Source of the DNA: Squalus acanthias
Taxonomy: Eukaryota
Length of the DNA stretch: 64,000 nt
Direction of reading: 5' to 3'
Assembly: GCA_030390025.1 (NCBI GenBank)
Contig: CM059430.1
Span: 74,338,001-74,402,000 of the forward strand
Shown: in pieces, positions 1 through 64,000 of the stretch
How positions within the stretch are numbered: the stretch's first letter is position 1
Layout of the letters: every line of letters starts with the position of its first letter
Program-made: the position numbers and the translations under genes
Notes under the pieces: model-generated
The model's input: the letters and a program-made list of their open reading frames with translations, nothing else
Databases searched by the model: none
Told to the model about the DNA's origin: nothing

Positions 1-629
1 AATGGGGATGGAAAATAAAAGTAGGGAAGTCTTGCTACAACTGTAGAGGGCGTTGGGGAGACAACACCTAGAGAACTGCATGCAGTTTTGGAATCTTTAT
101 TTAAGGAGGGATATACTTGCATTGGAGTCAGTTCACGGAAGGTTCATAGGTTCATTCCTTGGATGGAGTGGTTGTCTTATGAGGAAAGATTGAGCAGGTT
201 GTGACTATACTCATTGGAGTTTAGAAGAATGAGACGTGATCGTAATGAAATATATAAGGTACTCAGGGGGCTTGAAAGGGTAGCTGCTGAGAGGATGTTG
301 TCCCTCGTGGAGGAATCTAGAACTAGGGGTCATAATATCAGAATAATGGGTCGCCCACTTAAGACGGAAAGAAGGAGGAATTTCTTCTCTGAGAGGATCG
401 TGAATCTTTGGAATTCTCTACCCCAGTGAGCTTTGGAGTTTGAGTCATTGAATAAATTCAAGGATGAGATAGACAGATTATTGAACTACAGGGGAGGCAA
501 GGGTTATGGGCAACAGGCAGAAAAGTGGTTTTGAGGCCAAGATCAGATCAACCATGATGTTATTGAATGGCGTAGAAAACCCGAAGGGCCGAATGGCCTA
601 CTCCTGCTCCTATTTCTTATGTTCTTATG
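1..629 (+). mobile_element. CR1 LINE 3' end (ORF2 C-terminus and 3' UTR), decayed
   Basis: ORF 214-429 reads ...TRGHNIRI...RRNFFSERIVNLWNSLP, the typical CR1 ORF2 C-terminus; ends in a TTCTTATG-type repeat tail. Confidence 0.9.
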
Positions 630-2439
630 TCTCTGTAATAGGGTAACAATAATACAAGATCTTATGTGAGACGATGTTCACTATGCCTTGTCAAGTCCAA
701 TAAATAGTTTCTGACTTTTCACTTCTTTAGATATTGGGAAATTTGATAAACCTATTCGGAGTAATCCCCTTTTCCGACTAAACTTCGCTAAGACTCACCC
801 TGTAACTGCATTTTCCAAAGTCCTCTTAAAATCTTTATCTGCCGTTTATTGAGAAACGATGTATTGCATAACTGTATTCCAAATAAATTGTTGTTTTTGT
901 TATATACATTTCAGTTCAGGCGTGTGTGAGCAGTCAGTTTCTTGAAAAGTAACATTTGCTGAAAGATTAAAAAACAACAGAAAACACTTCTAAAGCTTCT
1001 CGCCACACATTGTGCATAATTTCCATAAGTGGCTGACTGTTACTGACGGTCACGCTTCTGAACTATAGACAAATCAGTTTCCCTACAGCCAATGGAGCCC
1101 ATTACACACCCTTTTGAAGGTATACGGTATCATGCCCATTTCCAGGATTCAGCCTAAGCAGTGGCGATGTAAAGTGAGATTATCTTCAATACTGAGGAAT
1201 TACCTTTTCATCTTATCTCTTCGAATACTCTAAGTCTCTGGATTCTATCAGCATACACTCGGCTGGGAATAATCACTGTCTTTCGTTAGACATATAATTA
1301 AGACATTCATATCAAATTGCGATTCCATGACTGTTCAAATTATGGTACACTGACAATCTGTTGTTGTAGTCTTTCACAAATTGATTCTTTAGTCGAATAA
1401 ACGTACCATTGATTAGCTTTTAATTCCTCTCTATTTCGGGGAATTTATTCCACCCTACATTCCCAGATATTTAGGGGGATTGTTGAAGAGAACGGACGTT
1501 TTCGGGCTTACTCAGCCGTTATTATGATTTTTGTTACAAAAGGTGGTTTGCTCAATATTTTTCATTGGTTACTATTCCCGTTCCGAACTTTTCAAACGTA
1601 TTCTCTTGCCTAACTACAAAGTGTTATCTGTGTTCAGCTTCTCCTAGATATTGGCTTATTCTACCACAATTTTTTTCGATTTTCAGAAGAATGTACAACT
1701 GATTTGAAATTGCACAGTAGCAATGTCTTCAAATTGCGCGCTAGTTCTCCTGTGACAGTGGACGGCAAAAAAACAAGAGAAATCGTGTAAACGGCGCAAG
1801 TGCCATTTCGGTGGGCTCCTCACTGGGAGATCGAGGGAAACCCGCAGAAATTCGCTGCCACTGAATTTAAGGATAATAGTTTTTGATACTTCATCACTCA
1901 CGGCAAATGTTTCAAATTAACCACAGTCCAAGCACTATTTGAGGACTAAATACTGTTTATAATCTCAATGAACTGTGCTTTTTAATTATGAATTTATATT
2001 CCGCCGGTGTCTATCGCTTTCCCGCCCTAACTTCCCACCATTTACATCGCTGTTTCCTGGTCTGTTCGCCTGGACTTCTACTCAAATGAAAGGCAGGAAA
2101 CAGGAGAATCCTTTCGGAATTGTCATGCTAAGAAGCTTTTGAAAATCTGATTCTAGTAAAACAGATCCACACTTTGATGGGGCACCAAGATAATTCCCAG
2201 AGAAACGGTACAAATGATCGTATTCTTAATTTCTGAGATTTTATAGCATTTTCACCTGATTCTTCTCTGCCCGAACATACCGCGGGAGACAGGTGGTAGG
2301 CGTGTGGAAAGTTGGTACCAATGTTAGCCCTGAAGTGTATTGTAAATTGGTATGGAATGCATGCATTGGAAAAAGTTCGAAGCCGAATAATTGAAAATAA
2401 AGGGTAAGCTACAAGCTGAAATTTAATAGAGAAATTCGG

Positions 2440-3130
2440 ATGTTATAAATGGTGCTCAGCGAATTCGTGAGAATGATGTGTGACAGGACGACTTGAGAAG
2501 GCTGTTAAAATCATGCGAGATCCTGGGCTTTATACATCGAGGCATAGATTACAAAAGCATGGAAGTTATGCTAATAATTTTTAAATCGCTTCTTAGGCCT
2601 CAGCTGGAGTGTTGTTTACAATTATGAGCACCACTCTTTAGGAACGATGCCAAGGTATTGGAGAAGGTGCATAGAGTGACACCATAGATGAGGGACTTCA
2701 GTTATGTGTAGAGATTAAAGAAGCTGTTATTGCTCTCCTTAGAGCAAAGAAGACTAAGGGAAGATTTAATAGAGGTGTTCATAGTTATGAAAGGTGTTGA
2801 TAGAGTAAATAATTCAAAACAACTTCCAGTGACAGAGGGGTCGATAACAAAACGGCACAGATAGACGATAATTGGCAAAAGAACCAGAGAGGTATGATGA
2901 GAATTATTTTAGGCACTATGTTTTTATCATCTGGAATGCATTGCATGAAAGGGCGGTGGAAGCAGATTAAATAGAAACTTTCCAAAGGAATTAGATAAAT
3001 ACTTGAAAAGGAAATACGTGCAGGGCTGGGGAGAAAGTGCAGATGAGTGGGACTAAATTGATAGCACTTTCAAAGTGCCGGCAAATGATCGATGTGCATA
3101 ATGGCCTCATTTTGTGCTGTATGATTATAT
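2440..3130 (+). mobile_element. CR1 LINE 3' fragment, decayed
   Basis: Degenerate RPQLE...W and FSLEQRRLRGDLIEV coding motifs followed by a CR1-type 3' UTR. Confidence 0.8.
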
Positions 3131-3378
3131 AGTTACAAGGCATGTCCCATTGAGGAAATGAGGACTAAATGATAGGCGATTTTAACTGCCGTGTTAATCC
3201 AGCATTACACTGCGGCCCTGATATCACTTCCTGGATTATATCATTGTTTCAGGCTTTTTATCTTTATGTGTTTATTAAGTTGTAATCTCTCAAATTGAAT
3301 AGCAAATGTCGCATCTTCCTTCCATGTCATAAATTGACAAATGTTGCTAAAGATTGTAATGTAATCTTAAATAATCGC

Positions 3379-3497
3379 TTACCTGTCAAAGTTATCAGAC
3401 ATAATGTGGTTGAAGATGATCATCAGTAGTAGAATAATTACCAAGATCACCACTGTGGATCGATAAACCAGGTGGATGGGGAGCACAGAGTGATAAT
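3379..3497 (-). CDS. Gene A putative transmembrane/terminal exon: DYHSVLPIHLVYRSTVVILVIILLLMIIFNHIMSDNFDR*
   Basis: Acceptor tttctccag, phase 1 matching the C1 exon donor. Hydrophobic stretch with S4, L10, R13, T15 at the same positions as the gene B TM exon. The stop TAA overlaps a possible donor (AG|gtaagc at 3383), so further exons cannot be excluded. Linking it to gene A across an 8.3 kb intron is inferred. Confidence 0.65.
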
Positions 3498-3899
3498 CTG
3501 GAGAAAGTATAAGATAATCAATCGTTCACAGCTCACAACCAGAAATCAATCTAACCTGATGATATATTTTCTTCTGCACCCGCAAAGAAAAATTATGCAC
3601 TTGGTGGTTTATATATTTATCTTTCTGTTTTTTTTTATAACAGAAGGTCGCATTTATTTCCAACACCAGATTTCTGATTTTTCACATTGAAGGATAAGAC
3701 CTGATTTCTGTTTGGTCTCCTTAGAAGACGAGACAAACCCAGCAGCTTTCTTGGAATGTGTAATTAGATTCTGACTGCCTAAGTAATCAAGTACTTGGCA
3801 AAGTTTAATTCGATCAATTCTGGCAGCCAGGCCCCAGACAGTGCAGAGCTCACATAGAACAGACAGGGCTAACTCTCGTGGGTTAAGACCTTATCCTAG

Positions 3900-4450
3900 C
3901 CCCCAACAAGTTCCAAACCTTCCTCTCAAACCCTGAGTTTCTGACTTGTTACCTCACAGCAAGTTCCTGACATCCGTCCCAATATCCAGACCTTGCCCCC
4001 TGCCCAAGTTACTGACCTTCCCACGGCCAAGTTTCTGAGCTCCCGTCCCCGCCAAAGTTCCTGACCATCCAGCCCGAGTTCCTGACCTTCTCTCCCTGCC
4101 CAACTCCCTGAAATCCCCCCCCGATTTCCTAACCTTCTCCCCTGCCCATGTTTCTGAACTCCCCCCGAAGTTGCTGACCTTCTCCCAGTGCCCAAGTTCT
4201 TGACCTCCCCGCCAAGTTTCTGACGTCACCCTGCCCCCGTTCCTGACCTTCTCTCCCCTTCCCCTGTGTTCCTGATCGTCACCCCTGCCCAAGTTCCTGA
4301 CATTCATCACTCTGCTCCTGGTTCCTGACCTTCTCACCCTCCCCAAATTCCGCCCCCCAGGGTTCCTGCAATTCTCCACTGACATCGTTCGTCCAGCCCC
4401 AGGTTTCCTGAATTTCTCCCCTCAACATGTTCCTGACATCCCTCCGCCCC
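3900..4450. repeat. Degenerate minisatellite with core (C)AAGTTCCTGACCTT plus C-rich spacers
   Basis: The core GTTCCTGAC and variants recur roughly every 19-40 bp. Confidence 0.8.
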
Positions 4451-4718
4451 CCACATATATGGAGCATTGTGTATGGATCACGGACGGTTAACAGGTTTTT
4501 TGGGTATGAAGTGAATAGTGACAGTGTCATGATTTCCAGATTCCGTCCAATCCAATGATGTCACTTGACACACACACACCGAGCTTTCCAAGAAATCAAG
4601 CAGATTATGTGGAGGAGAGGGAGACAATGCTGTGGGTGTAAAAGGGGTGGAATGGGGTTGAAAGAAGGTGATCCGTCTTAATATCTGGTCACGTTCTCGC
4701 TGTCAGCCCCCGCCTTTT

Positions 4719-5130
4719 AAGAACATAAGAACATAAGAAATAGGCGCAGGAGTAGACCAATCGGCCCCTCGAGCCTGCTCCGCCATTCAATGAGATCATG
4801 GCTGATCTGATCCAACCTCAACTCTAAAGAACAAAAGAAGTAGGAGCAGGACCAGACCACTCATCCCTGGGCCCGCTCCGCCACCCACAGGGCCTTGACC
4901 GATCCGAACTCAAAATCATGTCCAATTTCCAGCCCGCTCCCCGTAACCCCTGATTCCCTTTACTTCTAAGAAACGGTCTATTTCTGTTTTAAATTTATTT
5001 AATGAAGTAGCTTCCACAGCTTCCTGGGGTAGCAAATTCCACAGACCCACTACCCTCTGAGTGAAAAAGTTTCTCCTCATCTCAGTTTTGAAAGAGGAGC
5101 CCCTTATCCTAAGATTATGTCCCCTACTTC
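4719..5130 (-). mobile_element. CR1 LINE 3' end
   Basis: AAGAACATAAGAACATAAG is the reverse complement of the CR1 tail, followed by reverse 3' UTR and the end of ORF2. Confidence 0.8.
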
Positions 5131-5139
5131 TAGACCTGG

Positions 5140-6530
5140 ATCACTGTGCCTTCTCTATTCTTTACCAACCGCCCACCCCACCGAGTTCTTGAACTTCTCT
5201 CCCCCGAATTCCTGACCTCCTCTCCCCTCCCCTCCGTTCCTTTCCCTTCCCCCTTCGATCCTCTCTCTCCCTTCGATGCTCTCTCCCCCTTCTTTCTCTC
5301 TCCCCCTCCTCCCTCTCTCCCTCGTTCCTCTCTCTCTCCCCCCCCTTTCTAGCTTCTCCTCCTCTCTCTATCTCTCTAACTCCACTCATCTCTCTTTCCC
5401 CATCTCTCTCCCGCTCCTCTCTCACTCTTCTCTCTCTCTCCCTTCCTCCTATCTCGCCCCTCTTCTCTTTCTTCATTCTCACCTCACATCTCTTGCTCTT
5501 CTCTCTCTCCCTCCTCTCTCTCCTCATCTCCCTCCCCCTCATCTCTTCCCTTCTCTCTCTCTCCCTTTCTCTCTCCCCTCCTCTCTTCCCTCCTCTCTCT
5601 CTACCCCCCTCTCTAAACCCTCCTCTCTCTCTCCCACCTCTCATATATCTCCCCTCCTTTCTCTCACTCTCGCCCCCTCCTCTGCTTCTCCCTCCTCTCT
5701 CTCCCTCCTCTCTCTCTCCCTCCTTTCTCACTCCCCTCCTCTCTCGCACTCTTCTCTCTCTCTTCCTCTTCTCTCTATTCCAAACTCCTCACTCCCCTTC
5801 TCTCTCCCTCTCTTTCTCTCTCCGCTCCTATCTCCGCCTCCCCTGTCCCTCTCTGCCCCTCCACTCTCTCCCATCCTCTCTCTACCTCCCCATCACTCTC
5901 CTCCCCTCTTCTCTCTCTCCTATCTCTCTCCCTCCTCTCTCGCTCCCCCTCCTCTCGCGCCCTCCTCTCTTTCGTCCTCTTCTCTCTCTCCCCTCTCTCT
6001 CTCTCTCCCTCTCTCTCTCTCACCTCCTCTCTCCCCCTCCTCTCTCTCGCCCCTTCTCCCTCTCCCCTCCTGACTCTCTCCAACCACCACATATCCATCC
6101 CCTCCTTTCTCTCTCGCTCTCGCCCCTTCCTCTTCCACTCCCTCCTCTATCTACCTCCTCTCTGTCTCCCTCCTTTCACACTCCCCTCCTCTCTCGCCCT
6201 CTTCTCTCTCGCTTCCTCATCGGTCTACCCCCCTCCTCTTTCCCCTTCTCTCTCTCTCCCTCTCTTTCTCTCTCCCCTCCTCTCTCCCTCTCCTCTCTCT
6301 CTCTCTCTCTGCCCCTCCACTCTCTCTACCTCGTCTCTCTCTCCTTCTCTGTCACGCCTCGCTCGCTTCCCCTCCTCTCTCGCCCTGCTCTCTCACTTCC
6401 TCTTCTTTCTCTCACCCCTCTCCACTCACCCCTTTTCTCTCCCCCCACCTTGCGATTATCATTCTCTCTTCACTTTCCATCCTCTCTTATCCTCCCCCCG
6501 CCGCGCCCCACACTCGCCTCCCCCCCGGCC
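5140..6530. repeat. About 1.4 kb polypyrimidine (CT-rich) low-complexity tract
   Basis: Almost exclusively C/T on the plus strand; overlapping ORFs are low-complexity artefacts. Confidence 0.95.
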
Positions 6531-6860
6531 ACCACTGAATCCAGTGACTTTCTCCTTATGAAGCCGAGGAAAGCGTGGCCCACCGTTCACGACGCCAAAT
6601 GTGGGTAATGCGCACGCGCGGCGTCGCTAAACAGCGTGACTGCGCAGAAGGGGATCGGGTGCGCATGCGCGGCTCAGGGATTACGCGCACATTCGCCCAA
6701 GGCCGCAAAGATGTTCGTACAGATAATCACAGCAAAAACAGAACAGCTCAGTATATCTTTTTAAGTGAAAGCTCATCGGTAAAGGAGTGACTTTCTCCGT
6801 TGTTTTTAGCGGTACTATGAATAGATTTTGAAAAACATAATGACAACCTTGATAGACCTT

Positions 6861-7463
6861 GGCCAGAAATTCGGGTCGGAATCTTCCCGCGGTTGCAAGC
6901 CCCCGACCTGCACTTACCTAGCGAGGCTGCCATTGTGCTGTGGGCCCCCGTGGGATTCCAATCCTGGGCCTCCTCCAGCTGATGGTGTGCAGTGCTTGCA
7001 AATCCCAGGAGCGCAGTCAGTTCGAAGCGTCCCCTGGGATCACGAGAGCCATGGAGAGCCAATCGGAGCAGGGTATCACCATTCATAGATTCGACAGCAA
7101 GACCTGTAAAATCTATGAATAGAGATTGGGCCCAAAACCAAACTAAAACTTCAAATAATTGTTTTTTAAAACAACATTTTTTAAATAACTAAAAATTATA
7201 TAAATTAATAATTTTAAACAAAAATGTAAATTTTTCAACGCGCAGCTGCTAGGGATTTACCCTCACGGAGAAACCTGTAAAAAAGTTCCCGGCCTTCGCG
7301 CTGCCTCTCCGGCGCACGCGTTTGACCTCCGAACCCTTCCTTCAAGGGAAAGGAAGTTCCGGTTTCCAGCGCATGCGCATTGCATGCGCCAAACCGGCAC
7401 TTTCCTTGGTCTACGGGTGAGTACACAGCGCGTACTCACCCGTAGAGACCCGAATTTCTGTCC
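6861..7463 (+). mobile_element. Non-autonomous Harbinger-like MITE (recurrent family)
   Basis: Imperfect TIRs GGCCAGAAATTCGGGTC / GACCCGAATTTCTGTCCC; GC-rich arms, AT-rich core, GCGCATGCGC motif; similar to copies at 16932, 30498, 32325, 42810 and 62548. Confidence 0.75.
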
Positions 7464-8074
7464 CCAGGAGCACACGAAATATTTCCAAGCGCATTTACAG
7501 AGTGACCAGAGAATATCGCAGCTAATTAGTGGAATATGTTCGACAAATATAGACAGAAACCGTGCTCGACCTGACACGATAATTTTCCTGGTTCCAAAAG
7601 CGAAAACTTTTGAAATGTCTTCGCATCGTTGTGGCTGACTAACCTTCAAGCTGCCTATGAAGCAATATTTTGGCGTTACTCTTTCTCAGATCGGACGCCA
7701 CTATAATCTTCTGCTTAAAAAGCAATAGTACTAATTAAGAGCACATTTTTCAGGCCCCAGATGTGCTTTATGATGTATTTAGGAAGTCACCCAGGTTATT
7801 TGTGATTATTACAAATGGGATTTATCAGAACTCCCGACCTAACGGCGTAAAAAGTGTATAGCTGTACATGCCGTTGCCCAATACGCTGCGCCGAAATGTC
7901 AGTCGATAGTTCGTAGCGACAGTATATTCACTCCTTTACTTTAAGCAGAGTTAAAATCAGGATTTGTGATTGAAGGAGAGTATAGTCGTTAATTTTGGCG
8001 GGTTAATGTCATATTCCACGTCAGCTGGATTCGAAGATAGTTTATTGCGAACACAAATACATTGTGAGGTGTGA

Positions 8075-8400
8075 TCATAGAATCATAGATATTTACGATA
8101 CAGAAGGTGTTAGTGCTGGCGGAAAGCGAGCTATCCGGCTTAGTCCCACTTTCTACCTGTTGGTCCTCAACCCTGTAGGTTACGGCACTACAAGTGCATA
8201 TCCAAAAACCTTTTAAATGCGATGAGGGTTTCTGTCTCTACCACTCTTTCAGGCAGTGAATTCCGGACCAACACCACACTATGGGTGAAAAATGCTCTCC
8301 TCAACTACCCTCTTATCATTCTACCAATTACTATAAATCTATGCACCCGGGTTATTGCTAATGGAAATATGTCCTTCCAATACACTCTATCTAGGCCGCC
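8075..8400 (-). mobile_element. CR1 LINE 3' end fragment
   Basis: Reverse CR1 tail (CATAGAATCATAG) followed by the reverse of the ORF2 end. Confidence 0.7.
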
Positions 8401-8924
8401 ACTATTGTAGGTGATATAATATTGCATTTGTTGATAACAGATCAGCTCAGACTAACTGGAATTGAGAGAGGATCACGAGAAATTTGAAAGTAATGAACTG
8501 TCCCGATCTTTACAGCAGTTGGGAACTTCACACTTGGTATCGGTAACAATGAATCATTTCCACTCCCTTCCTCCTTTTGGTGATGGTCTTAAAGTTATGC
8601 CCTCTGGTATCTGATTCGCTGATCAAAAAAATCGATTTTTTAAATTTAGCTGTTAATGCTCCTTTAAAATCTTGACATCCCAATTCTATCTCATCTTACT
8701 TATCTCTAGTCAAGGATATATAGGCCCTCTTGTTCTGTTTGTTTCCCTTTATAACTGAAATATCATAGCCTTGATACGACCGTAACAACAAAATTTTGTA
8801 TTGGACTATGTTCTTGACATTCTTTACAAAGTAACTTGCACAAATATGCAAAATGCAGTCTAACCAACGATATGCAGGAGAGCTTTTTGAGCCAGCATGC
8901 AGAGAGTTCTGCAAGAGGTGGGCG

Positions 8925-11260
8925 GTACTGGATATAATTCTAGGGAAAGCAGCCGGGCAAGAGGTAGAAGTGTTAGTAGGAGAGCATTTTGGTGACAGTG
9001 ACCATAATTCGGTGAGATTTAAGGTAGTCATGGAAAAGGACAAAGTTTGACCGGAGATAAAGGTTATAAATTGGGGGAAGGCCGATCTTAATATGATAAG
9101 GCTGGATCTGACCAAAGTGGACTGGGATCAGCTACTTGTAGGAAAATCCACATCAGATCAGTGGGAGTCTTTCTGAAAGGAAATAGAGAGAGTACAACGG
9201 CAACATATTCCCGTAAAGGTCAAGGGTGTGTCCAACAAGCCCAGGGAACCCTGGATGTCAAGGGATATACGAGAATGGATTAGGAAAAAAAGGGAGGCTT
9301 TTGGCAGATACAAAGGACTAAAAACAATGGAAGCCCTAGATGAGTATAGAAAGTGCAGGGGGGTACGTAAAAAAGAAATTAGAAGAGCGAAGAGGGGACA
9401 TGAAATAACACTGACGGGCAAATTAAAGGCACATTCCAAGATGTTTTATAAGTACATTAAGGGCAAGAGAATAACCAGGGAAAGAGTAGGGCCCATTCGG
9501 TAGGAAAGTAGCAATCTGTGTGTAGAGCCAGAAGATGTAGGTGGGGTTTTAAATTAATATTTTGCATCTGTGTTCAATATGGAGAAGGACGATGTCGGCA
9601 TATAAATCAGGCTGGGGGATTGTGATATACTTGAACGAATTAGTATTATAGGGAGGAGGTAGTAGCAGTTTTAGCAGGCTTAAAATGGATATATCCCCAG
9701 GCCCAGACGAGATGTATCCCAGGCTGATGTGTGAGGCAAGGGAGGAGATTGCAGGGGCTCTGACACAAATTTTCAGAACCTTTCTGGCCACAGGGGATGT
9801 GCCAGAGGACTGGAGAACAGCAAACGTTTACCATTATTCAAGAAGGGTAGTAGGGATAAAGCAGGGAATTACAGGCCAGTGAGCCTAACATCAGTGGTAG
9901 GGAAATTATTGGAAATAATTCTGAGGGACATAATTAGTCTCCACTTGGAGAGGCAAGGATAAATCAAGGACAGTCAGCAAGGCTTTATCAAGGGGAGATC
10001 ATGTCTGACCAATTTGATTGAATTTTTTGAGGGGTTTTCTAGGTGTGTGGATGAGGTTAGTGCAGTTGATGTGGTCTGCATGGACTTCAGTAAGGCTTTT
10101 GACAATGTCCCGCATGGGAGACTGGTGAAGAAGATAAAAGCCAATGGGATCCAGGGCAACTTGGCACATTGGATCCAAAATTGGCTTATTGGCAGGAGGC
10201 AGAGGGTGATGGTCGAAGGTTGTTTTTGTGACTGGAAGCCTTTGTCCAGAGGTGTACCGTAGGAATCGGTGCTGTGTCCTTTGCTGTTTCTAGTTTACAG
10301 TAACGATTTAGATATGAAAGTAGGAGGTATGATCAGTAAGTTTGCAGATGACACGAAGATTGGTTGGGTGGTAAATGGCGAGGAGGGAAGCCTCAGGCTA
10401 CAGGACGGTATAGACGGGTTGGTCAGATGGGCAGAACAGTGGTAAATGGAATTTAAAGCTGAAAAGTGTGAGGTAATGCATTTTGGGAGGACTAACAAGG
10501 CAAGGGAATACATAATGAATGGTAGGACCCTTGGAAGGACAGAGTATCAGAGGGACCTTGGCGTGCATGTACATAGATCCCTGAAGGCAGCAGGACAGGT
10601 AGATAAGGTGGTTAAAAAGGCATATGGGATACTTGCCTTCATTTGCCAAGGCATAGAATATAAGTGCAGGGAGTTTATGATGGAGCTGAACAAAACGTTA
10701 GTTAGGCCACAGCTGGAATACTGTGTACAGTTCTGGTCGCCACACTATAGAACGGATGTGATTGCATTGGAGAGGGTGCAGAGGAGATTCAAGAGAATGT
10801 TACCTGGGCTTGAGCGCTTCAGCTATGACGAGAGACTGGACAGGCTGGGGTTGTTTTCCTTAGAGCAGAGAAGGTTGAGCGGGGACCTGATTGAGGTGTA
10901 CAAAATTATGAGGGGCATAGATAGGTTTGATAGAAAGGAACTTCTCCCCTTAGTAGAGGGGTCAATAAACTGGGGGCATAGTTTCAAGGTAAGGGGGAGG
11001 AGGTTTAGAGGGGATCTGAGGAAAAACTTTTCACCCAGAGAGTGGTTAGAATCTGGAACTCACTGCCTGAAAGGGTGGTAGAGGCAAGAACCCTCACAAC
11101 ATTCAAGAAGCATTTAGATGAGCACTTGAAACGCCATAGCATACAGGGCTACGGACCAAGTGCTGGAAAATGGGATTAAAATAGACAGGGTGTGATGGCC
11201 AGCGCGGACACGATGGGCCGAAGGGCCTCTTTCTGTGCTGTATAATTCTATGACTCTATG
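8925..11260 (+). mobile_element. 5'-truncated CR1 LINE (end of APE domain, RT, 3' UTR), with stops and frameshifts
   Basis: SDHNS, SPGPD, DFSKAFD, FADD and RPQLEYCVQFWSP motifs in the ORF fragments; ends in a TATGACTCTATG tail. Confidence 0.95.
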
Positions 11261-11847
11261 CATAGGTTCATCATTACCTCAGTGATTTGAACCCCCATTT
11301 CTAAAACCAAGAACCCCATTCAGTTTTTCTCCAGCTTTACTGTCCCGAAACAGTTAAAAAAATTGTGTACCCGAACAGTAAATCGATTTTCTCTTTAATT
11401 AATTTGAAGAATTTTCCATTTATGCTGTATCAGCTGTGTTTCCAGCTCACACAAGTTATTTCCTGTTAATACTTTGCATGCAATGTCATCCGAGATGATT
11501 CTGCCAAATCTGCTTTGTTGTCACTATCCTCTTGAAGTTTGCTCAGTCTTCTTCACAGTTAGCTGCGCGCTCTGTTTTTAGCAATATACACATTTTGATA
11601 TTGTGCCTGAGTTTATACTACCATTATCAATGTTCCCTTAATTTAATCCTTGATAGTTGAATCCTTCCCGTCACATTTCTCCTGCTGTATTATTGCTGCA
11701 AACATTTCTGAAGTGCTTGAGTGTTTCGAAAATGACTTAATAAAGTAAACAACTTACATTTTCTAAAATTTGTCCAATGTCTTGAATAGCAACACGATTT
11801 CTACGGGAATAAACAACATAAAAGTACTTCGTGTGAGATGATATTAC

Positions 11848-12153
11848 CTTGGTTGCAAACAGTGTAGCTGACATTTGATGGAATCGAGTTCGAAACGTGA
11901 TATACTTGGCAGCTGTAAACTGTGCCGTGGTCAATCGGTTGTGCCTCTTCTAAGGAGCTGACAACTTCAAACAGTCTATCTTTCTTTGCCATTTGCTCTG
12001 TTCTAAATCCAGTTACAATTTCGGCACCATTTTTATGCCAGGTGAGTTTAAATTCCTTCGAGTAAAAAGCAGCCGTTCTGCACTGAAGTCTGAGAGAAAC
12101 AGATGAAGCCCCTATGAATGGTAAGGAGACAATCTTCAGCGGTGCAGGGGCAG
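11848..12153 (-). CDS. Gene A exon 3: C1-set Ig domain (SIRP/antigen-receptor-constant-like)
   Basis: Acceptor ttttcatttag, donor G|gtaata, 306 nt, phase 1-1. Motifs LQCRTAAFYS, LTWHKNG, FEVVSSL, YSCQVYH match C1-set CxxxxFYP / W / YxCxVxH. Confidence 0.9.
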
Positions 12154-12349
12154 CTAAATGAAAACGATCAAAAAGAGATAAATCAATACCTGAACAATAT
12201 TTACTATTTTTGCTGAGCACAGTACTCGTGTCGGGGCTTCGTAGTTGGACTCAAAATCTTTATTTATCCTGAATGCAGACCAATCTAAATTTTTCTCACT
12301 GTATCCAGCTGTAGTATTTTCAAAGTTCCCTCCACTGCAGTATTGGCCT

Positions 12350-12600
12350 ATCAATTTTATATTTAATACAATTGATATCCAATATGGGGCATCATATGCT
12401 GCGCTTGAATTGTTTCAATAGTACAGGGCGCGTTATCTTGTTTCAGGCAGAACATTTTCTTCTTCTGGACAGAAAGAATAGATTTCGAACCTCTGTTTAT
12501 ATGGCGGGACTTGCGTTATCCTGTTTGTCTTGCAAGTTCCAGCAAACCGGGATTGAGGAATTCTATCTTGTTTGCACAAATTGGAAGCGCGGCATCTAAC
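12350..12600 (-). pseudogene. Highly degenerate V-like pseudo-exon in intron 2 of gene A
   Basis: Homologous to 59330-59590, where remnants such as VRTRL and LDCTL..AQPGDS are readable in shifting frames; stops and frameshifts present. Confidence 0.4.
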
Positions 12601-12992
12601 TGGTAGGAATGGGAGTGCTTCTATCCTCCTCTTTCAAATTAAGGCATTGAGCATTTAAAAATGTATTACATTTCAAATAACCACAAGACTTGTTCATCCA
12701 GACCTTTAGTGTTAAAATTGGAAAGAATCATTTTATTACCCAGCCTTGAATTCACATCCCCAAATAAACATAACATTTCATCACAATTGAAAATAAAGGT
12801 CAGTTGTCACATTTCTCAAAGACTATGGAATTGAAAATGTTCATTACTTTTAAACATGTGTCGTTATAAACAAGTAGAATGCTGTTCTGTTTTATAGCCA
12901 GGGCATTTCCTCGTTGGAATTAATTGTTTAACGCCTTATGACTATCGACACCAACTAAACACTTCACGATTCCAATTCCACTGACAGTTATA

Positions 12993-13277
12993 TTATACAA
13001 CAAATTTTACACGAGTTCCTATTCCAAACGTTTGAATCCGATCTTTGGCTACACACTGATAAGTTCCGGCTTCCGGGATAGTCACATTCAGGAGAAGAAG
13101 GGAGCCGCTTCCTTTCTTTACTTGAAACAGTTTTATGCTAGCTTCTTGCAGTAAGGCCGCGTCACACTGTCTCAACCAGTAAATGTTTACCTTTCAATGA
13201 TCGAGATCGAAGGAAAAAGGAGATCGGAGCGGCGTTCAGATAAATTAGCTGAATCGCAGAACCTGGTAGCACGCCGT
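12993..13277 (-). pseudogene. Second VJ-type V pseudo-exon in gene A
   Basis: Reads ..FDLDH*KVNIYWLRQ...LLNVTIPEAGTYQCVAKDRIQTFGIGTRVKFVV*. It has an in-frame TGA and a mutated donor, and is clearly paralogous to the V exon at 13658-13969. Confidence 0.85.
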
Positions 13278-13657
13278 CTAAATGACAGGAATGGGAAACT
13301 TGCTATTCTAATTTGTTAAATGACTTTTAAAATTGTATATTATTGCGAATAACCACAAGATTCTTCATGCTGACACTGCTCAAATTGAAAAGGTGTTTAA
13401 GTTGCCAACATTGAATTCACTTTCCTTGATAAACATGAAATCAAATAATAATTGCAGAAATAGTTCAGTTGTCGCAGTTTGCAGCAACGCTGGAACTAGA
13501 AACCGTCCTTAATTTTGAACTCGTGTCGATCTAATCAAATAGAATGCTCTACAATTTTATGCACAAGGCATGTATTTAATGAAAGCGTTTTTTTAAACCC
13601 TATATGAATAGCGGCAGGAAGTAAACACTTCACGTTTCTAATTGCAGCGACACTTAC

Positions 13658-13969
13658 CGTGAACTACAAGTTGAACACCAGTTCCTTTTGCAACCGTTTG
13701 ATGCTGATATTTTGCTACAGAGTAATACGTTCCGGAGTCCGGGATAGTTACATTCAGGAGGTGAAGGTAGGCGCCGCCTCTCTTTAAACTGAACAATTTT
13801 CTGCTGTCTTCTTGCAGGAAGGTCTTATTACCATCTCTCCACCAGTAAACAAATACGTTTGAATGATCGAGGTCGAAGGGGAAATAACATCGGAAGATAA
13901 CGTCTGTGCCTCTGAGCGCCTTCCTATGTACAACATCTGGAGACAACTTGTCCGATGTGCCCACAGCAA
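13658..13969 (-). CDS. Gene A exon 2: V-set Ig domain with germline-joined J-like G strand; F-strand Cys replaced (YYS)
   Basis: Acceptor tttgttcatag, donor G|gtaagt, 312 nt, phase 1-1, open frame. Motifs VIFRC, VYWWR, LHLLNV..DSGTYYS, KGTGVQLVV. Confidence 0.9.
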
Positions 13970-14314
13970 CTATGAACAAAATATGCATATTCGGGTTTAA
14001 TCATTCATATATAAGGAAGATGATCTGCACACACCAAAATAACATCGTGCGTCCAATCCATTGATACATTTGTAATTCAACGTACCTACCTATAAGAATT
14101 ATTTTCCAGATTCTGAATGTGCTTCCTAATTCAATTATCATAAATTACATTACCTTTCTCATCCAGACATTTCCCTCTGGCAAGGAACAAATGACATGAA
14201 AACAATTCAGAAAATTAAAACAGTAAAAAAACAATACGCGATTGCACATCAACTGCAAGATTGACTTCATGTGCTGTGTCATGAACATTTAATACATAAC
14301 AACAATAATAAAAG

Positions 14315-14974
14315 AGACCAAACGCAGATTGGGTGACCGCTTTGCGGAACACCTCCGTTCAGTCCGTAAGGGGGACCCCGAGCTCCCGGTGGCCTGTCAC
14401 TTTAATTCACCGCTTCACTCCCACTCTGACCTCACCGTCCTCGGCCTAATACACTGTTCCACGGAAGCTCAGCGTAAGCTCGAGGAACAGCACCTCATCT
14501 TTCGTTTAGGCACGCTACAGCCCTCTGGACTCAATATCGAGTTCAACAATTTTAGATCATAACCTCAGCTCCAATCACATTTATATTTTATTTTATCCAC
14601 CCTTTTATTTGTCCCCCCCACCTTTTTTTTCCTCCTAGAAGCTGGCAGCTGTCCTTCATTCTGCCAGTGGATTTCACACTTCATTCAGCCTTAATCTGTC
14701 ACATTAACACCACCTCTAGCCTTGCATATCTCTTAATGTCTCTTAATGTCTCTTCATCTCCTCCTTTGTTCCTTTATCCCCTCCCCCTTTTCCCAGCTTT
14801 ACCCTGGCCTTAAATCTATTTGATTTCCAGCTCTTCCCAGTTCTGATGAAAGGTCATCGACCTGAAACGTCAACTCTCTTTCTCTCTCCACGGATGCTGC
14901 CTGGCCTGCTGAGTTTTTCCAGCGTTTTCTGTTGTTATTTCGGATTTCCAGCATCTGCAGTATTTTGCTATCGT
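14315..14974 (+). mobile_element. Penelope-like element fragment (GIY-YIG C-terminus plus terminal region) in intron 1 of gene A
   Basis: ORF LGDRFAEHLRS...RKLEEQHLIFRLGTLQPSGLNIEF; flanked by the 11-bp direct repeat AATAATAAAAG (14304-14314, 14975-14985); absent from the paralogous intron of gene B. Confidence 0.9.
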
Positions 14975-14990
14975 AATAATAAAAGTGTAC

Positions 14991-15045
14991 CTGGATACAA
15001 AATGCCCAGGAAACACATGCCCCAAAGTGACTTATTCATAAACAT
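14991..15045 (-). CDS. Gene A exon 1: signal peptide MFMNKSLWGMCFLGILYP
   Basis: ATG, 55 nt, phase-1 donor CAG|gtacac; splices in frame to the V exon; conserved in gene B. Confidence 0.75.
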
Positions 15046-15099
15046 TTCGGCAATGAAAATACGGTGTATCATCCGTTCTGACTGAGAGTGGAATTCATG

Positions 15100-15170
15100 A
15101 ACATTTGACGAATGGGCGGCTGTGTGCCGAATACAATCTCAAACTGATCTATGATGTCAGACAGCACATG
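15100..15170 (-). promoter_or_regulatory. Possible proximal promoter of gene A (GC box, CRE-like TGATGTCA)
   Basis: GGGCGG and TGATGTCA lie about 70-110 bp upstream of the ATG and are both retained in gene B (60751-60797). Motif evidence only. Confidence 0.3.
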
Positions 15171-16931
15171 ACTGTTTAATTGCATAGTTTGTTTATTCAT
15201 TTACGGAATGTGGGCGTCGCTGGCAAGTCCAGCATTTCTTGGCCAAACCTAATTACCCTTGAGAAGTTGTTGGTGAGCTGCCTTCTTGAACCGCTGCAGC
15301 TTTTCATGATGGAGAACTGAGTGGCTTTGTAGGCCATTTCAGAGAGCAGCTAAGAGTCAACCACATTAGTGGATAAATGCATGCCCTTTAGAGGTGATCT
15401 GCCGAGGCAGTTCTCAGCTGTAACTGCGAGGCTGTAGTTATAGCAAATAGAGAAAGCTTTATAAACTTGTAGATGAGCTCAATAGTCCATAGCTCCTCAT
15501 CTTCACCCGCCAGCAAGGATGAATACTGCATATCTTCGGTGTTTTGATTCTGCAATATCTACTAATTAGGCCCATTGTTGACCTTAACAGGATCGACTGA
15601 GTACCAAAGTCCATTTCTGTCGGGCTGCTTCGTGAAAGAAACACATATTGGAAGTAAGGATAGTCCACAGATTGTTGGATAGAGCCACAATTAAAAGACT
15701 TAACGGCACGATACTATCGTGGTAGAGGAGGTAATTAAACGTAGATGGAATAAGTGTGCCGACTTTCAAATTTATCCTCGAGTTGCTTTTATGAACTTCA
15801 GAGAATTATATGGTCTATGGATAGTCGCCATTTTATTATAAACTCTATGACTACAGCTGGATTCAAAGCTCCAATGGCAGTATTATGAGCCACTCAGGTT
15901 CCGAATTGAATCTAGAGCTCACTGGTGACAAGCAGTGACAGTGTGAGATGCTCTCTGCCTGGAAAATCACTCCCCTAAAACGTGTGGCTGGGTGTAAAAA
16001 GTAGGACCTCCCGAAAATTAAACAAGCTATTGGAAAAAAAATGCGTTGTGTACTCTTGGCAGTTCAGTCACTTTAGACCATCTGATTAAAACTCTGTCCA
16101 CCGCCGCTAAAGAAAAGCTTTGCCCTCGCGCCAGAAATTGAAATTGCCCCTACAGTCCGTAAGCCTAACATGAAAACTGGGGTATCAGTTTCACGGTATT
16201 TTCGCCGATATTCCAACATAACTTTTGGATAATATCTGCGGAAACCCCGCGTAAATTCTCCATCTTATAATTTTAGCAGTTTCCCAAAGTCAATCCCAAA
16301 TTTGGATACAATTTCATGAGAATTTCTATTAAAAAATCGCAGTATTATTTACATTCCAATTTAGGCCGTTTCACTAAGACGGTATTTTCGTAAAATACAC
16401 TACATTTACGTGGAAGTAGGAAGACACAAAGGCTAATTTAGCAAATGACATAAATCAGAAAATTAAATTTAAAAAAACCTGCCTTATGCATTGCGTTAAT
16501 TTGAGTAGACTTAAAATAAAACTGTTCTGTTACTTATTTTAAATAACTGACCTGTATGTTTAAATGGTGTCGCAGAAAGACAGTTATTGAGTGCTTGTTT
16601 CAATTAATTCTCTTGGAATTACCACAGAGTTTCCTGCCTACTGCCGCCACAACATGGGAGACGCATTCGGGCGAACCCCAGAGAAAGCCACGGCAAATAT
16701 TTCAAATTCCAGACTAAAACCTCAGCAGCTACGATATAACGAAGGTCACAGAATCCGAGTTAAGCAGTGTATCAGCCATGGCTACAGTCTGTTGTCTCAC
16801 ATTATTCACCAAACCGGCGAATGGCTGAGCTGACCTCAGTATTGAATTAACCTGCTCCATTTGAGAGAAGAACTGGTTTATTATGTTATTTGCTGTAATA
16901 AGCGGTAGCGATTCTGCAGTTTATCGACAAT

Positions 16932-17683
16932 GGGCCGGAAATTCAGATCCCTACGGGTGGGTACGCGCAGTGAACCCATCCTTCGGGACATTGGAAATGC
17001 CAGTTTCAGGCATGCACTGCGCATGCGCTGGAAACCAGCATGTCAGATCTTTCAAGAAAGCTCTTGACAGATCCTCCGGCTGTCCGGGAGAACGGCTTCT
17101 GCGGGCGAATAGTTCCGCTTTTTGGACACCCTCCGCCCGCAGAAAACCCATATAATTCTTGCGCCTGGTAAAACCAGGCGGAAGGCCGGCTTTTACCAGG
17201 ATAAGAGTTGAAAAAAGTTTAAAAATTTTTTTCACTGATTAATCATTTAAAAATTCTTTAAAAAAGGTAAGTTCATATTTAGCCCTAAAAAAACTTTAAG
17301 TTATTTTGAAAAATGCAAACGTTTGTTTAAAATAGTTAATTTATTGTACTTTCAAGTCATTTTAAAAAAGTGATTTTTTTTTTACATTTATTTGAAGTTT
17401 TGCTATGTTTTGGGGGTGATCTCCGTTCATATATTTGACAGGTCTTCCTCTCAAATGTATGAAGTGAGATTCCCTTCTTTGATTGGGTCCCCATGGCCCA
17501 CGTGATCCCAGGGACCCAGCGAACGACCTGCGCCTCTGGGATACGTGGGTCCTGCGCACCGGCAGTTTGGAGAGGCCCAGCACCGGAATTGTGCGCCTCC
17601 CGTGAGCCCTCAGGTAAGGGCGCAGATTTTTCCAGATCGCAATGCTCCGCCCGCGGGACGTCTGCGATCGGAATATCTGGGAC
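16932..17683 (-). mobile_element. Harbinger-like MITE with AAT target-site duplication
   Basis: Imperfect TIRs, AAT on both sides, same family as 6861 and 42810 in reverse orientation. Confidence 0.8.
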
Positions 17684-18689
17684 AATATCTGCAAAGGCTG
17701 GAAATCTGAACATTTTTTAACGATTAGCTTGTCAAATTACACAATCTATAATCGAGCAAAGGTATGAAACGCCGAGTGGAAAAAGTTGCACGTGTTAACT
17801 TGAGGTCAGCTCTATACCGTTTCTATATAATTTAATGCTCGACTGAAAAGAACGTGTTGCACAACAAGCTGCTGTGAAGATGAGTCATGTAGGTCAGGTT
17901 AGGTCAGTAGCATCACACAGAAATTGAGTGCTGTCCGTTATTGCATTTTGTGTGTAAATACCAAACCGCAAGGTCAGGGTCATTTTTTAATGGATTGGTG
18001 TTAACTTGATGGCGGCTGAATGTAAGATTAAATGTTGTATTTATTTTATTATTATTAGTCTAGCAACAGAATATATGCCAAAAACAATTTTGGGGTAACT
18101 TTTTGTCTTTGTGGTCGCGGGGTGAGCGTTTCATGCAGCGGGGAACCTACCGGAAATTCGTGTGTGCATCCAGTTCTCTGCTCCCACATATTAGTTTGAA
18201 CTGCAGAGAGACGAAAGGCCACACACACAGGCAAATCTGATTCTGGGTTATATTACTGCTAGAAGTATAATAATAGAAACGAAGGGATTTTGAATTTGCA
18301 CAAGGCAATATTTGAGCGTCAGTTGGAGCATTGCATGCTGTTCTGTCCATCCCATTATAGCAAATGTTTTCTTGCCATTAAAAGGGTACAGTGACGATTC
18401 AATAGTGTTGTGAGTGTTTAGGGACTGGCCTAACAAAGAACAATTCAGGTGAGCCTTTCTTCAGTGGAACAGAGAAGATTGACGAGGAGCTAAGGGAGTC
18501 TTTGATAATTCTGAAAGCTTCTGATAGGGAGACCAGTTACAGATTGTATCCATTTGGTAACAACGAGCAGGGACAGAGAATCATCACTAAAATAACATGT
18601 TTCGGGGTTGATTAGGGCGATTTTAATACGGAAATTCATCAGAATATAAATATATCAACATAAGTGATTATTGTGTTGGAGACTTTTTT

Positions 18690-21600
18690 ATTAATTCGGT
18701 TATGGGATCTTGGCGTCGCTGGCAAGGGCACCATTTATTGCCCATTCCTAGTTGCCCTTGAGACGGTGGTGGTGAGCCGTTTCCTTGAACCGCTGCAGTC
18801 CGTGTGGTGAAAGTATTCACACTGTGCTGTTAGGTAGGAAGTTCCAGGAGTTTGACCTAGCGACGATGAAGAATCGGCGATATATTTCTAAGTCAGGATG
18901 GTATGGTACTTGCAGTGTAACTTCTAGGTGGTGGTTTTCCCTTGCGTCTGCTGCCCTTGTACTTCTAGGTGGAAGAGATCGCGGGTTTGGGACGTGCTGC
19001 CGAAGAAGCCTTGGCGAGTTGCTGCAGTGCATCTTGTAGATGGTACACACTGCAGCCACGGTACACCGGTGGTGGAGGGGGTGAATGTATAAGGTGATGG
19101 ACTGGGTGGCAATCAAACGGGCAGCTTTGTCCTGGATGGTGTCGAGCTTCTTGAGTGTTGTTGCAGCTGCACTCATCCAGTCAAGTGGAAAGTATTCCAT
19201 CACACTCCTTACTTCTGCCTTGTAGATGGTGGAAAGGCTTTGGAGAGTCAGGAGGTGAGACACTCGCCGCAGAATACCTAGCCTCTGACCTGCTCTTGTT
19301 GCCACAGAATTTATCTGGCTGATCCAGGTAAGTTGCTGGTAAATAGCGACCCCCAGGATTTTGACGGTGGGAGATTCGGCGGTGGCAATGCCGTTGAATG
19401 TCAAGGGGACGTGGTTAGACTCTTGCTTGTTGGAGATAATCATTGCCTGGCACTTCTGTGGCGCGAATGTTACCTGAAAGTTATCTGCCCAAGCCTGAAT
19501 GTCGTCCAGGCCTTGTTGCATGCGGGCATGGAATGCTTCATTATCTGAGGAGTTGGGAATGGCACTGAACACTGTGCAGTCATCAGCGAACATCCCCATT
19601 TCTGAACTTATGTTGGAGGGAAGGTCATTGATGAAGCAGCTGAAGATGGATGTGCCTAGGAGGCTGCCCTTTGGAACTCCTGCAGCGATGTCCTGGGGCT
19701 GTGATGATTGAGCATCAATCACATCAAACATCTTCCTTTGTGAGAAGTCGCACAACACCAGGTTATAGTCCAACAGATTTATTTAAAATTACAAGCTTTC
19801 GGAGCTGTCCCTCCTTCCTCAGGTAGAGTAGCTGTGAGAGAATCTCCCAGAATTCACAATATAAACACAGGAAAAATGTATTCAAATCTTTCCCTACATC
19901 AAAGACACACTAAGAGCACAGCCAAGACAATGAGATGTGTCCCAGGGGGTCCAACGTGTCAAAATACCTGCTGGCTGCATATCCTCTGCAGTTGACTTTG
20001 GTTCTTGTGTTAGTTTTTTTTTTAAAAAAGGCTGGAAAGACCGGCCATGATGTCAAGTCACGTTCTGTATCGTGACATGAACCCGATATCGCGATTCAGG
20101 CCATCCTCATGAGTGCGCCACTTGGATATCTGTTTCTGCTCTATGATTTTGCGCTGTCGTGTATCCCGAAGGCCGCCTTGGAGAACGCTTACTCGCAGAT
20201 CCGAGGCTGAATGCCCCTCACTGCTGAAGTGTTCCCCGACTGGGAGGCATACCTCCTGACTGGCGATTGTTGCGCGGTGTCCGTTCATACGTTGTCTCAG
20301 TGTCTGCATGGTCTCGCCGATGTACCATGCTCTGGGGCATCCTTTACTGCAACGTATCAGGTAGACAACGTTGGCCGAGTCACATGAGTATGTACCATGT
20401 ACCTTCCTTTGTGGCAGTTATGCCACCAGCCAGTGGAGCGATTTCCCCTTAATTCCCATTGACTCAAGTTTAACTCGTCCTCCTTCATGCCACACTCGGT
20501 CAAATGCTGCCATGACGTAAAGGCAGTCACTCTCACCTTACCTCTGGAATTCAGCTCCTTTGTCCATGTGTGAACGAAGGTTGTAATGAGGTCGGGAGCC
20601 AAGTGGGATTGACGGAACCCAAACTGTGCATCAGTGAGCAGTTTATTGGTGAGTAAGTGACACTGGATAGCACTCTCGATGATACCTTCCTTCACTTTGC
20701 TGATGATTGAGAGTAGACTGATGGGGCGTTAATTGTTCGTGCGGAATTTCTCCTGCTTTTGGTGTAAAGGATATACCTGGGCTGTTTACCACATTGTCGG
20801 ATAGATGCCAGTGTTGTAGCTGTACTGGAACAACTTGGCTAGAGGCGTGGCTAGTGTGGAGCACCAGTCTTCAGCATGATAGCAGGGATGTTGGCGGGGC
20901 CCATAGCCTTTGCTGTATCCAGTGCGCTCAGCCGTTTCTTAATATCACTTGGAGTGAATCGAATTGGCTATAAGACTGGCTTCTGTGATGGTGGGGACCT
21001 CGGGAGTAGGCCGATATGCATCATCCACTCTGCAGTTCTGGCTGAAGATGATTGCAAACGCTTCAGCCTTGTTTTTTGCACTCACGTGCTGGGCTCCACC
21101 ATCAGTGAGGATGGGGATATTCATGTAGCCTCCTACTCCCATTAGTTGTTTAATGGTCGACCACCATTCACGACTGGATGTGGCAGGACTGCAGAGCTTT
21201 GATCGGATCCATTGATTGTGGGATCGCTTAGCCCCGTCGATAAAATGCTGCTTCCGCTTTTTTGCATGCTTGTAGTCCTGTGTTGCAGCTTATCATGTTG
21301 GAACCACATTTTTATGTACGCCTGGTGATGCTCCCGGAATGCTCTTGTACAAGCCTTAACAACCAGCGTTGGTCCCCTGGCCTGGTGGTAATGGAGAGTG
21401 AGGGATATGCCGGGCATGAGATTACAAATTGTGGTCGAATACAATTCTGCTGATGGCCCAAAGCGCCTCATGGATGACCAGATTTGACCTGCTAGATCTG
21501 TTCTGAATCTATCCCATTTAGCACGGTGGTCGTGCCACACAACACGATGGAGGATGTCCTCAATGTGAAGACGGGACTTCGTCTCCAAAATGTCTATGCG

Positions 21601-22200
21601 GTGGTCACTGCTACCAATACTGTCATGGACGGATGCATCTGCGGCAGCTAGATTGGTGAGGACGAGGTCAAGTAGGTTTTTCCCTCGTTTTGTTTCTCTC
21701 ACCAACTGTCGCAGGCCCTGACTGGCAGTTAAGTCGTTCAGGACTCGGCCACCTCGGTCATTACTGGTGCTACCGAGCCACTCTTGGTAATGGACTTTGA
21801 AGTCCCCCACCCATAGTACATTCTGTGGCCTTGCTACTCTCAGTGTTTCTTCCAAGTTGTGTTCAGCATGGAAGAGTACTGATTCATCAGCTGAGGGAGG
21901 GCAGTAGTTGGTAATCAGCAGGAGCTTTCCTTGCCCATGCTTGACCTGAAGCCATGAGACTTCATGGGGGCCGAAGTCAATGTGAAGGACTCCCAGGGCC
22001 ACTACTTCCCGACTGTATACCGCTGTAGTGCTAACCTTGGTGGTGTTGTCCTGCTGGTGGGCCAGGACGTACCCAGGGATGGTGTAGGAGGTGTTTGGAA
22101 CATTGGCTGAAAGGTATGATTCTGTGAGTATGACGGTGTCAGGCTGTTGGTTTACTAGTCTGTGCGACAGCTCTCCCGATTTTGGCACAAGTCCCCAGAC
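18690..22200 (-). mobile_element. CR1/L2-group LINE ORF2 (APE endonuclease plus RT), decayed, interrupted by a Penelope fragment
   Basis: ORF 21142-22233 has ILTES, VGDF, LDLVLTN, SDH; ORF 18817-19773 has GVPKGSLLG and FADD. Confidence 0.9.
19743..20402 (-). mobile_element. Penelope-like element fragment (second family)
   Basis: QTLRQRMNGHR...VGEHF...GLNRD GIY-YIG C-terminus; direct repeat CTTCCTTTGTG at 19732-19742 and 20403-20413. Confidence 0.85.
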
Positions 22201-23079
22201 TGTAACAATCTTTACTAAGGAATTGTAAAACATGTGGGAAAATATAATTTTTATTCGGTCAGTTGGAAATCAATTGTACAAATGCCGGTCTTTAAGTTAT
22301 TTTCCCACGCCACAGATTAACTCAGACTGGGTACGTGCTCTCTGCTCTTTGGTCTGTGTCACCCATAGGCCCTTTAATATGGAATGCACTGACTGGTGGC
22401 TAAGCGGGTATAATAAATGGGAGCTTCAGCTTGTGAGAAAATCACAAAGTTACTAGATACATTCGACATGCAGGATAACTTCCAGATGTCGGTGAATTGG
22501 TGACCGTCAGGCTCATTAATTAAATATTCTTCTAAGCAATCGACCTGCTTTGTGGAAAGGAATTAAGTTTAATCCAGTGCAAACATAACAATAATGGCTA
22601 GGCAGTATTCCATTATTAACAGTTCCTCGTGGATTGTCCCGAAATTGCTGCTGAAGAGGTGCTGCTTCGGCAGCTCGGCTTCTTGGGAAGAAATATGGTT
22701 TTCTAATTCACACGGAACCGTCCATGTAGCTGACAATCTGATACACGGACGTCTTCGGCTGTGGTATTAGCTACACAGCAAAGTAATTGAAGGGAAGCGA
22801 TGTAATTGCTGTTTATCTAAATAAGACTAGTATTCATGATAAGGATACCGACAGAGCCACATCAACACTTTTTAATGTTCATAAGCTACCAACAGGCTCT
22901 ACGTTAGAGTAAGTAGGACATGTCCAGGGGATCAACTTTGCCCTGTATATGTGAATTCCTTCGAATCATGTGAATTGTTCCCCATATTTCCGAGAAATAT
23001 AGCAACACTAGTTCAGTTATAATGTGAGGCTTAAATTATCCTAATATTTACTGAAAAATCAATGTAAAAATCAAAGCAA

Positions 23080-25050
23080 GTGTTAGAGTTACTGGAATGC
23101 ATGCAGGAGAACTGATCAGTATATTTACATCCCAACCAGGAAGGAAGCAATGCTGGATCTAGTTCTGGGGAATGAAAAGGGCAAGTTTTAGTGCGAGAGC
23201 ATCTTAGGAGCGAGTGATCACAATATCATTAGGTTGAGAGTGGTTATGGAAAAGGACAAGTCACAATCACAGGTGAAGATATACAATTGAAAGAGGGCTA
23301 ATTTCAGTAAGATGAAAAGGAGTCTGGTTCAAATGGATTGGAAACAAAGATTAGCACGAGAAAAAGCGAATGAGTAATGTGGGGCCGGCAAGGACGAGAC
23401 ACTTCGGGTACAGACTAAAAGCATTTAATTGAACGAAAAAGAGTGGCATGGATGACTAAGGAACTTGAGATTAAAATGTTTAGAATTCAGTAAAGGTTGA
23501 AGCAGACTATAGAAATTTTCGGGTAGAACTGAAAAATGAAATATGAGGGCAAAGCGAGTGTATGAAAAAAAAATTGGAGAACATAACAGGGAGCATTAAT
23601 ATCTTGTAAAAACCTATAAAGAGTAAAATGATTGTCAAATGAAAGGGTGGGGACGATTAGAGACCAAAAGTTATGTTCCTTCAGGAGGCATTGCTGAGGT
23701 TTTGGATGAGTTATTTGCATTTATCTTCAGAAAAGAAGAGGATGCAGCCAATATCAGTGAAGTTTGGAGGATCAGAGAAATGGGACAGGATAATAATATA
23801 AAAAAGCTATCTATTAAACGTTTGAGAGCGTTCAAAGTGCAAAAGCCAACCCGTGCGAATAAGATGCATCACATGTTGCTGAGGGAAGCTCTAGCCACAA
23901 TATTTCCATCCTCTTTGGATATGGGAGAGGTGCCAGAGAACTAAAGGACTGCAAACGTTATACCCCTGGTCAAAAAGGGAAGAAGGATAAATCCGGCAAT
24001 CAGAGACCATAATCCGTGGCAAAATCATTTTCACTTCGAAAGATAGGGGTTAATAGATGAAAGTCAACAAGTCTGACTAATTTGCTTGAGTTCCAGGATG
24101 AAATAACTGAGACAGTTGATTAAGCTAGTGAAATTGACATTTTGCATATGATCTTTCAAAAAGCGTTTTATAATGTGACATAGAATAAATGACTTGGCAA
24201 AATTGAAGCCCATGGGACTAATTTGGCAGTGACCACTTGGATACTATATTGACTAAGAGCCAGGCACAGAGAGTAATGATGTGCACTTGTTTTTGAAACT
24301 GGAGGTAGGTATAAAGTGGTACCCCCAAGGGTCACTGTTAGGACCACTGCTCTTTCTGGTATATTTCAATGTCATTGATCTGGTTAAAGGGGGCATAATT
24401 TCAAAGATGATATAAAACTGCGAAATGTAGTAAACAATTAGAATGATATGATGTAAAGTTGTCATAGAAAGCCTGGTGAATTAAGCAGACACATGCCAGA
24501 TGAAATTTAACACAAAGATGTATGAAGTGATGCATTTTGTGAGGTAGAATGAGGCACGGCAATGTAAATGAAATGATACATTTTTAAATGGTATGCAGGG
24601 ATAGAGAGACCTGGAGGTTTACATACATACATCTTTGAAGTCGGCTATAGATAAAGCTGTTAAGGGATCCTTGGCTTTATAAATGGAGGTATAGAGTACA
24701 AAAACAAGGAATGTATGGCAAATCATTTTAAATCACTGGTTAGGCCGCAGCTGGCGTATTGATCCCAGTTCTTGTGCCCACGCTTTAAAGAAGATGTCAA
24801 GGCCTTGGCGAGGATGAAGACGAGTTTATCTAGAATTTTACAAGTGATGAGGGACTTCAGTTATGTGGAGAGACTAGAGAAGCTGGTATTGTTCTCCTTA
24901 GAGCAGAGCAGATTTATTGGAGATCGAATTGAGGCATTTAGAAAGGGGGTTTGATAGAGAAAAAAGCGAGAAAATGTTTCTGGTGGCAGGAGAGTCGTTA
25001 ATCAGAGAACAGATATTTCAGATGGTTAGCAAAATCAGTGGCGAGGGAGG
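23080..25050 (+). mobile_element. Old CR1 LINE ORF2 remnant
   Basis: Degenerate LDLVL, SDHN, GEVPE, PQGSLLGP and FSLEQ motifs with many stops. Confidence 0.85.
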
Positions 25051-28000
25051 AGATTTTTTTTTAGGCAGTGTGACTAATTGCATGCCTCTTTATAGAGCCG
25101 GCCCAGGCTCTATGGGCAGCATGTCCTCCATGTGTGCTGCATGATCAGATGATTCTAGATTGCGGAGATCCCAGTAAAGATGTAGGAGCCCTTTCCCTTT
25201 CGGGGGCCCATATCTGTTCCTTCGTTGGAGATCCATGGTAATCACGATCCAATCTTTGCCAGCGTCCACTCCAAAATGCATGCAATACCAGTTTGGACTA
25301 TTAGAACAGGGGGCCGTATCCCGGCATAAAATATAACGATTGAGTCACGTTATTCTGCAGTAAAACTAACGGCGAGGCTAAGAGCGCTCACCTTTATTAA
25401 AGGGTAATTCGAACAGCAACTTCCATATCCGCAGTCAACTGCGTAAATCAGGAAGTTGCTGTCCCAGATGAACTGCTCAGCCAGAAGTTGCGCAATAATA
25501 GTATCTCACGGAACGATTCGCCATTGTAATACATGACGTTTCGGCACTTACCTCATGTATACGCAATAAACTCGCCTGAAAGTGGTAGAGCTTGTGCATT
25601 CCAGTTTAATACTCGTGAAACGTCGTGGTGTGTCTTAATTACTGCCAAAAAACCTCTGGCACTGAAAATTAACTTTAAAAAACGTGGGGTCTAACTCATT
25701 CATATAATTGCTAGAGATATAAAAATGTTGTTTTTCTTTCAGTCTCGTTTTGTCTCTCCCTATCTCTTAATCAAATACCAACGGAAGAGTTCCGGAAAGT
25801 CTGGAAAAAACAGCATAATTTTAATTATTTCTGGATTTGCTGCAGCTATTCTTCCAAAGTTACTGCGGATCATCGGGAGCACCCCCAGAAATTAACACAA
25901 TATAAAACCTCGTCTGCTTCGAAAGTTCTTAACAAGCAGTATGATACTTTTCCAGGATGGCAGTGAATCCAACGGACGCTCCACTCTCACTAAATTAATA
26001 ATTATATAGCTTTTCGGAGTTGGAAGCTGACACAATGCTTATGCGTCATTCTCTGTATTCTGGGAATGTGCCACATGGTTCAGCAGTAGAATTGGCGCAA
26101 GTTGCTCTTCCGTGGGCACATCTATGACTCCATTAAGTTTGAAATAGAATAACTAGAACAATGACAGTTTCACATTTTGATATTTGTCTTTGTTTCATTG
26201 TTTGAGCGTTCCCATTTGATAAGATTCTACTCAAGGGTAAACTAGAAAAAATAAAAGCGCACGAAATTGGACGGGCCGTTATGACATGGGCTACGAATTT
26301 GTTCGGAGGTAGGCGACAGAGACTTGATATAAAGGAAACGTTTGCATATTTGTGGGACGGAACCATAAGTATTCCCCAGAAATCTGTACTGGTATTTTAG
26401 CTTTTCACCATTTACATTAATGACTTGCATGAAGCAACCGAGGGAATAGAGAGTTTGAGAGGACCTGAGCGTCAGCGGGTGGAGGAGCAGCAGCATAACT
26501 AAAGCGGCACAGAAGGACTAGGAGTGAGTGGGCCTGAGCGGCAGCAGTATGTTTACTGGGCGAATTCAAAAACAATGAAAATCAAGGAGTAACGTCTGAA
26601 GGCAGAAGTTAGCTGATTGGTTGTTGAGTATGAGTTTTTCTTGCTTCTAAGCTAGGGAAGTGCATTAAACTAAGAGCTGGGAAACTATAACTTGCTATTA
26701 CTTTATAAAATGAATAACTTAAACTTTTTAAGCTAAGTAATTAATAAAACGAAAATAATCGATTGAATAAAAGCAGTAACTAATTAGTAAATAAAGCAAG
26801 GTGAAATAGAGATGACAGGGCAGGTGGTGTTTCGAAACTACAGCATGCGGGCGTAGATGCAGACCAGTGAGATCCTGAGCAACCACATTTGCAATAAATG
26901 ACTGCAGCTCGAGGAATTGCAGTTCAGCTTTCTGGAGCTGGGATTCGAGTTGCAGACATTGTGATGCATCAGTGAGAGGGTGAGCAATCTGGCCATTTAT
27001 TGCCAGGAGGCAGTCACACCCCTCAGGTTAAGTACTACTTTCAAGTTAGTCAGTGATCAGGGACAGGAGCATGTGCCTGCGAGTCAGGCCGCTATGGGGA
27101 CCCAACATGTAATGATGGAGGAGCTTCAGCCCTTGATATTGTCCAACAGGTGCGTCGCACTTGCTACCAAATCGGATGAGAAAAACGACTGCAGGAAGGA
27201 TCGGCAAACTGACCAAAGCACGGTGGATCAGGGGAGCCATCAAATTGGAGGAGAAAAAAAGGAATGTGGTAGTAGTAGGGACAATTTTGTCATAGGGGGA
27301 TAGATACTGTTCTCTTCAGCCTCAAAATAGTGTCCTAAAGGCTGTGTTGATTGCCAGGTGCCAGGTTTAAGAATATCTCCTCGCGACTGGCAAAGAACCT
27401 GGAGCATGAGGGGGTGGATACAGTTGTCGTGCTCCACGTAGGAACCAACGACATTGGTAGAACTAAGAATGAGATTCTTCTGAGTGAGTTTGAGGAGCGA
27501 GGGTTTAACTTAATAAGTAAAACCTCAAGTGTATTACTACCTGACCCACGCGGAAATTGGCATAGGGCCAAGCAGATCAGAGAGTTAAATGCATGGCTCA
27601 ACGATTGTTGTGGGAGGAAGGGGTTTGTTTCGCGGGACACAGTCACCAGTACTGGGGAAAGAGAGAGGAGTTCCATTGGGGCGGCTCCACTTAATCCGGG
27701 CTGGGAGCAGCGTACTGGCGAATTGAATAACTGGGGCTGTAATCAGGGCTTAAAAGTAAAAAGGGGGGAAGTGTCAGGTGAGAAGAAATTTAGAAATCTG
27801 AAGAGAAAATTGAAGGCAATACAGCAATATAGCGATTTAGGTAAAGATAAGCAGAGTGCGACAGGAAGGAACAGAGAGTTTAACTGTTATAGTACATCAG
27901 TGAATAAGGGTAAATCAGGGAGTAACGGTAAAACAATAAAAATAAAGGTTATTTAACTGAATGCACAAAGCACTGCAAACTAGATTGATGAACTAGTGGC

Positions 28001-28699
28001 ACAAATAGAGATAAATGAGTTTGATCCAATAGCCATTACAGAGACGTAGTTGCAAGCTGACCAAGATTGATAAATAATTATTCCAGGATACTTAACGTTT
28101 CGAAAAGAGAGGCAGATTGGAAAAAGAGTGGGGTAGCCCTGATAATACAGGATCGCATAAGGACAGTAGTGAGAAACGATCCTGGCTTGGAAAATCAGGA
28201 AGTACAATCAGTGTGAGTGGAGATGAGGAAAACATGGGCCAGAAAACACGATTGATAGCAGATTATAAGCCCCCTAACATTAGTTCTGTCTTTGGACAGA
28301 GTATTAATCTGCAAATAATAGGAGCTGGTAACAAAGATAATACCTTTGGTGGACTTTAATCGTTATACAGACTGGACAAATCAAATTGGCGAAGATCGTC
28401 TGGAGGATGAGTTTTTGGAATGCATTCGAGATAGTTGCCGAGAACAATGCGTCATGGAGCAAACCCGGGAACAGGCTATTTTAGAGCTTATATTGTGAAA
28501 TGAGACAGAGATAATTAGTAACCTCACGGTAAAGGATCCACTGGGGCAGAGTGATCATAATATGATAGAATTTCACGTTCATTTTAAGAGTGACATATTT
28601 AAGTCTGAAACATGAGTCTTAAACTTAAATCAAGCGATATCGGTATGAGGGGCGAGTTGGCTAAGGTAGATTTGGAAAAAAACTTAATAAGTGTGATAA

Positions 28700-29640
28700 C
28701 AATAGAAAAGGCTATTTTCAGCATTCCGTAGGGACCGCTCCCTCCGCGACACCCAGTACCTCTTCCCCTTAACCCGGCATCTTCCCGTGCAAGCGCAGGA
28801 GATGCAACACATGCCCTTATACCTCCCCCCTTCCCACACTTCAGGGCCCCAAACATACCTTCCAGGTGAAACAGCGACTTACTTGTACTTCTTGCAATTT
28901 AGTATACTGTATTCGCTGCTCACGATGCATTCTCCTCTACATTGGGGATACCAAACGCAGATTGGGTGACCGCTTTGCCGAACATCTCTGTTCAGTCGGT
29001 AAGGATGACCCCGAGCTTCCGGTCGCCTGTCACTTAAATTCACCACTCCATTCACACTCAGACCTCACAGTTCTCGGCCTCTTGCATTGTTCCACGGAAG
29101 CTCAGCTTAAGCTCGAGGAACAACACCTCATCTTTCGATTAGTCACTTTACAACCCTCTTGACTCATCATAGAGTTCTACAATTTCAGATCATAACCTCG
29201 GCCCCTTCACATATATATATATTTTATCCGCACTTTTTGTTTGTGCCTTTTTTTTTCTCTTCCCTCCCACAAGGCAGCTGTCTTTCATTCTGCCAGCGCA
29301 ATTCACACTTCATCTAGAGCCACCCTTTGTTTATTAACCTGTCCCATTACCATCTCCTCTTGCCTTGAATATCTCTTAATGCCTCTTTACTTCTCCTGCC
29401 TTCCATCCTATCACAGACCTTCCCATTTGTTCTTTCATCCCCTCCCCCATTTCCCAGCCCCTAAACTTGCTTTAAAATCCGTTCCATTTCTTGCTTTTTT
29501 CCAGTTCTGAAGAAAGGTCTTCGACCTGAAACGTTCACTCTGTTTCTCTCTCCACGGATGCTGCCTGGCCTGCTCAGTTTTTCCAGCGTTTTCTGGTTTT
29601 ATTTCAGATTTCCAGCATCCGCAGTATTTTGCTATTGTAT
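28700..29640 (+). mobile_element. Penelope-like element nested in the CR1
   Basis: NLVYCIRCSRCILLYIGDTKRRLGDRFAEH (GIY-YIG); same family as 14315-14974; direct repeat AATAAGTGTGAT near 28686 and 29642. Confidence 0.9.
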
Positions 29641-30497
29641 CAATAAGTGTGATGGTAGATAAGCAGTGGCAAACATTTAAATAAATATTTCAAAATTCTC
29701 AACGAATTTACATTCCAGTGTGAAACAAAAATTCCACGGGGATTGTGATTCACGCGTGGCTAACTTAAGAAATGAAGGACATTATTACATTAAAAGAAGA
29801 CACTTATAATGTTGCGAAGGATAGTAGTACGCCTGGTGATTGGGAGAGTTTTAGAAATCAGCCAACAATGACCCAAAAAATGCTTAAAAAAAGGGGGAAA
29901 AAGCATATGGGAATAAAATAGCAAGAAATATAAAAAACAGACTGCAAGAGCTTGTACAAGTATGTAAAAAGGAAGAGAGTAGCAAAATGAAACATTGGCC
30001 CCTTCGCGTATTTGACTGGAGAAATTATAATGGGGAAATTATAATGTGGAATAGGGAAATGGCAAAGAAGTTAACCAAATATTTTATATCTGTCTTCACA
30101 GTAGAAGACACAAAAAAGCATACCAAATCTAGCGTGGATCCAAGGGGCTATTGGGAGGGAGAAACTTAATGTAATTTATATCAGTAGAGATAAAGTACTA
30201 GAGAAACTAGTGGCACTAAAAGCTGACAAATCCCATTGGCCTGATGGCCTCCAATCTAGGGTTCTAAACGAGGTGGCTGCAGAGATAGTGGATGCATTGG
30301 TTGCGATATTCCAAAATTCCCTAGATTCTAGAATCGTCCCAGAGCTTTGGAAGGTAGCAAATGTAACATCGCTGTTCAAGAAAGGAGGGAGAGAGAAAGC
30401 ATGGAATAACAAGTCAGTTCGCCTCACATCAATCATTGGCAAATTGCTGGAATCCATTATTAAAGAGGTGGTGACAGGGCACTTAGAAAATCAGATT

Positions 30498-31070
30498 GGC
30501 CCGTAATTTCCGATGCCTGCTATCGGGAAAAAAATCTACGACCTTATCTGAGGGCTCCAGAGGTATTGCCATTTCCGATCCTGGGCCTCTTCAAGTACGA
30601 AATGCGCAGGGCCCACGTATCCCAGGTGCGCATGCTGTCCGCAAGCGTCCATGGGATCACGTGGGCCATGGGGAACCAATAGGAGAAGGGAATCCACCTT
30701 CATACTTTTGAAAGAGACACCTGTCAAGAGTACGAATGGGGATCACTGAAAAAATATATCAAAACAATAAAGTAATTAAAGTTTTTTACGGAGCTAAATA
30801 TAAACTTACCTTTTAAAAAAATATGTTTAAATTATAAATGAGTGAAAAAAAATTGTTTTTTCCCTTTTTTAAACTCTTATGCTTGTAAAAGCAGGCCCTA
30901 CCCCTGCTTTTCCGAGGTGTAAGATTTTTAAGTGATTTCATTGGGCAGAGGTTCTGCAGAAAGCTGAACTCTCCACCCGCAGAGGCCCTTCTCCATGGCA
31001 GGCGTCCGATCTGTCAAGAGGATTCTTGACAGATCGGAAATGCCGGTTTTTCAGCGCATGCGCTTCGGAT
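30498..31070 (+). mobile_element. Harbinger-like MITE nested in the CR1 (right end incomplete)
   Basis: Begins GGCCCGTAATTTCCGAT and shares arms with the 42810 copy; interrupts CR1 ORF2. Confidence 0.75.
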
Positions 31071-32324
31071 ATAAGTGCCAATATCATTAAACAGAGTCAA
31101 CATCGTTTTCTGAAAGGGGAATCATGTTTGACAAATGTATTAAAGATTTTTTGAGTATGTAACTAGCAGGGTAGATAAAGGGGAACTAGTGGATGTAGTA
31201 TATTTCGATTTCCAAAAAACAAAAAAGGTTGCTACACAAGATAAAGGCTCTTGAGATTCGGTGTAATACGTTAGCATGGATAGAAGACTGGTTAACTGAC
31301 AGAAACCAGGTAATAGGGAAAAATGGTTCCTTTTCAGCTTGACTGGCTTTACTGAGTGACGTGCCACAAGAATAGCTGCTGGGGTCTCAACTATTAACAA
31401 TCTATACTAATGACTTAGATTAAGGGACCGAGTGCAATGTATCCAGGTTTGTTGATGATACAAAGCTATGTGGGACAAAGCTGTCGGAGGACATAAAGAG
31501 TCTGCAAAGGGATATAGGCAGGTTAAGTGATTGGGCAATAAGATGGCAGATGGAGTATAATGTGGGGAAATGTGAGTTTATTCACTTTGGTAGGAAGAAA
31601 TGAAAAATATTACCTTTTTAAATTGTGCTCAGAGAGATTTGGGTGTCCGTATACAAGAAATAAAGGAAGTTAGCATGCAGGTACAGCAAGCAATTAGGAA
31701 GACAAATGGCATGTTGGCTTTTATTGCAAGGTGGTTGGAGTGCAAGAGTAAGGAGGTCTTGCTATAATTGTATAGTGATTTGTTAAGGCCAATCCTGGCA
31801 CAGTTTTGGTCTCCTCATCCAAGCAAAAATATACTTGTCTTAGAGGCGGTGCAACGAAGGTTCACTAGGTTGATTCCTGGGATGAGAGGGTTGTCCTAGG
31901 AAGGGAGATTGAGTAGAATGGGCCTATATTCTCTGGAGTTGAAAAGAAAGTGAGGTGACCTCATTGGAACATAGAAGACTCTGTAGGCGCTTGACAGGGT
32001 AGGGTTGTTACTCCTGGCTGGAGTGTCTAGAACTAGGGGCACAGTCTCAGGATAAGTGGGTCAGCCATTTGAAACTGAGATGATGAGAAATTTCGTTACT
32101 CAGAAGGTTGTGCGTCTTTGTAATTCTCTACCCCACAGAGCTGTGACTGCTTAGGTGTTGAGTATATTCAAGGATGAGATAGGTAGATTTTTGACTCTAG
32201 GGGAAATCAAGGGGTGTGGGGATCGGGTGGGAAAATGGAGTTGAGGTCGACGATCAGCCATGATCTTATTGAATGGCAGAGAAGGCTCGAGGGGCCTTAT
32301 GGCCTACACTTGCTCTTATTTAAT

Positions 32325-32980
32325 GGGGCTGAATTTGTGGTCGGAGGCTTCCCGCGGGCGGAGGCTTCCCGCAGGTGGATATCTCCGACCAGTAAAAAAT
32401 CTACAAACTTTCCTTCTGCCTCGGGATCCAAGGAGACTTGCGCTCCTGGGCCTCTATGCGTAGGTCTGCGTAGTGATCCTAGGGGCGCTAGCGAACCGCA
32501 TGTGTCACTGGGATAATTGGGACAGTCCAACCAATCAAAGACGAGAATCCCCATCCATGCTCACAGAGATTCCTTATGTACGGAAACTCCATAAGCATGA
32601 ATGGGGATGACATAAAAATTCATTTAACATTACAAATTTAAAAAAAAATACATATATAAAATGAATTTAGCTACACTATAATTAAACAGTTAAAGCTAAA
32701 ATTTAACGTCTTGAACATTTAATTTAAATGTTTTAAAGCGGTTAAAAATAACCTTTTTATTGTACATGTGTTTCAATGTTTGAATGAATGAAAAAAAATA
32801 TTTTTTTAAAAAACTGTTTCGCCTGCTTTTACCAGGTGTAAGAATTTCACAGGCATTCACCATAACTCTCCACCCGCAGGGGCCCTTTACCGGAAAATGT
32901 GGCCTCGCATGCCTAAACCTGAAATTTGCGCGGCCGCTGAGGGCGTGTACACACCCGTAGGTTCCCGCAAATTATGGCCC
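32325..32980 (+). mobile_element. Harbinger-like MITE
   Basis: TIRs GGGGCTGAATTTG / CAAATTATGGCCC; same arm and AT-core layout as the other copies. Confidence 0.7.
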
Positions 32981-34499
32981 CTTATTTTTAATGATACTAG
33001 CTTTTTAATTTCTGATTTATTCAATAGCTTCAACTGTTGTGGGGGGATCTGAACTCATAGTTTAATTGCATAATTAGGCTAGGACTCTGGATTTACTAGT
33101 CCAAGTAACATGTCCCAGTTGCTACCTGCAAGACACGCCTGAACCACGGACTTTTACCTCCACCTGCTGTATTTTGAAGGTAACCGCATATCTGTTTATA
33201 TAAACATTGAAACAGAGCCAGTCTTAGAAAATTAATTTTCTAACTAGTTATGTTAGTTGATACAAAAATACGACTGGTTTGGCTCCACCAATAGCTTATT
33301 TCACTTTGCATAATCAGGGACTTGAAATTGAGATTGAGGATAACAATGTACGCCTCCTTCAGACTTGAATACAGTGTTTTTCGTAAGGTTCATGCTGTAA
33401 AAGGCAACCCGTAGGAGGAATGAGTGGAATGGGAAACTGGAGGACCTCAAATTTTAATGCTGCAGTTGATGCTTCCACATAAAATATTCACTCATCACCA
33501 ACTGGTTAATCCAAAATTTCAGAAAGCATTTTTGCAATGTAATACTCCTGCCATGAAGTCCAACAAGGTACTCTATGGAGATTTGTTTGCTCATTTGTCC
33601 GGGTTGACTTTTTGTTACAACTCTGTTTCCTGTCTTGGTCCGAGATTTCAGTACACAAGTTTAAGAAGCAATTTGATGAATACAGCATTCTTCGATTAGG
33701 TTCAGTGCCCGTTCCGTTCAGTCTTGCTTTTCTGACCGGCATTTTAGGCACATTACTGAAGCTCTGCAAGCTTCACCATCAGGAAAACCATACCATGCAA
33801 CGTGGCACATTGATAGAGTGTTTAGAGAGGACGGTAGCATCACACGTTGCTTGAATTGGTATATCTCAATTGGACTGGCAGTTGTCAGTTTAGATTTCCG
33901 ACATGGTTTCATGGGTCTCACAAGAACTATATCCAAATCTATGGATCATATTGCACGTTTTGGTGATAATAGTAGTAAATGTCTAACATCAGGCATCATG
34001 GGTAAATTAATGCAGACAAAATCAATGCATGCTACTGGGCATGTAGATATAATGTATTTCTGCAGACACAGGAGGGGACATCCTTGAAAAGTCCACTCAG
34101 GCATGGCTGTTAGCTTAGATAGCAGAAGTCTGGATAGCTGTGTCAGCTTACCGTTAACCATAATGAAAGCTAAATTAAAAACTAACAAAGTACGATTTTA
34201 AGGTATCAACATAATTAACAGAATGTAAAGACACTTTCGAGTATATTCTTATTTAGAGTAGTAACATTGTTTAATAGTGGGCATAAACGTTAATGCGTCC
34301 TAGTTGAATGTGGGCAGCTTTCTATGAAGAAAACGGAGGTAAAGCGCAGGTCATAATAGGTTCATTCAACGGACTGACTGCTTCTAAGTATATAGACTAT
34401 CTCACTTGCTTACTTACAATGACTGATTATTCTTATTTCTGAATAAATTGATAAAGAAGCTATCTGTGGAATATCGGGCTATTAATTCAAGAGTTGATC

Positions 34500-35520
34500 T
34501 AGTGAATTCTTGCAATGATGAGCCAGCCAGGAGTGTAAACCTTCTTACCAGTCTTTAGAGCGGCCAACCCTGGTAAGCAGAAGCCCAATCATATGTCATT
34601 AAAGTTGAGTTAAATTGATAAGGTAAGTGAACATGTGGATAACTTTTTGTGTCGACATGGGGATCAGTCCTGCGGGTCGAATCACACTAGGCATCGAAAA
34701 ACACGATCAATGCCATCGCTGGGTATCTGGAGGGTTTTCTTTTTGATCAAAAGAAAACATAAGAAGAATGTTAAGTCAGCTATGATTCTGGATCTAAACT
34801 TGGGGCTACAGCACTTGCACGATCATAAATAATGCCATTCAGGAAAATATCGGCCTGGAAAGCGAATATAAAGGACATGAAAAGAAGTTTAAACAGTTAC
34901 AGCAGCAATATGTGCATGAACGTAAAGATAAGAAATAGAACAATAAGCATCCGGAGTGGTCTGCTCGGAAGCTCTACTTAAGCTCTCTGTAGACAGGGGC
35001 CGTCTACAAAATGAAAATGAGGTAGTACAGATTCAGAGTTCAGAGGAATACAATGAAGAATTGATATGTATAGTCGGTCAGACTGTACGATAACTGATGG
35101 AATCTGATCCCACCACCAACCCCGAGTCGCAGTCTTGTGGAAGCACATCAGCACACGAGGAACGAAAGTGGTACTTCTATGACGCACTATCACAGAGTGG
35201 CGTCTGGTCTCTTAGCACCTCAACAATAACATTTTAATTCTCATTTTCAAATCTCTACACGGCTCACCCCTCCCTAGCTCTGTAAACTGCTCCAACCCTA
35301 GACAATCTTCTGTGAAATCAGTTCCTCCAACACAGGAATTACCTCCGAAAACCTTTCCACACGCCCTCCTATGTCTACTCCTTTAAAACTATTTTAAAAC
35401 CAACGTCTTTCAACAAGATTTTAGTCACCCCTCCTAATGTTTCCTTTGCTTTATTGTTGATTATTTTCCGGTTCCCTTTTGGTGAAGCGCCTTGGACGTT
35501 TGCTCGACGCTACAGGTACA
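34500..35520 (+). mobile_element. Very old LINE remnants ending in an L2-like 3' end
   Basis: Faint ORF2-like motifs and a GTGAAGCGCCTTGG-type 3' end; heavily decayed. Confidence 0.4.
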
Positions 35521-35929
35521 GGGCAAATAAGGATGAGAAATAAATGCTGGCCTTGCCAGCGACGCCCAGATCCCATACACGAATAATAAAAAAAATGGCA
35601 ATTTGTTGTCGCTAACTTTGTATTGCCATTCCCAGATAACTGGAGATTTCGTCAAAATGTGTTTGTCGAAGCTATGGGCAGATGATTGGAAGCTGCTTCT
35701 GCTGCAGCATTAGTATCCTGACTTCCCTCCAGGGAACGTCACCGAAGTGTGTTTTCCATTGGGAAACCTATTATCCATATATTGTGAAGGTGTGACAAAT
35801 GGTATCGTCAGAAGACTTGATATAAATTATCCGCTTAAAAAAGTTCTAGCAGAAAAGGGAACAATAAACTAAACAAAACAGATAGCAAATAGCCAACAAA
35901 GTTGCTACAAAAATGTATTTGAGAAAAAT

Positions 35930-36680
35930 TGAATATAGGAACTTGATTTGGCCACTTCGCGACTCAAGTCTGTTCCGCCATTCAAATCGACCATGACTTA
36001 TCTGAATCTCATCTTAATTTACCCGCCTTGGTTTCGTATCCCTTAATATTGTTACCTAAGAAAAACCTATCAATCTCAATATCGACATTTTTAATTGACC
36101 TAGCCTGAACAGTTTTTTGAGGGAGAGAGATCCAGATTTCCACTACCCTGTGTGTGAACAAGTGCTCCTGGCTTCACTCCTGAACGGTCTAGCTCTAATT
36201 TTAGCTTAGGCACCTTGTTTTGAAGCCTCCCATCAGAAGAAGTAGATTCTCTGAATCATCTTAAACTGCTCGATTAGACCACCCATTAAACATCTATACT
36301 CAAGGGAATACAAGCCTCGTATCTGTAACCTGTTCTTCTAATTAACACTTTTTTTCCGGTATAATTCTGATGAATCTCTGCTGCATCCCTTCCAAGGCCA
36401 GTACAGCCTTCCCGAGGTACGGTGCTTCGAAGTAAATGTAGTACTCCAGATGCTGTCTAATAACTGCAGCAAATGTCCACCCCTTGTATTTCAGCTCGAT
36501 TCAGCTGAATGTTAAACCATCTATTAGCCGTTTTAATGATTTTGTACCTATACAGTAGCTTCTAATGATCTCTGTACATGGCTCCATAAATTTCTCTGTT
36601 CCTCTACAGTTCCTAGCTTTTCACCATTTATAAAAAATTCTGATTTATCTTTCTCACGGCCAAATTGGATGACCTTACAG
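35930..36680 (-). mobile_element. CR1 LINE 3' fragment
   Basis: Reverse complement of a CR1 3' UTR and the end of ORF2. Confidence 0.75.
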
Positions 36681-38162
36681 CTCCAGTATATAACAATTTA
36701 GCGTCACTTCTGTAAACCGGAAACTTCAGTGGCCGTGGACTGTCATTTTCAAGAATAGTTCTGCACCGGCATTAATGCAATAATATTGAATAATTATCTA
36801 ATTTACTTCATATATAATTAACTTTGATATGATTCAGTGAAAACTGATGGATGCTTCAAGTGTCTTGGCAAAATCTGTTGGAAAACTGGACGGTACAAAA
36901 AACAGGCCAGACATTTAGTACAAGATAACTACTACGTTTTTCTAATTCCTTTCACTCACTTTTTGCTCAATTAATGATACGTAACCCTTTGCAAAGTTAA
37001 CCCTATTGGCAGCTATTTTTCATACCTGGTTTAACGTGCAATCATATAATGAAACAACAAATTATTTTGAATTAGTTAATGGAAGTTTAGTATATTAATA
37101 ACAATGGATCGAGTAATTGAATGGAGAAAAATTATTTGAACATTTTCTGTAAAATACTGAATAACTGGCTTAAAATTGATGCAGAATGGTGCATACATAA
37201 CATAATTTAGTTGCATTACGCCGAAGATGGAAATCTACTGCTTCGTGCAAAGATGAGTAACTGGCTAACGTCGAATATATAAAATTCTTATTGCGGGTTT
37301 ATCTATGCAAGTTAATGATGGAATTTCATCACCAAGAGTACAAATATGAGAAGCACTTCGGGAATTTTCAAAATTTCTTAGAAGTGTAGATCAATATATA
37401 GTTGAGAAACTGGCCCTGATTATTCCTTAAGTCAGTGCTAGCCGTTCAATATATATAGAAACGTTGGAAATCACTTTGTGTTATTGTTGTTTCTCGCAAC
37501 TCAGGTCTTGTCTCCTAAACCCAGGTATTTCTTTAAAAAAATGACTGGCATTCTGCAGTATATTGGAATTCAAGCACTCAGTCATATAATTCATTAAGTA
37601 ATGATTCTACTTTTTTCTTGTGAAAACAAATGATTATTACACTTCCTTGATCTAGGCAAGAGAGATGCTTAACACAAAATAACCAGCACAGGATGAATAT
37701 TAAACTCTTGATATCAGAACCTACACGTGCTGTCATATATTATGAGTCTATGTCAACATTTTTACTAACATTCTACAGGGACGGAGGACCGTTGGGCCTC
37801 TTGCCAGTGACTCGTCTACCTGCCTGGCTCGTGTGTATTGATTTTTGTGAACCCGAATGTGCAGCCATAAGAAGCATACTTCAAAATAACAACGGAGAAA
37901 TATTTACGCCTTAGTGTTTGTTAATTTTCAGAACACACAGTTGTCTGAAATTAATTTTATTCCAAAAATTAAGTGAACGTCTCAAAATGATAATGTTGCA
38001 GCAGGAAAGAAAGCTGCTCCGGGCCATGAAATAAAAGTGTCAGTTTTCTGGTGTTGAACAATGCTGGAAGAATATAAAGATGTATATATTCTTTTGATTT
38101 ATATGTGCTTCTTCATTCTGGTAGCAATATTTCTTCCCCTGCTCATCCTGATGAATACGCTG

Positions 38163-38280
38163 TTAAAACGACACTTAAATGAGTGCTTTTTCTGAGTACT
38201 TACGTGGATTGTCCACGAGGTCAAGTCCGGCGAAATGTCACAGCCGAGGGGGAGGCGAGGCGGGGGTAATTGAGTTTTAG
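38163..38280 (-). other. Structured 3' end of the R2 3' UTR
   Basis: TCAATTACC...GGACTTGACC-TCGTGGACAATCCACG-...AGAAAAAGCAC; contains a CGTGG/CCACG hairpin and resembles vertebrate R2 3' UTR ends as recalled from memory. Confidence 0.55.
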
Positions 38281-38861
38281 GATAGTATAGGCGGCTATGA
38301 CTATGTTTTTTCTAAAATGTTGTCCCTCAAACTGTCACCAAGCTTTGGGATACACCCACCTGCAGCGAAATGCCGGATCTATAGTTCTGACAGTTATTTG
38401 GCAGTGTTTGCCTTATTACCTGTCATCATTTGAAACTTGCAATTCATTATTAACATTACAGATGTGGCTAACACGTATTCTAACTTATACATTACAGATA
38501 GCGGGAGAAATTCGGTATCTCCCCGTTTGGGGCGCAATTATTGGCCGGGCACAATGTTTAGTGCCTGGCGCTTATTATCACCTCCGACTGCAAACCTGGC
38601 TTTTCTCGCCCCTGGAGGTGATTGGAGCGATAAATCAGGCGCTGCACACCTGTTTTAAGGTGCAAAAGCCAAAGAGCGAGGCGCTAACTCTGCGCCCGGG
38701 TGCAGCGCAGGTGATCTCAGTTAGCGATGGAATACAGACACACTGGCGCCGGCCAGTTCTTAAAGGGGAGGGTCAATCTTGATCTGCAGCCATACCCTGC
38801 TCTTTAGAGCCTTGAATCTCGGCCTGGAGAGACCTGTGCCTACATTTTCCAGCCAAAGACC

Positions 38862-40624
38862 ATGGAGAGGTTGAGAGGAGGAGCTCAGCACTTCAGCGAT
38901 CGGATCTTGGAGGCTCTGGTTGGCGCGGTGGAGCGTAGAAGATCAATAATCAAACCTGAGAGGGGCAGGAGGCCTTTGTCGCGTGACTACAGAAGAGTGT
39001 GGAGGGAGGTGGCTCAGCACGTCTCCTCCAGGAGCATGGGGCCCAGGAACCATACTCAATGCCGCAAAAAGTTCAACGACCTCAGTCGGTTCGTCAGGCT
39101 GAGTGATTTTTTTTCAATACGTCTCCATCCCTTCATTTCAAACTCATTCTATTGCCAGAGGGTCTTAAAACCCCATTGCCCAACACTCGTCCAACACCTA
39201 TGGACCTCTCATGAAACACACACGCACTTTCACCACCTTGCACACAGTAAGGTCTATTCAACGATGGGAGGCAAATCAGGAAAGACCATGGCTGCATACA
39301 TGAAGGACTATTCAACTTTGGGAGGCAAATCAGGCAAGCCCATGGCTGTATATCTACTCAGACGCCGTCCTTTTTCTTGCAGGCCAAGCTATCTCATAAC
39401 AGGAGACAGAAGCAACGGATGGCTGGAGGGTGGCCTCAGCTGCAATCCCTCAGTGAACTTGGGGCGCGTGTCCACAGGATTGTGGCCATCCAGGTGATCG
39501 GCCCCGTCACCCCTGGTGAGATCGAAACCTTCGGGACAGCAATGGTAAAGATTTCTCTCCTCTCTCATTCCACATTTCCCTCATAACACCAGCATTTGAC
39601 ACTTTCAATCCAACTTACTAAATCGCTCCAACCCTTCCTCACTTACTTTTCCCCTGTCCTAAAGCCACTCTTGTACCTCCCTGCTTTAAGATGGTGATTC
39701 ACCAGCTGAGGATACGGGCCCTCAAGCTACCAGTGGGAGCGAAGCTGCAGGCGAGGAGGAAGAGGAAGCCAGATCCTCAACACCCCCCTCTCCCGAGGAA
39801 GCCCATGTCCAGACTGGGACCACGTCTTCCCGGGAGGGGAGCATTGATGAAGGGTCTGATGAGGGTGAAGCTCCGGGACCCAGCGGGCTGCAGCAACACG
39901 ATGTGGCTAGGGAAGCTCGCGGGCCTTCTCCCCGGAGGGAGAGTAGGCCAGCTAGCCCTGCTGCACTGGACGCAGAGGAGGAGCGGCTCATCGCTGAAAT
40001 TAACACCCAGGTGGTGGATATGCATACACAGCTCATTAGTGCAGTGGGAAGGGTGCCTGAAACCTTTGATGCACTTGCAAGGAGTGTAGAGCCCTACGCG
40101 GTAGCACAGGCGGATGCCACGCAAATGCTTAGTGCTGCAATTCAGTCACTGGCTGCCATGATCAATCGCAGACTAGTCTCATGCAGTCTCAGATTGATGC
40201 CACGCAAGCACTGACGGCTGCCATTGTGGCTGGTTCAGACAAACTTCCCTGGGGCTCTCACATTGCCGCAGCAAGCCAGCAATCTGTGCTCCAGCTGATT
40301 GCTCTGGATGGTGAGGTGCTGCCCTGTGGGAGTGCCAGTGTGATGGTCGAGCAGGGAGGTGCTGTCCTCTCTCAAGATGAAAGCATTCCTGCTGCCACCA
40401 CTGTCAGTTCCCCACTGCACTTCCCACCGCCTGTAGCCCAGACTGCTGCTGCCCATGCAGAATTGGTGCAGTCAGCAGCCGGGCCCTCCAGGACCAGAGC
40501 TGATCGAGGCCACCGCTCAAGGGCATCTGTAGTCTCATGTTCTGACAATCAGCAGCCTTCCACCAGCCTTGCTGCAGCCACTGGGGCCCCATTACGGAGG
40601 AACAGTAGGGTGGGAAGTGTATAA
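38862..40624 (+). pseudogene. Harbinger Myb/SANT-like DNA-binding protein gene (three exons, disrupted)
   Basis: FSDRILEALV...WREVA...QCRKKFNDL, then AKLSHNRR..GG, then an acidic/low-complexity exon. First donor appears mutated (ctgagt) and there is a frameshift near 40190. Confidence 0.85.
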
Positions 40625-40934
40625 GTGCGCAAGGGAAGGAGATTACCATCGAAGGGCAAAAAGTAGGAGGTATGACGAAATGTTGGGAATTTTTTTATTA
40701 AAGGCTGAGGTTCGTGTTCGAACTTTTGTTTAGAGTTTTGGCCATTATCTGCAGGTTGTGAGAACCAGTTATGTTAATTAATGAGTTTTTGTGTTTGTTT
40801 CTATTAGTTTGTCATGAAGAAATGACATGCACAGAGTTTTTAAAATAAACAATTTATTGTAATGTAAATGTACAGATTTGGCCTTTGGAATCATTGCTTC
40901 CTTGGCTGGCTTTGGGGTTGGGGGTTGCTTTGAT

Positions 40935-42049
40935 TCATGTTGTTCTCCATGCCAAAAGCCATAAACTGAGTACGGGCTTAGAAGTGCTTGATATCAGTCG
41001 TTGATGGACGGCCCTTGCAGTTTCAACATTGTGGGCCTCCCTCCCGTCTTGGTGCTGCTGCTGATATTCCTCCTTATCTTCCTCTTCCTCCTCCTCCGGT
41101 CGTGCACCAAGGCCTGGTGGCATTGGCTGGTTCCTGAGGAATGGCAGGTTATGAAGAATGCAGCACACAACTATGAAGAGTGAGACTCGCTCAGACCAGT
41201 ACTGCGGGACTCCTCCTGAGTGTTCCCGAATGCAGAACCGTTGTTTGAGCACGCCAATCGTCTGCGCAATGATGTTCCTGTTGGCGAGATGTCTCTCACT
41301 GTACCGCAGCTCAGCAGGGGTGATGGAGGTTATGGAGCAGTGTCATCAGTCAGTTGCAGAGTGCTTAACCCTTGTCCCAGATGAGCCAACCACTTGGCTG
41401 ATGCGGTGCCTGGAAAAGGTCTGGCACACCAGTCTGGCGCAGGATAAAAACATGGTAACTGCTGCCAGGATAGCGGACATTGAGAGCGAGTATCAACTAT
41501 CTGTGGTCAGAGAACAATTGGATGTTTAAGGAGTGGAACCGCTTGCGGTTTAAGACAACCTCTGCATTCTGATGTAGTGCCTGCAATGCCACATGCTTGC
41601 AGTCAATGGCGCCTGGCTCCATGGAGAAGCCCGCTATCCTCGCAAAGCCCAATGTGCATCCATGCTGTTTGGCACGGGTCATCAGGAAAGAGATGTACTG
41701 GCGCCACCTTTTATCGAGGGCATTTGTGACCTGACAGATATAGCAATGGACCACTAACTGGGAGATATTGGCGATGTCCACAGTAGCTGCTTGAAAGGAG
41801 CTGGTGGCATAAAAATTCAGAGCCGCTGTGATCTTCAGTGCCACCGACAGAGACGTCCTGATCCTTAGTTGAGGCTCCAGATCTGGCTGCCGCAAATGGC
41901 AAAACTCAGTGACCACCTCCTTGCTGAAGCATAGCCTGTGCAAACACTGCTCCTCAGACAAATGAATGCAGGAGAATTGTTCCCAGAATACTCTGGGAGG
42001 GCAAGGTCTCCTGTGTAGAGGCCTGCTGGCCCTCCTCCGTCTGGCCATG
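40935..42049 (-). pseudogene. Harbinger (HARBI1-like) DDE transposase, disrupted
   Basis: ALNFYATSSFQ, GAIDCKHVAL, NRKRFHSLNIQL, LKQRF, IVVCCILHN; stops, frameshifts and an apparent internal deletion. Confidence 0.9.
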
Positions 42050-42809
42050 ATTGCCACTATCTCTCTGCGTCTCTTTACCGCTGATTCTGCAGGCGCAGGA
42101 CGACGCCCCAAATGAGTGCAGCCCCCAAGTTGCATGACAATCGAAGTAATGAAGGTCAAATCTAAAAGTACCTGCAAAGTGACGCTCATTAGCCAAAACT
42201 ACTACACGTAGCCTTGAATCTACGCAGATATCTCTCTCTCTCTCTCTCTCAGAATCTCTCCATCTCTCTGTCAGAATGTGTGGTGCAAAAATGTCTACCA
42301 CAGAAAAAGGCAGGAAGAGGGCGGCTTTAAATAGCACCCCCCCAGCCCCTCACCGAATTTGTGCACTGCCCCAAAACCTCTCGTCAATTTCGCGAGCGGC
42401 GCAAACATCACCGCGCCTGGGTGTTCGTTGCATTGCACCCCATTGGTTGCTAATGGGAGGTGCAAACCAATCGAATTTTTCCCCCATAGTGACTATTGTA
42501 AATAACTACTAATTCTAATATAATAAGGACAAAAAGAAAATCCGTATTATGGTTTTAACTACTTAGTTCCCGTTATAAGTCCATGTATTATTCTGGCCTT
42601 AATTTGGAGTCCATGAAAATTTGAAGCATTTGCAGTGTCAACAGTAATGTCACTCTTGAGGTTTCATTTGCGAAGACTTTGTATCGGTCAATTTTTAAGA
42701 ACTTCTTAAGTGCGTTATTCAGTCTAACCTTAAGTCTCCGATTACGAAAGCAAATATATTATATTGCATCCATTTGTCATCTCTTAAGTTACAGAAACCA
42801 GATGTTTGT

Positions 42810-43419
42810 GGCCCGTATTTTCCGATCGCAGGCCTCGGGCGGGCGGAGGCCTGCGACCTGGAAAAATGTAGGCCCTTACCTGAGGGCTCCCGGTACGCAC
42901 ACGCTTCCGCTCCTGGGCCTCTTCAAACTGGAAGTATGCTGGACCTAGGTATCACAGGGGCGCATGTTGTTCGCAGCGTCCCTGGGATCACGAGGGCCAT
43001 GGGGAGCCAATCAGAGAAGGAAATTTTCTTTCATATATTTGACATAAAGATCTGTCAACTATATGAATGGAGATCACCCCAAAAACATAGTAAAATTTTA
43101 AACAAAATTTATTTTTTTGAATAAGATAATTAAAGTTTTTTATGGCGCTAAAAATAAACTTACCTTTTTTAAAAGTATTTTACCAGGTGTAAGAATTGTA
43201 AGGTTTTTCTGCGTGCGGAGCGTCTCCAAAAAGCGGAACAATCCGCCCGTAGAGGGGCTTCTCCAGGGCAGCCGGAGGATCTGTCCGGACCATTCTTGAC
43301 TGATCGGAAATGCCGGTTTTCAGCGCATGCGCAGTTCATGCATGAAACTGGAATTTCCGATGTCCCTACGGGTGGGTACTCAGTGTGTACCCATCCTTAG
43401 GGACCGGAATGACTGGGCC
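42810..43419 (+). mobile_element. Harbinger-like MITE inserted in the R2 endonuclease region
   Basis: TIRs GGCCCGTATTTTCCG / CGGAATGACTGGGCC; R2 coding sequence resumes on both sides. Confidence 0.8.
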
Positions 43420-44199
43420 ATTATGTGCCTTCGATCTCCGCCCATGTCTTCTTCAGGGATTTGTTATTTTCCTTGTACTCTCTCGTCACATCGACTACGA
43501 CCAAATCATCACCATTCAGAAAGATTATGTCATGTATCCAAAGTTTGCCGTCTGAGAATTTGAGTCTGGGATCGATGTAGGCTGGCCAGCCATATGTACT
43601 GGTCTTTTTCTTCAGCCTTTCGAGAACCGTGTTGTGTTTCTTTATCTTTGCGTTCTTAACTGAGCGACAGCTTGCTGTTAGATGGGATAGGGTTTCGTTA
43701 GCAGCACCGCAGTTCCAGCAATGTTTCGCTGATCCGATCCTTCCGAGTGAAAGTGTGTATCTAGTGTGGTAGATATTTGATCTTAGTAGAAGAACGTTTA
43801 CAAAGTTCGATTGCTTAATTTTACTTTTTAAACTGATCCAGTTGTTTGAGATATTATCGTTAGGATAGCAAGTCAGCCCTGAGCCTTGCTATTGGAGTTT
43901 TGCCCAGTTTTCCAACTCCAAGCTTCTCCATTTTAATTATTCATTTATGTTGGTCTTCCTTTTCCTTAGCCGGTCCTCGGGTACTATATTTTGTAGTTGT
44001 TCTGCTATGTCCGCCTCTAGATCTTCCGATTCTGTACCACTGTCCTCAATGAATATTTTCTTCGATGATCCTTCGTGCACGTTTGCCTCTCTGAGTTCTT
44101 TAGGATTTCCCAGTTTTTCAATGTTGAGATTGTTGTTTGTTCAACAATACTTGAATGAGGCTCTTATGATAGGGTCGCTTGAGTTCTCCAAGACATAAT

Positions 44200-45091
44200 G
44201 GGGGAAAAATTCAGTTGGTTGCGCCTCCCTTTAGCACCTTAAGAGGGTGCTAATGGGGCGCAAATTGTATAGCGCACGGGCGCGGCGATGTTTGCGCCGC
44301 CCGCGAAATTAACTAGAAATTTTGCGGCAGAGCTAAACTCTACCGCTATGATCTCCTGCGCCGGCAGATCGTGACGTCAGTCGAGTGCGCAACACCTCGG
44401 TATCGCCCCGGAGCGGATATTGAGTGGCACCCCCTGCCTTACCACCTGCCGGTAGCAACAACAGGTTGAGGGGAGCGTTTTGCAGTCAGGAAGGGACTTG
44501 GGGAGCGCTATTTAAAGGTGACCATTTCCTGCCTTTTATTGTGGCAACATTTTAGAACCACGCATTCTGAGAGAGAGAGAGAGAGACTTCTGGAGAGATT
44601 CAACGCTGTGTGAAGGAGTTTTGGGTACTGAGCAGCCCTTTGCAGGTTCATTTTGATTTGCCCTTTCTGGTAAAGATTTAGAAGAGACTGTGGGGGCTGC
44701 ACTCTGAGCTCTTTCCCTGGTATTCTCCATTGTTGTTTCCAGCAGATTTGATGTGCAGGTCTCTCCAGGCCGAGATTCAAGGCTGCAATGAGCAGGATGT
44801 GGATGGAAAGCAAGATCAACCCTCCCCTTTAAGAACTGGCCCACGCCATTGTCTCTGTGTTCCAATGCTGACTGACATCGCATGAGCTTCGCCAGCGCTC
44901 TGAGGTAGCGCCTCGCTCCTCGGCCTTTGCGCCTTAAGATAGGTGTGAAGCACCTTATTTAGCGCTCCAATCACCTCCAGGGGCGATAAAAGTCAAGTTT
45001 GCAGTCGGTGGGGATAATTAGCGACAGGCGCTAATCTTTGCGCCCGGATGATAATTGCACCCCAAATGGGGCGATACTGAATTTCTCCCCC
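44200..45091 (-). mobile_element. Non-autonomous Harbinger deletion derivative inserted in the R2 ORF
   Basis: TIRs GGGGGAAAAATTCAG / CTGAATTTCTCCCCC, TSD AAT; both ends match the 38501-42485 element in reverse orientation; keeps the start of the Myb gene (MENTRERAQ). Confidence 0.9.
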
Positions 45092-48019
45092 AATGTTTCC
45101 TATTATCGCCGATGGTATCTGCATTTCCAAGTTGGATAGGCTCAATCTCCAATCTCTTGTTCTGAAGTAGAATGTTCCGTCGGAGATATCTTTGGGTAAG
45201 TGTAGAATTTCCTTGATAGCCTTTTTAATTATTCGGTCCATGAATAATTAGTGTAATCTGTGATACCTCTGTGAGAATAAGATGGTCGTAATTTCTCGGT
45301 ATCAGTTGTGTTTTTAATATCACAATCATCTGAGTGGGTTTGACTTCAATAACTTTGAGATTGCGTACCCAATTTGAAAGTTTTTTCTGGCCACTTATCT
45401 TCAGTGACATCTGCACATGGATCGATCTGAGCACCAAGATATTTTTTCATTGTTCCTGGGTTTATGTAATCCAGATATTTACTATCTAAGCCCCATTTCC
45501 TTCCTTGGTTATATGGGGAAGTCTTGTTACTAGTATTCAGTTGGAACCCAGCAATCTTTTTACGTTAATTGCCAGTCCTTTTTTCTTACAGAACGTCTCC
45601 AACATGGAACAGTTTTTGATCTCGGCATGGGAGTCGCTTAATATTTCAATGTAGTCAGCGATGCGAGTGCTGTGCATTTCCTTGAGCTTTTGTTACATCT
45701 CATCCATAAGCCGGAGCCATCCTTTTCTAGTTAGCAGAGGAATGGGACCATGGTTATGTTGAACAGAAGAGAAGAAAGAGAGTCGCCTTGTGTGATCCCT
45801 TTCTTGATGATTATTTTGTCTGTTATTTCCCTGTCTACTTCAATAATCGTTGTAGTTCCGGGGATAACGTTTTCAATTAGTTTAATGAACTGCTTGTTCA
45901 GCCCCATCCTGGCCAGACCCTTCGATATCAATTTGTGTACAGAGGAGTCGAATGCCTTGGCCAGGTCCACGAAAACCACAGCCAGTTGTTTTCGGCTGCT
46001 TTTCCCTCATTTTGTAATGTTTTGGAGTATGGCTATGTTCAAGTGACCTACAGGTTCTGCCGCTAAGAAGCCGTTTGTCTGGGATTTCTGCTGATAGCTT
46101 AACCTTTATGTGCTGATTTTGGTAAAGGGACGGATCAGTATGTCGCCTATTGATAATGGTCTCCAGTTATCTAAGCTTTTGAAGAGCTCTGTGTCTTCTG
46201 ATTTAGGGATACGTATTGTGCGACTTTATTCACGCTTTCTGGAATGGTTTTTGATTTCATCCATAGTGTGAAGATACTTGGCAGGAGGGTGAAATCGATT
46301 CCTTCTATGTTCATCAGATCTTCTGCTGAAGTGCCACCATGGCCTGGTACATTGCCTTTCTTCATCTCTTCCACGGCCGATTTAATCTCTGTTTCGCTTA
46401 TTTCTTTCATAAGGACTGTAAATTTGCTTTTTTGGTGCACCCTGCAAATGTGTCGATATCTGCCGTATCATTTGGTTTGGATACTTTGTTTCTGTAATAA
46501 AGTTCCAATTCTTCCTTTGTTAATGGACATTTGATTTGAACTGGACCGGCCATTACATGATTAGCCAATCTCGTTCTGCCTTTTTTTAACAGTGTTTGGT
46601 TCCTTTTGTAGTCAACCTATCTGCTGGTGTTATTTTAGTGCACCCGACTTGTTGGAGAATATTGCTGTTTTGTTCTTGCTGTTATTATTATTGCAACGCT
46701 TAGCTATGTTGTTTTCTGTTAAATTTCCCGTTGTGGACTCGATGAGAGCTACTCCACGTGTTAATTTTATTCTGAATCCCCTTGGTTTTGTAACAATTGT
46801 TCTGCTTCTATAATTAGTTTTGGCAAATCCATTTTATCCCTCTTAAGTTTTGATGGTGTCTTTCTTTGGTTATTATTCTCTGATAGTGACTTGGTACAAA
46901 AGATCATTGCGTTCTGCATCTGTTCTGTTGTTTCCGGGATTATTATTGGATTAATGGTTGTTACACTCTTCTTCCTCAAAGCTATGAATTCCCTTGATCT
47001 CCGCTTATCTGATATCTATCTGCTGGTTTTAGTTTTTAGTTCATTCCTTATTTTATCATTAATATTGTGACTACCTTTGGGTGTTAATGCTAATTGAAGG
47101 AGAAGGCATAAATCCTCATCCGACCATGCTGATTTCCTTCCTTTAGGTTTCTGGGGAACGGCATAATTTATCCTTTTCTCATTTCTTTGTACCGCATGCT
47201 GGTGCCATTCATGCTGTCTTAACCCACTATGTGTTTTAAATGTCTTCTGACAAATTGTGCATTGATAATCTTCTATTGGGTCGGGCTGCGTACTCCTTCT
47301 ACATTTGCCTTAGTGGCAGGCGGTGGCATGGTAATCGCCTTTTTGTTACATTTGGAACAATTGTTGATTTAGTTTGACGAATTACATTTTATGTTTTTAA
47401 ATGAACTAATTGTGTTAAGAATCGCTCTACCGGGAATGCTCAATCATTGCTCTGTTGGTTAGTGAATGATAACCTCGCTCTGATTCTTGTGATTATTTTT
47501 GGGTTCTATTCGAATCATTTCGCTATAGGCACCCTTTATTGTATCTATTAAATCCTCAATGTCGTGAATCTCTGTATTGGTATTTTTAATTCTACTATCC
47601 GGCGGAATTTTTAGGGCAGAATTGTGAAAGATAAGATGCTGAATGACGATTCCACTAGGTCTGTAATGATCATTTTCTGTAGCTGTTTCAGCATTTCCAT
47701 CAGGAAAAAATATCTCACCGTCTTTAACGACCGCAATCGGTATCCTACTGGGCACAAGAAATGGTCTTATACTGTATATATGCGGATTTCAGTGCTAGCC
47801 TGGCAGGAGTAGAGCTAGAGAACTCGAAGCTTTTGCGCTTAATATGCATTGTCGCTGGACGATTGGATACAATGCTGGGGACGTTTTGCTCCCGGGCCTT
47901 GTTCCAGCCGGAATGGTAATCCTTGAGTGGTTGTCCGATTGTTTTTAATGAAAATGTGTTTTCACTAAGCCTGCAGGGAACCTGATCTCCACAGCTCACC
48001 GTTACCATTTTGATTCCTT

Positions 48020-48177
48020 TGAGCAGTCGTTTAGCCAACACCGACGTGTTCTTCGCAGTGGGACCGCGGGGCAATAGGACACACCGTGATCGGAAATCTA
48101 AAGCACCAAATCAAATGTAACTACTTTCCCAAGTATGGATCACAAGCGCACTTAAGAGAGCCATATTTTCTCCTGCC
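48020..48177 (-). ncRNA. Decayed HDV-like ribozyme of the R2 5' UTR, including the 28S-derived leader
   Basis: Leader GGCAGGAGAAAATATGGCTCTCTTAAG; TAGTTAC (48123-48117) complementary to 28S GTAACTA; TCCCAC (48063-48058) as the P1 partner; hairpin AACAC-GTCG-GTGTT as P4; GCTAA as J4/2. Confidence 0.7.
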
Positions 48178-48611
48178 ACCAGCCTTCACTAGAACCGCAG
48201 TATGGAACGAATTGGTCTATTTCCTTATGGGAAAACAGTATTGTCCTTCTTGATGTCATATCTGCCAGTAAAAGACCCACCTATGCGTCACCGACATTAG
48301 AAAATCACGATCGGTTGCAATGAAAAATCAGCTCCTGGGCAATTACATATTTGCTGAAAATTCTCCTATAACCTGCGACTTGTCATTCCCTCTTGAGGAA
48401 GCTTCCAATTCTCTGCCCCAACTCCTTGCGCTCAAAACAATGATTGTTAAAATATAGAAGACCTATAATTTTGATGCAGCTTAGCTGTCAGCGTAAGGGC
48501 CGCGCTCAAGGTGAATGCAGGTACACTGCACTTCTCTGTATGTAATGTTGCACTAGAACTGCAAGTCACAGCGTGGATCAAAGAAGGCCAGGAGTCAGAT
48601 GGAGACATTGC

Positions 48612-49375
48612 GGCCCTGATTTTGTTGTGGTAATGACAGCGAAACTCTCAGCGTTCGCCGCCATTACTCCTCTGAAAGTGACAGCAGCTTCTGGAATCAG
48701 CATATGCGCAATAAAGGCAGACATCCAAAAGTTGCAGTCAGTCATTCCTTGCTCCTCGACAGTTTGCACTGTGGAACTCCCCAGAGCGGCTATTTCAAAT
48801 CAAATTCACAATTGTTGGCGAAAAGCTCCGCGATTACGCTGCAATATTGCTATTAACTATACACACACCCCTTCCCCCCACCCCCAAAAAAGTTAAACAT
48901 TGACGAAAAGGTTGTAATTGGGTTTTTAACAGTCTTTTGACTACTGAATAACCGATCTTGCCCTTAAACACTAATGCTATACTTGCGGAATGTCACTTTT
49001 TTTCCATTAATATGATAAGAATTACATGGCTTTTAAAATAATATATTTTCAAACTGTTTGTTTATGATACTAATGCTTTTACTTTCATCCTAGGTGCATG
49101 TCCCAATCTTCATTTTTCACTCTGTAAAATTTATAAAAAGTATTTAAATTCCTGGTTTGGTGTCTGTGAGAATTATTCAATGTGATTGGCTGCTTAGCCT
49201 GCTTGATGACATCACTGTTACTGTACGCCGGAGATTCGTTTGATTTGGCGCCAGATTCAAATAGTAGTCTAGAAAACTGAAATTCACGCCACAGAGATCG
49301 GCAGATTTTTGTGGGCAGGTATTTCGAGGTCAGCGGTGAGTGCTGTCACTTCTCAATGACCGCAAATTAAAGGCC
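48612..49375. mobile_element. Harbinger-like MITE, different family
   Basis: Imperfect TIRs GGCCCTGATTTTG / CAAATTAAAGGCC. Confidence 0.55.
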
Positions 49376-49479
49376 GTATATATTTGGTTTTGTCGTAAGC
49401 ACGCAAACGTATCCTCATTTTGTTTATTTTGATTTTTAAAAATAAATGTCATAAAGAAGGTATTCCAAAAACCATAAAA

Positions 49480-50790
49480 AGAACAAAAGAACATAAGAAA
49501 TATGAGCATGAGTAGCCCATATGCCCCATCGAGCCCGTTCCACCATTCCATAAGATCATGGCTGAACTTTTGCATCAACTACACTTTACCACCCTAACCC
49601 CATTTCACTTGATTCCCTTAATAGACTAAATGCATCTATCTCAGTCTTGAATATAATCATAGATTGTGCATCCATAGCCCTTTGGGGTAGAGAATTTCAA
49701 AACATTTACAACGCTCTGAATGAAGAAATTTCTTCTCATCTCTGTCCTAAATGGCCGACCACTAATCCTGAAACTCTGACCCATAGTTTTCGAATTTCCA
49801 GGCAGGGTAAACAGCCTCTCAACATCTACACTGTCAAGCCCTCTAAGAATGATATACTTTTCAAAGAGATCACCTCTTATTCTTCAAACTCCAGAAAATG
49901 TAATCCCATTCTATGCAATCTCTCCTCGTGGGTCCGCCCTCTCTTACCAGAAGTCATTCTAGTGAGCTTCGTTGCACCCGCTCTAAGGCAAGTATATATT
50001 TCCTTCGGTATGGATACTAAAACCATACACATTACACCAGGTTTGGTCTCGGCAAAGCCCTATATAATTTCACCAAGACATCTTTACTCATATACTCCAA
50101 CCGACTTGCAATTATGGGAAACAGTCCATTTGCCTTCCTAATTGCTTGTACCTGCAAGTTAACGTTCTGTGATCCGAATACAAGGACCTCCAAACCACTC
50201 TGAACACCAACATTTTAAAAATCGTTTATTTTCCATTCTTCCTCCCAAAGTGGATAATTTCTCACTTCCCTTATTACACTCCTTCTGCCACCTTGTTGCC
50301 CAATCACTAAAACAGTCTACGTTCCTTTGCAGCGTCTTTGCGTCCTCCTCACAGCTTACCTAGCTTTGTATCGTCAGCAAATTTGGATATTTTGCACTTG
50401 GTCCCTCATGTAAGTCTTGACATATTTTGCAAATAGCTGAGGCCTACGCACTGATAATTGTGGCACTCCAGTAGTTACACGCTGCCATCCCATAAATGAT
50501 CATTTACTGCTACTTTCCGCTTTCTGTCCGTTAACCAATCCTCACTCACATAACACCCCCAATTCCAAGAGATCTACTCCTGTGTAAGCAACTTCTTGCA
50601 TGGTACCTTATCGAATGCTTTCTGAAAATGCAAATATACTACAACCACTGGTTACCCCTTATCTACCATACTAGTTAAACAGTCAAACACAATAATATAT
50701 TTGTCAAACACGATTTCGAATTCATAAAACTGTGTTAACTCTGCCTAGACAGTTTGCGATTTTCCAAATGCCCCGTTACCAATTCATTAT
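49480..50790 (-). mobile_element. CR1 LINE 3' portion
   Basis: AAGAACATAAGAAAT reverse tail, then reverse ORF2 including the FADD region near 50380. Confidence 0.85.
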
Positions 50791-53466
50791 TAATCAGTCA
50801 CCTCAATTGTTTGCGTTCGACTTCCTGAAATAAAAATCAAAACATATCTACAAATAGAAGTCAGATATATAATTAGAAAAACTTGGTAGATTACATTGGT
50901 GGGTTTTCCTGAACGACAGTGTGTCGATCAATGAAACTGCATTTGTCTTAACATTACGGGAGATTTCGTCATGTAAATAACATTTTAATTTGAAGCCATA
51001 TTGCACAGACACCATTTTGGCAAAATATTCATCACTATATGAATATAATTTATTGCCCAGATATATTTTTGCTTATTTACTACAAATGTAATCCGAATTA
51101 TTTCAGATATCAAAATTTCGTCGCCACTTCTCTCAAGAATAATTTACATTTCCGTTGTTAAGAAACTTCACGGGGCATGCATTTATTATATTGTTTCTGA
51201 AATGGTGCTCACCGATCATATAAATGACTTCAGAAGAAACGGTGTTGATGCTATGAAACGTTAAACAGTGTGATGTCTGAAACTGTAATTCATCGAAAGA
51301 CAAGAAATGCATCAACAGCATAAAATTGCACCAGTATAATGGCAGCGAAGATCGTTAAAGGAACAAATTGCATTAATACAGGACGCTCAGAAATTTTTTA
51401 TCTAATTCAAGTAATGAAATGTTGGCTTAGCTGAATGAAAATATAAACGGATAAGTTTGAGGACGGGCAAAGGTGCAGGCGAATGATACGGTTTTCGAAT
51501 ATTTTTGAGCACAGACGGCAAGAGTAAGCCAGATAGACAGTGAATTCCGAAGGAAGACACTGTGTGCTTAAAACTGCTAACTCAGTTGTGGATCGGAGTA
51601 GGAGATCACAAGGAGTAACATGATATCAGCGGGGTGGCGGTTGCTTGTGGGATGTATGGCTGGAGCAGTTCACTTGGGCTGGCAGGAGTGCTTCTCACGC
51701 ATTTGGGCACAAGCTACTCTCTCACACACTCTCTCTCACACACTCTCTCAGACATGCTCTCACACACTCTCTCACACAGTCTCTCTTCCACAATCTCTCT
51801 CACACACTCTCTCAGGGAAGGATTTCTGGATGAGGATGTGGATTTTGGGACCAAGGGAACCTCTGGAACTCGAAAAGGATGGAATTTCGAGAATAAGAAC
51901 ATTTTCTGGGCGAGAGTACGAATTCCAATGTTCTGAACGATTTGAATTTGATGGAGAGTGTAACCAGAGTTCCCAGTGGAGGTGTTTAGTGATAACGAAC
52001 TGCGATATTTGCTAGGCATGCGACAGGCTCGAGGTAGGGTGTGTGAGAGGTAACAGTAGAGAGGAGATCTCTTGGAGGAGTACATGAAGAGGGTGCTGAA
52101 TGGAGGACGAAGATGTTGAGTGGATCCACTTAAGTAGTCTTGATAGCAAAAGAGATGTGAGGAATGGCGCTCAGCTTACTTCGCAGTTAAACTATAAAGT
52201 GAGACATTCAAGATGATGACACATACTAGGCCGGTATCTGGAGTGGTTACTGGATTCAACCACTGCAATAGGAAATAAGCTTTGCTGACATTAAATGTAA
52301 AAACTTTTGTCTCACGAGGGCCTGAATATTCGAAATGGGAAGATCAGTCTTCGGCGGAATATGCTTAGTCGCGAAGTAGGCTGGGTATCGAGTGTCTATC
52401 TGATCCCGGTCCTGTCCTGCTAGGTCACTATGAGATCGCCCATCATTATTGTTCAGGTAGCGAATTATGGATGGAAAACTGCGCTAAATTTAAATGATTA
52501 TATGGGCAGAGGGCGAAAAAGCATTGGAATCGGTCGACTAATAATATTTGCATAAAAACTGCCAGTTCTGAATAAAAGCAAAAAAATAAATAAACCGGAA
52601 TTACACGAACCAGTCAACAACTGCGGAGATAAGAGATAGATGAACAATTGGGATTTGTCTCATCTTGTGAATACAAGAATGAAACAACAGCATTTACATA
52701 TAACCCGGTAAAATGTTAGTGAGTGGGAGGGGACAAATACACAAAGGGAGGAACTAGTGATGGAATAATATTAGGATGAAGTAAAAATTAATCTGTCAGG
52801 AAATAGAATGAAATATTAAGAAATTAAAGACAATAAACAAACAAATAATTCGTGATCATTTGTTGCAGTAAAACCCGTCCCAATGAGAAAAACGTGAAAG
52901 CAGGAGAAAGGGAAATACAAATAGGGAGATTCTGCACTTGTTTAACGATACAAATCAAATCCAGAGAAACTATAAGATGCAATCGGACTGTAGACGAAAA
53001 GATAGAGAATAATATACTGGTTCACCGTGTCAAACTTGATGGTGTGATCAAAGGGGATGGGAAAAGTGTTGACACACATTGCGTAAGTTAAAAGCCGGAA
53101 TTGAGCGTTTCCAACAAAGAATGGTAGAAGGCAAAAACTCGTTCCAAGAATTAGCAATAGAAGGGAAGCCTGGAGAACGAGCAGTAACAGAGTAAAATGG
53201 AAAAGCAACGTAAACGCATCTGTGACTGACAAATCGCTCGAATCTTTTCAGCGTATCCCCGTTTGCCAAACTTAGCTGCAGATCTTCACCGCTGCGTATA
53301 CTAGACTTGTATCTTTGTGGTTAGATCTCGACGTTTTCTTAGAACCAGTCAAATTCATAAGTCAGTTTGCTATCAACGGCGCTCTGTTTGTCTCTATAAC
53401 AAACATTGAGAATAATGATTTAGTTTTTCTTCAAAAAAGCTAAATGAAAATTTCGTCAAATTAATT

Positions 53467-53640
53467 TTAATATCTTCGCAAAACCAAACTTGTTCTGATT
53501 GGCATGATTATTGTTTCCACGTATGAACTGAGCTGTACCTCTGCATACACTGTACATCCTTCGTGTTGTTTAGATTTTTCACCTTCGTTGGAGCCGATCA
53601 GGTCCAGAGCAGCGTTGTCCTCAGCTCCCTCTACTTTTTC
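53467..53640 (-). CDS. Gene B putative cytoplasmic exon with ITSM-like TVYAEV
   Basis: Acceptor gactttatag, phase 0; EKVEGAEDNAALDLIGSNEGEKSKQHEGCTVYAEVQLSSYVETIIMPIRTSLVLRRY*. A possible internal donor (GAG|gtacag) follows TVYAE. Confidence 0.6.
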   Translation of the reverse strand, partial: EKVEGAEDNAALDLIGSNEGEKSKQHEGCTVYAEVQLSSYVETIIMPIRTSLVLRRY

Positions 53641-53691
53641 CTATAAAGTCAATATTTAACATTCATTAAGTTACTTTTTCAGTTTTGACGA

Positions 53692-53982
53692 GGCAAGACG
53701 GTGGCATAGTGGTTAGCACTGTTGTCTCACAGCACCAGGGACCCGGGTTCAAATCCGGCCTCGGGTTAATTGTCTGTGTGGAGTTTACACATTGTCTGCG
53801 TGGGTTTTCTCCGGGTGCTCCGGTTTCCTCCCACAGTCCAAAGATGTGCGGGCTAAGTTGATTTGGCTATGATAAATTGACCCTTAGTGTTAGGGGGATT
53901 AAATACGTGGGGTTACGGGGATATGTGTCGGTGCAGGCTCGATGGGCCGAAATGGCCTCTATCTGCCTTGTGGGATTCTGTG
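53692..53982 (+). mobile_element. HE1-like V-SINE (tRNA-derived head, V domain, CR1-type tail)
   Basis: A box TGGCATAGTGG, B box GGTTCAAATCC, V domain GCGTGGGTTTTCTCCGGGTGCTCCGGTTTCCTCCCAC, tail GATGGGCCGAAATGGCCT. Confidence 0.9.
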
Positions 53983-56239
53983 AAGACGCCAGTATGGATA
54001 ACAAACAATTGAGGCAGCATAGTCGCATTGTTATTCGTTCTTCGGAATCTTAATAGTTTACTATTTCTTTCTGCGATCGACAGCTAGCCAGGGAACAATA
54101 ATCAAAAGCTTCTGGATTTGAAGATTCTAACCTGTTCCTTAATTACATTTTCAATATTGTGAAAGCTATCCGAGAACCTCTGCAAATATTCTATTTCCAG
54201 AAAAATAAGTTTTACGTGTCAGTGCAAAATAATCGATTAGCGTTGTTTAGATATATGACGTGCTGCTTCATTACGTTGTAAAACTAAATTCAGAATGCAT
54301 TATGCTTAGCTCAAAAGTCATGCTTGAATTGTTATGAAATTACTTTATAATTATTAATAACACCAGTGGATCTCACATTGAATTGTTCGGAATTAAAATA
54401 TAATTAAATAGATGAACACAAGTAAACCAATAGCGTCTTCCTCAGCTTAAGGTGTACAGTGTAACAACTGAATAAATAACTCTAGTCCCTGCCATATGAG
54501 AGCTAATAGGTTAAATAATTAAGTGAATTAGAGTAAATAAACAATAAATGCATTCGTACATAGAAAATCAGTTAAATAAATATGCCTCCTATAATGTGGG
54601 GCACGTAATTTTTTCGATTGGCGTCTCTACAAGCTAATACTTGAGACAGCGAAGTTTGATGGACAGATAAAGGAGTAAATACATTTACATAGAGTCGTCG
54701 GTGTACTCTGGATGTTCCAAAGCTTTTCATAGCAAATTAGTTATTTCTAAAATGTAGTTACGATTTTGTTTGGGGCAAAGTATCATCCAATTGATGAAGA
54801 ACATGGTCGCGTAAATAACAATGAATTAAATAAGCAGATAATCTGTGATTTTGCTGTTGCCTGATGAAACAATGATGGCAGGAAAATCGCGATAAGACCC
54901 CTGCTGTTTTTAAAATCGTGCCCTGGTCTCTTCTATGTAACACTGATCAACCATAGGGAGCCTTGGTTTCTCCTCTTATCGAAACCACCGAACCTGGGAC
55001 AATGCATCACACCCTGAGCTCTGCACGTGGATGTCAACCTACATTTTAGAATCAGCTGAAGCAGTGAGGCTTCAAGGCATTATCTGCTGTCTTAACTTAA
55101 GAGCGCTACAGCGGAGTAAAGAAGTAAGAGCTTGAAATGGCTGCAATATTCGTTTAAACGCCGTTTATGCCATTTCTTCCTGATTTCTGTCAAAGTTACA
55201 GGAAGGCTTTTAATTTGCTGTGTACTTACGCGCAGAGACTCGCGTAATCTGGGCACAATCCAATTACGCGGGTTAAAAGATTGAATCATTTTCGACTTTA
55301 TTGAGTTATGCCTGTAATTACAATACGCCCAAATCTCCTCGATTTTTTATGGCTGTTTATTTATCCCTCCACCGGATTGTATCTCCGCCCATAATAATGG
55401 TCCCACTACAGTTACTGAGACTTATACACGAATTTCCTGAATTTGTTGATGCTCAGAGGCTCTCTTAATATTTCGATCGCAATCTAAGGCGCACTCGGAA
55501 AAAAAAACTTTATGGCGGAGCTTTAGTTCAATTTTTGAGGTTTTTAAAAATTATCCTCACTGAGATCTGCATTGTATTTTCCGGTTCTATTATTATTATG
55601 GTATAAGTATACATCAACTTCAAAATTGAAAAGCTTCGCGTTTGCAGGTTCTTCAACTCGGTGCGTATTGTGCATGATGATGGTTGAATCAGACGGAACT
55701 TTATTTGTCATACTTGGAGAAGCAGTATATAGCGTGTGCTCGTTGCTTTCCTTGTGCCTCGATTCTTTACCCTGATTTACGCCCATTTTACGATCTTGCA
55801 TATTGTAATGACATTGGCAATAAATTTGAACGTAACAGCCTCGGCAGAATGGAAACGAGAATGGGCCAATTTTCAGGTCTAATTTCCGGGTTCCGCACAT
55901 AGATGTAGGTTCCTGGCCATCGGCCGATGTCGTTGCTAAAGGTTTTATAATATGTTCATGTATGTTATATGAAAATAATAAAGTTGTTGTTCTATATTTA
56001 TCCTGGACTCACCAGAATCCTTATTATTCGGTAGCTAGTTGGATCGCTCATGAAGGTATGCGTCAGATCACATGTCGTAGGGGACGCGGTTTCCGCTTAG
56101 AGGTGAGACCAGTGACGCAGAACTGAGGAAATATCTAGTGCTGACGCGATATTTGTACGAAAGGAAGGGAGGAATGTCACATTATTCCTAACATGGTGAA
56201 ATAAATATAATTCCAGAGATGTATTTTCTAGGTGTGTCA

Positions 56240-56640
56240 CCCTATTCAGCGCCCTGGATTCATAATCCTGAGCAGAAGAGTTCAAATGGCAGTTTGAGAA
56301 TATAATTCAGTTGAAAAAAATTGGAATTAAAACATCATTAACATTCACTGCAACCATGAAGCCGTTGAATTGTTGTGAACATTCAACTGGTTCAATAATG
56401 TCCTTTAAGGAAGAAAACCTTGTGTCAGGACTCCGTCTATCCTTTACGTGACGCAATCCCAGACCAAAATGGATGAATATTAACTGTCCGCTGAAGTGGG
56501 CTAGCAAGCCACTCAGTTGTAGAAAACCGCTTTCAGCTGTTCAAGAAGAAGGCTCACCAGCACATTCTCAGGACACCAGAGGTGGGCAATTAATATTGGC
56601 CTTGTCTACGACACACATATCTCGACGATGAATAATAAAA
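56240..56640 (+). mobile_element. SINE-like repeat ending in an L2/CR1-type tail
   Basis: Tail TGGGCAATTAATATTGGCCTTG...GAATAATAAAA resembles the LINE 3' end near 18700; related fragments at about 15200-15370 and 60840-61010. Confidence 0.55.
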
Positions 56641-57316
56641 TAAATGTTTGCTCTAGCACCAACTCTACTTTTCCCAGCTTCCACTAGACCGCAACTTGCT
56701 GGTTTAATATAGAGAAGCGCATGTAAATACAAGTTGTTCGAGGCAGCCAGATGGTGAAAAAGTAACAGATGCAGGTTTTACAGTATAGACCGTTTGGGTA
56801 CGATGAGCTGGGAGATGCCAGGTTAGATCATCGGGCAAACAGAATAGGATGGTTTAATTTTGAAAAGCGTAGAAAGGCAGGGTAACAATTATGGACTGTA
56901 TTGGCAGGTAAAAATGCACTATGGCGATCGGAGTTCTCCCTGGTGTCGTTTAATGTAAAATGATCAATTTTGGGAATACTATTCAAGGCGCTATTACCTG
57001 GTTAGCCCGAAGGAACGAGCAACCTTTTGTGACCTCCTCAATACAACAATTGCTCGTTTAAAATATTATGATTTTTTAATTAATAAAATTTAAATGAACA
57101 CTATATCCGACTGTTTAAAATCGGGGCTGGAGTTTCTAAATGTTTCCGTCCTTATTCTATATTTAAATACTTACAGAATAAATTGTGTTTTCTACAGAAC
57201 AGGGAAAAACCAAGACAAAATTCAAAAGTAGTTAAAACAAATTAATGAGAGTGCAAAGTCTGAATGCTTTAGTTGACGTTTGAAACAAAGTAGCGGGAAA
57301 AATAAGATGACCATAC

Positions 57317-57360
57317 CCGATCTTCATGCTGAATAGTATTTACTGAATTTCTCTTGCCGC
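57317..57360 (-). CDS. Gene B putative short cytoplasmic exon GGKRNSVNTIQHEDR
   Basis: Strong acceptor ttttaattttattttccaccag, donor CGG|gtatgg, 44 nt, phase 1 to 0, bridging the TM exon and the 53640 exon in frame. Confidence 0.6.
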
Positions 57361-57883
57361 CTGGTGGAAAATAAAATTAAAATGAATCGACAAGAACGAG
57401 GTGCTATTTCGGTTCATCATCAGACCAATGAAATCAAATATAATGCGGTTAGTTGCAGGTTAAAATAGGGCCACATTTGCATGTTATATCTCAAGAAAGT
57501 TAAAACCGCGCGCATCGTTTGTGTTACGTCCAAGGTGATGAATTTGTGCAAACATCATTGCACCCATGAAATTCAATGATAGAGATCTAGATATCCACCA
57601 ATAGGGTTGAGCAATCTGCTACGATCCTGCTATTTTTCAAGATACGATCTAATATTTGAGTTTACACAAGATGTATGTATGAACATATTTTCTCATCAAC
57701 CCGTCAGTTAGACTGTGCCATTCAGCAGCTCCGCTCCCAAAGCTGTTATCTGTACTCAGTACATTTTAGCCTATACCTACATGCAAAGTATTTGTTTCAG
57801 TATATGTACACTTCTAAGTTAAATAACTTTTTATAATGTGCTGTCAGAAAATCAATGATCAGTAAATTGGGGATGGCTCATAC

Positions 57884-57997
57884 CTTTGGATGTAATGAAT
57901 GGAAGTGCCTTCACAGTGATAATGGCCAACAGTAGAATTATCACCGCACCCCCGGTACATCTAGCGATTAGAACAACACTGATCGTAGAGACAAACA
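57884..57997 (-). CDS. Gene B transmembrane exon VFVSTISVVLIARCTGGAVIILLLAIITVKALPFITSK
   Basis: Acceptor tttgatag, donor G|gtatga, 114 nt, phase 1-1; hydrophobic segment containing Arg. Confidence 0.75.
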
Positions 57998-58812
57998 CTA
58001 TCAAATTGATATAACATCAAAATTATAATGTATGGAATGTAAAACGTATATACAGAGTTCAAATTTTATAAACATATTTCCAAATATACTCCTATGAGAA
58101 TAAAACAACGTGCATAAAGCCTCACCAGATCGATTTCATTATCTCTGTATTCACCAGATTTGTGTGAAACCGGAAACAAATAGTTTGAAATACCCAGTAG
58201 TTTGGATACATAGCAGCAATATTAAATAATGGGAAGAAAACTACACCGAATGGTCGTCTTCTAATTGACGCGATAAAGCGCATTGGATAAGAATTCATCT
58301 GGTCGCGAGATGTCGAAAATAATCAATTAGGTTTGGATGTTTTCTCTGATCAGTATATAGCACAAACTCTGAAAGATATTAAGTTAAGAATTCGTTCGTG
58401 TTTCTCTTTGCAGCCAATCTTCAACAAGGCTTTTTTCCAACTCTCCACAAATGCGACCAAATTAATTATAATTTCATATTTTGTATAGGGTCGAGGGAGC
58501 CGCACTGTGCATCTGCTGATGCTGAGAATGACCTTGGACTGCTTTTGGCTGCAGGAGTGTGAAGGCCTTCAATTACCCACCTCCGTACCTACACCCCTCA
58601 CTAACTTTTCCAGTTTCTGGCATCAAAGCTCAACGTGCTCCCCCTTCTAAGCTTGCAACGTTATGACAGTTAGTCTGAATTATGTAAGCAATGCTGAAGA
58701 CTGGTGTTCACTATTGGCTAAGTTGCTTACGTCCAACTTAATTCTCATCTGATTGAAATAAGCAATATGAGATGGAATCGCGATTAATGTACAACGTGTG
58801 ATTTAATATTAC

Positions 58813-59118
58813 CTTCGTTAGCAACGGTGTAGCTGGCATTAGCTGGAATTGAGTTAGAAACGTGATGTACTTGACAGGTGTAAACTGTGCCGTGCATGAT
58901 TGGCTCTGTCTCCTCTAAGGAGCTGATAACTTCATACAGTCCCTCTGTCTTTGCGTGTTGTTCATTTCTAAATCCAGTCAGGATTGTGGTACCATTTTTA
59001 TGCCAGGTGAGGTTAAAGTCGTTCGGGTAAAAAGGAGCCGTTCTGCACTGGAGCCTCAGAGAAACGGATGAAGCCCCTTCGGATGATACGGATACAATTA
59101 TCAGGGGAGCAGGGGAAG
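58813..59118 (-). CDS. Gene B exon 3: C1-set Ig domain
   Basis: 306 nt, phase 1-1; LQCRTAPFYP, LTWHKNG, YEVISSL, YTCQVHH. Confidence 0.92.
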
Positions 59119-59329
59119 CTAAATGATAAAGAACAAAATTCAGATAAAGCAAAACATCTGACATGTATTCTATCTACTCTTTGATTTTGTAAAATAACAA
59201 ACAGCTCTTTCCGGGCAGCGTAGTTGTATTGATAATCATTATTTATCCTAACTGGAGCCCAATCTAAGGTTTTCTTCGCTGAAGCTAAACGTTCCTCCCC
59301 CGCGGTATTGACATATCAACGTTTTATAT

Positions 59330-59590
59330 AGTAAAGTTGATTTACAACATTGGGCCTCTTTTTGTTAATACCAATGTGTTCGAATCGCCAGGCTGCGCTT
59401 AAATTGTTGCCAGAGTACAGTCGAGGTTCTGCTGCTATACCGAGAAGATTTCTTCTTCTGGAAAATGACAATCGAGTTCGGACCTTGGTCTGGACTACAA
59501 CACTTGCTTTATCCTCTGCGTTTCGCCAGTTCCACGGTACGCCGTTCAGGAATTTTATGTGGAATGCAGAATCTGGAAGCGCCCTCTAAA
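59330..59590 (-). pseudogene. Degenerate V-like pseudo-exon in intron 2 of gene B
   Basis: Remnants VPWNWR, VRTRL and LDCTLATI*AQPGDS in shifting frames. Confidence 0.4.
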
Positions 59591-59968
59591 AGATGCTAAT
59601 CGGAATCGTGCTCTTCTAATTAGATAAACGACATTTAAAAATGTATAATATTTCGAGTAAGCCCAAGATTCTTCATCCTGCCAATTTGTGCTCAAACTTA
59701 AATCCTCTTTTATTTCCCAGCCTTGATTTCACTTTTATCGACAAACAGAAAATCAAATATTTATTGCTGATATAGGTCAGTTGTCACGTTTTGCAGAGAC
59801 CCTGGGACTGGAAACTTTCCATGTTGTTGAACACATGTCCTTCTAAACAAATAGAAAGCTCTACTATTTTATACAGAATGCATTGCTGTATTGAACGCCT
59901 TTGTTAAGCGCAGTTTAAATAGCTGCAGCAACTAAACACTTCACGTTTCTAATTGCAGCCACACTTAC

Positions 59969-60280
59969 CATATACAATAAGTTGTACACCACTATTTTTT
60001 GCAACCGTTTGTTGCTGATATTTTGCTACAGCGTAATACGTTCCGGCGTCCGGGATAGTTACATTCAGGATGTGAAGGTAGGCGCCGCCTCTCTTTACAC
60101 TGAACAATTTTCTGCTGTCTTCTTGCAGGAAGGTCTTATTACCATCTCTCCACCAGTAAACAATTACGTTTGAATGATCGAGATCGAAGGGGAAAGAACA
60201 TCGGAAGGTAACTTCTGTGCCTCTGAGCGCCTTCTTTTTTACAATATCCGGAGACACCTTGTCCGATGTGCCCATAGCAA
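59969..60280 (-). CDS. Gene B exon 2: VJ-type V-set domain, F-strand Cys replaced (YYA)
   Basis: 312 nt, phase 1-1, canonical splice sites, open frame; VTFRC, VYWWR, DAGTYYA, KNSGVQLIV. Confidence 0.9.
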
Positions 60281-60627
60281 CTATGAACAAAAAATGCATA
60301 TTCGGGTTTAATCATTCAGAAATAAGGAAGATGAACTGCAGCACCAAAATAACATCGTGCGTCCAGTCCTTTCCAAATGATACATTTGTAATTCAATGTA
60401 CCTAATTATAAGACTTATTTTCCAGTTTCTGAATGAGTTTTCTCATAGAATTATCATAAATAACATTACCTTTGTCAGCCAGTTATTTCCCTCTGGCAAG
60501 GAACACATGATATGAAAACAATTCATCAAATTAAAACAGTATAAACAATACCCGTTTGCACATCAACTATAAGCTGATGTGCTGTGTCAGGAACAGTTAA
60601 TGCATACAAAAAGTAATAAAAGTGTAC

Positions 60628-60682
60628 CTGGATACAAAATGCACAGGAAACGCATGCCCCAAAGTGACACATTCATAAACAT
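60628..60682 (-). CDS. Gene B exon 1: signal peptide MFMNVSLWGMRFLCILYP
   Basis: 55 nt, phase-1 donor CAG|gtacac, paralogous to 14991-15045. Confidence 0.72.
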
Positions 60683-62547
60683 ATCGGCAAAGAAAATACG
60701 GTAGATCATCCGTCGTGTCTTAGAGCGGAATGGGTGAAGATTTGACGAATGGGCGGCTGTGTGCTTAATATAATCTCCTACTGATCTGTGATGTCAGACA
60801 GCACATGATTTTTTAATTGCATAATGTTTTTTCATTCATTCGCGTAATGTGGGCATCGCTGGCACGTCCAGCATTTATTACCATTCCTAGTTACCACTGA
60901 GAAGTTGATGGTGAGCTGCTTTCTTGAACAGCCTCAGTTTTTCGCAGCGCACAACTGAATGGTTTGGTAGGCTTTTTCAGAGAGCAGTTAAGAGTTCACC
61001 ACATTAGTGGGGAAATGCATGCCCCTTAGAGGTGATCAGCCAAGGTAGTTGTGAGCAGAAACGGTAGCAGGAACTAGGGGGTTGTAGTAAAAGCAAAATA
61101 CAGAGCTTAATACAATTGCACATGAGCTCACATTCCATAAATCCTCTTTTCTTCACCCGCCAAGACGGACGAATACTGCATATCCTCGGTGATTTTGATT
61201 CTGAAGAATCTGCTAATTGGGTCCATTGTTGTCCTAAGAAGGATAGCCTGAGTACGAAAGTCCATTTCTGTCGGGCTGCTTCGTGTAAGAAATATTATTG
61301 GAAGTAAGGATGTTCCACAGATTGTTTGACCGAGCCACAATTAGAAGACTTGATGGCACGGCAATATTGTGGTAGTGGAGGTAATTGAATGTAGGTGGAA
61401 TAACTGTGTCGACTTTCATATTTATCTTCGAATTGCTTTTAAGAATTTCAGAGCATTATATGGACTATGGATATTAGTCATTTTACTATAAAAACTGTGA
61501 CTACAGTTGGATTCAGGTCCCCAGTAGCAGTATAACTCGCCAGTCAGGTTCCGAATTTAATCTGGAGCTCATTGGTGTCAAGCAGTGATAGAGTGAAATG
61601 CTCTCCGCCTCGAAAATCAGTCCCCTATAACTTGTGGCTGGGTGTAAAAAGCAGCATCTCCTGGACATTCAACAAGCTATTCAATAAATTGCGATGTGGA
61701 AACATGGCAGTTTTGTCACTTTAGCCCATCTGTCTAACACTCCGTCCGACGCCGCTTAAGAAAAGCGTTAAACCAACGCCCAAAAATTGAAATCACCTCT
61801 ATAATCTGTAATCCCAACATAAAAATGTGTTGTCAGTTTCATGGTATTTTCCCCGATATCCCAGCATAACTTCTCGTGAATATCTGCGGTAAGCCCGTGA
61901 AAATTCTGGTCCTTAAAGTTTTAGCATTTTCCCTTGGTCAAGACCAAATTTGGATACAATTTCATTGAGAATTTTTATTTAAAAATCGCAGTTATAGTTA
62001 CATCCCAAAGTAGGCAGTTTCACCAAGTAATAAATAAACTAAATTTAGTTGGAGGTAGAAAGATACAAAAGTCTAATTTAGCAAATGATATATATCAAAA
62101 ATTGAAATTAAAAAATACTTGCCTTATGCATTGCGTTAATGTGCGTAGTTAATATAAAACTGCACTGTCACTTATTGTAAATAACTGACCTTTATAGTTA
62201 AATGGTGTACCAGAAAATCATTTATTGAGCGCTTGTTTCAACTCATTCTCTTGGAATTACTGCAGAGTTTCCTGCCAACTCCCTACACAGCATAGGAGAA
62301 GCATTAGTGGGAACCCCAGAGAAAGTCACAGCAAATATTTCAAATTCCTGATTAAAACCTCATCAGCTACGCTATGACGAGGTCACAAATTCTGAGAAAA
62401 TAGTATATCAGCGATGGTTCCTGTCTGTTTTTTCACTTAATTCAACAAACCCGTGCTAATGGCTGAGCTGACCTTAGCATTGAATTAACTGCTTTATTTT
62501 GTTATTGGCTGTAACGAGCGGTAGCGATTCTGCATTTGACCAATAAT

Positions 62548-63289
62548 GGCCCAAAAATTAGTGAGTGAGCCTTCGTGCGAGGGTAAGGCCTTCCCGCGAT
62601 CTCTCACTGCGCGCTGGCTTTTTCAGTCCGAGCTCGCACGAACTTGATGTTCTGGACAGCATCTGTGCAGTGCTTTCGTTTCCCACAGGCGTAGTTAATT
62701 CGTGCGAGCTGTGGGATCACGTGACTCAGTTAGAGCAAATGGCAGCACACCATCTTTCATTCATAACTTTCACAGCACGGCTGTGAAAGCTATGAATACT
62801 ATACCCCCCCCAAAAGAACAGCTAAACCTCAATTAAATTGAAAAAAAACATCAGATTAATAAAATAAGTATAGTTAAATAAATTAACCATTTTAAACAAA
62901 AAATTAAATTTTTGAAAAAAATTAAAATCTTTTAAAAAGTTATAAAAATAAACTTACCTGTCTTTAAAGTCTCTAAAAAAGATATACCTGTTAAATTTTT
63001 TTTTAACTAATACATAATTAAGTACTTACGTTTTTAAAAGAGGGTCTAACGCCTCCTTTCTTTATGTCTAAAATCTTCCATGCTTACCTGGGCGTCCAAA
63101 GCACTAAGTGCACTGCGTGCGCGCAGCCTGTAGCGCGCACGCGGTTCACCTAGGAACCGCCCCCTTTTGAATTCACCAAGTGCCGCTTGTCAGCGCATGC
63201 GCAGTGCATGCAGAAAACCGGCAATTGGAGACAGAATACGTGAGAGTACACAGTGAGTACTCTCGCGTAGCGGCACTAATTTTTGGGCC
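62548..63289 (+). mobile_element. Harbinger-like MITE with AAT TSD
   Basis: Near-perfect TIRs GGCCCAAAAATTAGTG / CACTAATTTTTGGGCC, AAT on both sides. Confidence 0.88.
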
Positions 63290-64000
63290 AATATCTACAA
63301 AGGCTGGAACTCTGAATATTTTTTAACGATTAGCTTGTCAAATAACAGCATCTACAATCGAGCAAATGTATGAAACTCCAAGTGGAAAAAGTTGCACGTA
63401 TTGACATGAGGTCAGCTCTATACCGTTTCTTTATAATTTAATGCTTGACTGCAAAGGACGTGTTGCACAACAAGCTGCTTTGAAGAGGGTTCATGCGGTT
63501 CAAGTTAGGTCCGTAGCATCACACAGCCATTGAGTGCTGTTCATTATTGCATTTTGTTTGTAAATACCAAACCGCAAGGTCAGGTTCTTTTTTTTGTGGA
63601 ATGATGTGAACTTGATGGCGTCTGAATGCAAGATTATGTGTTGTATTTATATTATTAGTAGTCTATCAACAGAATATATTTCAAAAACAAATTTGGGGTA
63701 ACTTTTTATCTTTCTGGTCTCGGGGCAGAGTTTCATGCAGCGGGGAACGTACCGTACATGTGTGCTTCCAGTCCTAGGCTACCATATATTACTGTGAACT
63801 ATAGATAGAGAAAAGGCCACACACACAGGCAAATACGATTCTGGGTTACATTCCTGCTAGAATTATAATAATAGAAACGAAGGGATTTTGAATTTGCACA
63901 AGGCAAAATTTGAGCGTCATTTGAAACATTTCATGCTGTTCTGTCCGTCCCATTACAGCAAATGTTTTGTTGCCATTAAAAGGGTACAGCGACGATTCAA

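What the first reader, a model, noticed from the sequence alone, without database searches (positions are those of the whole stretch)
3379..60682. Tandem family of non-rearranging VJ-C1 receptors with paired-receptor architecture
Seen: two minus-strand genes with leader, V, C1 and TM exons, all phase-compatible with open frames. The V exon already includes a J-like G strand and I saw no RSS next to it. Both TMs have Arg at exon position 13. Gene A appears to stop about 10 residues after the TM, while gene B continues into a tail with TVYAEV. Established: V+C1 is the antigen-receptor chain layout, and C1 domains are confined to a few families (Ig, TCR, MHC, tapasin, SIRP, some B7). A charged TM residue with a short tail marks adaptor-coupled activating receptors (NKp30, SIRPbeta), and TxYxxV is an ITSM. 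Inference: this is an activating/regulatory pair of TCR-chain-like innate receptors in a cartilaginous fish, relevant to proto-antigen-receptor models. It may currently be annotated only as SIRP-like or NCR3-like.
Basis: partly seen in the sequence, partly recalled or inferred. Interest (0 to 1): 0.85.

Follow-up and report, generated by a model that had tools for sequence, protein, structure and literature searches.

The report
Shark SIRP-like paired receptor genes
Two neighbouring shark genes encode cell-surface immune receptors with one variable-like and one constant-like antibody domain, and they belong to a large, unstudied cartilaginous-fish family related to the mammalian SIRP receptors that switch immune cells on or off.

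Summary
Two same-strand paralogs each have leader, one-exon V(J)-like, C1-set and TM exons. All ten proposed junctions are GT/AG, and the window has no RSS-like site.

They are not a new kind of receptor. They belong to a family found in sharks, rays and a chimaera. All 20 clusters looked up are chondrichthyan, and databases auto-name them SIRP-alpha-like, SIRP-beta-1-like, NCR3LG1-like or Ig-lambda-like. A 34-sequence family profile aligns to a rodent SIRP-alpha from the V domain through the TM to the four-tyrosine tail (hhalign 99.3%, E 2.9e-20). The tail alone scores above all 200 shuffles.

- **Gene A** is the activating type: TM Arg and a short tail. Its closest relative is Heptranchias P0163.
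- **Gene B** has an inhibitory-type TM with Gly replaced by Arg, and a decayed tail.
- **Both V domains** lack the second canonical Cys.
- **Gene A** also carries a dead partial V exon.

No RNA evidence was obtained. Unchecked notes of this scan report similar genes elsewhere in this genome.

The parts
14991..15045 (-). Gene A leader exon (MFMNKSLWGMCFLGILYP, split codon)
   Evidence: The ATG and the donor CAG|GTACAC are present. It matches the N-termini of P0163, P0002 and P0165.
13658..13969 (-). Gene A V(J)-like Ig exon, phase 1-1, 312 nt. The second canonical Cys is replaced by Ser (TCT). The J-like strand is GTGVQLVV.
   Evidence: It is 83% identical to gene B and 72% to P0163.
12996..13229 (-). 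Partial V pseudo-exon in the V-C1 intron of gene A. It has an in-frame stop and no donor, and it keeps YQC and FGIGTRV.
   Evidence: tblastn E 2.7e-21, 53% over 78 aa. Sequence read. It lies in the duplicated segment seen.
11848..12153 (-). Gene A C1-set exon, phase 1-1, 306 nt
   Evidence: Pfam C1-set 38.6 bits against a cut-off of 21. Splice sites.
3379..3497 (-). Gene A connecting-peptide and TM exon with Arg at residue 13 (DYHSVLPIHLVYRS...). A donor follows 3383, or the frame reads through to TAA at 3379-3381.
   Evidence: tblastn with P0163 gives E 2.1e-13. P0004 and P0165 give about 6e-10. Acceptor and donor.
60628..60682 (-). Gene B leader exon
59969..60280 (-). Gene B V(J)-like Ig exon. 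The second canonical Cys is replaced by Ala (GCT).
   Evidence: It is 77% identical to P0163. The AlphaFold2 model has pLDDT 90.7.
58813..59118 (-). Gene B C1-set exon
   Evidence: Pfam C1-set 44.4 bits. The best solved-structure matches are all C1 domains.
57884..57997 (-). Gene B TM exon of the inhibitory type (…VVLIARCTGGAVIILLL…). Its Arg stands where relatives have Gly (IAGC).
   Evidence: tblastn with P0002 gives E 4.7e-07. Alignment columns. Codon AGA.
57317..57360 (-). Gene B cytoplasmic exon 1 (GGKRNSVNTIQHEDR)
   Evidence: It matches P0002 GGKRTSLNTSQHADR. Splice sites.
53539..53640 (-). Gene B cytoplasmic exon 2. The first tyrosine motif is missing (a 4-residue gap against relatives). 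The second is kept as TVYAE, followed by the donor GAG|GTACAG.
53272..53391 (-). Gene B last exon, broken. The remains of the third and fourth tyrosine motifs lie in two different frames, and the frame set by the splice has a TGA at 53362-53364.

Best explanation
These are two tandem paralogs of a cartilaginous-fish multigene family of type I membrane receptors. The layout is leader, one-exon V(J)-like Ig domain, one C1-set domain, and TM. The family is homologous over its whole length to the SIRP receptors of bony vertebrates. Like SIRPs, it comes in two forms: inhibitory, with an uncharged TM and a tail holding two pairs of ITIM-like tyrosines, and activating, with an Arg in the TM and a short tail.

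Gene A is an activating-type member. Its outer-leaflet Arg would pair with an acidic residue of an ITAM adaptor. An FcR-gamma or CD3-zeta type is my guess from the position of the Arg; this step is inferred.

Gene B descends from an inhibitory-type gene. It gained an Arg at the same TM column and has lost three of its four tyrosine motifs. It is either an inhibitory-to-activating convert or a gene in decay.

Shown here: the exon structure, the domain types, family membership and the SIRP homology. Inferred: expression, ligand, adaptor choice and signalling.
For: - Splice sites and phases are canonical. There is no RSS-like site. C1-set scores above the Pfam cut-off.
- A phmmer scan of 1.84 billion representatives with the gene B V exon found 205 proteins at E <= 0.001. 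The four best (59-75% identity) are shark proteins of 292-412 aa, three of them with V-C1-TM.
- All 20 clusters looked up are chondrichthyan, from sharks, rays and Callorhinchus. Several map to one chromosome per species.
- hhalign of the 34-sequence family profile against rodent SIRP-alpha gives probability 99.3%, E 2.9e-20 and 314 aligned columns covering residues 24-485 of 509.
- The tail-only profile (15 of 34 rows) scores 32.0 against the SIRP-alpha tail. None of 200 shuffles reaches it (mean 9.2, maximum 17.6), and the four tyrosines align in order.
- The gene A TM exon matches the activating relatives P0163, P0004 and P0165 (E 2e-13 to 6e-10).
- Among 70 held family proteins, 5 carry the same (P)VHL(I/M)YR(S/T) TM motif and 20 have tails with two or more tyrosine motifs.
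- C1 dN/dS between A and B is 0.47.
Against: - There is no transcript evidence. No listed run holds the stretch, and 0 of 3 runs laid any contig on 57200-60750.
- Tetrapod SIRPs have two C1 domains; these genes have one.
- The ectodomain alone does not single out SIRP. Ig light-chain V-C scores slightly higher per stretch than SIRP-alpha d1-d2 (68 against 62 bits).
- ITIM pairs at this spacing occur in other receptor families (recalled), so the tail match could be partly convergent. I had no other ITIM tails to use as a control.
- Both V domains lack the second Cys, and V dN/dS is 0.94 on only about 27 differences. That fits relaxed constraint as well as ligand-driven change.
- The gene A TM exon lies 8.3 kb from the C1 exon, across repeat-rich DNA.
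Confidence: 0.7

Rival explanations
1. The genes are relics of a proto-antigen receptor: TCR or Ig chain-like non-rearranging VJ-C1 receptors closer to Ig/TCR than to any innate receptor family.
For: - The V-C1 layout has the J-like strand inside one exon, and there is no RSS.
- The family profile scores Ig light-chain V-C stretches highest (68.3 and 68.8 bits). UrIg2 ranks second by whole-chain score.
- NCBI names some members Ig lambda-1 light chain-like.
Against: - The TM and cytoplasmic tail align with SIRP-alpha, not with TCR.
- No conserved membrane-proximal interchain Cys is seen across the family.
- The V model is a short, I-set-like domain. Its best Foldseek matches are obscurin-like-1, titin, CRTAM and BTLA.
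- SIRP ectodomains are themselves close to antigen receptors (recalled), so an Ig-like score does not separate the two views.
Confidence: 0.12
2. One or both copies in this window are non-functional. They would be decaying duplicates that kept open Ig exons by chance.
For: - Both V domains lack the canonical second Cys.
- V dN/dS is 0.94.
- The gene B tail has lost its first motif, and its last exon carries frameshifts and a stop.
- Gene A carries a dead V exon and an 8.3 kb intron that holds a run of short reverse-transcriptase-like ORFs (recognised by eye only) and 2.6 kb of CT-rich simple sequence.
- No RNA support.
Against: - All ten junctions, both leaders and four Ig exons are intact.
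- C1 dN/dS is 0.47.
- The missing Cys is shared with an annotated Heptranchias protein, P0163, which has the same full architecture. That argues for a tolerated lineage trait.
- Tail truncation together with a TM Arg recurs in relatives of other species: P0001, P0101 and P0164.
Confidence: 0.25
3. The genes are members of the B7/butyrophilin or tapasin-related families. These are V-C receptors or ligands, which would make the genes ligands rather than signalling receptors.
For: - Some relatives are auto-named tapasin-related or NCR3LG1-like.
- PD-L1 V and CD276 appear among weaker sequence and fold matches.
- The Atlas lists tapasin-related clusters at 0.95.
Against: - These matches score below the SIRP and Ig matches: CD276 gets 86 bits for the whole chain against 106 for SIRP-alpha.
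- The charged-TM and ITIM-tail dichotomy is that of a signalling receptor.
- C2-set_2 and C2-set_3 scores for the second domain fall below their cut-offs, while C1-set passes.
Confidence: 0.05

Closest known systems
SIRP family (SIRP-alpha inhibitory, SIRP-beta activating) of bony vertebrates
   Same: - A V-type domain with a J-like strand, followed by C1-set domain(s) and a TM.
- Paired inhibitory forms (four tyrosines in two pairs) and activating forms (basic TM residue, short tail).
- Full-length profile homology: 99.3%, E 2.9e-20.
- Tail alignment above 200 of 200 shuffles.
   Different: - One C1 domain instead of two.
- The activating residue is Arg near the outer leaflet. SIRP-beta has Lys (recalled).
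- The V domain is shorter and I-set-like in the model.
- In this window the V domains lack the second Cys.
- The second motif is TxYAxT, not TxYxxI/V.
- CD47 binding and synteny were not tested.
Ig light chains and TCR chains
   Same: V plus C1 layout, split leader, phase-1 exons and similar per-stretch profile scores (68 bits).
   Different: There is no RSS and the V-J is a single exon. There is no conserved interchain Cys. The TM and tail are of a signalling-receptor type.
UrIg / UrIg2 of elasmobranchs (PMC12227049, section 7 read; PDB 9dmx)
   Same: A non-rearranging VJ exon followed by C1-type domains in cartilaginous fish. The gene B C1 exon hits UrIg2 at E 5.5e-10.
   Different: Nurse shark UrIg2 has nine C1-type domains; these genes have one. 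The V-C1 stretch scores 53 bits, below SIRP-alpha and Ig L. UrIg is described there without a paired activating/inhibitory form.
NKp30 (NCR3)
   Same: A non-rearranging VJ-type domain. The TM Arg coupling to ITAM adaptors is recalled, not tested here.
   Different: NKp30 has no C1 domain (recalled). No NKp30 sequence was compared here.
NITRs of bony fish; KIR and LILR of mammals (functional analogues, recalled)
   Same: Clustered multigene families with activating members (charged TM) and inhibitory members (ITIM), and recurrent conversion of inhibitory genes into activating ones.
   Different: They have no C1-set domain. No homology was tested here.

Membership tests
SIRP family | N-terminal V-type Ig domain with a J-like G strand, encoded in one exon | tested here: met
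   A GxGxxLxV-like strand lies inside the V exon. V-set scores 23.1 and 25.3 bits, just under the cut-off of 26. The fold model is a short V/I-type domain.
SIRP family | Two membrane-proximal C1-set domains (V-C1-C1) | tested here: not met
   Each gene has one C1 exon, and the window has no further C1 match below E = 1. Nearly all relatives also show one C1.
SIRP family | Sequence homology to a bona fide SIRP over ectodomain, TM and tail | tested here: met
   hhalign of family profile A1 against rodent SIRP-alpha P0171 gives 99.3%, E 2.9e-20, 314 columns. BLASTP of P0033 against P0171 gives E 2e-11. The tail alone scores 32.0, reached by 0 of 200 shuffles.
SIRP family | Inhibitory members carry four cytoplasmic tyrosines in two ITIM-type pairs | tested here: inconclusive
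   This is met in relatives such as P0033, P0042 and P0159. Gene B keeps only one of the four.
SIRP family | Activating members have a basic TM residue and a short tail | tested here: met
   Gene A has Arg at TM exon residue 13 and a stop about 10 residues after the TM. P0163, P0176, P0004 and P0165 show the same.
SIRP family | CD47 binding; orthologous chromosomal position | not testable with these tools
Rearranging antigen receptors (Ig/TCR) | Separate V and J segments flanked by RSS | tested here: not met
   The J-like strand lies within the V exon, which splices directly to C1. There are 0 RSS-like sites in 64 kb.
Rearranging antigen receptors (Ig/TCR) | Canonical B-F disulfide in the V domain | tested here: not met
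   Gene A has Ser and gene B has Ala at the second Cys position. At least 90% of 34 relatives keep Cys there.
UrIg / UrIg2 | VJ exon followed by several C1-type domains | tested here: not met
   These genes have a single C1 exon. Nurse shark UrIg2 has nine C domains according to PMC12227049, section 7.
NKp30 (NCR3) | Single V domain directly followed by stalk and TM, with no C domain (recalled) | tested here: not met
   A C1-set exon lies between the V and TM exons.

The most novel reading that the evidence does not exclude
The family would be the cartilaginous-fish counterpart of SIRP, and possibly its ancestral single-C1 form. That would date SIRP-type paired receptors to the base of jawed vertebrates. 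It would also place a non-rearranging VJ-C1 receptor, with an ectodomain as close to Ig light chains as to SIRP, beside UrIg as a second surviving relative of the pre-RAG antigen receptor.

Within the family, this window would catch an inhibitory gene (B) turning into an activating one, and a lineage of V domains that work without the canonical disulfide.
Probability: 0.25. Interest if true: 0.7.

Novelty: new variant of a known kind. Interest (0 to 1): 0.5.

Why it matters
Non-rearranging VJ-C1 genes are the material for models of how antigen receptors arose. The two shark papers I read discuss UrIg, UrIg2 and NKp30 or NCR3. A text search of each found no mention of SIRP.

A V-C1-TM family present in sharks, rays and a chimaera, and tied to SIRP by its TM and tail, adds a testable candidate to that discussion. 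It would also push paired SIRP-type signalling back to early jawed vertebrates.

For this window alone the yield is more modest. It holds two further members of a family that databases already predict. They have some unusual traits: no V disulfide, and a half-converted inhibitory gene.

Tried and rejected
- **Transcripts.** The look-up of sequencing runs listed only three small runs of the same species label, holding none of the sampled words. Read laying on 57200-60750 laid nothing in 0 of 3 runs. Transcription therefore remains untested.
- **Bony-vertebrate relatives by word-indexed search.**
  - With P0002, 17 of 18 hits were chondrichthyan and one was a rodent SIRP-alpha.
  - With profile A1, the 24 hits at E <= 2.8e-57 were all chondrichthyan. 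The other 18 of 42 were multi-Ig proteins such as hemicentin, titin and pIgR-like.
  - This tool cannot show that the family is absent outside cartilaginous fish.
- **Literature.**
  - Eight searches turned up no held paper describing SIRP-like V-C1 receptors of cartilaginous fish.
  - Only the listed titles and abstract openings were seen. For 'SIRP' plus 'cartilaginous' that was 20 of 67, all about cartilage tissue or antibodies.
  - The hits for 'PRARP' were unrelated acronyms.
  - The UrIg 2023 paper (PMC10530332) and the chicken PRARP paper are not held. PRARP and Xenopus VJ-C1 genes could therefore not be compared.
  - Supplements were not opened.
- **Origin of the pseudo-V exon.** I asked whether it comes from a P0176-like paralog. 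This was not supported: identity is 55% to P0176 against 53% to the V exon of gene A itself.
- **Further exons in gene A.** I looked for an inhibitory-type TM or tail exon inside gene A, or a cytoplasmic exon below 3383. None was found at E < 1. A 44-nt exon could escape this search.
- **V and C1 trees.** Trees against Ig, TCR, UrIg and NKp30 were not built, because no tool gave me those reference sequences.
- **Joined model.** The joined spliced protein was not searched or folded. Every search used single exons or natural database proteins.

Full report
**What is there**

Two genes lie on the minus strand about 45 kb apart, with the same exon plan. Gene A has:
- leader 14991-15045
- Ig exon 13658-13969
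- C1 exon 11848-12153
- TM exon 3383-3497

Gene B has:
- leader 60628-60682
- Ig exon 59969-60280
- C1 exon 58813-59118
- TM exon 57884-57997
- cytoplasmic exons 57317-57360 and 53539-53640
- a broken last exon at 53272-53391

All acceptors are AG and all donors are GT. The Ig exons are 312 and 306 nt in phase 1-1.

A self-comparison shows a tandem duplication. Window 11818-18402 matches 58783-64000 at 70-87% identity, and the similarity stops just below the C1 exon.

tblastn with every exon found only these copies, plus one partial V at 12996-13229. That partial V has an in-frame stop and no donor, so it is a pseudo-exon. It keeps YQC and FGIGTRV, which the two live V exons have lost.

Of eight large ORFs taken from 9.2-50.1 kb, two at 18.8-22.2 kb carry reverse transcriptase and endonuclease domains of a LINE. 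I saw no further family member in the window.

**Domain types**

The second Ig exon is a C1-set domain by Pfam: 38.6 and 44.4 bits against a cut-off of 21. The solved chains shown for it (the best 60) include Ig heavy-chain constant domains, UrIg2, IgNAR, MHC class II beta-2 and SIRP-alpha.

The first Ig exon scores 23.1 and 25.3 bits on V-set, just below the cut-off of 26. It scores similarly on Ig_2, Ig_3 and I-set.

An AlphaFold2 model of the gene B exon, built with 41 relatives as the alignment, has pLDDT 90.7. It shows only about 12 residues between strands C and D. Its best Foldseek matches mix I-set domains (obscurin-like-1, titin) with short V-like domains (CRTAM, BTLA, Ig VL, PD-L1, TREM-1). 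E-values are near 1e-6 and TM-scores are 0.6-0.74.

It is therefore a short V/I-type domain that carries a J-like G strand (GTGVQLVV in A, NSGVQLIV in B).

A scan for heptamer, 12 or 23 spacer and nonamer found 0 sites in the 64 kb. The exon splices straight to C1, so no rearrangement is needed.

Both genes have lost the second canonical Cys: TCT Ser in A and GCT Ala in B.

**Relatives**

phmmer with the gene B V exon against 1.84 billion representatives gave 205 proteins at E <= 0.001 and 4 at E <= 1e-30. The best single-domain matches are proteins of 220-450 aa with the V-C1-TM layout.

All 20 clusters I looked up come from cartilaginous fish: Heterodontus, Chiloscyllium, Heptranchias, Scyliorhinus, Carcharodon, Mustelus, Mobula, Hemitrygon, Leucoraja and Callorhinchus.

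Their automatic names include:
- 'tyrosine-protein phosphatase non-receptor type substrate 1-like' (SIRP-alpha-like)
- 'signal-regulatory protein beta-1-like'
- 'NCR3 ligand 1-like'
- 'immunoglobulin lambda-1 light chain-like'
- 'tapasin-related protein-like'
- 'uncharacterized'

Several members sit on one chromosome in each species.

The closest protein is P0163 of Heptranchias perlo. It is 72% and 77% identical to A and B in V, and 72% and 80% in C1. It also lacks the second Cys.

**The family is a paired-receptor family**

In the 34-sequence alignment the V domain shows the consensus YYC...GNGTGxxLxV. The C1 domain shows FYP...W...YTCxVSH.

After C1 the proteins split into two types.
- **Activating type.** The TM carries an Arg in its outer part and the tail is short. 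Five of 70 held proteins share the motif (P)VHL(I/M)YR(S/T) with gene A.
- **Inhibitory type.** The TM is uncharged, reads IAGCAGG at its start, and is followed by a long tail. Twenty of 70 have two or more tyrosine motifs of the forms LTYAAL and TVYA(E/Q)T.

In the alignment, the Arg of the first type and the Gly of IAGC occupy the same column.

**Gene A**

Its TM exon lies 8.3 kb below the C1 exon. The DNA between holds a run of short reverse-transcriptase-like ORFs (recognised by eye) and 2.6 kb of CT-rich simple sequence.

The assignment rests on three points:
- a phase-1 acceptor
- the absence of any other C1 or V between the two exons
- tblastn matches of P0163 (E 2.1e-13), P0004 and P0165 (about 6e-10), which run from the end of C1 into DYH.V.PVHLIYRS

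The frame reaches TAA two codons past a consensus donor. P0163 ends at almost the same point, while P0004 and P0165 splice on to a short further tail. I cannot tell which gene A does.

**Gene B**

Its TM is of the inhibitory type, but with Arg (AGA) in place of the Gly (IARC for IAGC). The tail is decayed compared with P0002, P0159 and P0160.
- The first motif is gone: there is a 4-residue gap where relatives have NLTY.
- The second motif is kept as TVYAE, directly before the donor GAG|GTACAG.
- The last exon shows the third motif (DKQSAVDSKLTY) in one frame and the fourth (NLTGS...SLVYAAV) in another. The frame set by the splice runs into TGA at 53362-53364.

The same combination of an Arg inside an inhibitory-type TM and a shortened tail appears in P0001, P0101 and P0164 of other species. 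This may be a recurrent route from inhibitory to activating genes. That reading is an inference.

**Relation to known families**

The family profile aligns to a rodent SIRP-alpha with probability 99.3% and E 2.9e-20 over 314 columns. The alignment runs through V, one C1 (skipping one SIRP C1), the TM and the tail, with the tyrosines matched.

The tail-only profile (15 of 34 rows) scores 32.0, with E 1.9e-5. None of 200 shuffled SIRP tails reaches it (mean 9.2, sd 2.0, maximum 17.6).

Against solved structures the per-stretch scores are:
- 68.3 and 68.8 bits for Ig light-chain-type V-C
- 62.0 for SIRP-alpha d1-d2, plus 43.3 for d3
- 53.2 for UrIg2 V-C1

The ectodomain alone cannot separate SIRP from antigen receptors. 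The TM and tail point to SIRP.

The protein atlas also lists a SIRP-beta-like cluster among the nearest, at 0.96. This is a lead only.

I therefore file the genes as SIRP-like in function and as SIRP homologs. I do not file them as SIRPs in the strict sense, because the two-C1 feature was tested and not met, and orthology is untested.

**Selection and function**

Between A and B, the V exon has dS 0.098 and dN 0.092, a ratio of 0.94. The C1 exon has dS 0.387 and dN 0.183, a ratio of 0.47.

The much lower dS in V suggests a recent exchange of the V region between the two genes. The V ratio rests on about 27 differences. It cannot separate relaxed constraint from ligand-driven change.

No RNA data were available. 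Expression, ligand and adaptor are all inferred. I did not search or fold a joined spliced model.

**Literature and other notes**

In the held library I found no paper on SIRP-like V-C1 receptors of cartilaginous fish. Only listings and abstract openings were seen.

I read section 7 and searched passages of PMC12227049, and passages of PMC10751288. Both discuss UrIg, UrIg2, NKp30/NCR3 and (in one) PRARP as non-rearranging VJ genes. Neither contains the term SIRP. Papers not held, and supplements, may say more.

Other unchecked notes of this scan report a pseudogenised VJ-C1-TM gene about 33 kb beyond this window, and a pair of VJ-C1-TM inhibitory genes on another piece of this genome.

**Verdict**

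The finding is real and largely read correctly. It is a variant of a known kind rather than a new kind. Interest is moderate.

Noticed in passing
window 4000-6600: About 2.6 kb of CT-rich simple sequence lies inside the long C1-TM intron of gene A. GC skew there reaches -0.55, and long Ser/Leu/Pro 'ORFs' appear on the + strand.
   Followed up: no
window 8850-11081 (+): A run of short + strand ORFs in the long intron of gene A looks like a LINE reverse transcriptase by eye. Pfam gave no hit at E <= 0.01 for the two pieces tried.
   Followed up: partly
window 18817-22233 (-): LINE remains: an ORF with RVT_1 (47.1 bits) and an ORF with the endonuclease-reverse transcriptase domain (41.1 bits).
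   Followed up: partly
window 38862-39497 (+): An ORF with a Myb/SANT-like DNA-binding domain (PF13873, 28.5 bits). It lies inside the stretch that another note of this scan calls an R2 element. I did not check that note.
   Followed up: no
window 14315-14976: About 660 bp in the leader intron of gene A have no counterpart in gene B. This is probably an inserted repeat, and it carries a 77-aa + strand ORF at 14329-14562.
   Followed up: no
proteins P0034, P0031, P0038, P0004, P0163, P0176 and gene A TM exon (window 3383-3497): Activating-type TMs end with a conserved acidic or amide residue followed by His (DH, NH or EH) at the inner membrane border. I know no function for it.
   Followed up: no
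proteins P0001 (Heterodontus), P0101 (Hemitrygon), P0164 (Stegostoma): Inhibitory-type TMs in other species have also acquired an Arg and have shortened or motif-poor tails, as gene B has.
   Followed up: partly
window 11849-11870 (end of gene A C1 exon): Gene A has a Cys in YTVCNQ just before the TM exon, where relatives have Gly, Ala or Asp. Some relatives (P0002, P0165) have a Cys in the connecting peptide instead. This might allow disulfide-linked dimers, but it is not conserved.
   Followed up: no

Follow-up and report, generated by a model that had tools for sequence, protein, structure and literature searches.

R2 retrotransposons normally insert at only one site in 28S rDNA, and since copies in the rDNA turn over quickly and are replaced, old R2 lineages normally leave no trace. 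The 64,000-nucleotide stretch of DNA analysed here (the window) raises the question of how an R2 element came to lie outside rDNA, in the neighbourhood of immunoglobulin-type receptor genes, and which lineage it represents. The initial annotation regarded it either as an ectopic insertion preserving an old chondrichthyan lineage or as a member of a lineage with relaxed specificity.

The element runs on the minus strand from 48177 to 38163 and is, judged from its sequence, a dead, full-length lineage-A R2 retrotransposon of shark type. Without three nested elements it is 4,492 nt long, or 4,519 nt with a 27-nt tag at its 5' end, matching the previously estimated 4.5 kb. It is full-length in that both ends survive, which does not imply an intact ORF. 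The complete domain order that had been proposed was recovered on the minus strand, with zinc fingers, Myb, RT, zinc knuckle and RLE in one (broken) ORF. The 28S-derived tag (48151..48177) is followed by a 5' UTR with a decayed HDV-like ribozyme (48026..48150) and by a segment carrying the rest of the 5' UTR and the 5' part of the ORF, including an N-terminal extension, to the start of the thumb (45095..48025). In this segment, ZnF2 (CCHC, frameshifted; 47359 to about 47303), ZnF1 (CCHH; 47267-47196), Myb (about 47130-47000) and RT (about 46420-45250) were located, while ZnF3 of the lineage-A layout (CCHH, CCHC, CCHH) survives only as a positional remnant devoid of its cysteines (about 47455-47385). 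The thumb end, the zinc knuckle (about 43717-43664) and the RLE endonuclease, with its PD motif position at about 43534, are encoded at 43420..44199. The end of the ORF (stop near 42590) and the first part of the 3' UTR occupy 42489..42809. The distal 3' UTR (38163..38497) ends in a conserved lineage-A motif and a terminal stem, with the 3' end placed at 38163, within about 1 nt, by comparison by eye with the 3' UTR of the turtle R2 PlaMe. By eye, this region resembles the PlaMe, Callorhinchus and Chiloscyllium entries of the 3' UTR table; its fold has a z-score of -1.86, and the likeness to the PlaMe end, of the pseudoknot-hinge-stem type, is one of sequence compared by eye.

The limits of the nested segments (38501-42488, 42810-43419 and 44200-45094) hold, with the target duplications ATA and AAT included. 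The first is a decayed Harbinger-type transposon (38501..42485) with inverted repeats and the 3-nt ATA duplication, coding for a Myb/SANT ORF on the plus strand and a DDE_Tnp_4 transposase on the minus strand (Pfam PF13873, PF13359). The second (42810..43419) is MITE-like, with terminal inverted repeats and no clear duplication, and the third (44200..45091) is a non-autonomous Harbinger-type element with terminal inverted repeats and the AAT duplication (45092-45094). Summed contig depth reached 1e5-1e6 for the nested elements versus 9-92 for the R2 parts; contig depth is not copy number, and contigs show presence, not absence.

Comparison with solved structures gave the best matches for all three pieces, RT, knuckle/RLE and N-terminal, to the lineage-A elements PlaMe (9nl2, turtle) and TaGu/R2Tg (9nl3, 9dou, bird), with E-values of 3e-31, 8e-29 and 2e-17, respectively. 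Matches to the Bombyx mori R2 were far weaker (RT 1e-13, knuckle/RLE 1e-4, N-terminal 5e-3), and L1 was matched by the RT piece alone. Identity to PlaMe over the ORF is 334/990 and the 3' UTR ends are alike; PlaMe and TaGu are active and rDNA-specific, whereas this copy has a broken FADD motif, an RLE that reads HD and a cysteine-less ZnF3. In a FastTree phylogeny of 141 of the 151 rows (ten, including P0006, P0007 and P0012, were omitted for short coverage), the RT falls in a seven-row clade (support 0.992) nested in a 64-row clade with PlaMe (0.993). The RT thus groups with lineage-A R2, as expected of an R2; a grouping with NeSL, R4, HERO or Utopia is opposed indirectly, the RT nesting with PlaMe in a tree that was built without named members of those clades.

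The chondrichthyan assignment is likewise supported, the label "shark type" resting on comparison by eye with Table S2 of PMC13188248, where 13 R2 entries are chondrichthyan and several of these have long ORFs and 28S flanks. By eye, the copy shares with the cartilaginous-fish lineage-A elements of that catalogue (R2-1_STig, R2-1_SAc, R2-1_SCa, R2-1_CMax, R2-1_CPl and others) the N-terminal extension, three-finger layout, Myb and RT signatures, as well as the ribozyme core, the 3' UTR motif and a length of 4.2-4.7 kb. Its RT is about 50% identical to proteins that resemble these catalogued R2s by eye. Unlike them, it lies outside 28S, has a destroyed ORF, carries three nested transposons and has a long RT branch (0.97 versus 0.04-0.34 for the others in its clade). 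This branch appears longer than a decay of 10-15% explains, which suggests a distinct lineage. Among the contigs listed for the R2 parts (eight per run), none looks like an intact multi-copy relative. Because of the branch length and the lack of such a relative among these contigs, it is plausible that the copy preserves an old lineage. A first metagenome scan yielded no relative; a second returned 56 loci, all with at most 46% identity, and 28S in one of six tested. The 28S target motif was absent from the viral collection, and in the control locus L001 the R2 3' end was joined to 28S.

Over its roughly 1,020 codons, the ORF is interrupted by 11 stops and by about 10 frameshifts. In the RT, a frameshift disrupts the FADD motif and one Asp of it is replaced, the RLE PD motif has become HD, and 21 of 70 near-invariant RT columns are altered. 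Together the stops and changed RT columns point to about 8-15% decay of the R2 body; the divergence of the tag (4/27) is not above it. CpG depletion gave no separation between this R2 (0.71-0.85) and an rDNA-resident control (0.75). At the rate published for the epaulette shark (7e-10 per generation; PMC10587355), the copy would be over 100 million generations old, an implausible value, so this age was rejected and none is assigned to the copy.

The 27 nt of 28S-like sequence noted earlier at the 5' end withstood shuffle testing. From 48177 to 48151 the tag corresponds to 28S positions -28 to -2, with 23/27 identities in 18 of the 21 loci compared and 22/27 in three. Upstream of it, over -70 to -29, identity to 28S falls to 7-15 of 42. 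A 23-nt 28S motif has its sole match in the 64 kb at the tag, and none of 100 shuffles matched. Immediately before the tag, an apparent gapped resemblance to 28S was judged to be due to chance. The tag begins at -28, the published ribozyme cut site; this is the commonest R2 self-cleavage position, zebra finch included (PMC3774820). It contains the 5' strand of ribozyme stem P1, and the other elements, mapped by eye, are P2 (48080-48076), P3/L3 (48075-48063), P1' (48062-48057), the P4 hairpin (48050-48037), which is present in the predicted fold, the catalytic-C linker (48034-48031) and P2' (48030-48026). The PlaMe ribozyme-core motif is matched at 48056-48071 in 14/16 positions (0/100 shuffles). 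By eye, P1' retains four of six pairs with the tag, both lost pairs being CpG-to-CpA changes. A search of the ribozyme against Rfam gave no match, and its region folds no better than shuffles (z = 0.34). Read from motif and pairing, this is the remnant of a 5' HDV-like ribozyme with P1 built on 28S bases from -28, and its cleavage activity has probably been lost.

No rDNA flanks the element, as had been stated. LSU rRNA was not detected at the gathering score in the 64-kb window, nor at E-values up to 5 in 30000-56000, and in 12/12 comparisons of the flanks with 28S the score did not exceed that of the best shuffle. An R8/R9-type location, at another 18S or 28S position, was not indicated either, with no rRNA family match in the window or flanks. 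At the 3' side CAGC is indeed followed by non-rDNA sequence; three of these four bases agree with those after the normal nick. No target-site duplication was found for the R2 insertion, no empty (paralogous) site was seen within the window, and no joint across the element occurred among the contig joints listed. The copy is therefore not in a 28S target with rDNA on both sides, which concerns its place and not its descent. The flank searches and the decay together support the view of an ectopic, old insertion whose flanks are not degraded rDNA.

A second R2 copy, about 85% alike and gapped, is present in contigs from two samples (contig match cut-off 80%). It is represented by a 1,426-nt contig in runs X1, X2 and X3 and has in common with the window copy the low-copy 3' flank (37906..38162); the identity figure pools flank and R2, and the junction read is the 3' one. 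Two of the nested elements are missing from the second copy, which has about 337 nt across their places against 336 nt of R2 in the window. Since it shares the 3' flank, it is likely a segmental duplicate and not a second jump. The described location within an immune receptor cluster stands in so far as two paralogous pairs of Ig V/I-set and C1-set exons lie at a distance on both sides on the minus strand, one at 11804..14000 (V/I-set 13641-14000, C1-set 11804-12250) and the other at 58787..60311 (V/I-set 59952-60311, C1-set 58787-59173); solved-structure searches provided no name for the receptor family. The DNA around the two Ig genes is 81-87% alike, of the same order as the divergence of the R2 copies.

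These observations are probably best accounted for by a single ancient off-target event, in which an RNA made in rDNA and cut by its ribozyme was inserted elsewhere. An rDNA-resident R2 would have been co-transcribed with 28S, and its HDV-like ribozyme would have cut at -28, so that the 5' end of the RNA kept some 28S bases. The R2 protein may then have nicked a non-rDNA site, aided at most by the CAGC likeness, and copied the RNA all the way through, after which the cDNA end would have been joined to unrelated DNA. The tag would have been retained because there was no upstream 28S for the cDNA to anneal to. Outside the rDNA array, the copy would have escaped turnover and decayed by about 10-15%; the block and its surroundings would then have been duplicated together, and of the three DNA transposons at least two would have entered this copy alone. 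In human cells, about 1% of the insertions made by the zebra-finch R2 are off-target, and apart from the bases immediately following the nick their sites have little in common with the rDNA site (PMC11371274).

A less probable reading, although one still deserving some weight, is that of an ancient shark lineage-A sublineage that lost or relaxed strict 28S targeting, spread genome-wide with the 28S tag in its ribozyme and later became extinct. The RT branch, exceeding 10-15% decay, agrees with it, as do non-specific R2 families described in flatworms (PMC5035012) and a cockroach (PMC7650587); no report of a non-rDNA R2 family in vertebrates was found in the R2 literature searched. Protein model P0007, in which a class C receptor is joined to an RT piece of a shark-type R2, suggests such a piece beside a receptor gene and hints at other R2 strays. 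Because P1 needs it, the tag would likewise persist in a lineage that lives outside rDNA. The part of the tag outside P1 shows no more drift than the dead body, whereas rapid drift has been described for such extensions in the absence of constraint (PMC3774820). Contig depth of the R2 parts is low and, among the contigs listed, the sole readable second copy shares the flank. Sister copies with 10-15% decay in each would have an identity of about 70-80%, which the 80% cut-off could have missed, for which reason a relaxed-targeting lineage retains part of its probability. A single off-target jump is favoured over relaxed specificity because the tag begins at the ribozyme cut site; of the two options originally offered, the ectopic and old character thus stands, with the lineage plausible, and relaxed specificity is the less favoured.

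Movement at the DNA level as part of an R2-bearing rDNA unit (an orphon), with rDNA flanks later deleted or decayed, is improbable. R2 outside rDNA, often incomplete, has been described in five of eight named Drosophila species (PMC2718515), but here both breakpoints coincide with the ends of the R2 RNA (-28 and the element's last base), and the flanks score like shuffles against 28S, which a decay of 10-15% would have left easily visible. Still more doubtful is a switch of the lineage to a specific target in the Ig-cluster repeat unit, with separate insertions into paralogous units. R8 and R9 have switched sites within rDNA, and the two copies have a common 3' flank; however, the joint divergence of element and flank, about 15%, resembles that of the Ig paralogs, so that duplication suffices, and the sequence before the tag is no closer to upstream 28S than random 32-mers of the window are (best fraction 0.065, 21 loci). 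That another RLE-bearing element (NeSL, R4, HERO or Utopia) is involved, with 28S-like bases by chance, can practically be dismissed: the tree was built without named members of these four groups, but the element is closer to PlaMe and TaGu than the B. mori R2 is, nests with PlaMe, has a Myb domain and an R2 ribozyme core, and bears a tag beyond chance.

On the preferred reading of a single off-target insertion, the copy likely reflects a rare, ancient off-target jump and not a new kind of element. R2 outside rDNA is already known in Drosophila (PMC2718515). The Drosophila copies described there likewise lie outside 28S and are 1-2% diverged and often incomplete, whereas this one is from a vertebrate, complete at both ends and much older. 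According to the same source, full-length R1s of the Drosophila melanogaster type outside rDNA likewise retain upstream 28S, 7-28 nt of it, at their 5' end. R2NS-1_SMed and R2NS-1_CSi (clades D and C; PMC5035012) and the cockroach R2-like elements (PMC7650587) also occupy non-rDNA sites, but they are dispersed families of other clades with many flanks, in contrast to the one evident insertion site here.

The expectation that reconstruction would be useful for gene insertion was not borne out: the ORF is badly damaged and the existing catalogue already contains 13 R2 entries from chondrichthyans (PMC13188248), so the engineering value is low. Alone, the copy changes no model and is a poor source of working protein. 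It does provide a natural example of full-length off-target insertion by an R2 lineage under development for gene insertion, and a census of strays would reveal natural off-target site preferences. The terminus of the processed RNA is preserved exactly at the 5' end of the copy, in support of ribozyme cleavage at -28 in a vertebrate germ line, and the stranded copy itself would be the fossil of a shark R2 that is either extinct or strongly diverged.

The R2 retrotransposon spans 48177–38163 on the minus strand, in four pieces (48177–45095, 44199–43420, 42809–42489, and 38497–38163) totalling 4,519 nt. It is interrupted by a decayed Harbinger-type transposon (38501–42485) with a Myb/SANT ORF, a DDE transposase and an ATA duplication, a related non-autonomous element (44200–45091) with an AAT duplication, and a MITE-like element (42810–43419); all three are very abundant in sequencing contigs. 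The first two, like 49480–50416, belong to an abundant Harbinger-type family with common terminal inverted repeats, of which the member at 38501–42485 keeps remnants of both ORFs.

At the 5′ end, a 27-nt tag (48177–48151) is identical to 28S positions −28 to −2 at 23 of 27 sites. The commonest R2 ribozyme cut site is −28, and junction duplications of the tag's length are known in rDNA (PMC3774820). A ribozyme-core motif of PlaMe, the turtle lineage-A R2, matches 14 of 16 positions at 48056–48071 (0/100 shuffles match), and by eye the HDV order is complete and P1′ lines up in register with the tag. The 3′ end agrees by eye with the PlaMe 3′ UTR end to ~1 nt; beyond it lie CAGC and sequence other than rDNA. 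Both ends thus coincide with those of processed R2 RNA, which points to arrival by retrotransposition rather than as a moved DNA block.

The most likely origin, and one that we consider probable, is off-target full-length insertion of R2 RNA made in rDNA. RNA of an rDNA-resident R2 would self-cleave at −28 and be copied in full by reverse transcription at an off-target nick; the cDNA would be joined to unrelated DNA, and the stranded copy would then decay, be duplicated and be invaded by transposons. Such an event needs no new biology, since zebra-finch R2 makes ~1% off-target insertions in cells (PMC11371274). R2 copies outside rDNA are described in Drosophila (PMC2718515), and non-specific R2 families in flatworms (PMC5035012) and a cockroach (PMC7650587); a literature search covering few subscription papers found none that describes a vertebrate R2 both complete and ectopic and bearing a −28 tag. 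Descent from an R2 lineage with relaxed specificity is rather unlikely, but two points speak for it: the tag, belonging to the ribozyme, would travel with such a lineage as well, and the related protein P0007 is a class C receptor fused to a shark-type R2 RT piece. The P0007 gene model, which encodes the ectodomain of a class C GPCR (ANF_receptor, NCD3G) and ends in the RT fragment, suggests that some genome has a stray R2 next to a V2R-like gene.

Farther upstream of the tag, 28S identity falls to 7–15 of 42, the comparison set being eukaryotic and archaeal LSU loci from prokaryotic assemblies, with vertebrate 28S compared by eye only. Neither R2 flank resembles 28S, so the flanks do not prove to be degraded rDNA and the ectopic position proposed in the initial annotation stands. 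A trimmed rDNA orphon fits worse than off-target insertion and is improbable. A metagenome contig with an R2 3′ end joined to 28S (L001:5111–5269) served as positive control. An exact match to the LSU rRNA motif targeted by R2 also occurs in 23 prokaryotic assembly contigs (L057–L079), most of which look like eukaryotic contamination, while some are archaeal LSU rRNA.

The element is flanked by two paralogous Ig exon pairs, ~24 kb and ~11 kb away. The genes (11804–18402 and 58787–64000), in each of which a C1-set exon comes after a V/I-set exon, lie ~46 kb apart, and their surroundings are 81–87% alike. A new target within this Ig cluster also fits worse than off-target insertion and is very improbable. 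Elsewhere in the window, GIY-YIG and RT fragments below the Pfam cut-off (20061–20728 and 28773–29159) are likely Penelope-like retroelements, decayed LINE remnants with RT, APE-endonuclease and weak GDSL (esterase-like) ORF sequence lie at 9963–11078, 18820–22269 and 27351–28356, and a CT-rich tract of low complexity, long and strongly strand-skewed, occupies 5000–6600.

Five sequencing runs of a single organism from two studies, one study possibly the window's source, contain the stretch; three (X1–X3) were compared at 80% likeness, a cut-off near or below which independent R2 copies of the same age would fall. Near-identical contigs in X2 and X3 span the 5′ junction. A 1,426-nt contig, ~85% alike and present in all three runs, reaches from 37906 in the 3′ flank across the 3′ UTR to 43932, with 257 nt of flank in common with the window. 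It lacks two nested elements, confirming for these the excision limits first proposed (38501–42488, 42810–43419, and 44200–45094 for the three). Among the contigs listed, others ~87% alike, one with 8 gaps, cover the RT and N-terminal region at single-contig depth, which does not equal copy number; nor can contigs show absence. The simplest reading is a second copy that is a segmental duplicate, about as old as the Ig gene pair.

The best structure matches of three separate R2 pieces are turtle and zebra-finch R2, with B. mori R2 much weaker and an L1 match limited to the RT piece. Identity to P0009, which by eye matches the PlaMe ORF in a table of PMC13188248, is 334/990 in a frameshift-aware alignment. 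In a FastTree phylogeny (141/151 RT regions), the window RT clusters with the related proteins P0001, P0003, P0004, P0005, P0008 and P0019 in a clade of 7 rows (support 0.992), itself nested in a 64-row clade (support 0.993) that includes PlaMe and is mostly of the three-finger type. By eye, these seven have motifs in common with the Squalus, Scyliorhinus and Stegostoma entries of Table S2 in PMC13188248, where chondrichthyan R2s are already catalogued in 13 rows. The RT thus groups with R2 and not with NeSL, R4 or HERO, an exclusion that is indirect because the tree is without named members of those groups; a non-R2 clade fits worse than off-target insertion and is scarcely credible.

Aligned with PlaMe, the ORF contains 11 stop codons and shifts frame at 10 places. 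The FADD motif of the RT is disrupted by a frameshift and one of its Asp residues is altered, HD stands in place of the PD motif of the endonuclease, and the ZnF3 cysteines are gone. Near-invariant RT columns are changed at 21/70 positions, versus a median of 2.9% in relatives. Simulated neutral decay amounts to ~8–10% from stops and ~15% from conserved columns, some of which adjoin frameshifts and may be misaligned. The RT branch (length 0.97, FastTree) is longer than decay explains, and therefore the donor R2 probably belonged to a distinct or fast-evolving sublineage. The copy itself is dead: a genuine fossil, well preserved, that represents a known type of element at an unusual location.

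Follow-up and report, generated by a model that had tools for sequence, protein, structure and literature searches.

The 64,000-nucleotide stretch of Squalus acanthias DNA analysed here (the window; C6:74338001-74402000 of a 3.7 Gb genome) carries, from 48177 to 38163 on its minus strand, an R2 retrotransposon relic that opens with a short piece of 28S rDNA. The best reading of this locus, to which we give a probability of about 0.85, is that R2 RNA transcribed from rDNA was cleaved by its own ribozyme 28 nt upstream of the site of insertion and then inserted off target. This reading is founded on the 28S leader, the -28 edge in many copies, the ribozyme helices of the family, the protein remnants and the non-rDNA flanks, all of which are observed; from these we infer the cleavage, an rDNA parent for the window's sublineage and the chemistry of insertion. 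The ribozyme and the -28 site are textbook knowledge, and on its own the window locus is a decayed example of R2 biology that is already familiar. What is new is a genome-wide set of -28 fossils and a hotspot at a single position of a CR1 LINE, both of which go beyond the first-pass annotation of this DNA.

A dead R2 copy with a 28S leader

The first-pass annotation had noted a 27-nucleotide similarity to 28S at the element's 5' end, and comparison with a natural rDNA copy from the same genome (L078) bears this out: minus-strand positions 48177-48151 are identical to 28S -28 to -2 of the R2 target at 23 of 27 positions. The next-best match in the window reaches 19/27 and the best of 100 shuffles 20/27, with a binomial expectation of about 1e-5 per window; the match is not due to chance. 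Its upstream end is as abrupt as had been described, with only 3 of 12 bases matching 28S beyond -28. Three of the four leader mismatches (-20, -17 and -12) are private to the window copy, the 28S base being kept at these positions in the paralogues L023 (leader 25/27) and L025 (leader 23/27). Contigs of the independent runs X2 and X4 (a run pair from one sample) read through 47787-48660 with no joint and thereby show that the junction is no assembly artefact; they differ from the window by one letter inside the ribozyme, at 48051. No rDNA lies on either side of the copy, in which 28S sequence is limited to the leader and at most 4-5 nt at the 3' end; the conserved 28S insertion site is occupied instead by relatives elsewhere in the genome.

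Without later insertions the element measures about 4.5 kb, and it is dead. The 5' part of its broken ORF (45097-48000, minus strand) is interrupted by many stops and frameshifts and contains remnants of ZnF3 and ZnF2, an intact ZnF1 (47261-47196), a Myb-like region and the reverse transcriptase domain (Pfam RVT_1, 46006-45734, minus strand); ZnF2, ZnF3 and Myb are frameshifted remnants that were read by eye. The zinc knuckle and restriction-like endonuclease region follows at 43422-44196 (minus strand; open frame 43888-43424), then the end of the ORF with the start of the 3' UTR (42486-42803, minus strand), and the remaining 3' UTR (38163-38497, minus strand) runs to the 3' junction, where the flank starts CAGCG (TAGCG in the paralogue L089) and no 28S follows. 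These parts are separated by a Harbinger-related short element with inverted ends (44197-45096) that is missing from the paralogues, a later repeat (42804-43421) missing from the paralogue at C6:74.467 Mb, and, within the 3' UTR, a later Harbinger DNA transposon (38498-42485) with remnants of DDE_Tnp_4 and Myb/SANT ORFs, again missing from the paralogues. Both ORFs of this Harbinger are decayed, and the related short element lies in the opposite orientation.

Pieces of the window align along the ORF of an intact relative on C86 (L062) at 37-62% identity, with Pfam matches to RVT_1, zf-C2H2 and zf-RVT. The unbroken 1075-aa frame of L062 (3920-7144, minus strand) spans the end of ZnF1 to the endonuclease, with one frameshift region before ZnF3/ZnF2. 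This copy lies outside rDNA, in what we take to be an L2-type LINE. Its frame matches solved R2 proteins with E values of 4e-193 to 1e-188 (turtle 4e-193, finch 6e-189), and the order ZnF3-ZnF2-ZnF1-Myb-RT-knuckle-endonuclease is that of the lineage-A vertebrate R2 proteins (PDB 9nl2, 9nl3 and 9dou), to which it is a strong match. A single R2-homologous ORF with reverse transcriptase, zinc knuckle and restriction-like endonuclease is thus found in the family, the window's own version being broken. Three zinc fingers and Myb are clear in the relatives L059, L062, L064 and L080, which places them in lineage A, a group whose DNA-binding domains sit upstream of the nick according to the accessible text of PMC11204384 and PMC12180492. 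Judged from its sequence, the window element is a dead, full-length lineage-A R2-derived copy outside the canonical site.

After insertion the locus was duplicated in tandem into four units, the paralogue units being about 83-87% identical; the count rests on genome-wide matches of the 3' flank, in a region examined to C6:74.532 Mb. The insertion is therefore old, having later been copied in this duplication and having received three transposon insertions. A genome-wide search for an empty allele returned four matches of the 3' flank, all of them paralogues carrying the R2 3' end; in the paralogue at C6:74.47 Mb the 5' end has been deleted. The segmental duplication extends over about 14000-62500 of the window and C6:74.398-74.532 Mb, and a 4.6 kb duplicated stretch at 57980-62547 is 94% identical, perhaps through gene conversion. 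A quick test of paralogue conservation found no gene within the duplicated unit.

The ribozyme fold and the -28 edge

The motifs that had been quoted downstream of the leader are all present on the minus strand. TAGTTAC (48117-48123) is the 3' strand of the P1 extension, complementary at 7/7 positions to canonical 28S -21 to -15 and at 5/7 to the leader of the window copy, the first seven bases of which would form the 5' strand of P1 and the next seven that of the P1 extension. CCCCGCGG-TCCCAC occupies 48071-48058 and GGCTAA 48036-48031. In the predicted fold a decayed segment (48057-48081, minus strand) holds the P2 5' strand (48081-48076), P3/L3 (48074-48064) and the P1 3' strand (48063-48057), and the adjoining segment (48025-48056, minus strand) holds the 3' side of P1.1 (48056-48055, one pair broken), the 5 bp P4 hairpin (48050-48037), J4/2 with its presumed catalytic C at 48034, a role taken over from the ribozymes in the available text of PMC3774820, and the P2 3' strand (48030-48025).

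Pairing in the window copy amounts to 5/7 in P1, 5/7 in the P1 extension, 4/6 in P2, 1/2 in P1.1 and 5/5 in P4, with two G-U wobbles in P3; the J4/2 C is kept, and the first base of L3 is G where other copies have U. The ribozyme of this copy is probably inactive. Because the damage in P2, in P3 and at -25 is common to the paralogues, decay may predate the insertion. The search with HDV-like models that the first-pass annotation had proposed came back empty, with no gathering-score Rfam match in the window and no HDV family at E<=10 in 47000-49000, a weak test given an 88-nt J1/2 and the decay; single-strand folding, by a program that cannot form pseudoknots, was not better than shuffles (z +0.66).

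The expectation that a double pseudoknot can be built stands for the family and only in part for the window copy, where P1, P1.1, P2 and P3 have suffered damage. We aligned 22 of the gathered 5' ends, excluding those with a long or interrupted J1/2 and near-identical duplicates; the alignment contains P1, the P1 extension, a J1/2 hairpin, P2, P3, P1.1 and P4, nested in HDV order. Pairing is found in 86.9% of 810 cells, against 29-46% for slid partners, and in 70-97% of cells per helix, the P2 figure being too low since some rows are offset by one column. The covariation score was reached by 0 of 500 shuffles, but the two pair-count measures separated less well, at 25/500 and 78/500, in tests of a kind that relatedness inflates. 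Two-sided compensatory change affects one of the 14 pairs with a 28S strand (in a single cell), compared with nine of 13 in the J1/2 hairpin and P4, as would be expected if an invariant 28S gene re-supplies the leader.

The R2 ribozymes of zebra finch, silkmoth and earwig (Eickbush, Burke, Eickbush 2013, PMC3774820) have, in the text available, the same P1 from 28S -28 to -22, the same helix order, the same L3/P3 and J4/2 motifs and likewise leader tandem duplications at rDNA junctions, seen here in L015-L017 and L172. The cleavage edge was located there by assay and from rDNA duplications, whereas here it is read from sequence against unrelated non-rDNA flanks, with the fold of the window copy decayed.

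We surveyed this edge with a boundary-blind pattern, 28S -23 to -8 combined with a base other than that of 28S at -42, that finds about three quarters of the non-rDNA sites. Four of its 19 matches are target duplications in tandem within rDNA; at the other 15 sites the leader starts at -28 in 11 (two of which are duplicates of one C21 insertion), at -25 to -23 in four and between -29 and -41 in none, edges beyond -42 being invisible to the pattern. All 29 independent non-rDNA 5' ends taken together start at -28 in 17 cases, at -27 to -23 in ten and at -32 in two (a weak 3/4 extension), in a set that is biased because 20 of its leaders came from a pattern requiring a -28 edge; only the boundary-blind search is free of this bias. 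The -28 start thus recurs in independent insertions with unrelated flanks. It coincides with the commonest R2 cleavage site, whose length junction duplications match (PMC3774820, accessible text), and in P1 the element pairs with the leader's first seven bases. Together these observations lend weight to the earlier suggestion that the 5' boundary records a self-cleavage site.

Some dispersed copies carry a longer 28S leader, reaching -68 in L064 (6191-6131) and -132 in three or four copies on C27 (L084, L117 and L162). Together with the 12 of 29 5' ends that start elsewhere than at -28, they show that not every template was cut at -28; the copies with long leaders perhaps stem from uncleaved or otherwise processed co-transcripts.

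Insertion at a single CR1 position

A single site in a CR1 LINE, in the part of ORF2 that encodes the C-terminus, accounts for 22 of the 39 independent non-rDNA 3' junctions, one of the 22 lying 17 nt downstream; R2 has the same sense there as the CR1 ORF. We take this LINE to be CR1 by its RGH...FF..RVV..WN motif and its upstream RT frame rather than by a library match. The figures are a hand tally that began from 57 3'-junction rows (26 CR1, 23 other and 8 28S). L058 was transferred to the CR1 class and L176 added to it, and two duplicated insertions, represented by six and two rows, were each counted once, which gives 22. The other class, with L058 gone, was reduced further by two rows that proved false, two paralogues of the window and two junctions of tandem or nested elements, and enlarged by L088, which gives 17. 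Among the loci found only via the window's RT piece, a subset blind to the flanks, 11 of 18 are at the CR1 site. The 28S-flanked junction rows number 16, uncollapsed, in an assembly whose rDNA is likely under-represented. At the other end of the elements, 15 of 29 5' ends adjoin the same CR1 sequence, whose retained part stops at 0 to -27, counted from the 3' junction, with 0-10 additional bases. The window copy sits outside the CR1 site; among non-CR1 flanks, six start TAGC (28S-like) and two TAGT (CR1-like).

The empty CR1 site is present in 2,079 exact 33-base copies in the genome, and even 100,000 such sites would make up only about 1e-5 of strand positions. In each of twelve empty sites read over their whole length, 13-19 of the 44 positions from -38 to +6 agree with 28S and the 28S 27-mer is lacking, while 15 filled sites carry the 28S leader. 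Overall identity between CR1 and 28S ranks only in the top 1-6% of window positions. Around the junction 9 of 11 positions match, and C-26, A-22, T-20 and A-19 are found in 11-12 of the 12 sites; the bases in common are T-5, A-4, A-3, G-2, T+1, A+2 and G+3 together with the in-register C-26, A-22, T-20 and A-19, and A-31, G-27 and T-6 of 28S are absent. According to the accessible text of two studies, the determinants of R2Bm are A-31, G-27, C-26, A-22 and T-6, T-5, A-3, T+1 (PMC10499050), and R2Tg off-targets are enriched for T-20, positions -19 to -25 and 4-5 nt downstream (PMC12222951). Since the CR1 site holds some determinants and misses A-31, G-27 and T-6, its fit to the 28S target is partial, and abundance and a few key bases together are the likely explanation of the hotspot. 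A GCGGG near -37 in CR1 was considered as a mimic and dropped, being one base out of register and variable among the 12 empty sites.

Off-rDNA copies of R2 are known and were called rare (Xiong et al. 1988, quoted in the available part of PMC10499050). As far as the accessible text of Stage and Eickbush (2009, PMC2718515) goes, extra-rDNA R1 and R2 likewise lie off target at near-cognate, often repeated sites, and melanogaster-type R1 outside 28S carries 7-28 bp of upstream 28S, the same logic as the leader of the window copy. The extra-rDNA R2 copies of these two sources are rare and scattered, whereas here more than half of the non-rDNA junctions share one LINE position and stem from many sublineages. 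R2NS, R8 and R9 (Kojima et al. 2016, PMC5035012) are also R2-clade elements away from the canonical site; in the portion available, R2NS has lost specificity and R8 and R9 have moved within rDNA, whereas the S. acanthias elements keep a 28S leader and canonical-site relatives. They differ from R2NS in that their junctions concentrate at 28S and one CR1 site and their leaders are 28S-derived. The survey of chondrichthyan R2 by Hassan et al. (2026, PMC13188248) kept 28S-flanked copies, and most of those described here were found outside rDNA; its accessible text assigns chondrichthyan R2 to lineages A and D and mentions non-rDNA R2-like elements from sponges only. Our search of the literature, which covered the main text of mostly open-access papers, returned no report of an R2 target in CR1 or of dispersed chondrichthyan R2.

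rDNA relatives and the origin of the leader

The canonical 28S site is occupied by autonomous (L077, L078, L079 and L169) and non-autonomous copies (L015-L018, L167, L168, L170 and L172), each with more than 1 kb of 28S on either side and some, L015-L017 and L172, with tandem target duplications. The dispersed non-autonomous copies L019, L020, L135 and L138 are 86-93% identical to rDNA-resident ones over about 1.1 kb, and for the majority of dispersed autonomous copies identity to the nearest rDNA insert is 63-79% (45 loci against seven inserts). A search for an rDNA-resident member of the window's sublineage found none, the best match to an rDNA insert being the 67-nt ribozyme core. A tree built from 36 RT pieces (each one alignment piece of >=500 nt, four of 40 loci being too short; midpoint root only) shows at least eight sublineages with few copies each, and places the window copy with its paralogues on a branch of their own, close to L088 and to L077-L079, which reside in rDNA. 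Non-autonomous copies have left leader fossils as well.

Several non-autonomous forms deserve separate description. A 1.7 kb R2 derivative at the canonical 28S site (L016:1895-3647, also L015, L017 and L018) has three HDV-like ribozyme cores in tandem, two internal decayed 28S leader copies and two tandem target duplications at its 5' junction. Decayed, scattered rDNA units contain a 1.15 kb SIDE-like element (L167:4767-5915, L168:4937-6091 and a further four on C26), and its close kin L135, L138, L136 and L134 are outside rDNA with a -28 leader. In the available text of Eickbush and Eickbush (2012, PMC3414825), R2 SIDEs similarly combine the ribozyme and R2 3' end without an ORF at the 28S site, as do these 1.15 and 1.7 kb forms; the SIDEs described there are from Drosophila, whereas those found here are from a vertebrate and also dispersed, one form having three tandem cores. 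The window copy is no SIDE.

Because the family has rDNA-resident members and the leader is unchanged, we infer an rDNA parent for the window copy, and the earlier proposal that its processed RNA was copied into a non-rDNA site gains support to that extent. The parent R2 would have resided in a 28S gene and been co-transcribed with it; its HDV-like ribozyme would have cut the co-transcript at -28, leaving a 28S leader on the RNA. Target-primed reverse transcription may then have copied this RNA, through to its terminus, into an off-target site. With no homologous target for annealing, the cDNA end would have been attached to flanking DNA once 0-27 bases of the target had been lost, as at the CR1 sites, and the leader thereby fixed in the genome. 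Such events appear to have recurred over many R2 sublineages, and were likely drawn to a near-cognate CR1 site sharing bases that R2 proteins are reported to read.

The leader could also be simply the element's own 5' end, inherited from a dispersed parent, CR1-embedded for many relatives, that was transcribed by read-through from a CR1 or host promoter and freed by its self-contained ribozyme in a second, rDNA-independent R2 cycle. It would suit such a cycle that 22 of 39 junctions are concentrated at a single CR1 site, oriented with the CR1 ORF, and a leader-bearing copy does carry the whole ribozyme in cis. The 28S-flanked junction rows found (16) are fewer than the insertions outside rDNA (39), most autonomous dispersed sublineages, the window's included, are without a close rDNA-resident member (63-79% identity for most), and internalised leaders do exist inside the three-ribozyme element. 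Missing parents can, however, be explained by collapse of rDNA in assemblies and by its turnover (PMC13580325, accessible text). The leader, moreover, stays 28S-identical without compensatory change though the RT regions of the sublineages differ by 20-40%, which is unexpected if it were freely inherited; the sublineages have few copies and no burst, and the non-CR1 flanks are 28S-like in six cases against two CR1-like ones. We consider this origin of the window's leader quite unlikely. The wider idea that R2 uses CR1 as a second, high-copy target, where embedded copies transcribe, self-cleave and propagate without rDNA, is also unlikely in our judgement, if conceivable; such a two-home cycle, if true, would buffer R2 against rDNA loss.

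A third explanation would make the leader host DNA, a 28S-like 27-mer that existed before insertion and marked the target rather than an RNA end. All four genomic matches of the window's 3' flank are filled and leave no empty allele to inspect, and the flanks are mildly target-like, with TAGCG after the 3' end in L089 and GCGGGTA 20 nt upstream in two paralogues. Yet the empty CR1 sites (2,079 exact, 12 examined) are without the 27-mer that 15 filled ones carry as a leader, and 29 unrelated sites would each need a mimic ending at the P1 boundary, which makes this very unlikely. Transfer at the DNA level of an R2-inserted piece of rDNA by recombination or duplication, its flanking 28S lost or trimmed, is hardly credible: decayed rDNA units with R2 or non-autonomous inserts are indeed scattered on C3, C7, C26 and C30, but these keep 1.3-2.3 kb of 28S where the window copy has none downstream (4-5 nt at most), and DNA breakpoints would not cluster at -28 and +1, the former being where the window copy stops like many others.

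If the preferred reading, off-target insertion of -28-cleaved RNA from rDNA, is right, these fossils would be a natural record of the 5' ends of processed R2 RNAs from many extinct sublineages erased by rDNA turnover. They would also define a natural off-target rule for lineage-A R2 proteins, a group now used for gene insertion into human rDNA. The bases common to CR1 and 28S include ones read by R2Bm or enriched at R2Tg off-targets (available text of PMC10499050 and PMC12222951), and this sharing opens the minimal target of a vertebrate R2 to direct testing. Both the fossil record and the CR1 site bear on how R2 persists despite purging from rDNA, a question treated in PMC13580325, the accessible part of which describes R2 elements lacking the canonical site as few and cautions that present-day locations can be misleading, since copies are not lost from rDNA at the same rate as from elsewhere in the genome.

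Other arrangements were seen among the dispersed copies. The non-autonomous L019 (C20:15332162) and L020 (C2:175438043) share the same 3' flank in another repeat, possibly a second, minor hotspot or a duplicated insertion. Head-to-tail or nested R2/SIDE copies, a 3' end abutting a 5' region, occur at L064:2949-3110 and L112/L161 (C19:33.495-33.499 Mb). Two more R2 insertions have been segmentally duplicated, one into six copies (L124, L125 and L130-L133; C20:7.83-7.98 Mb) and the other into seven or more (L067-L072 and L082).
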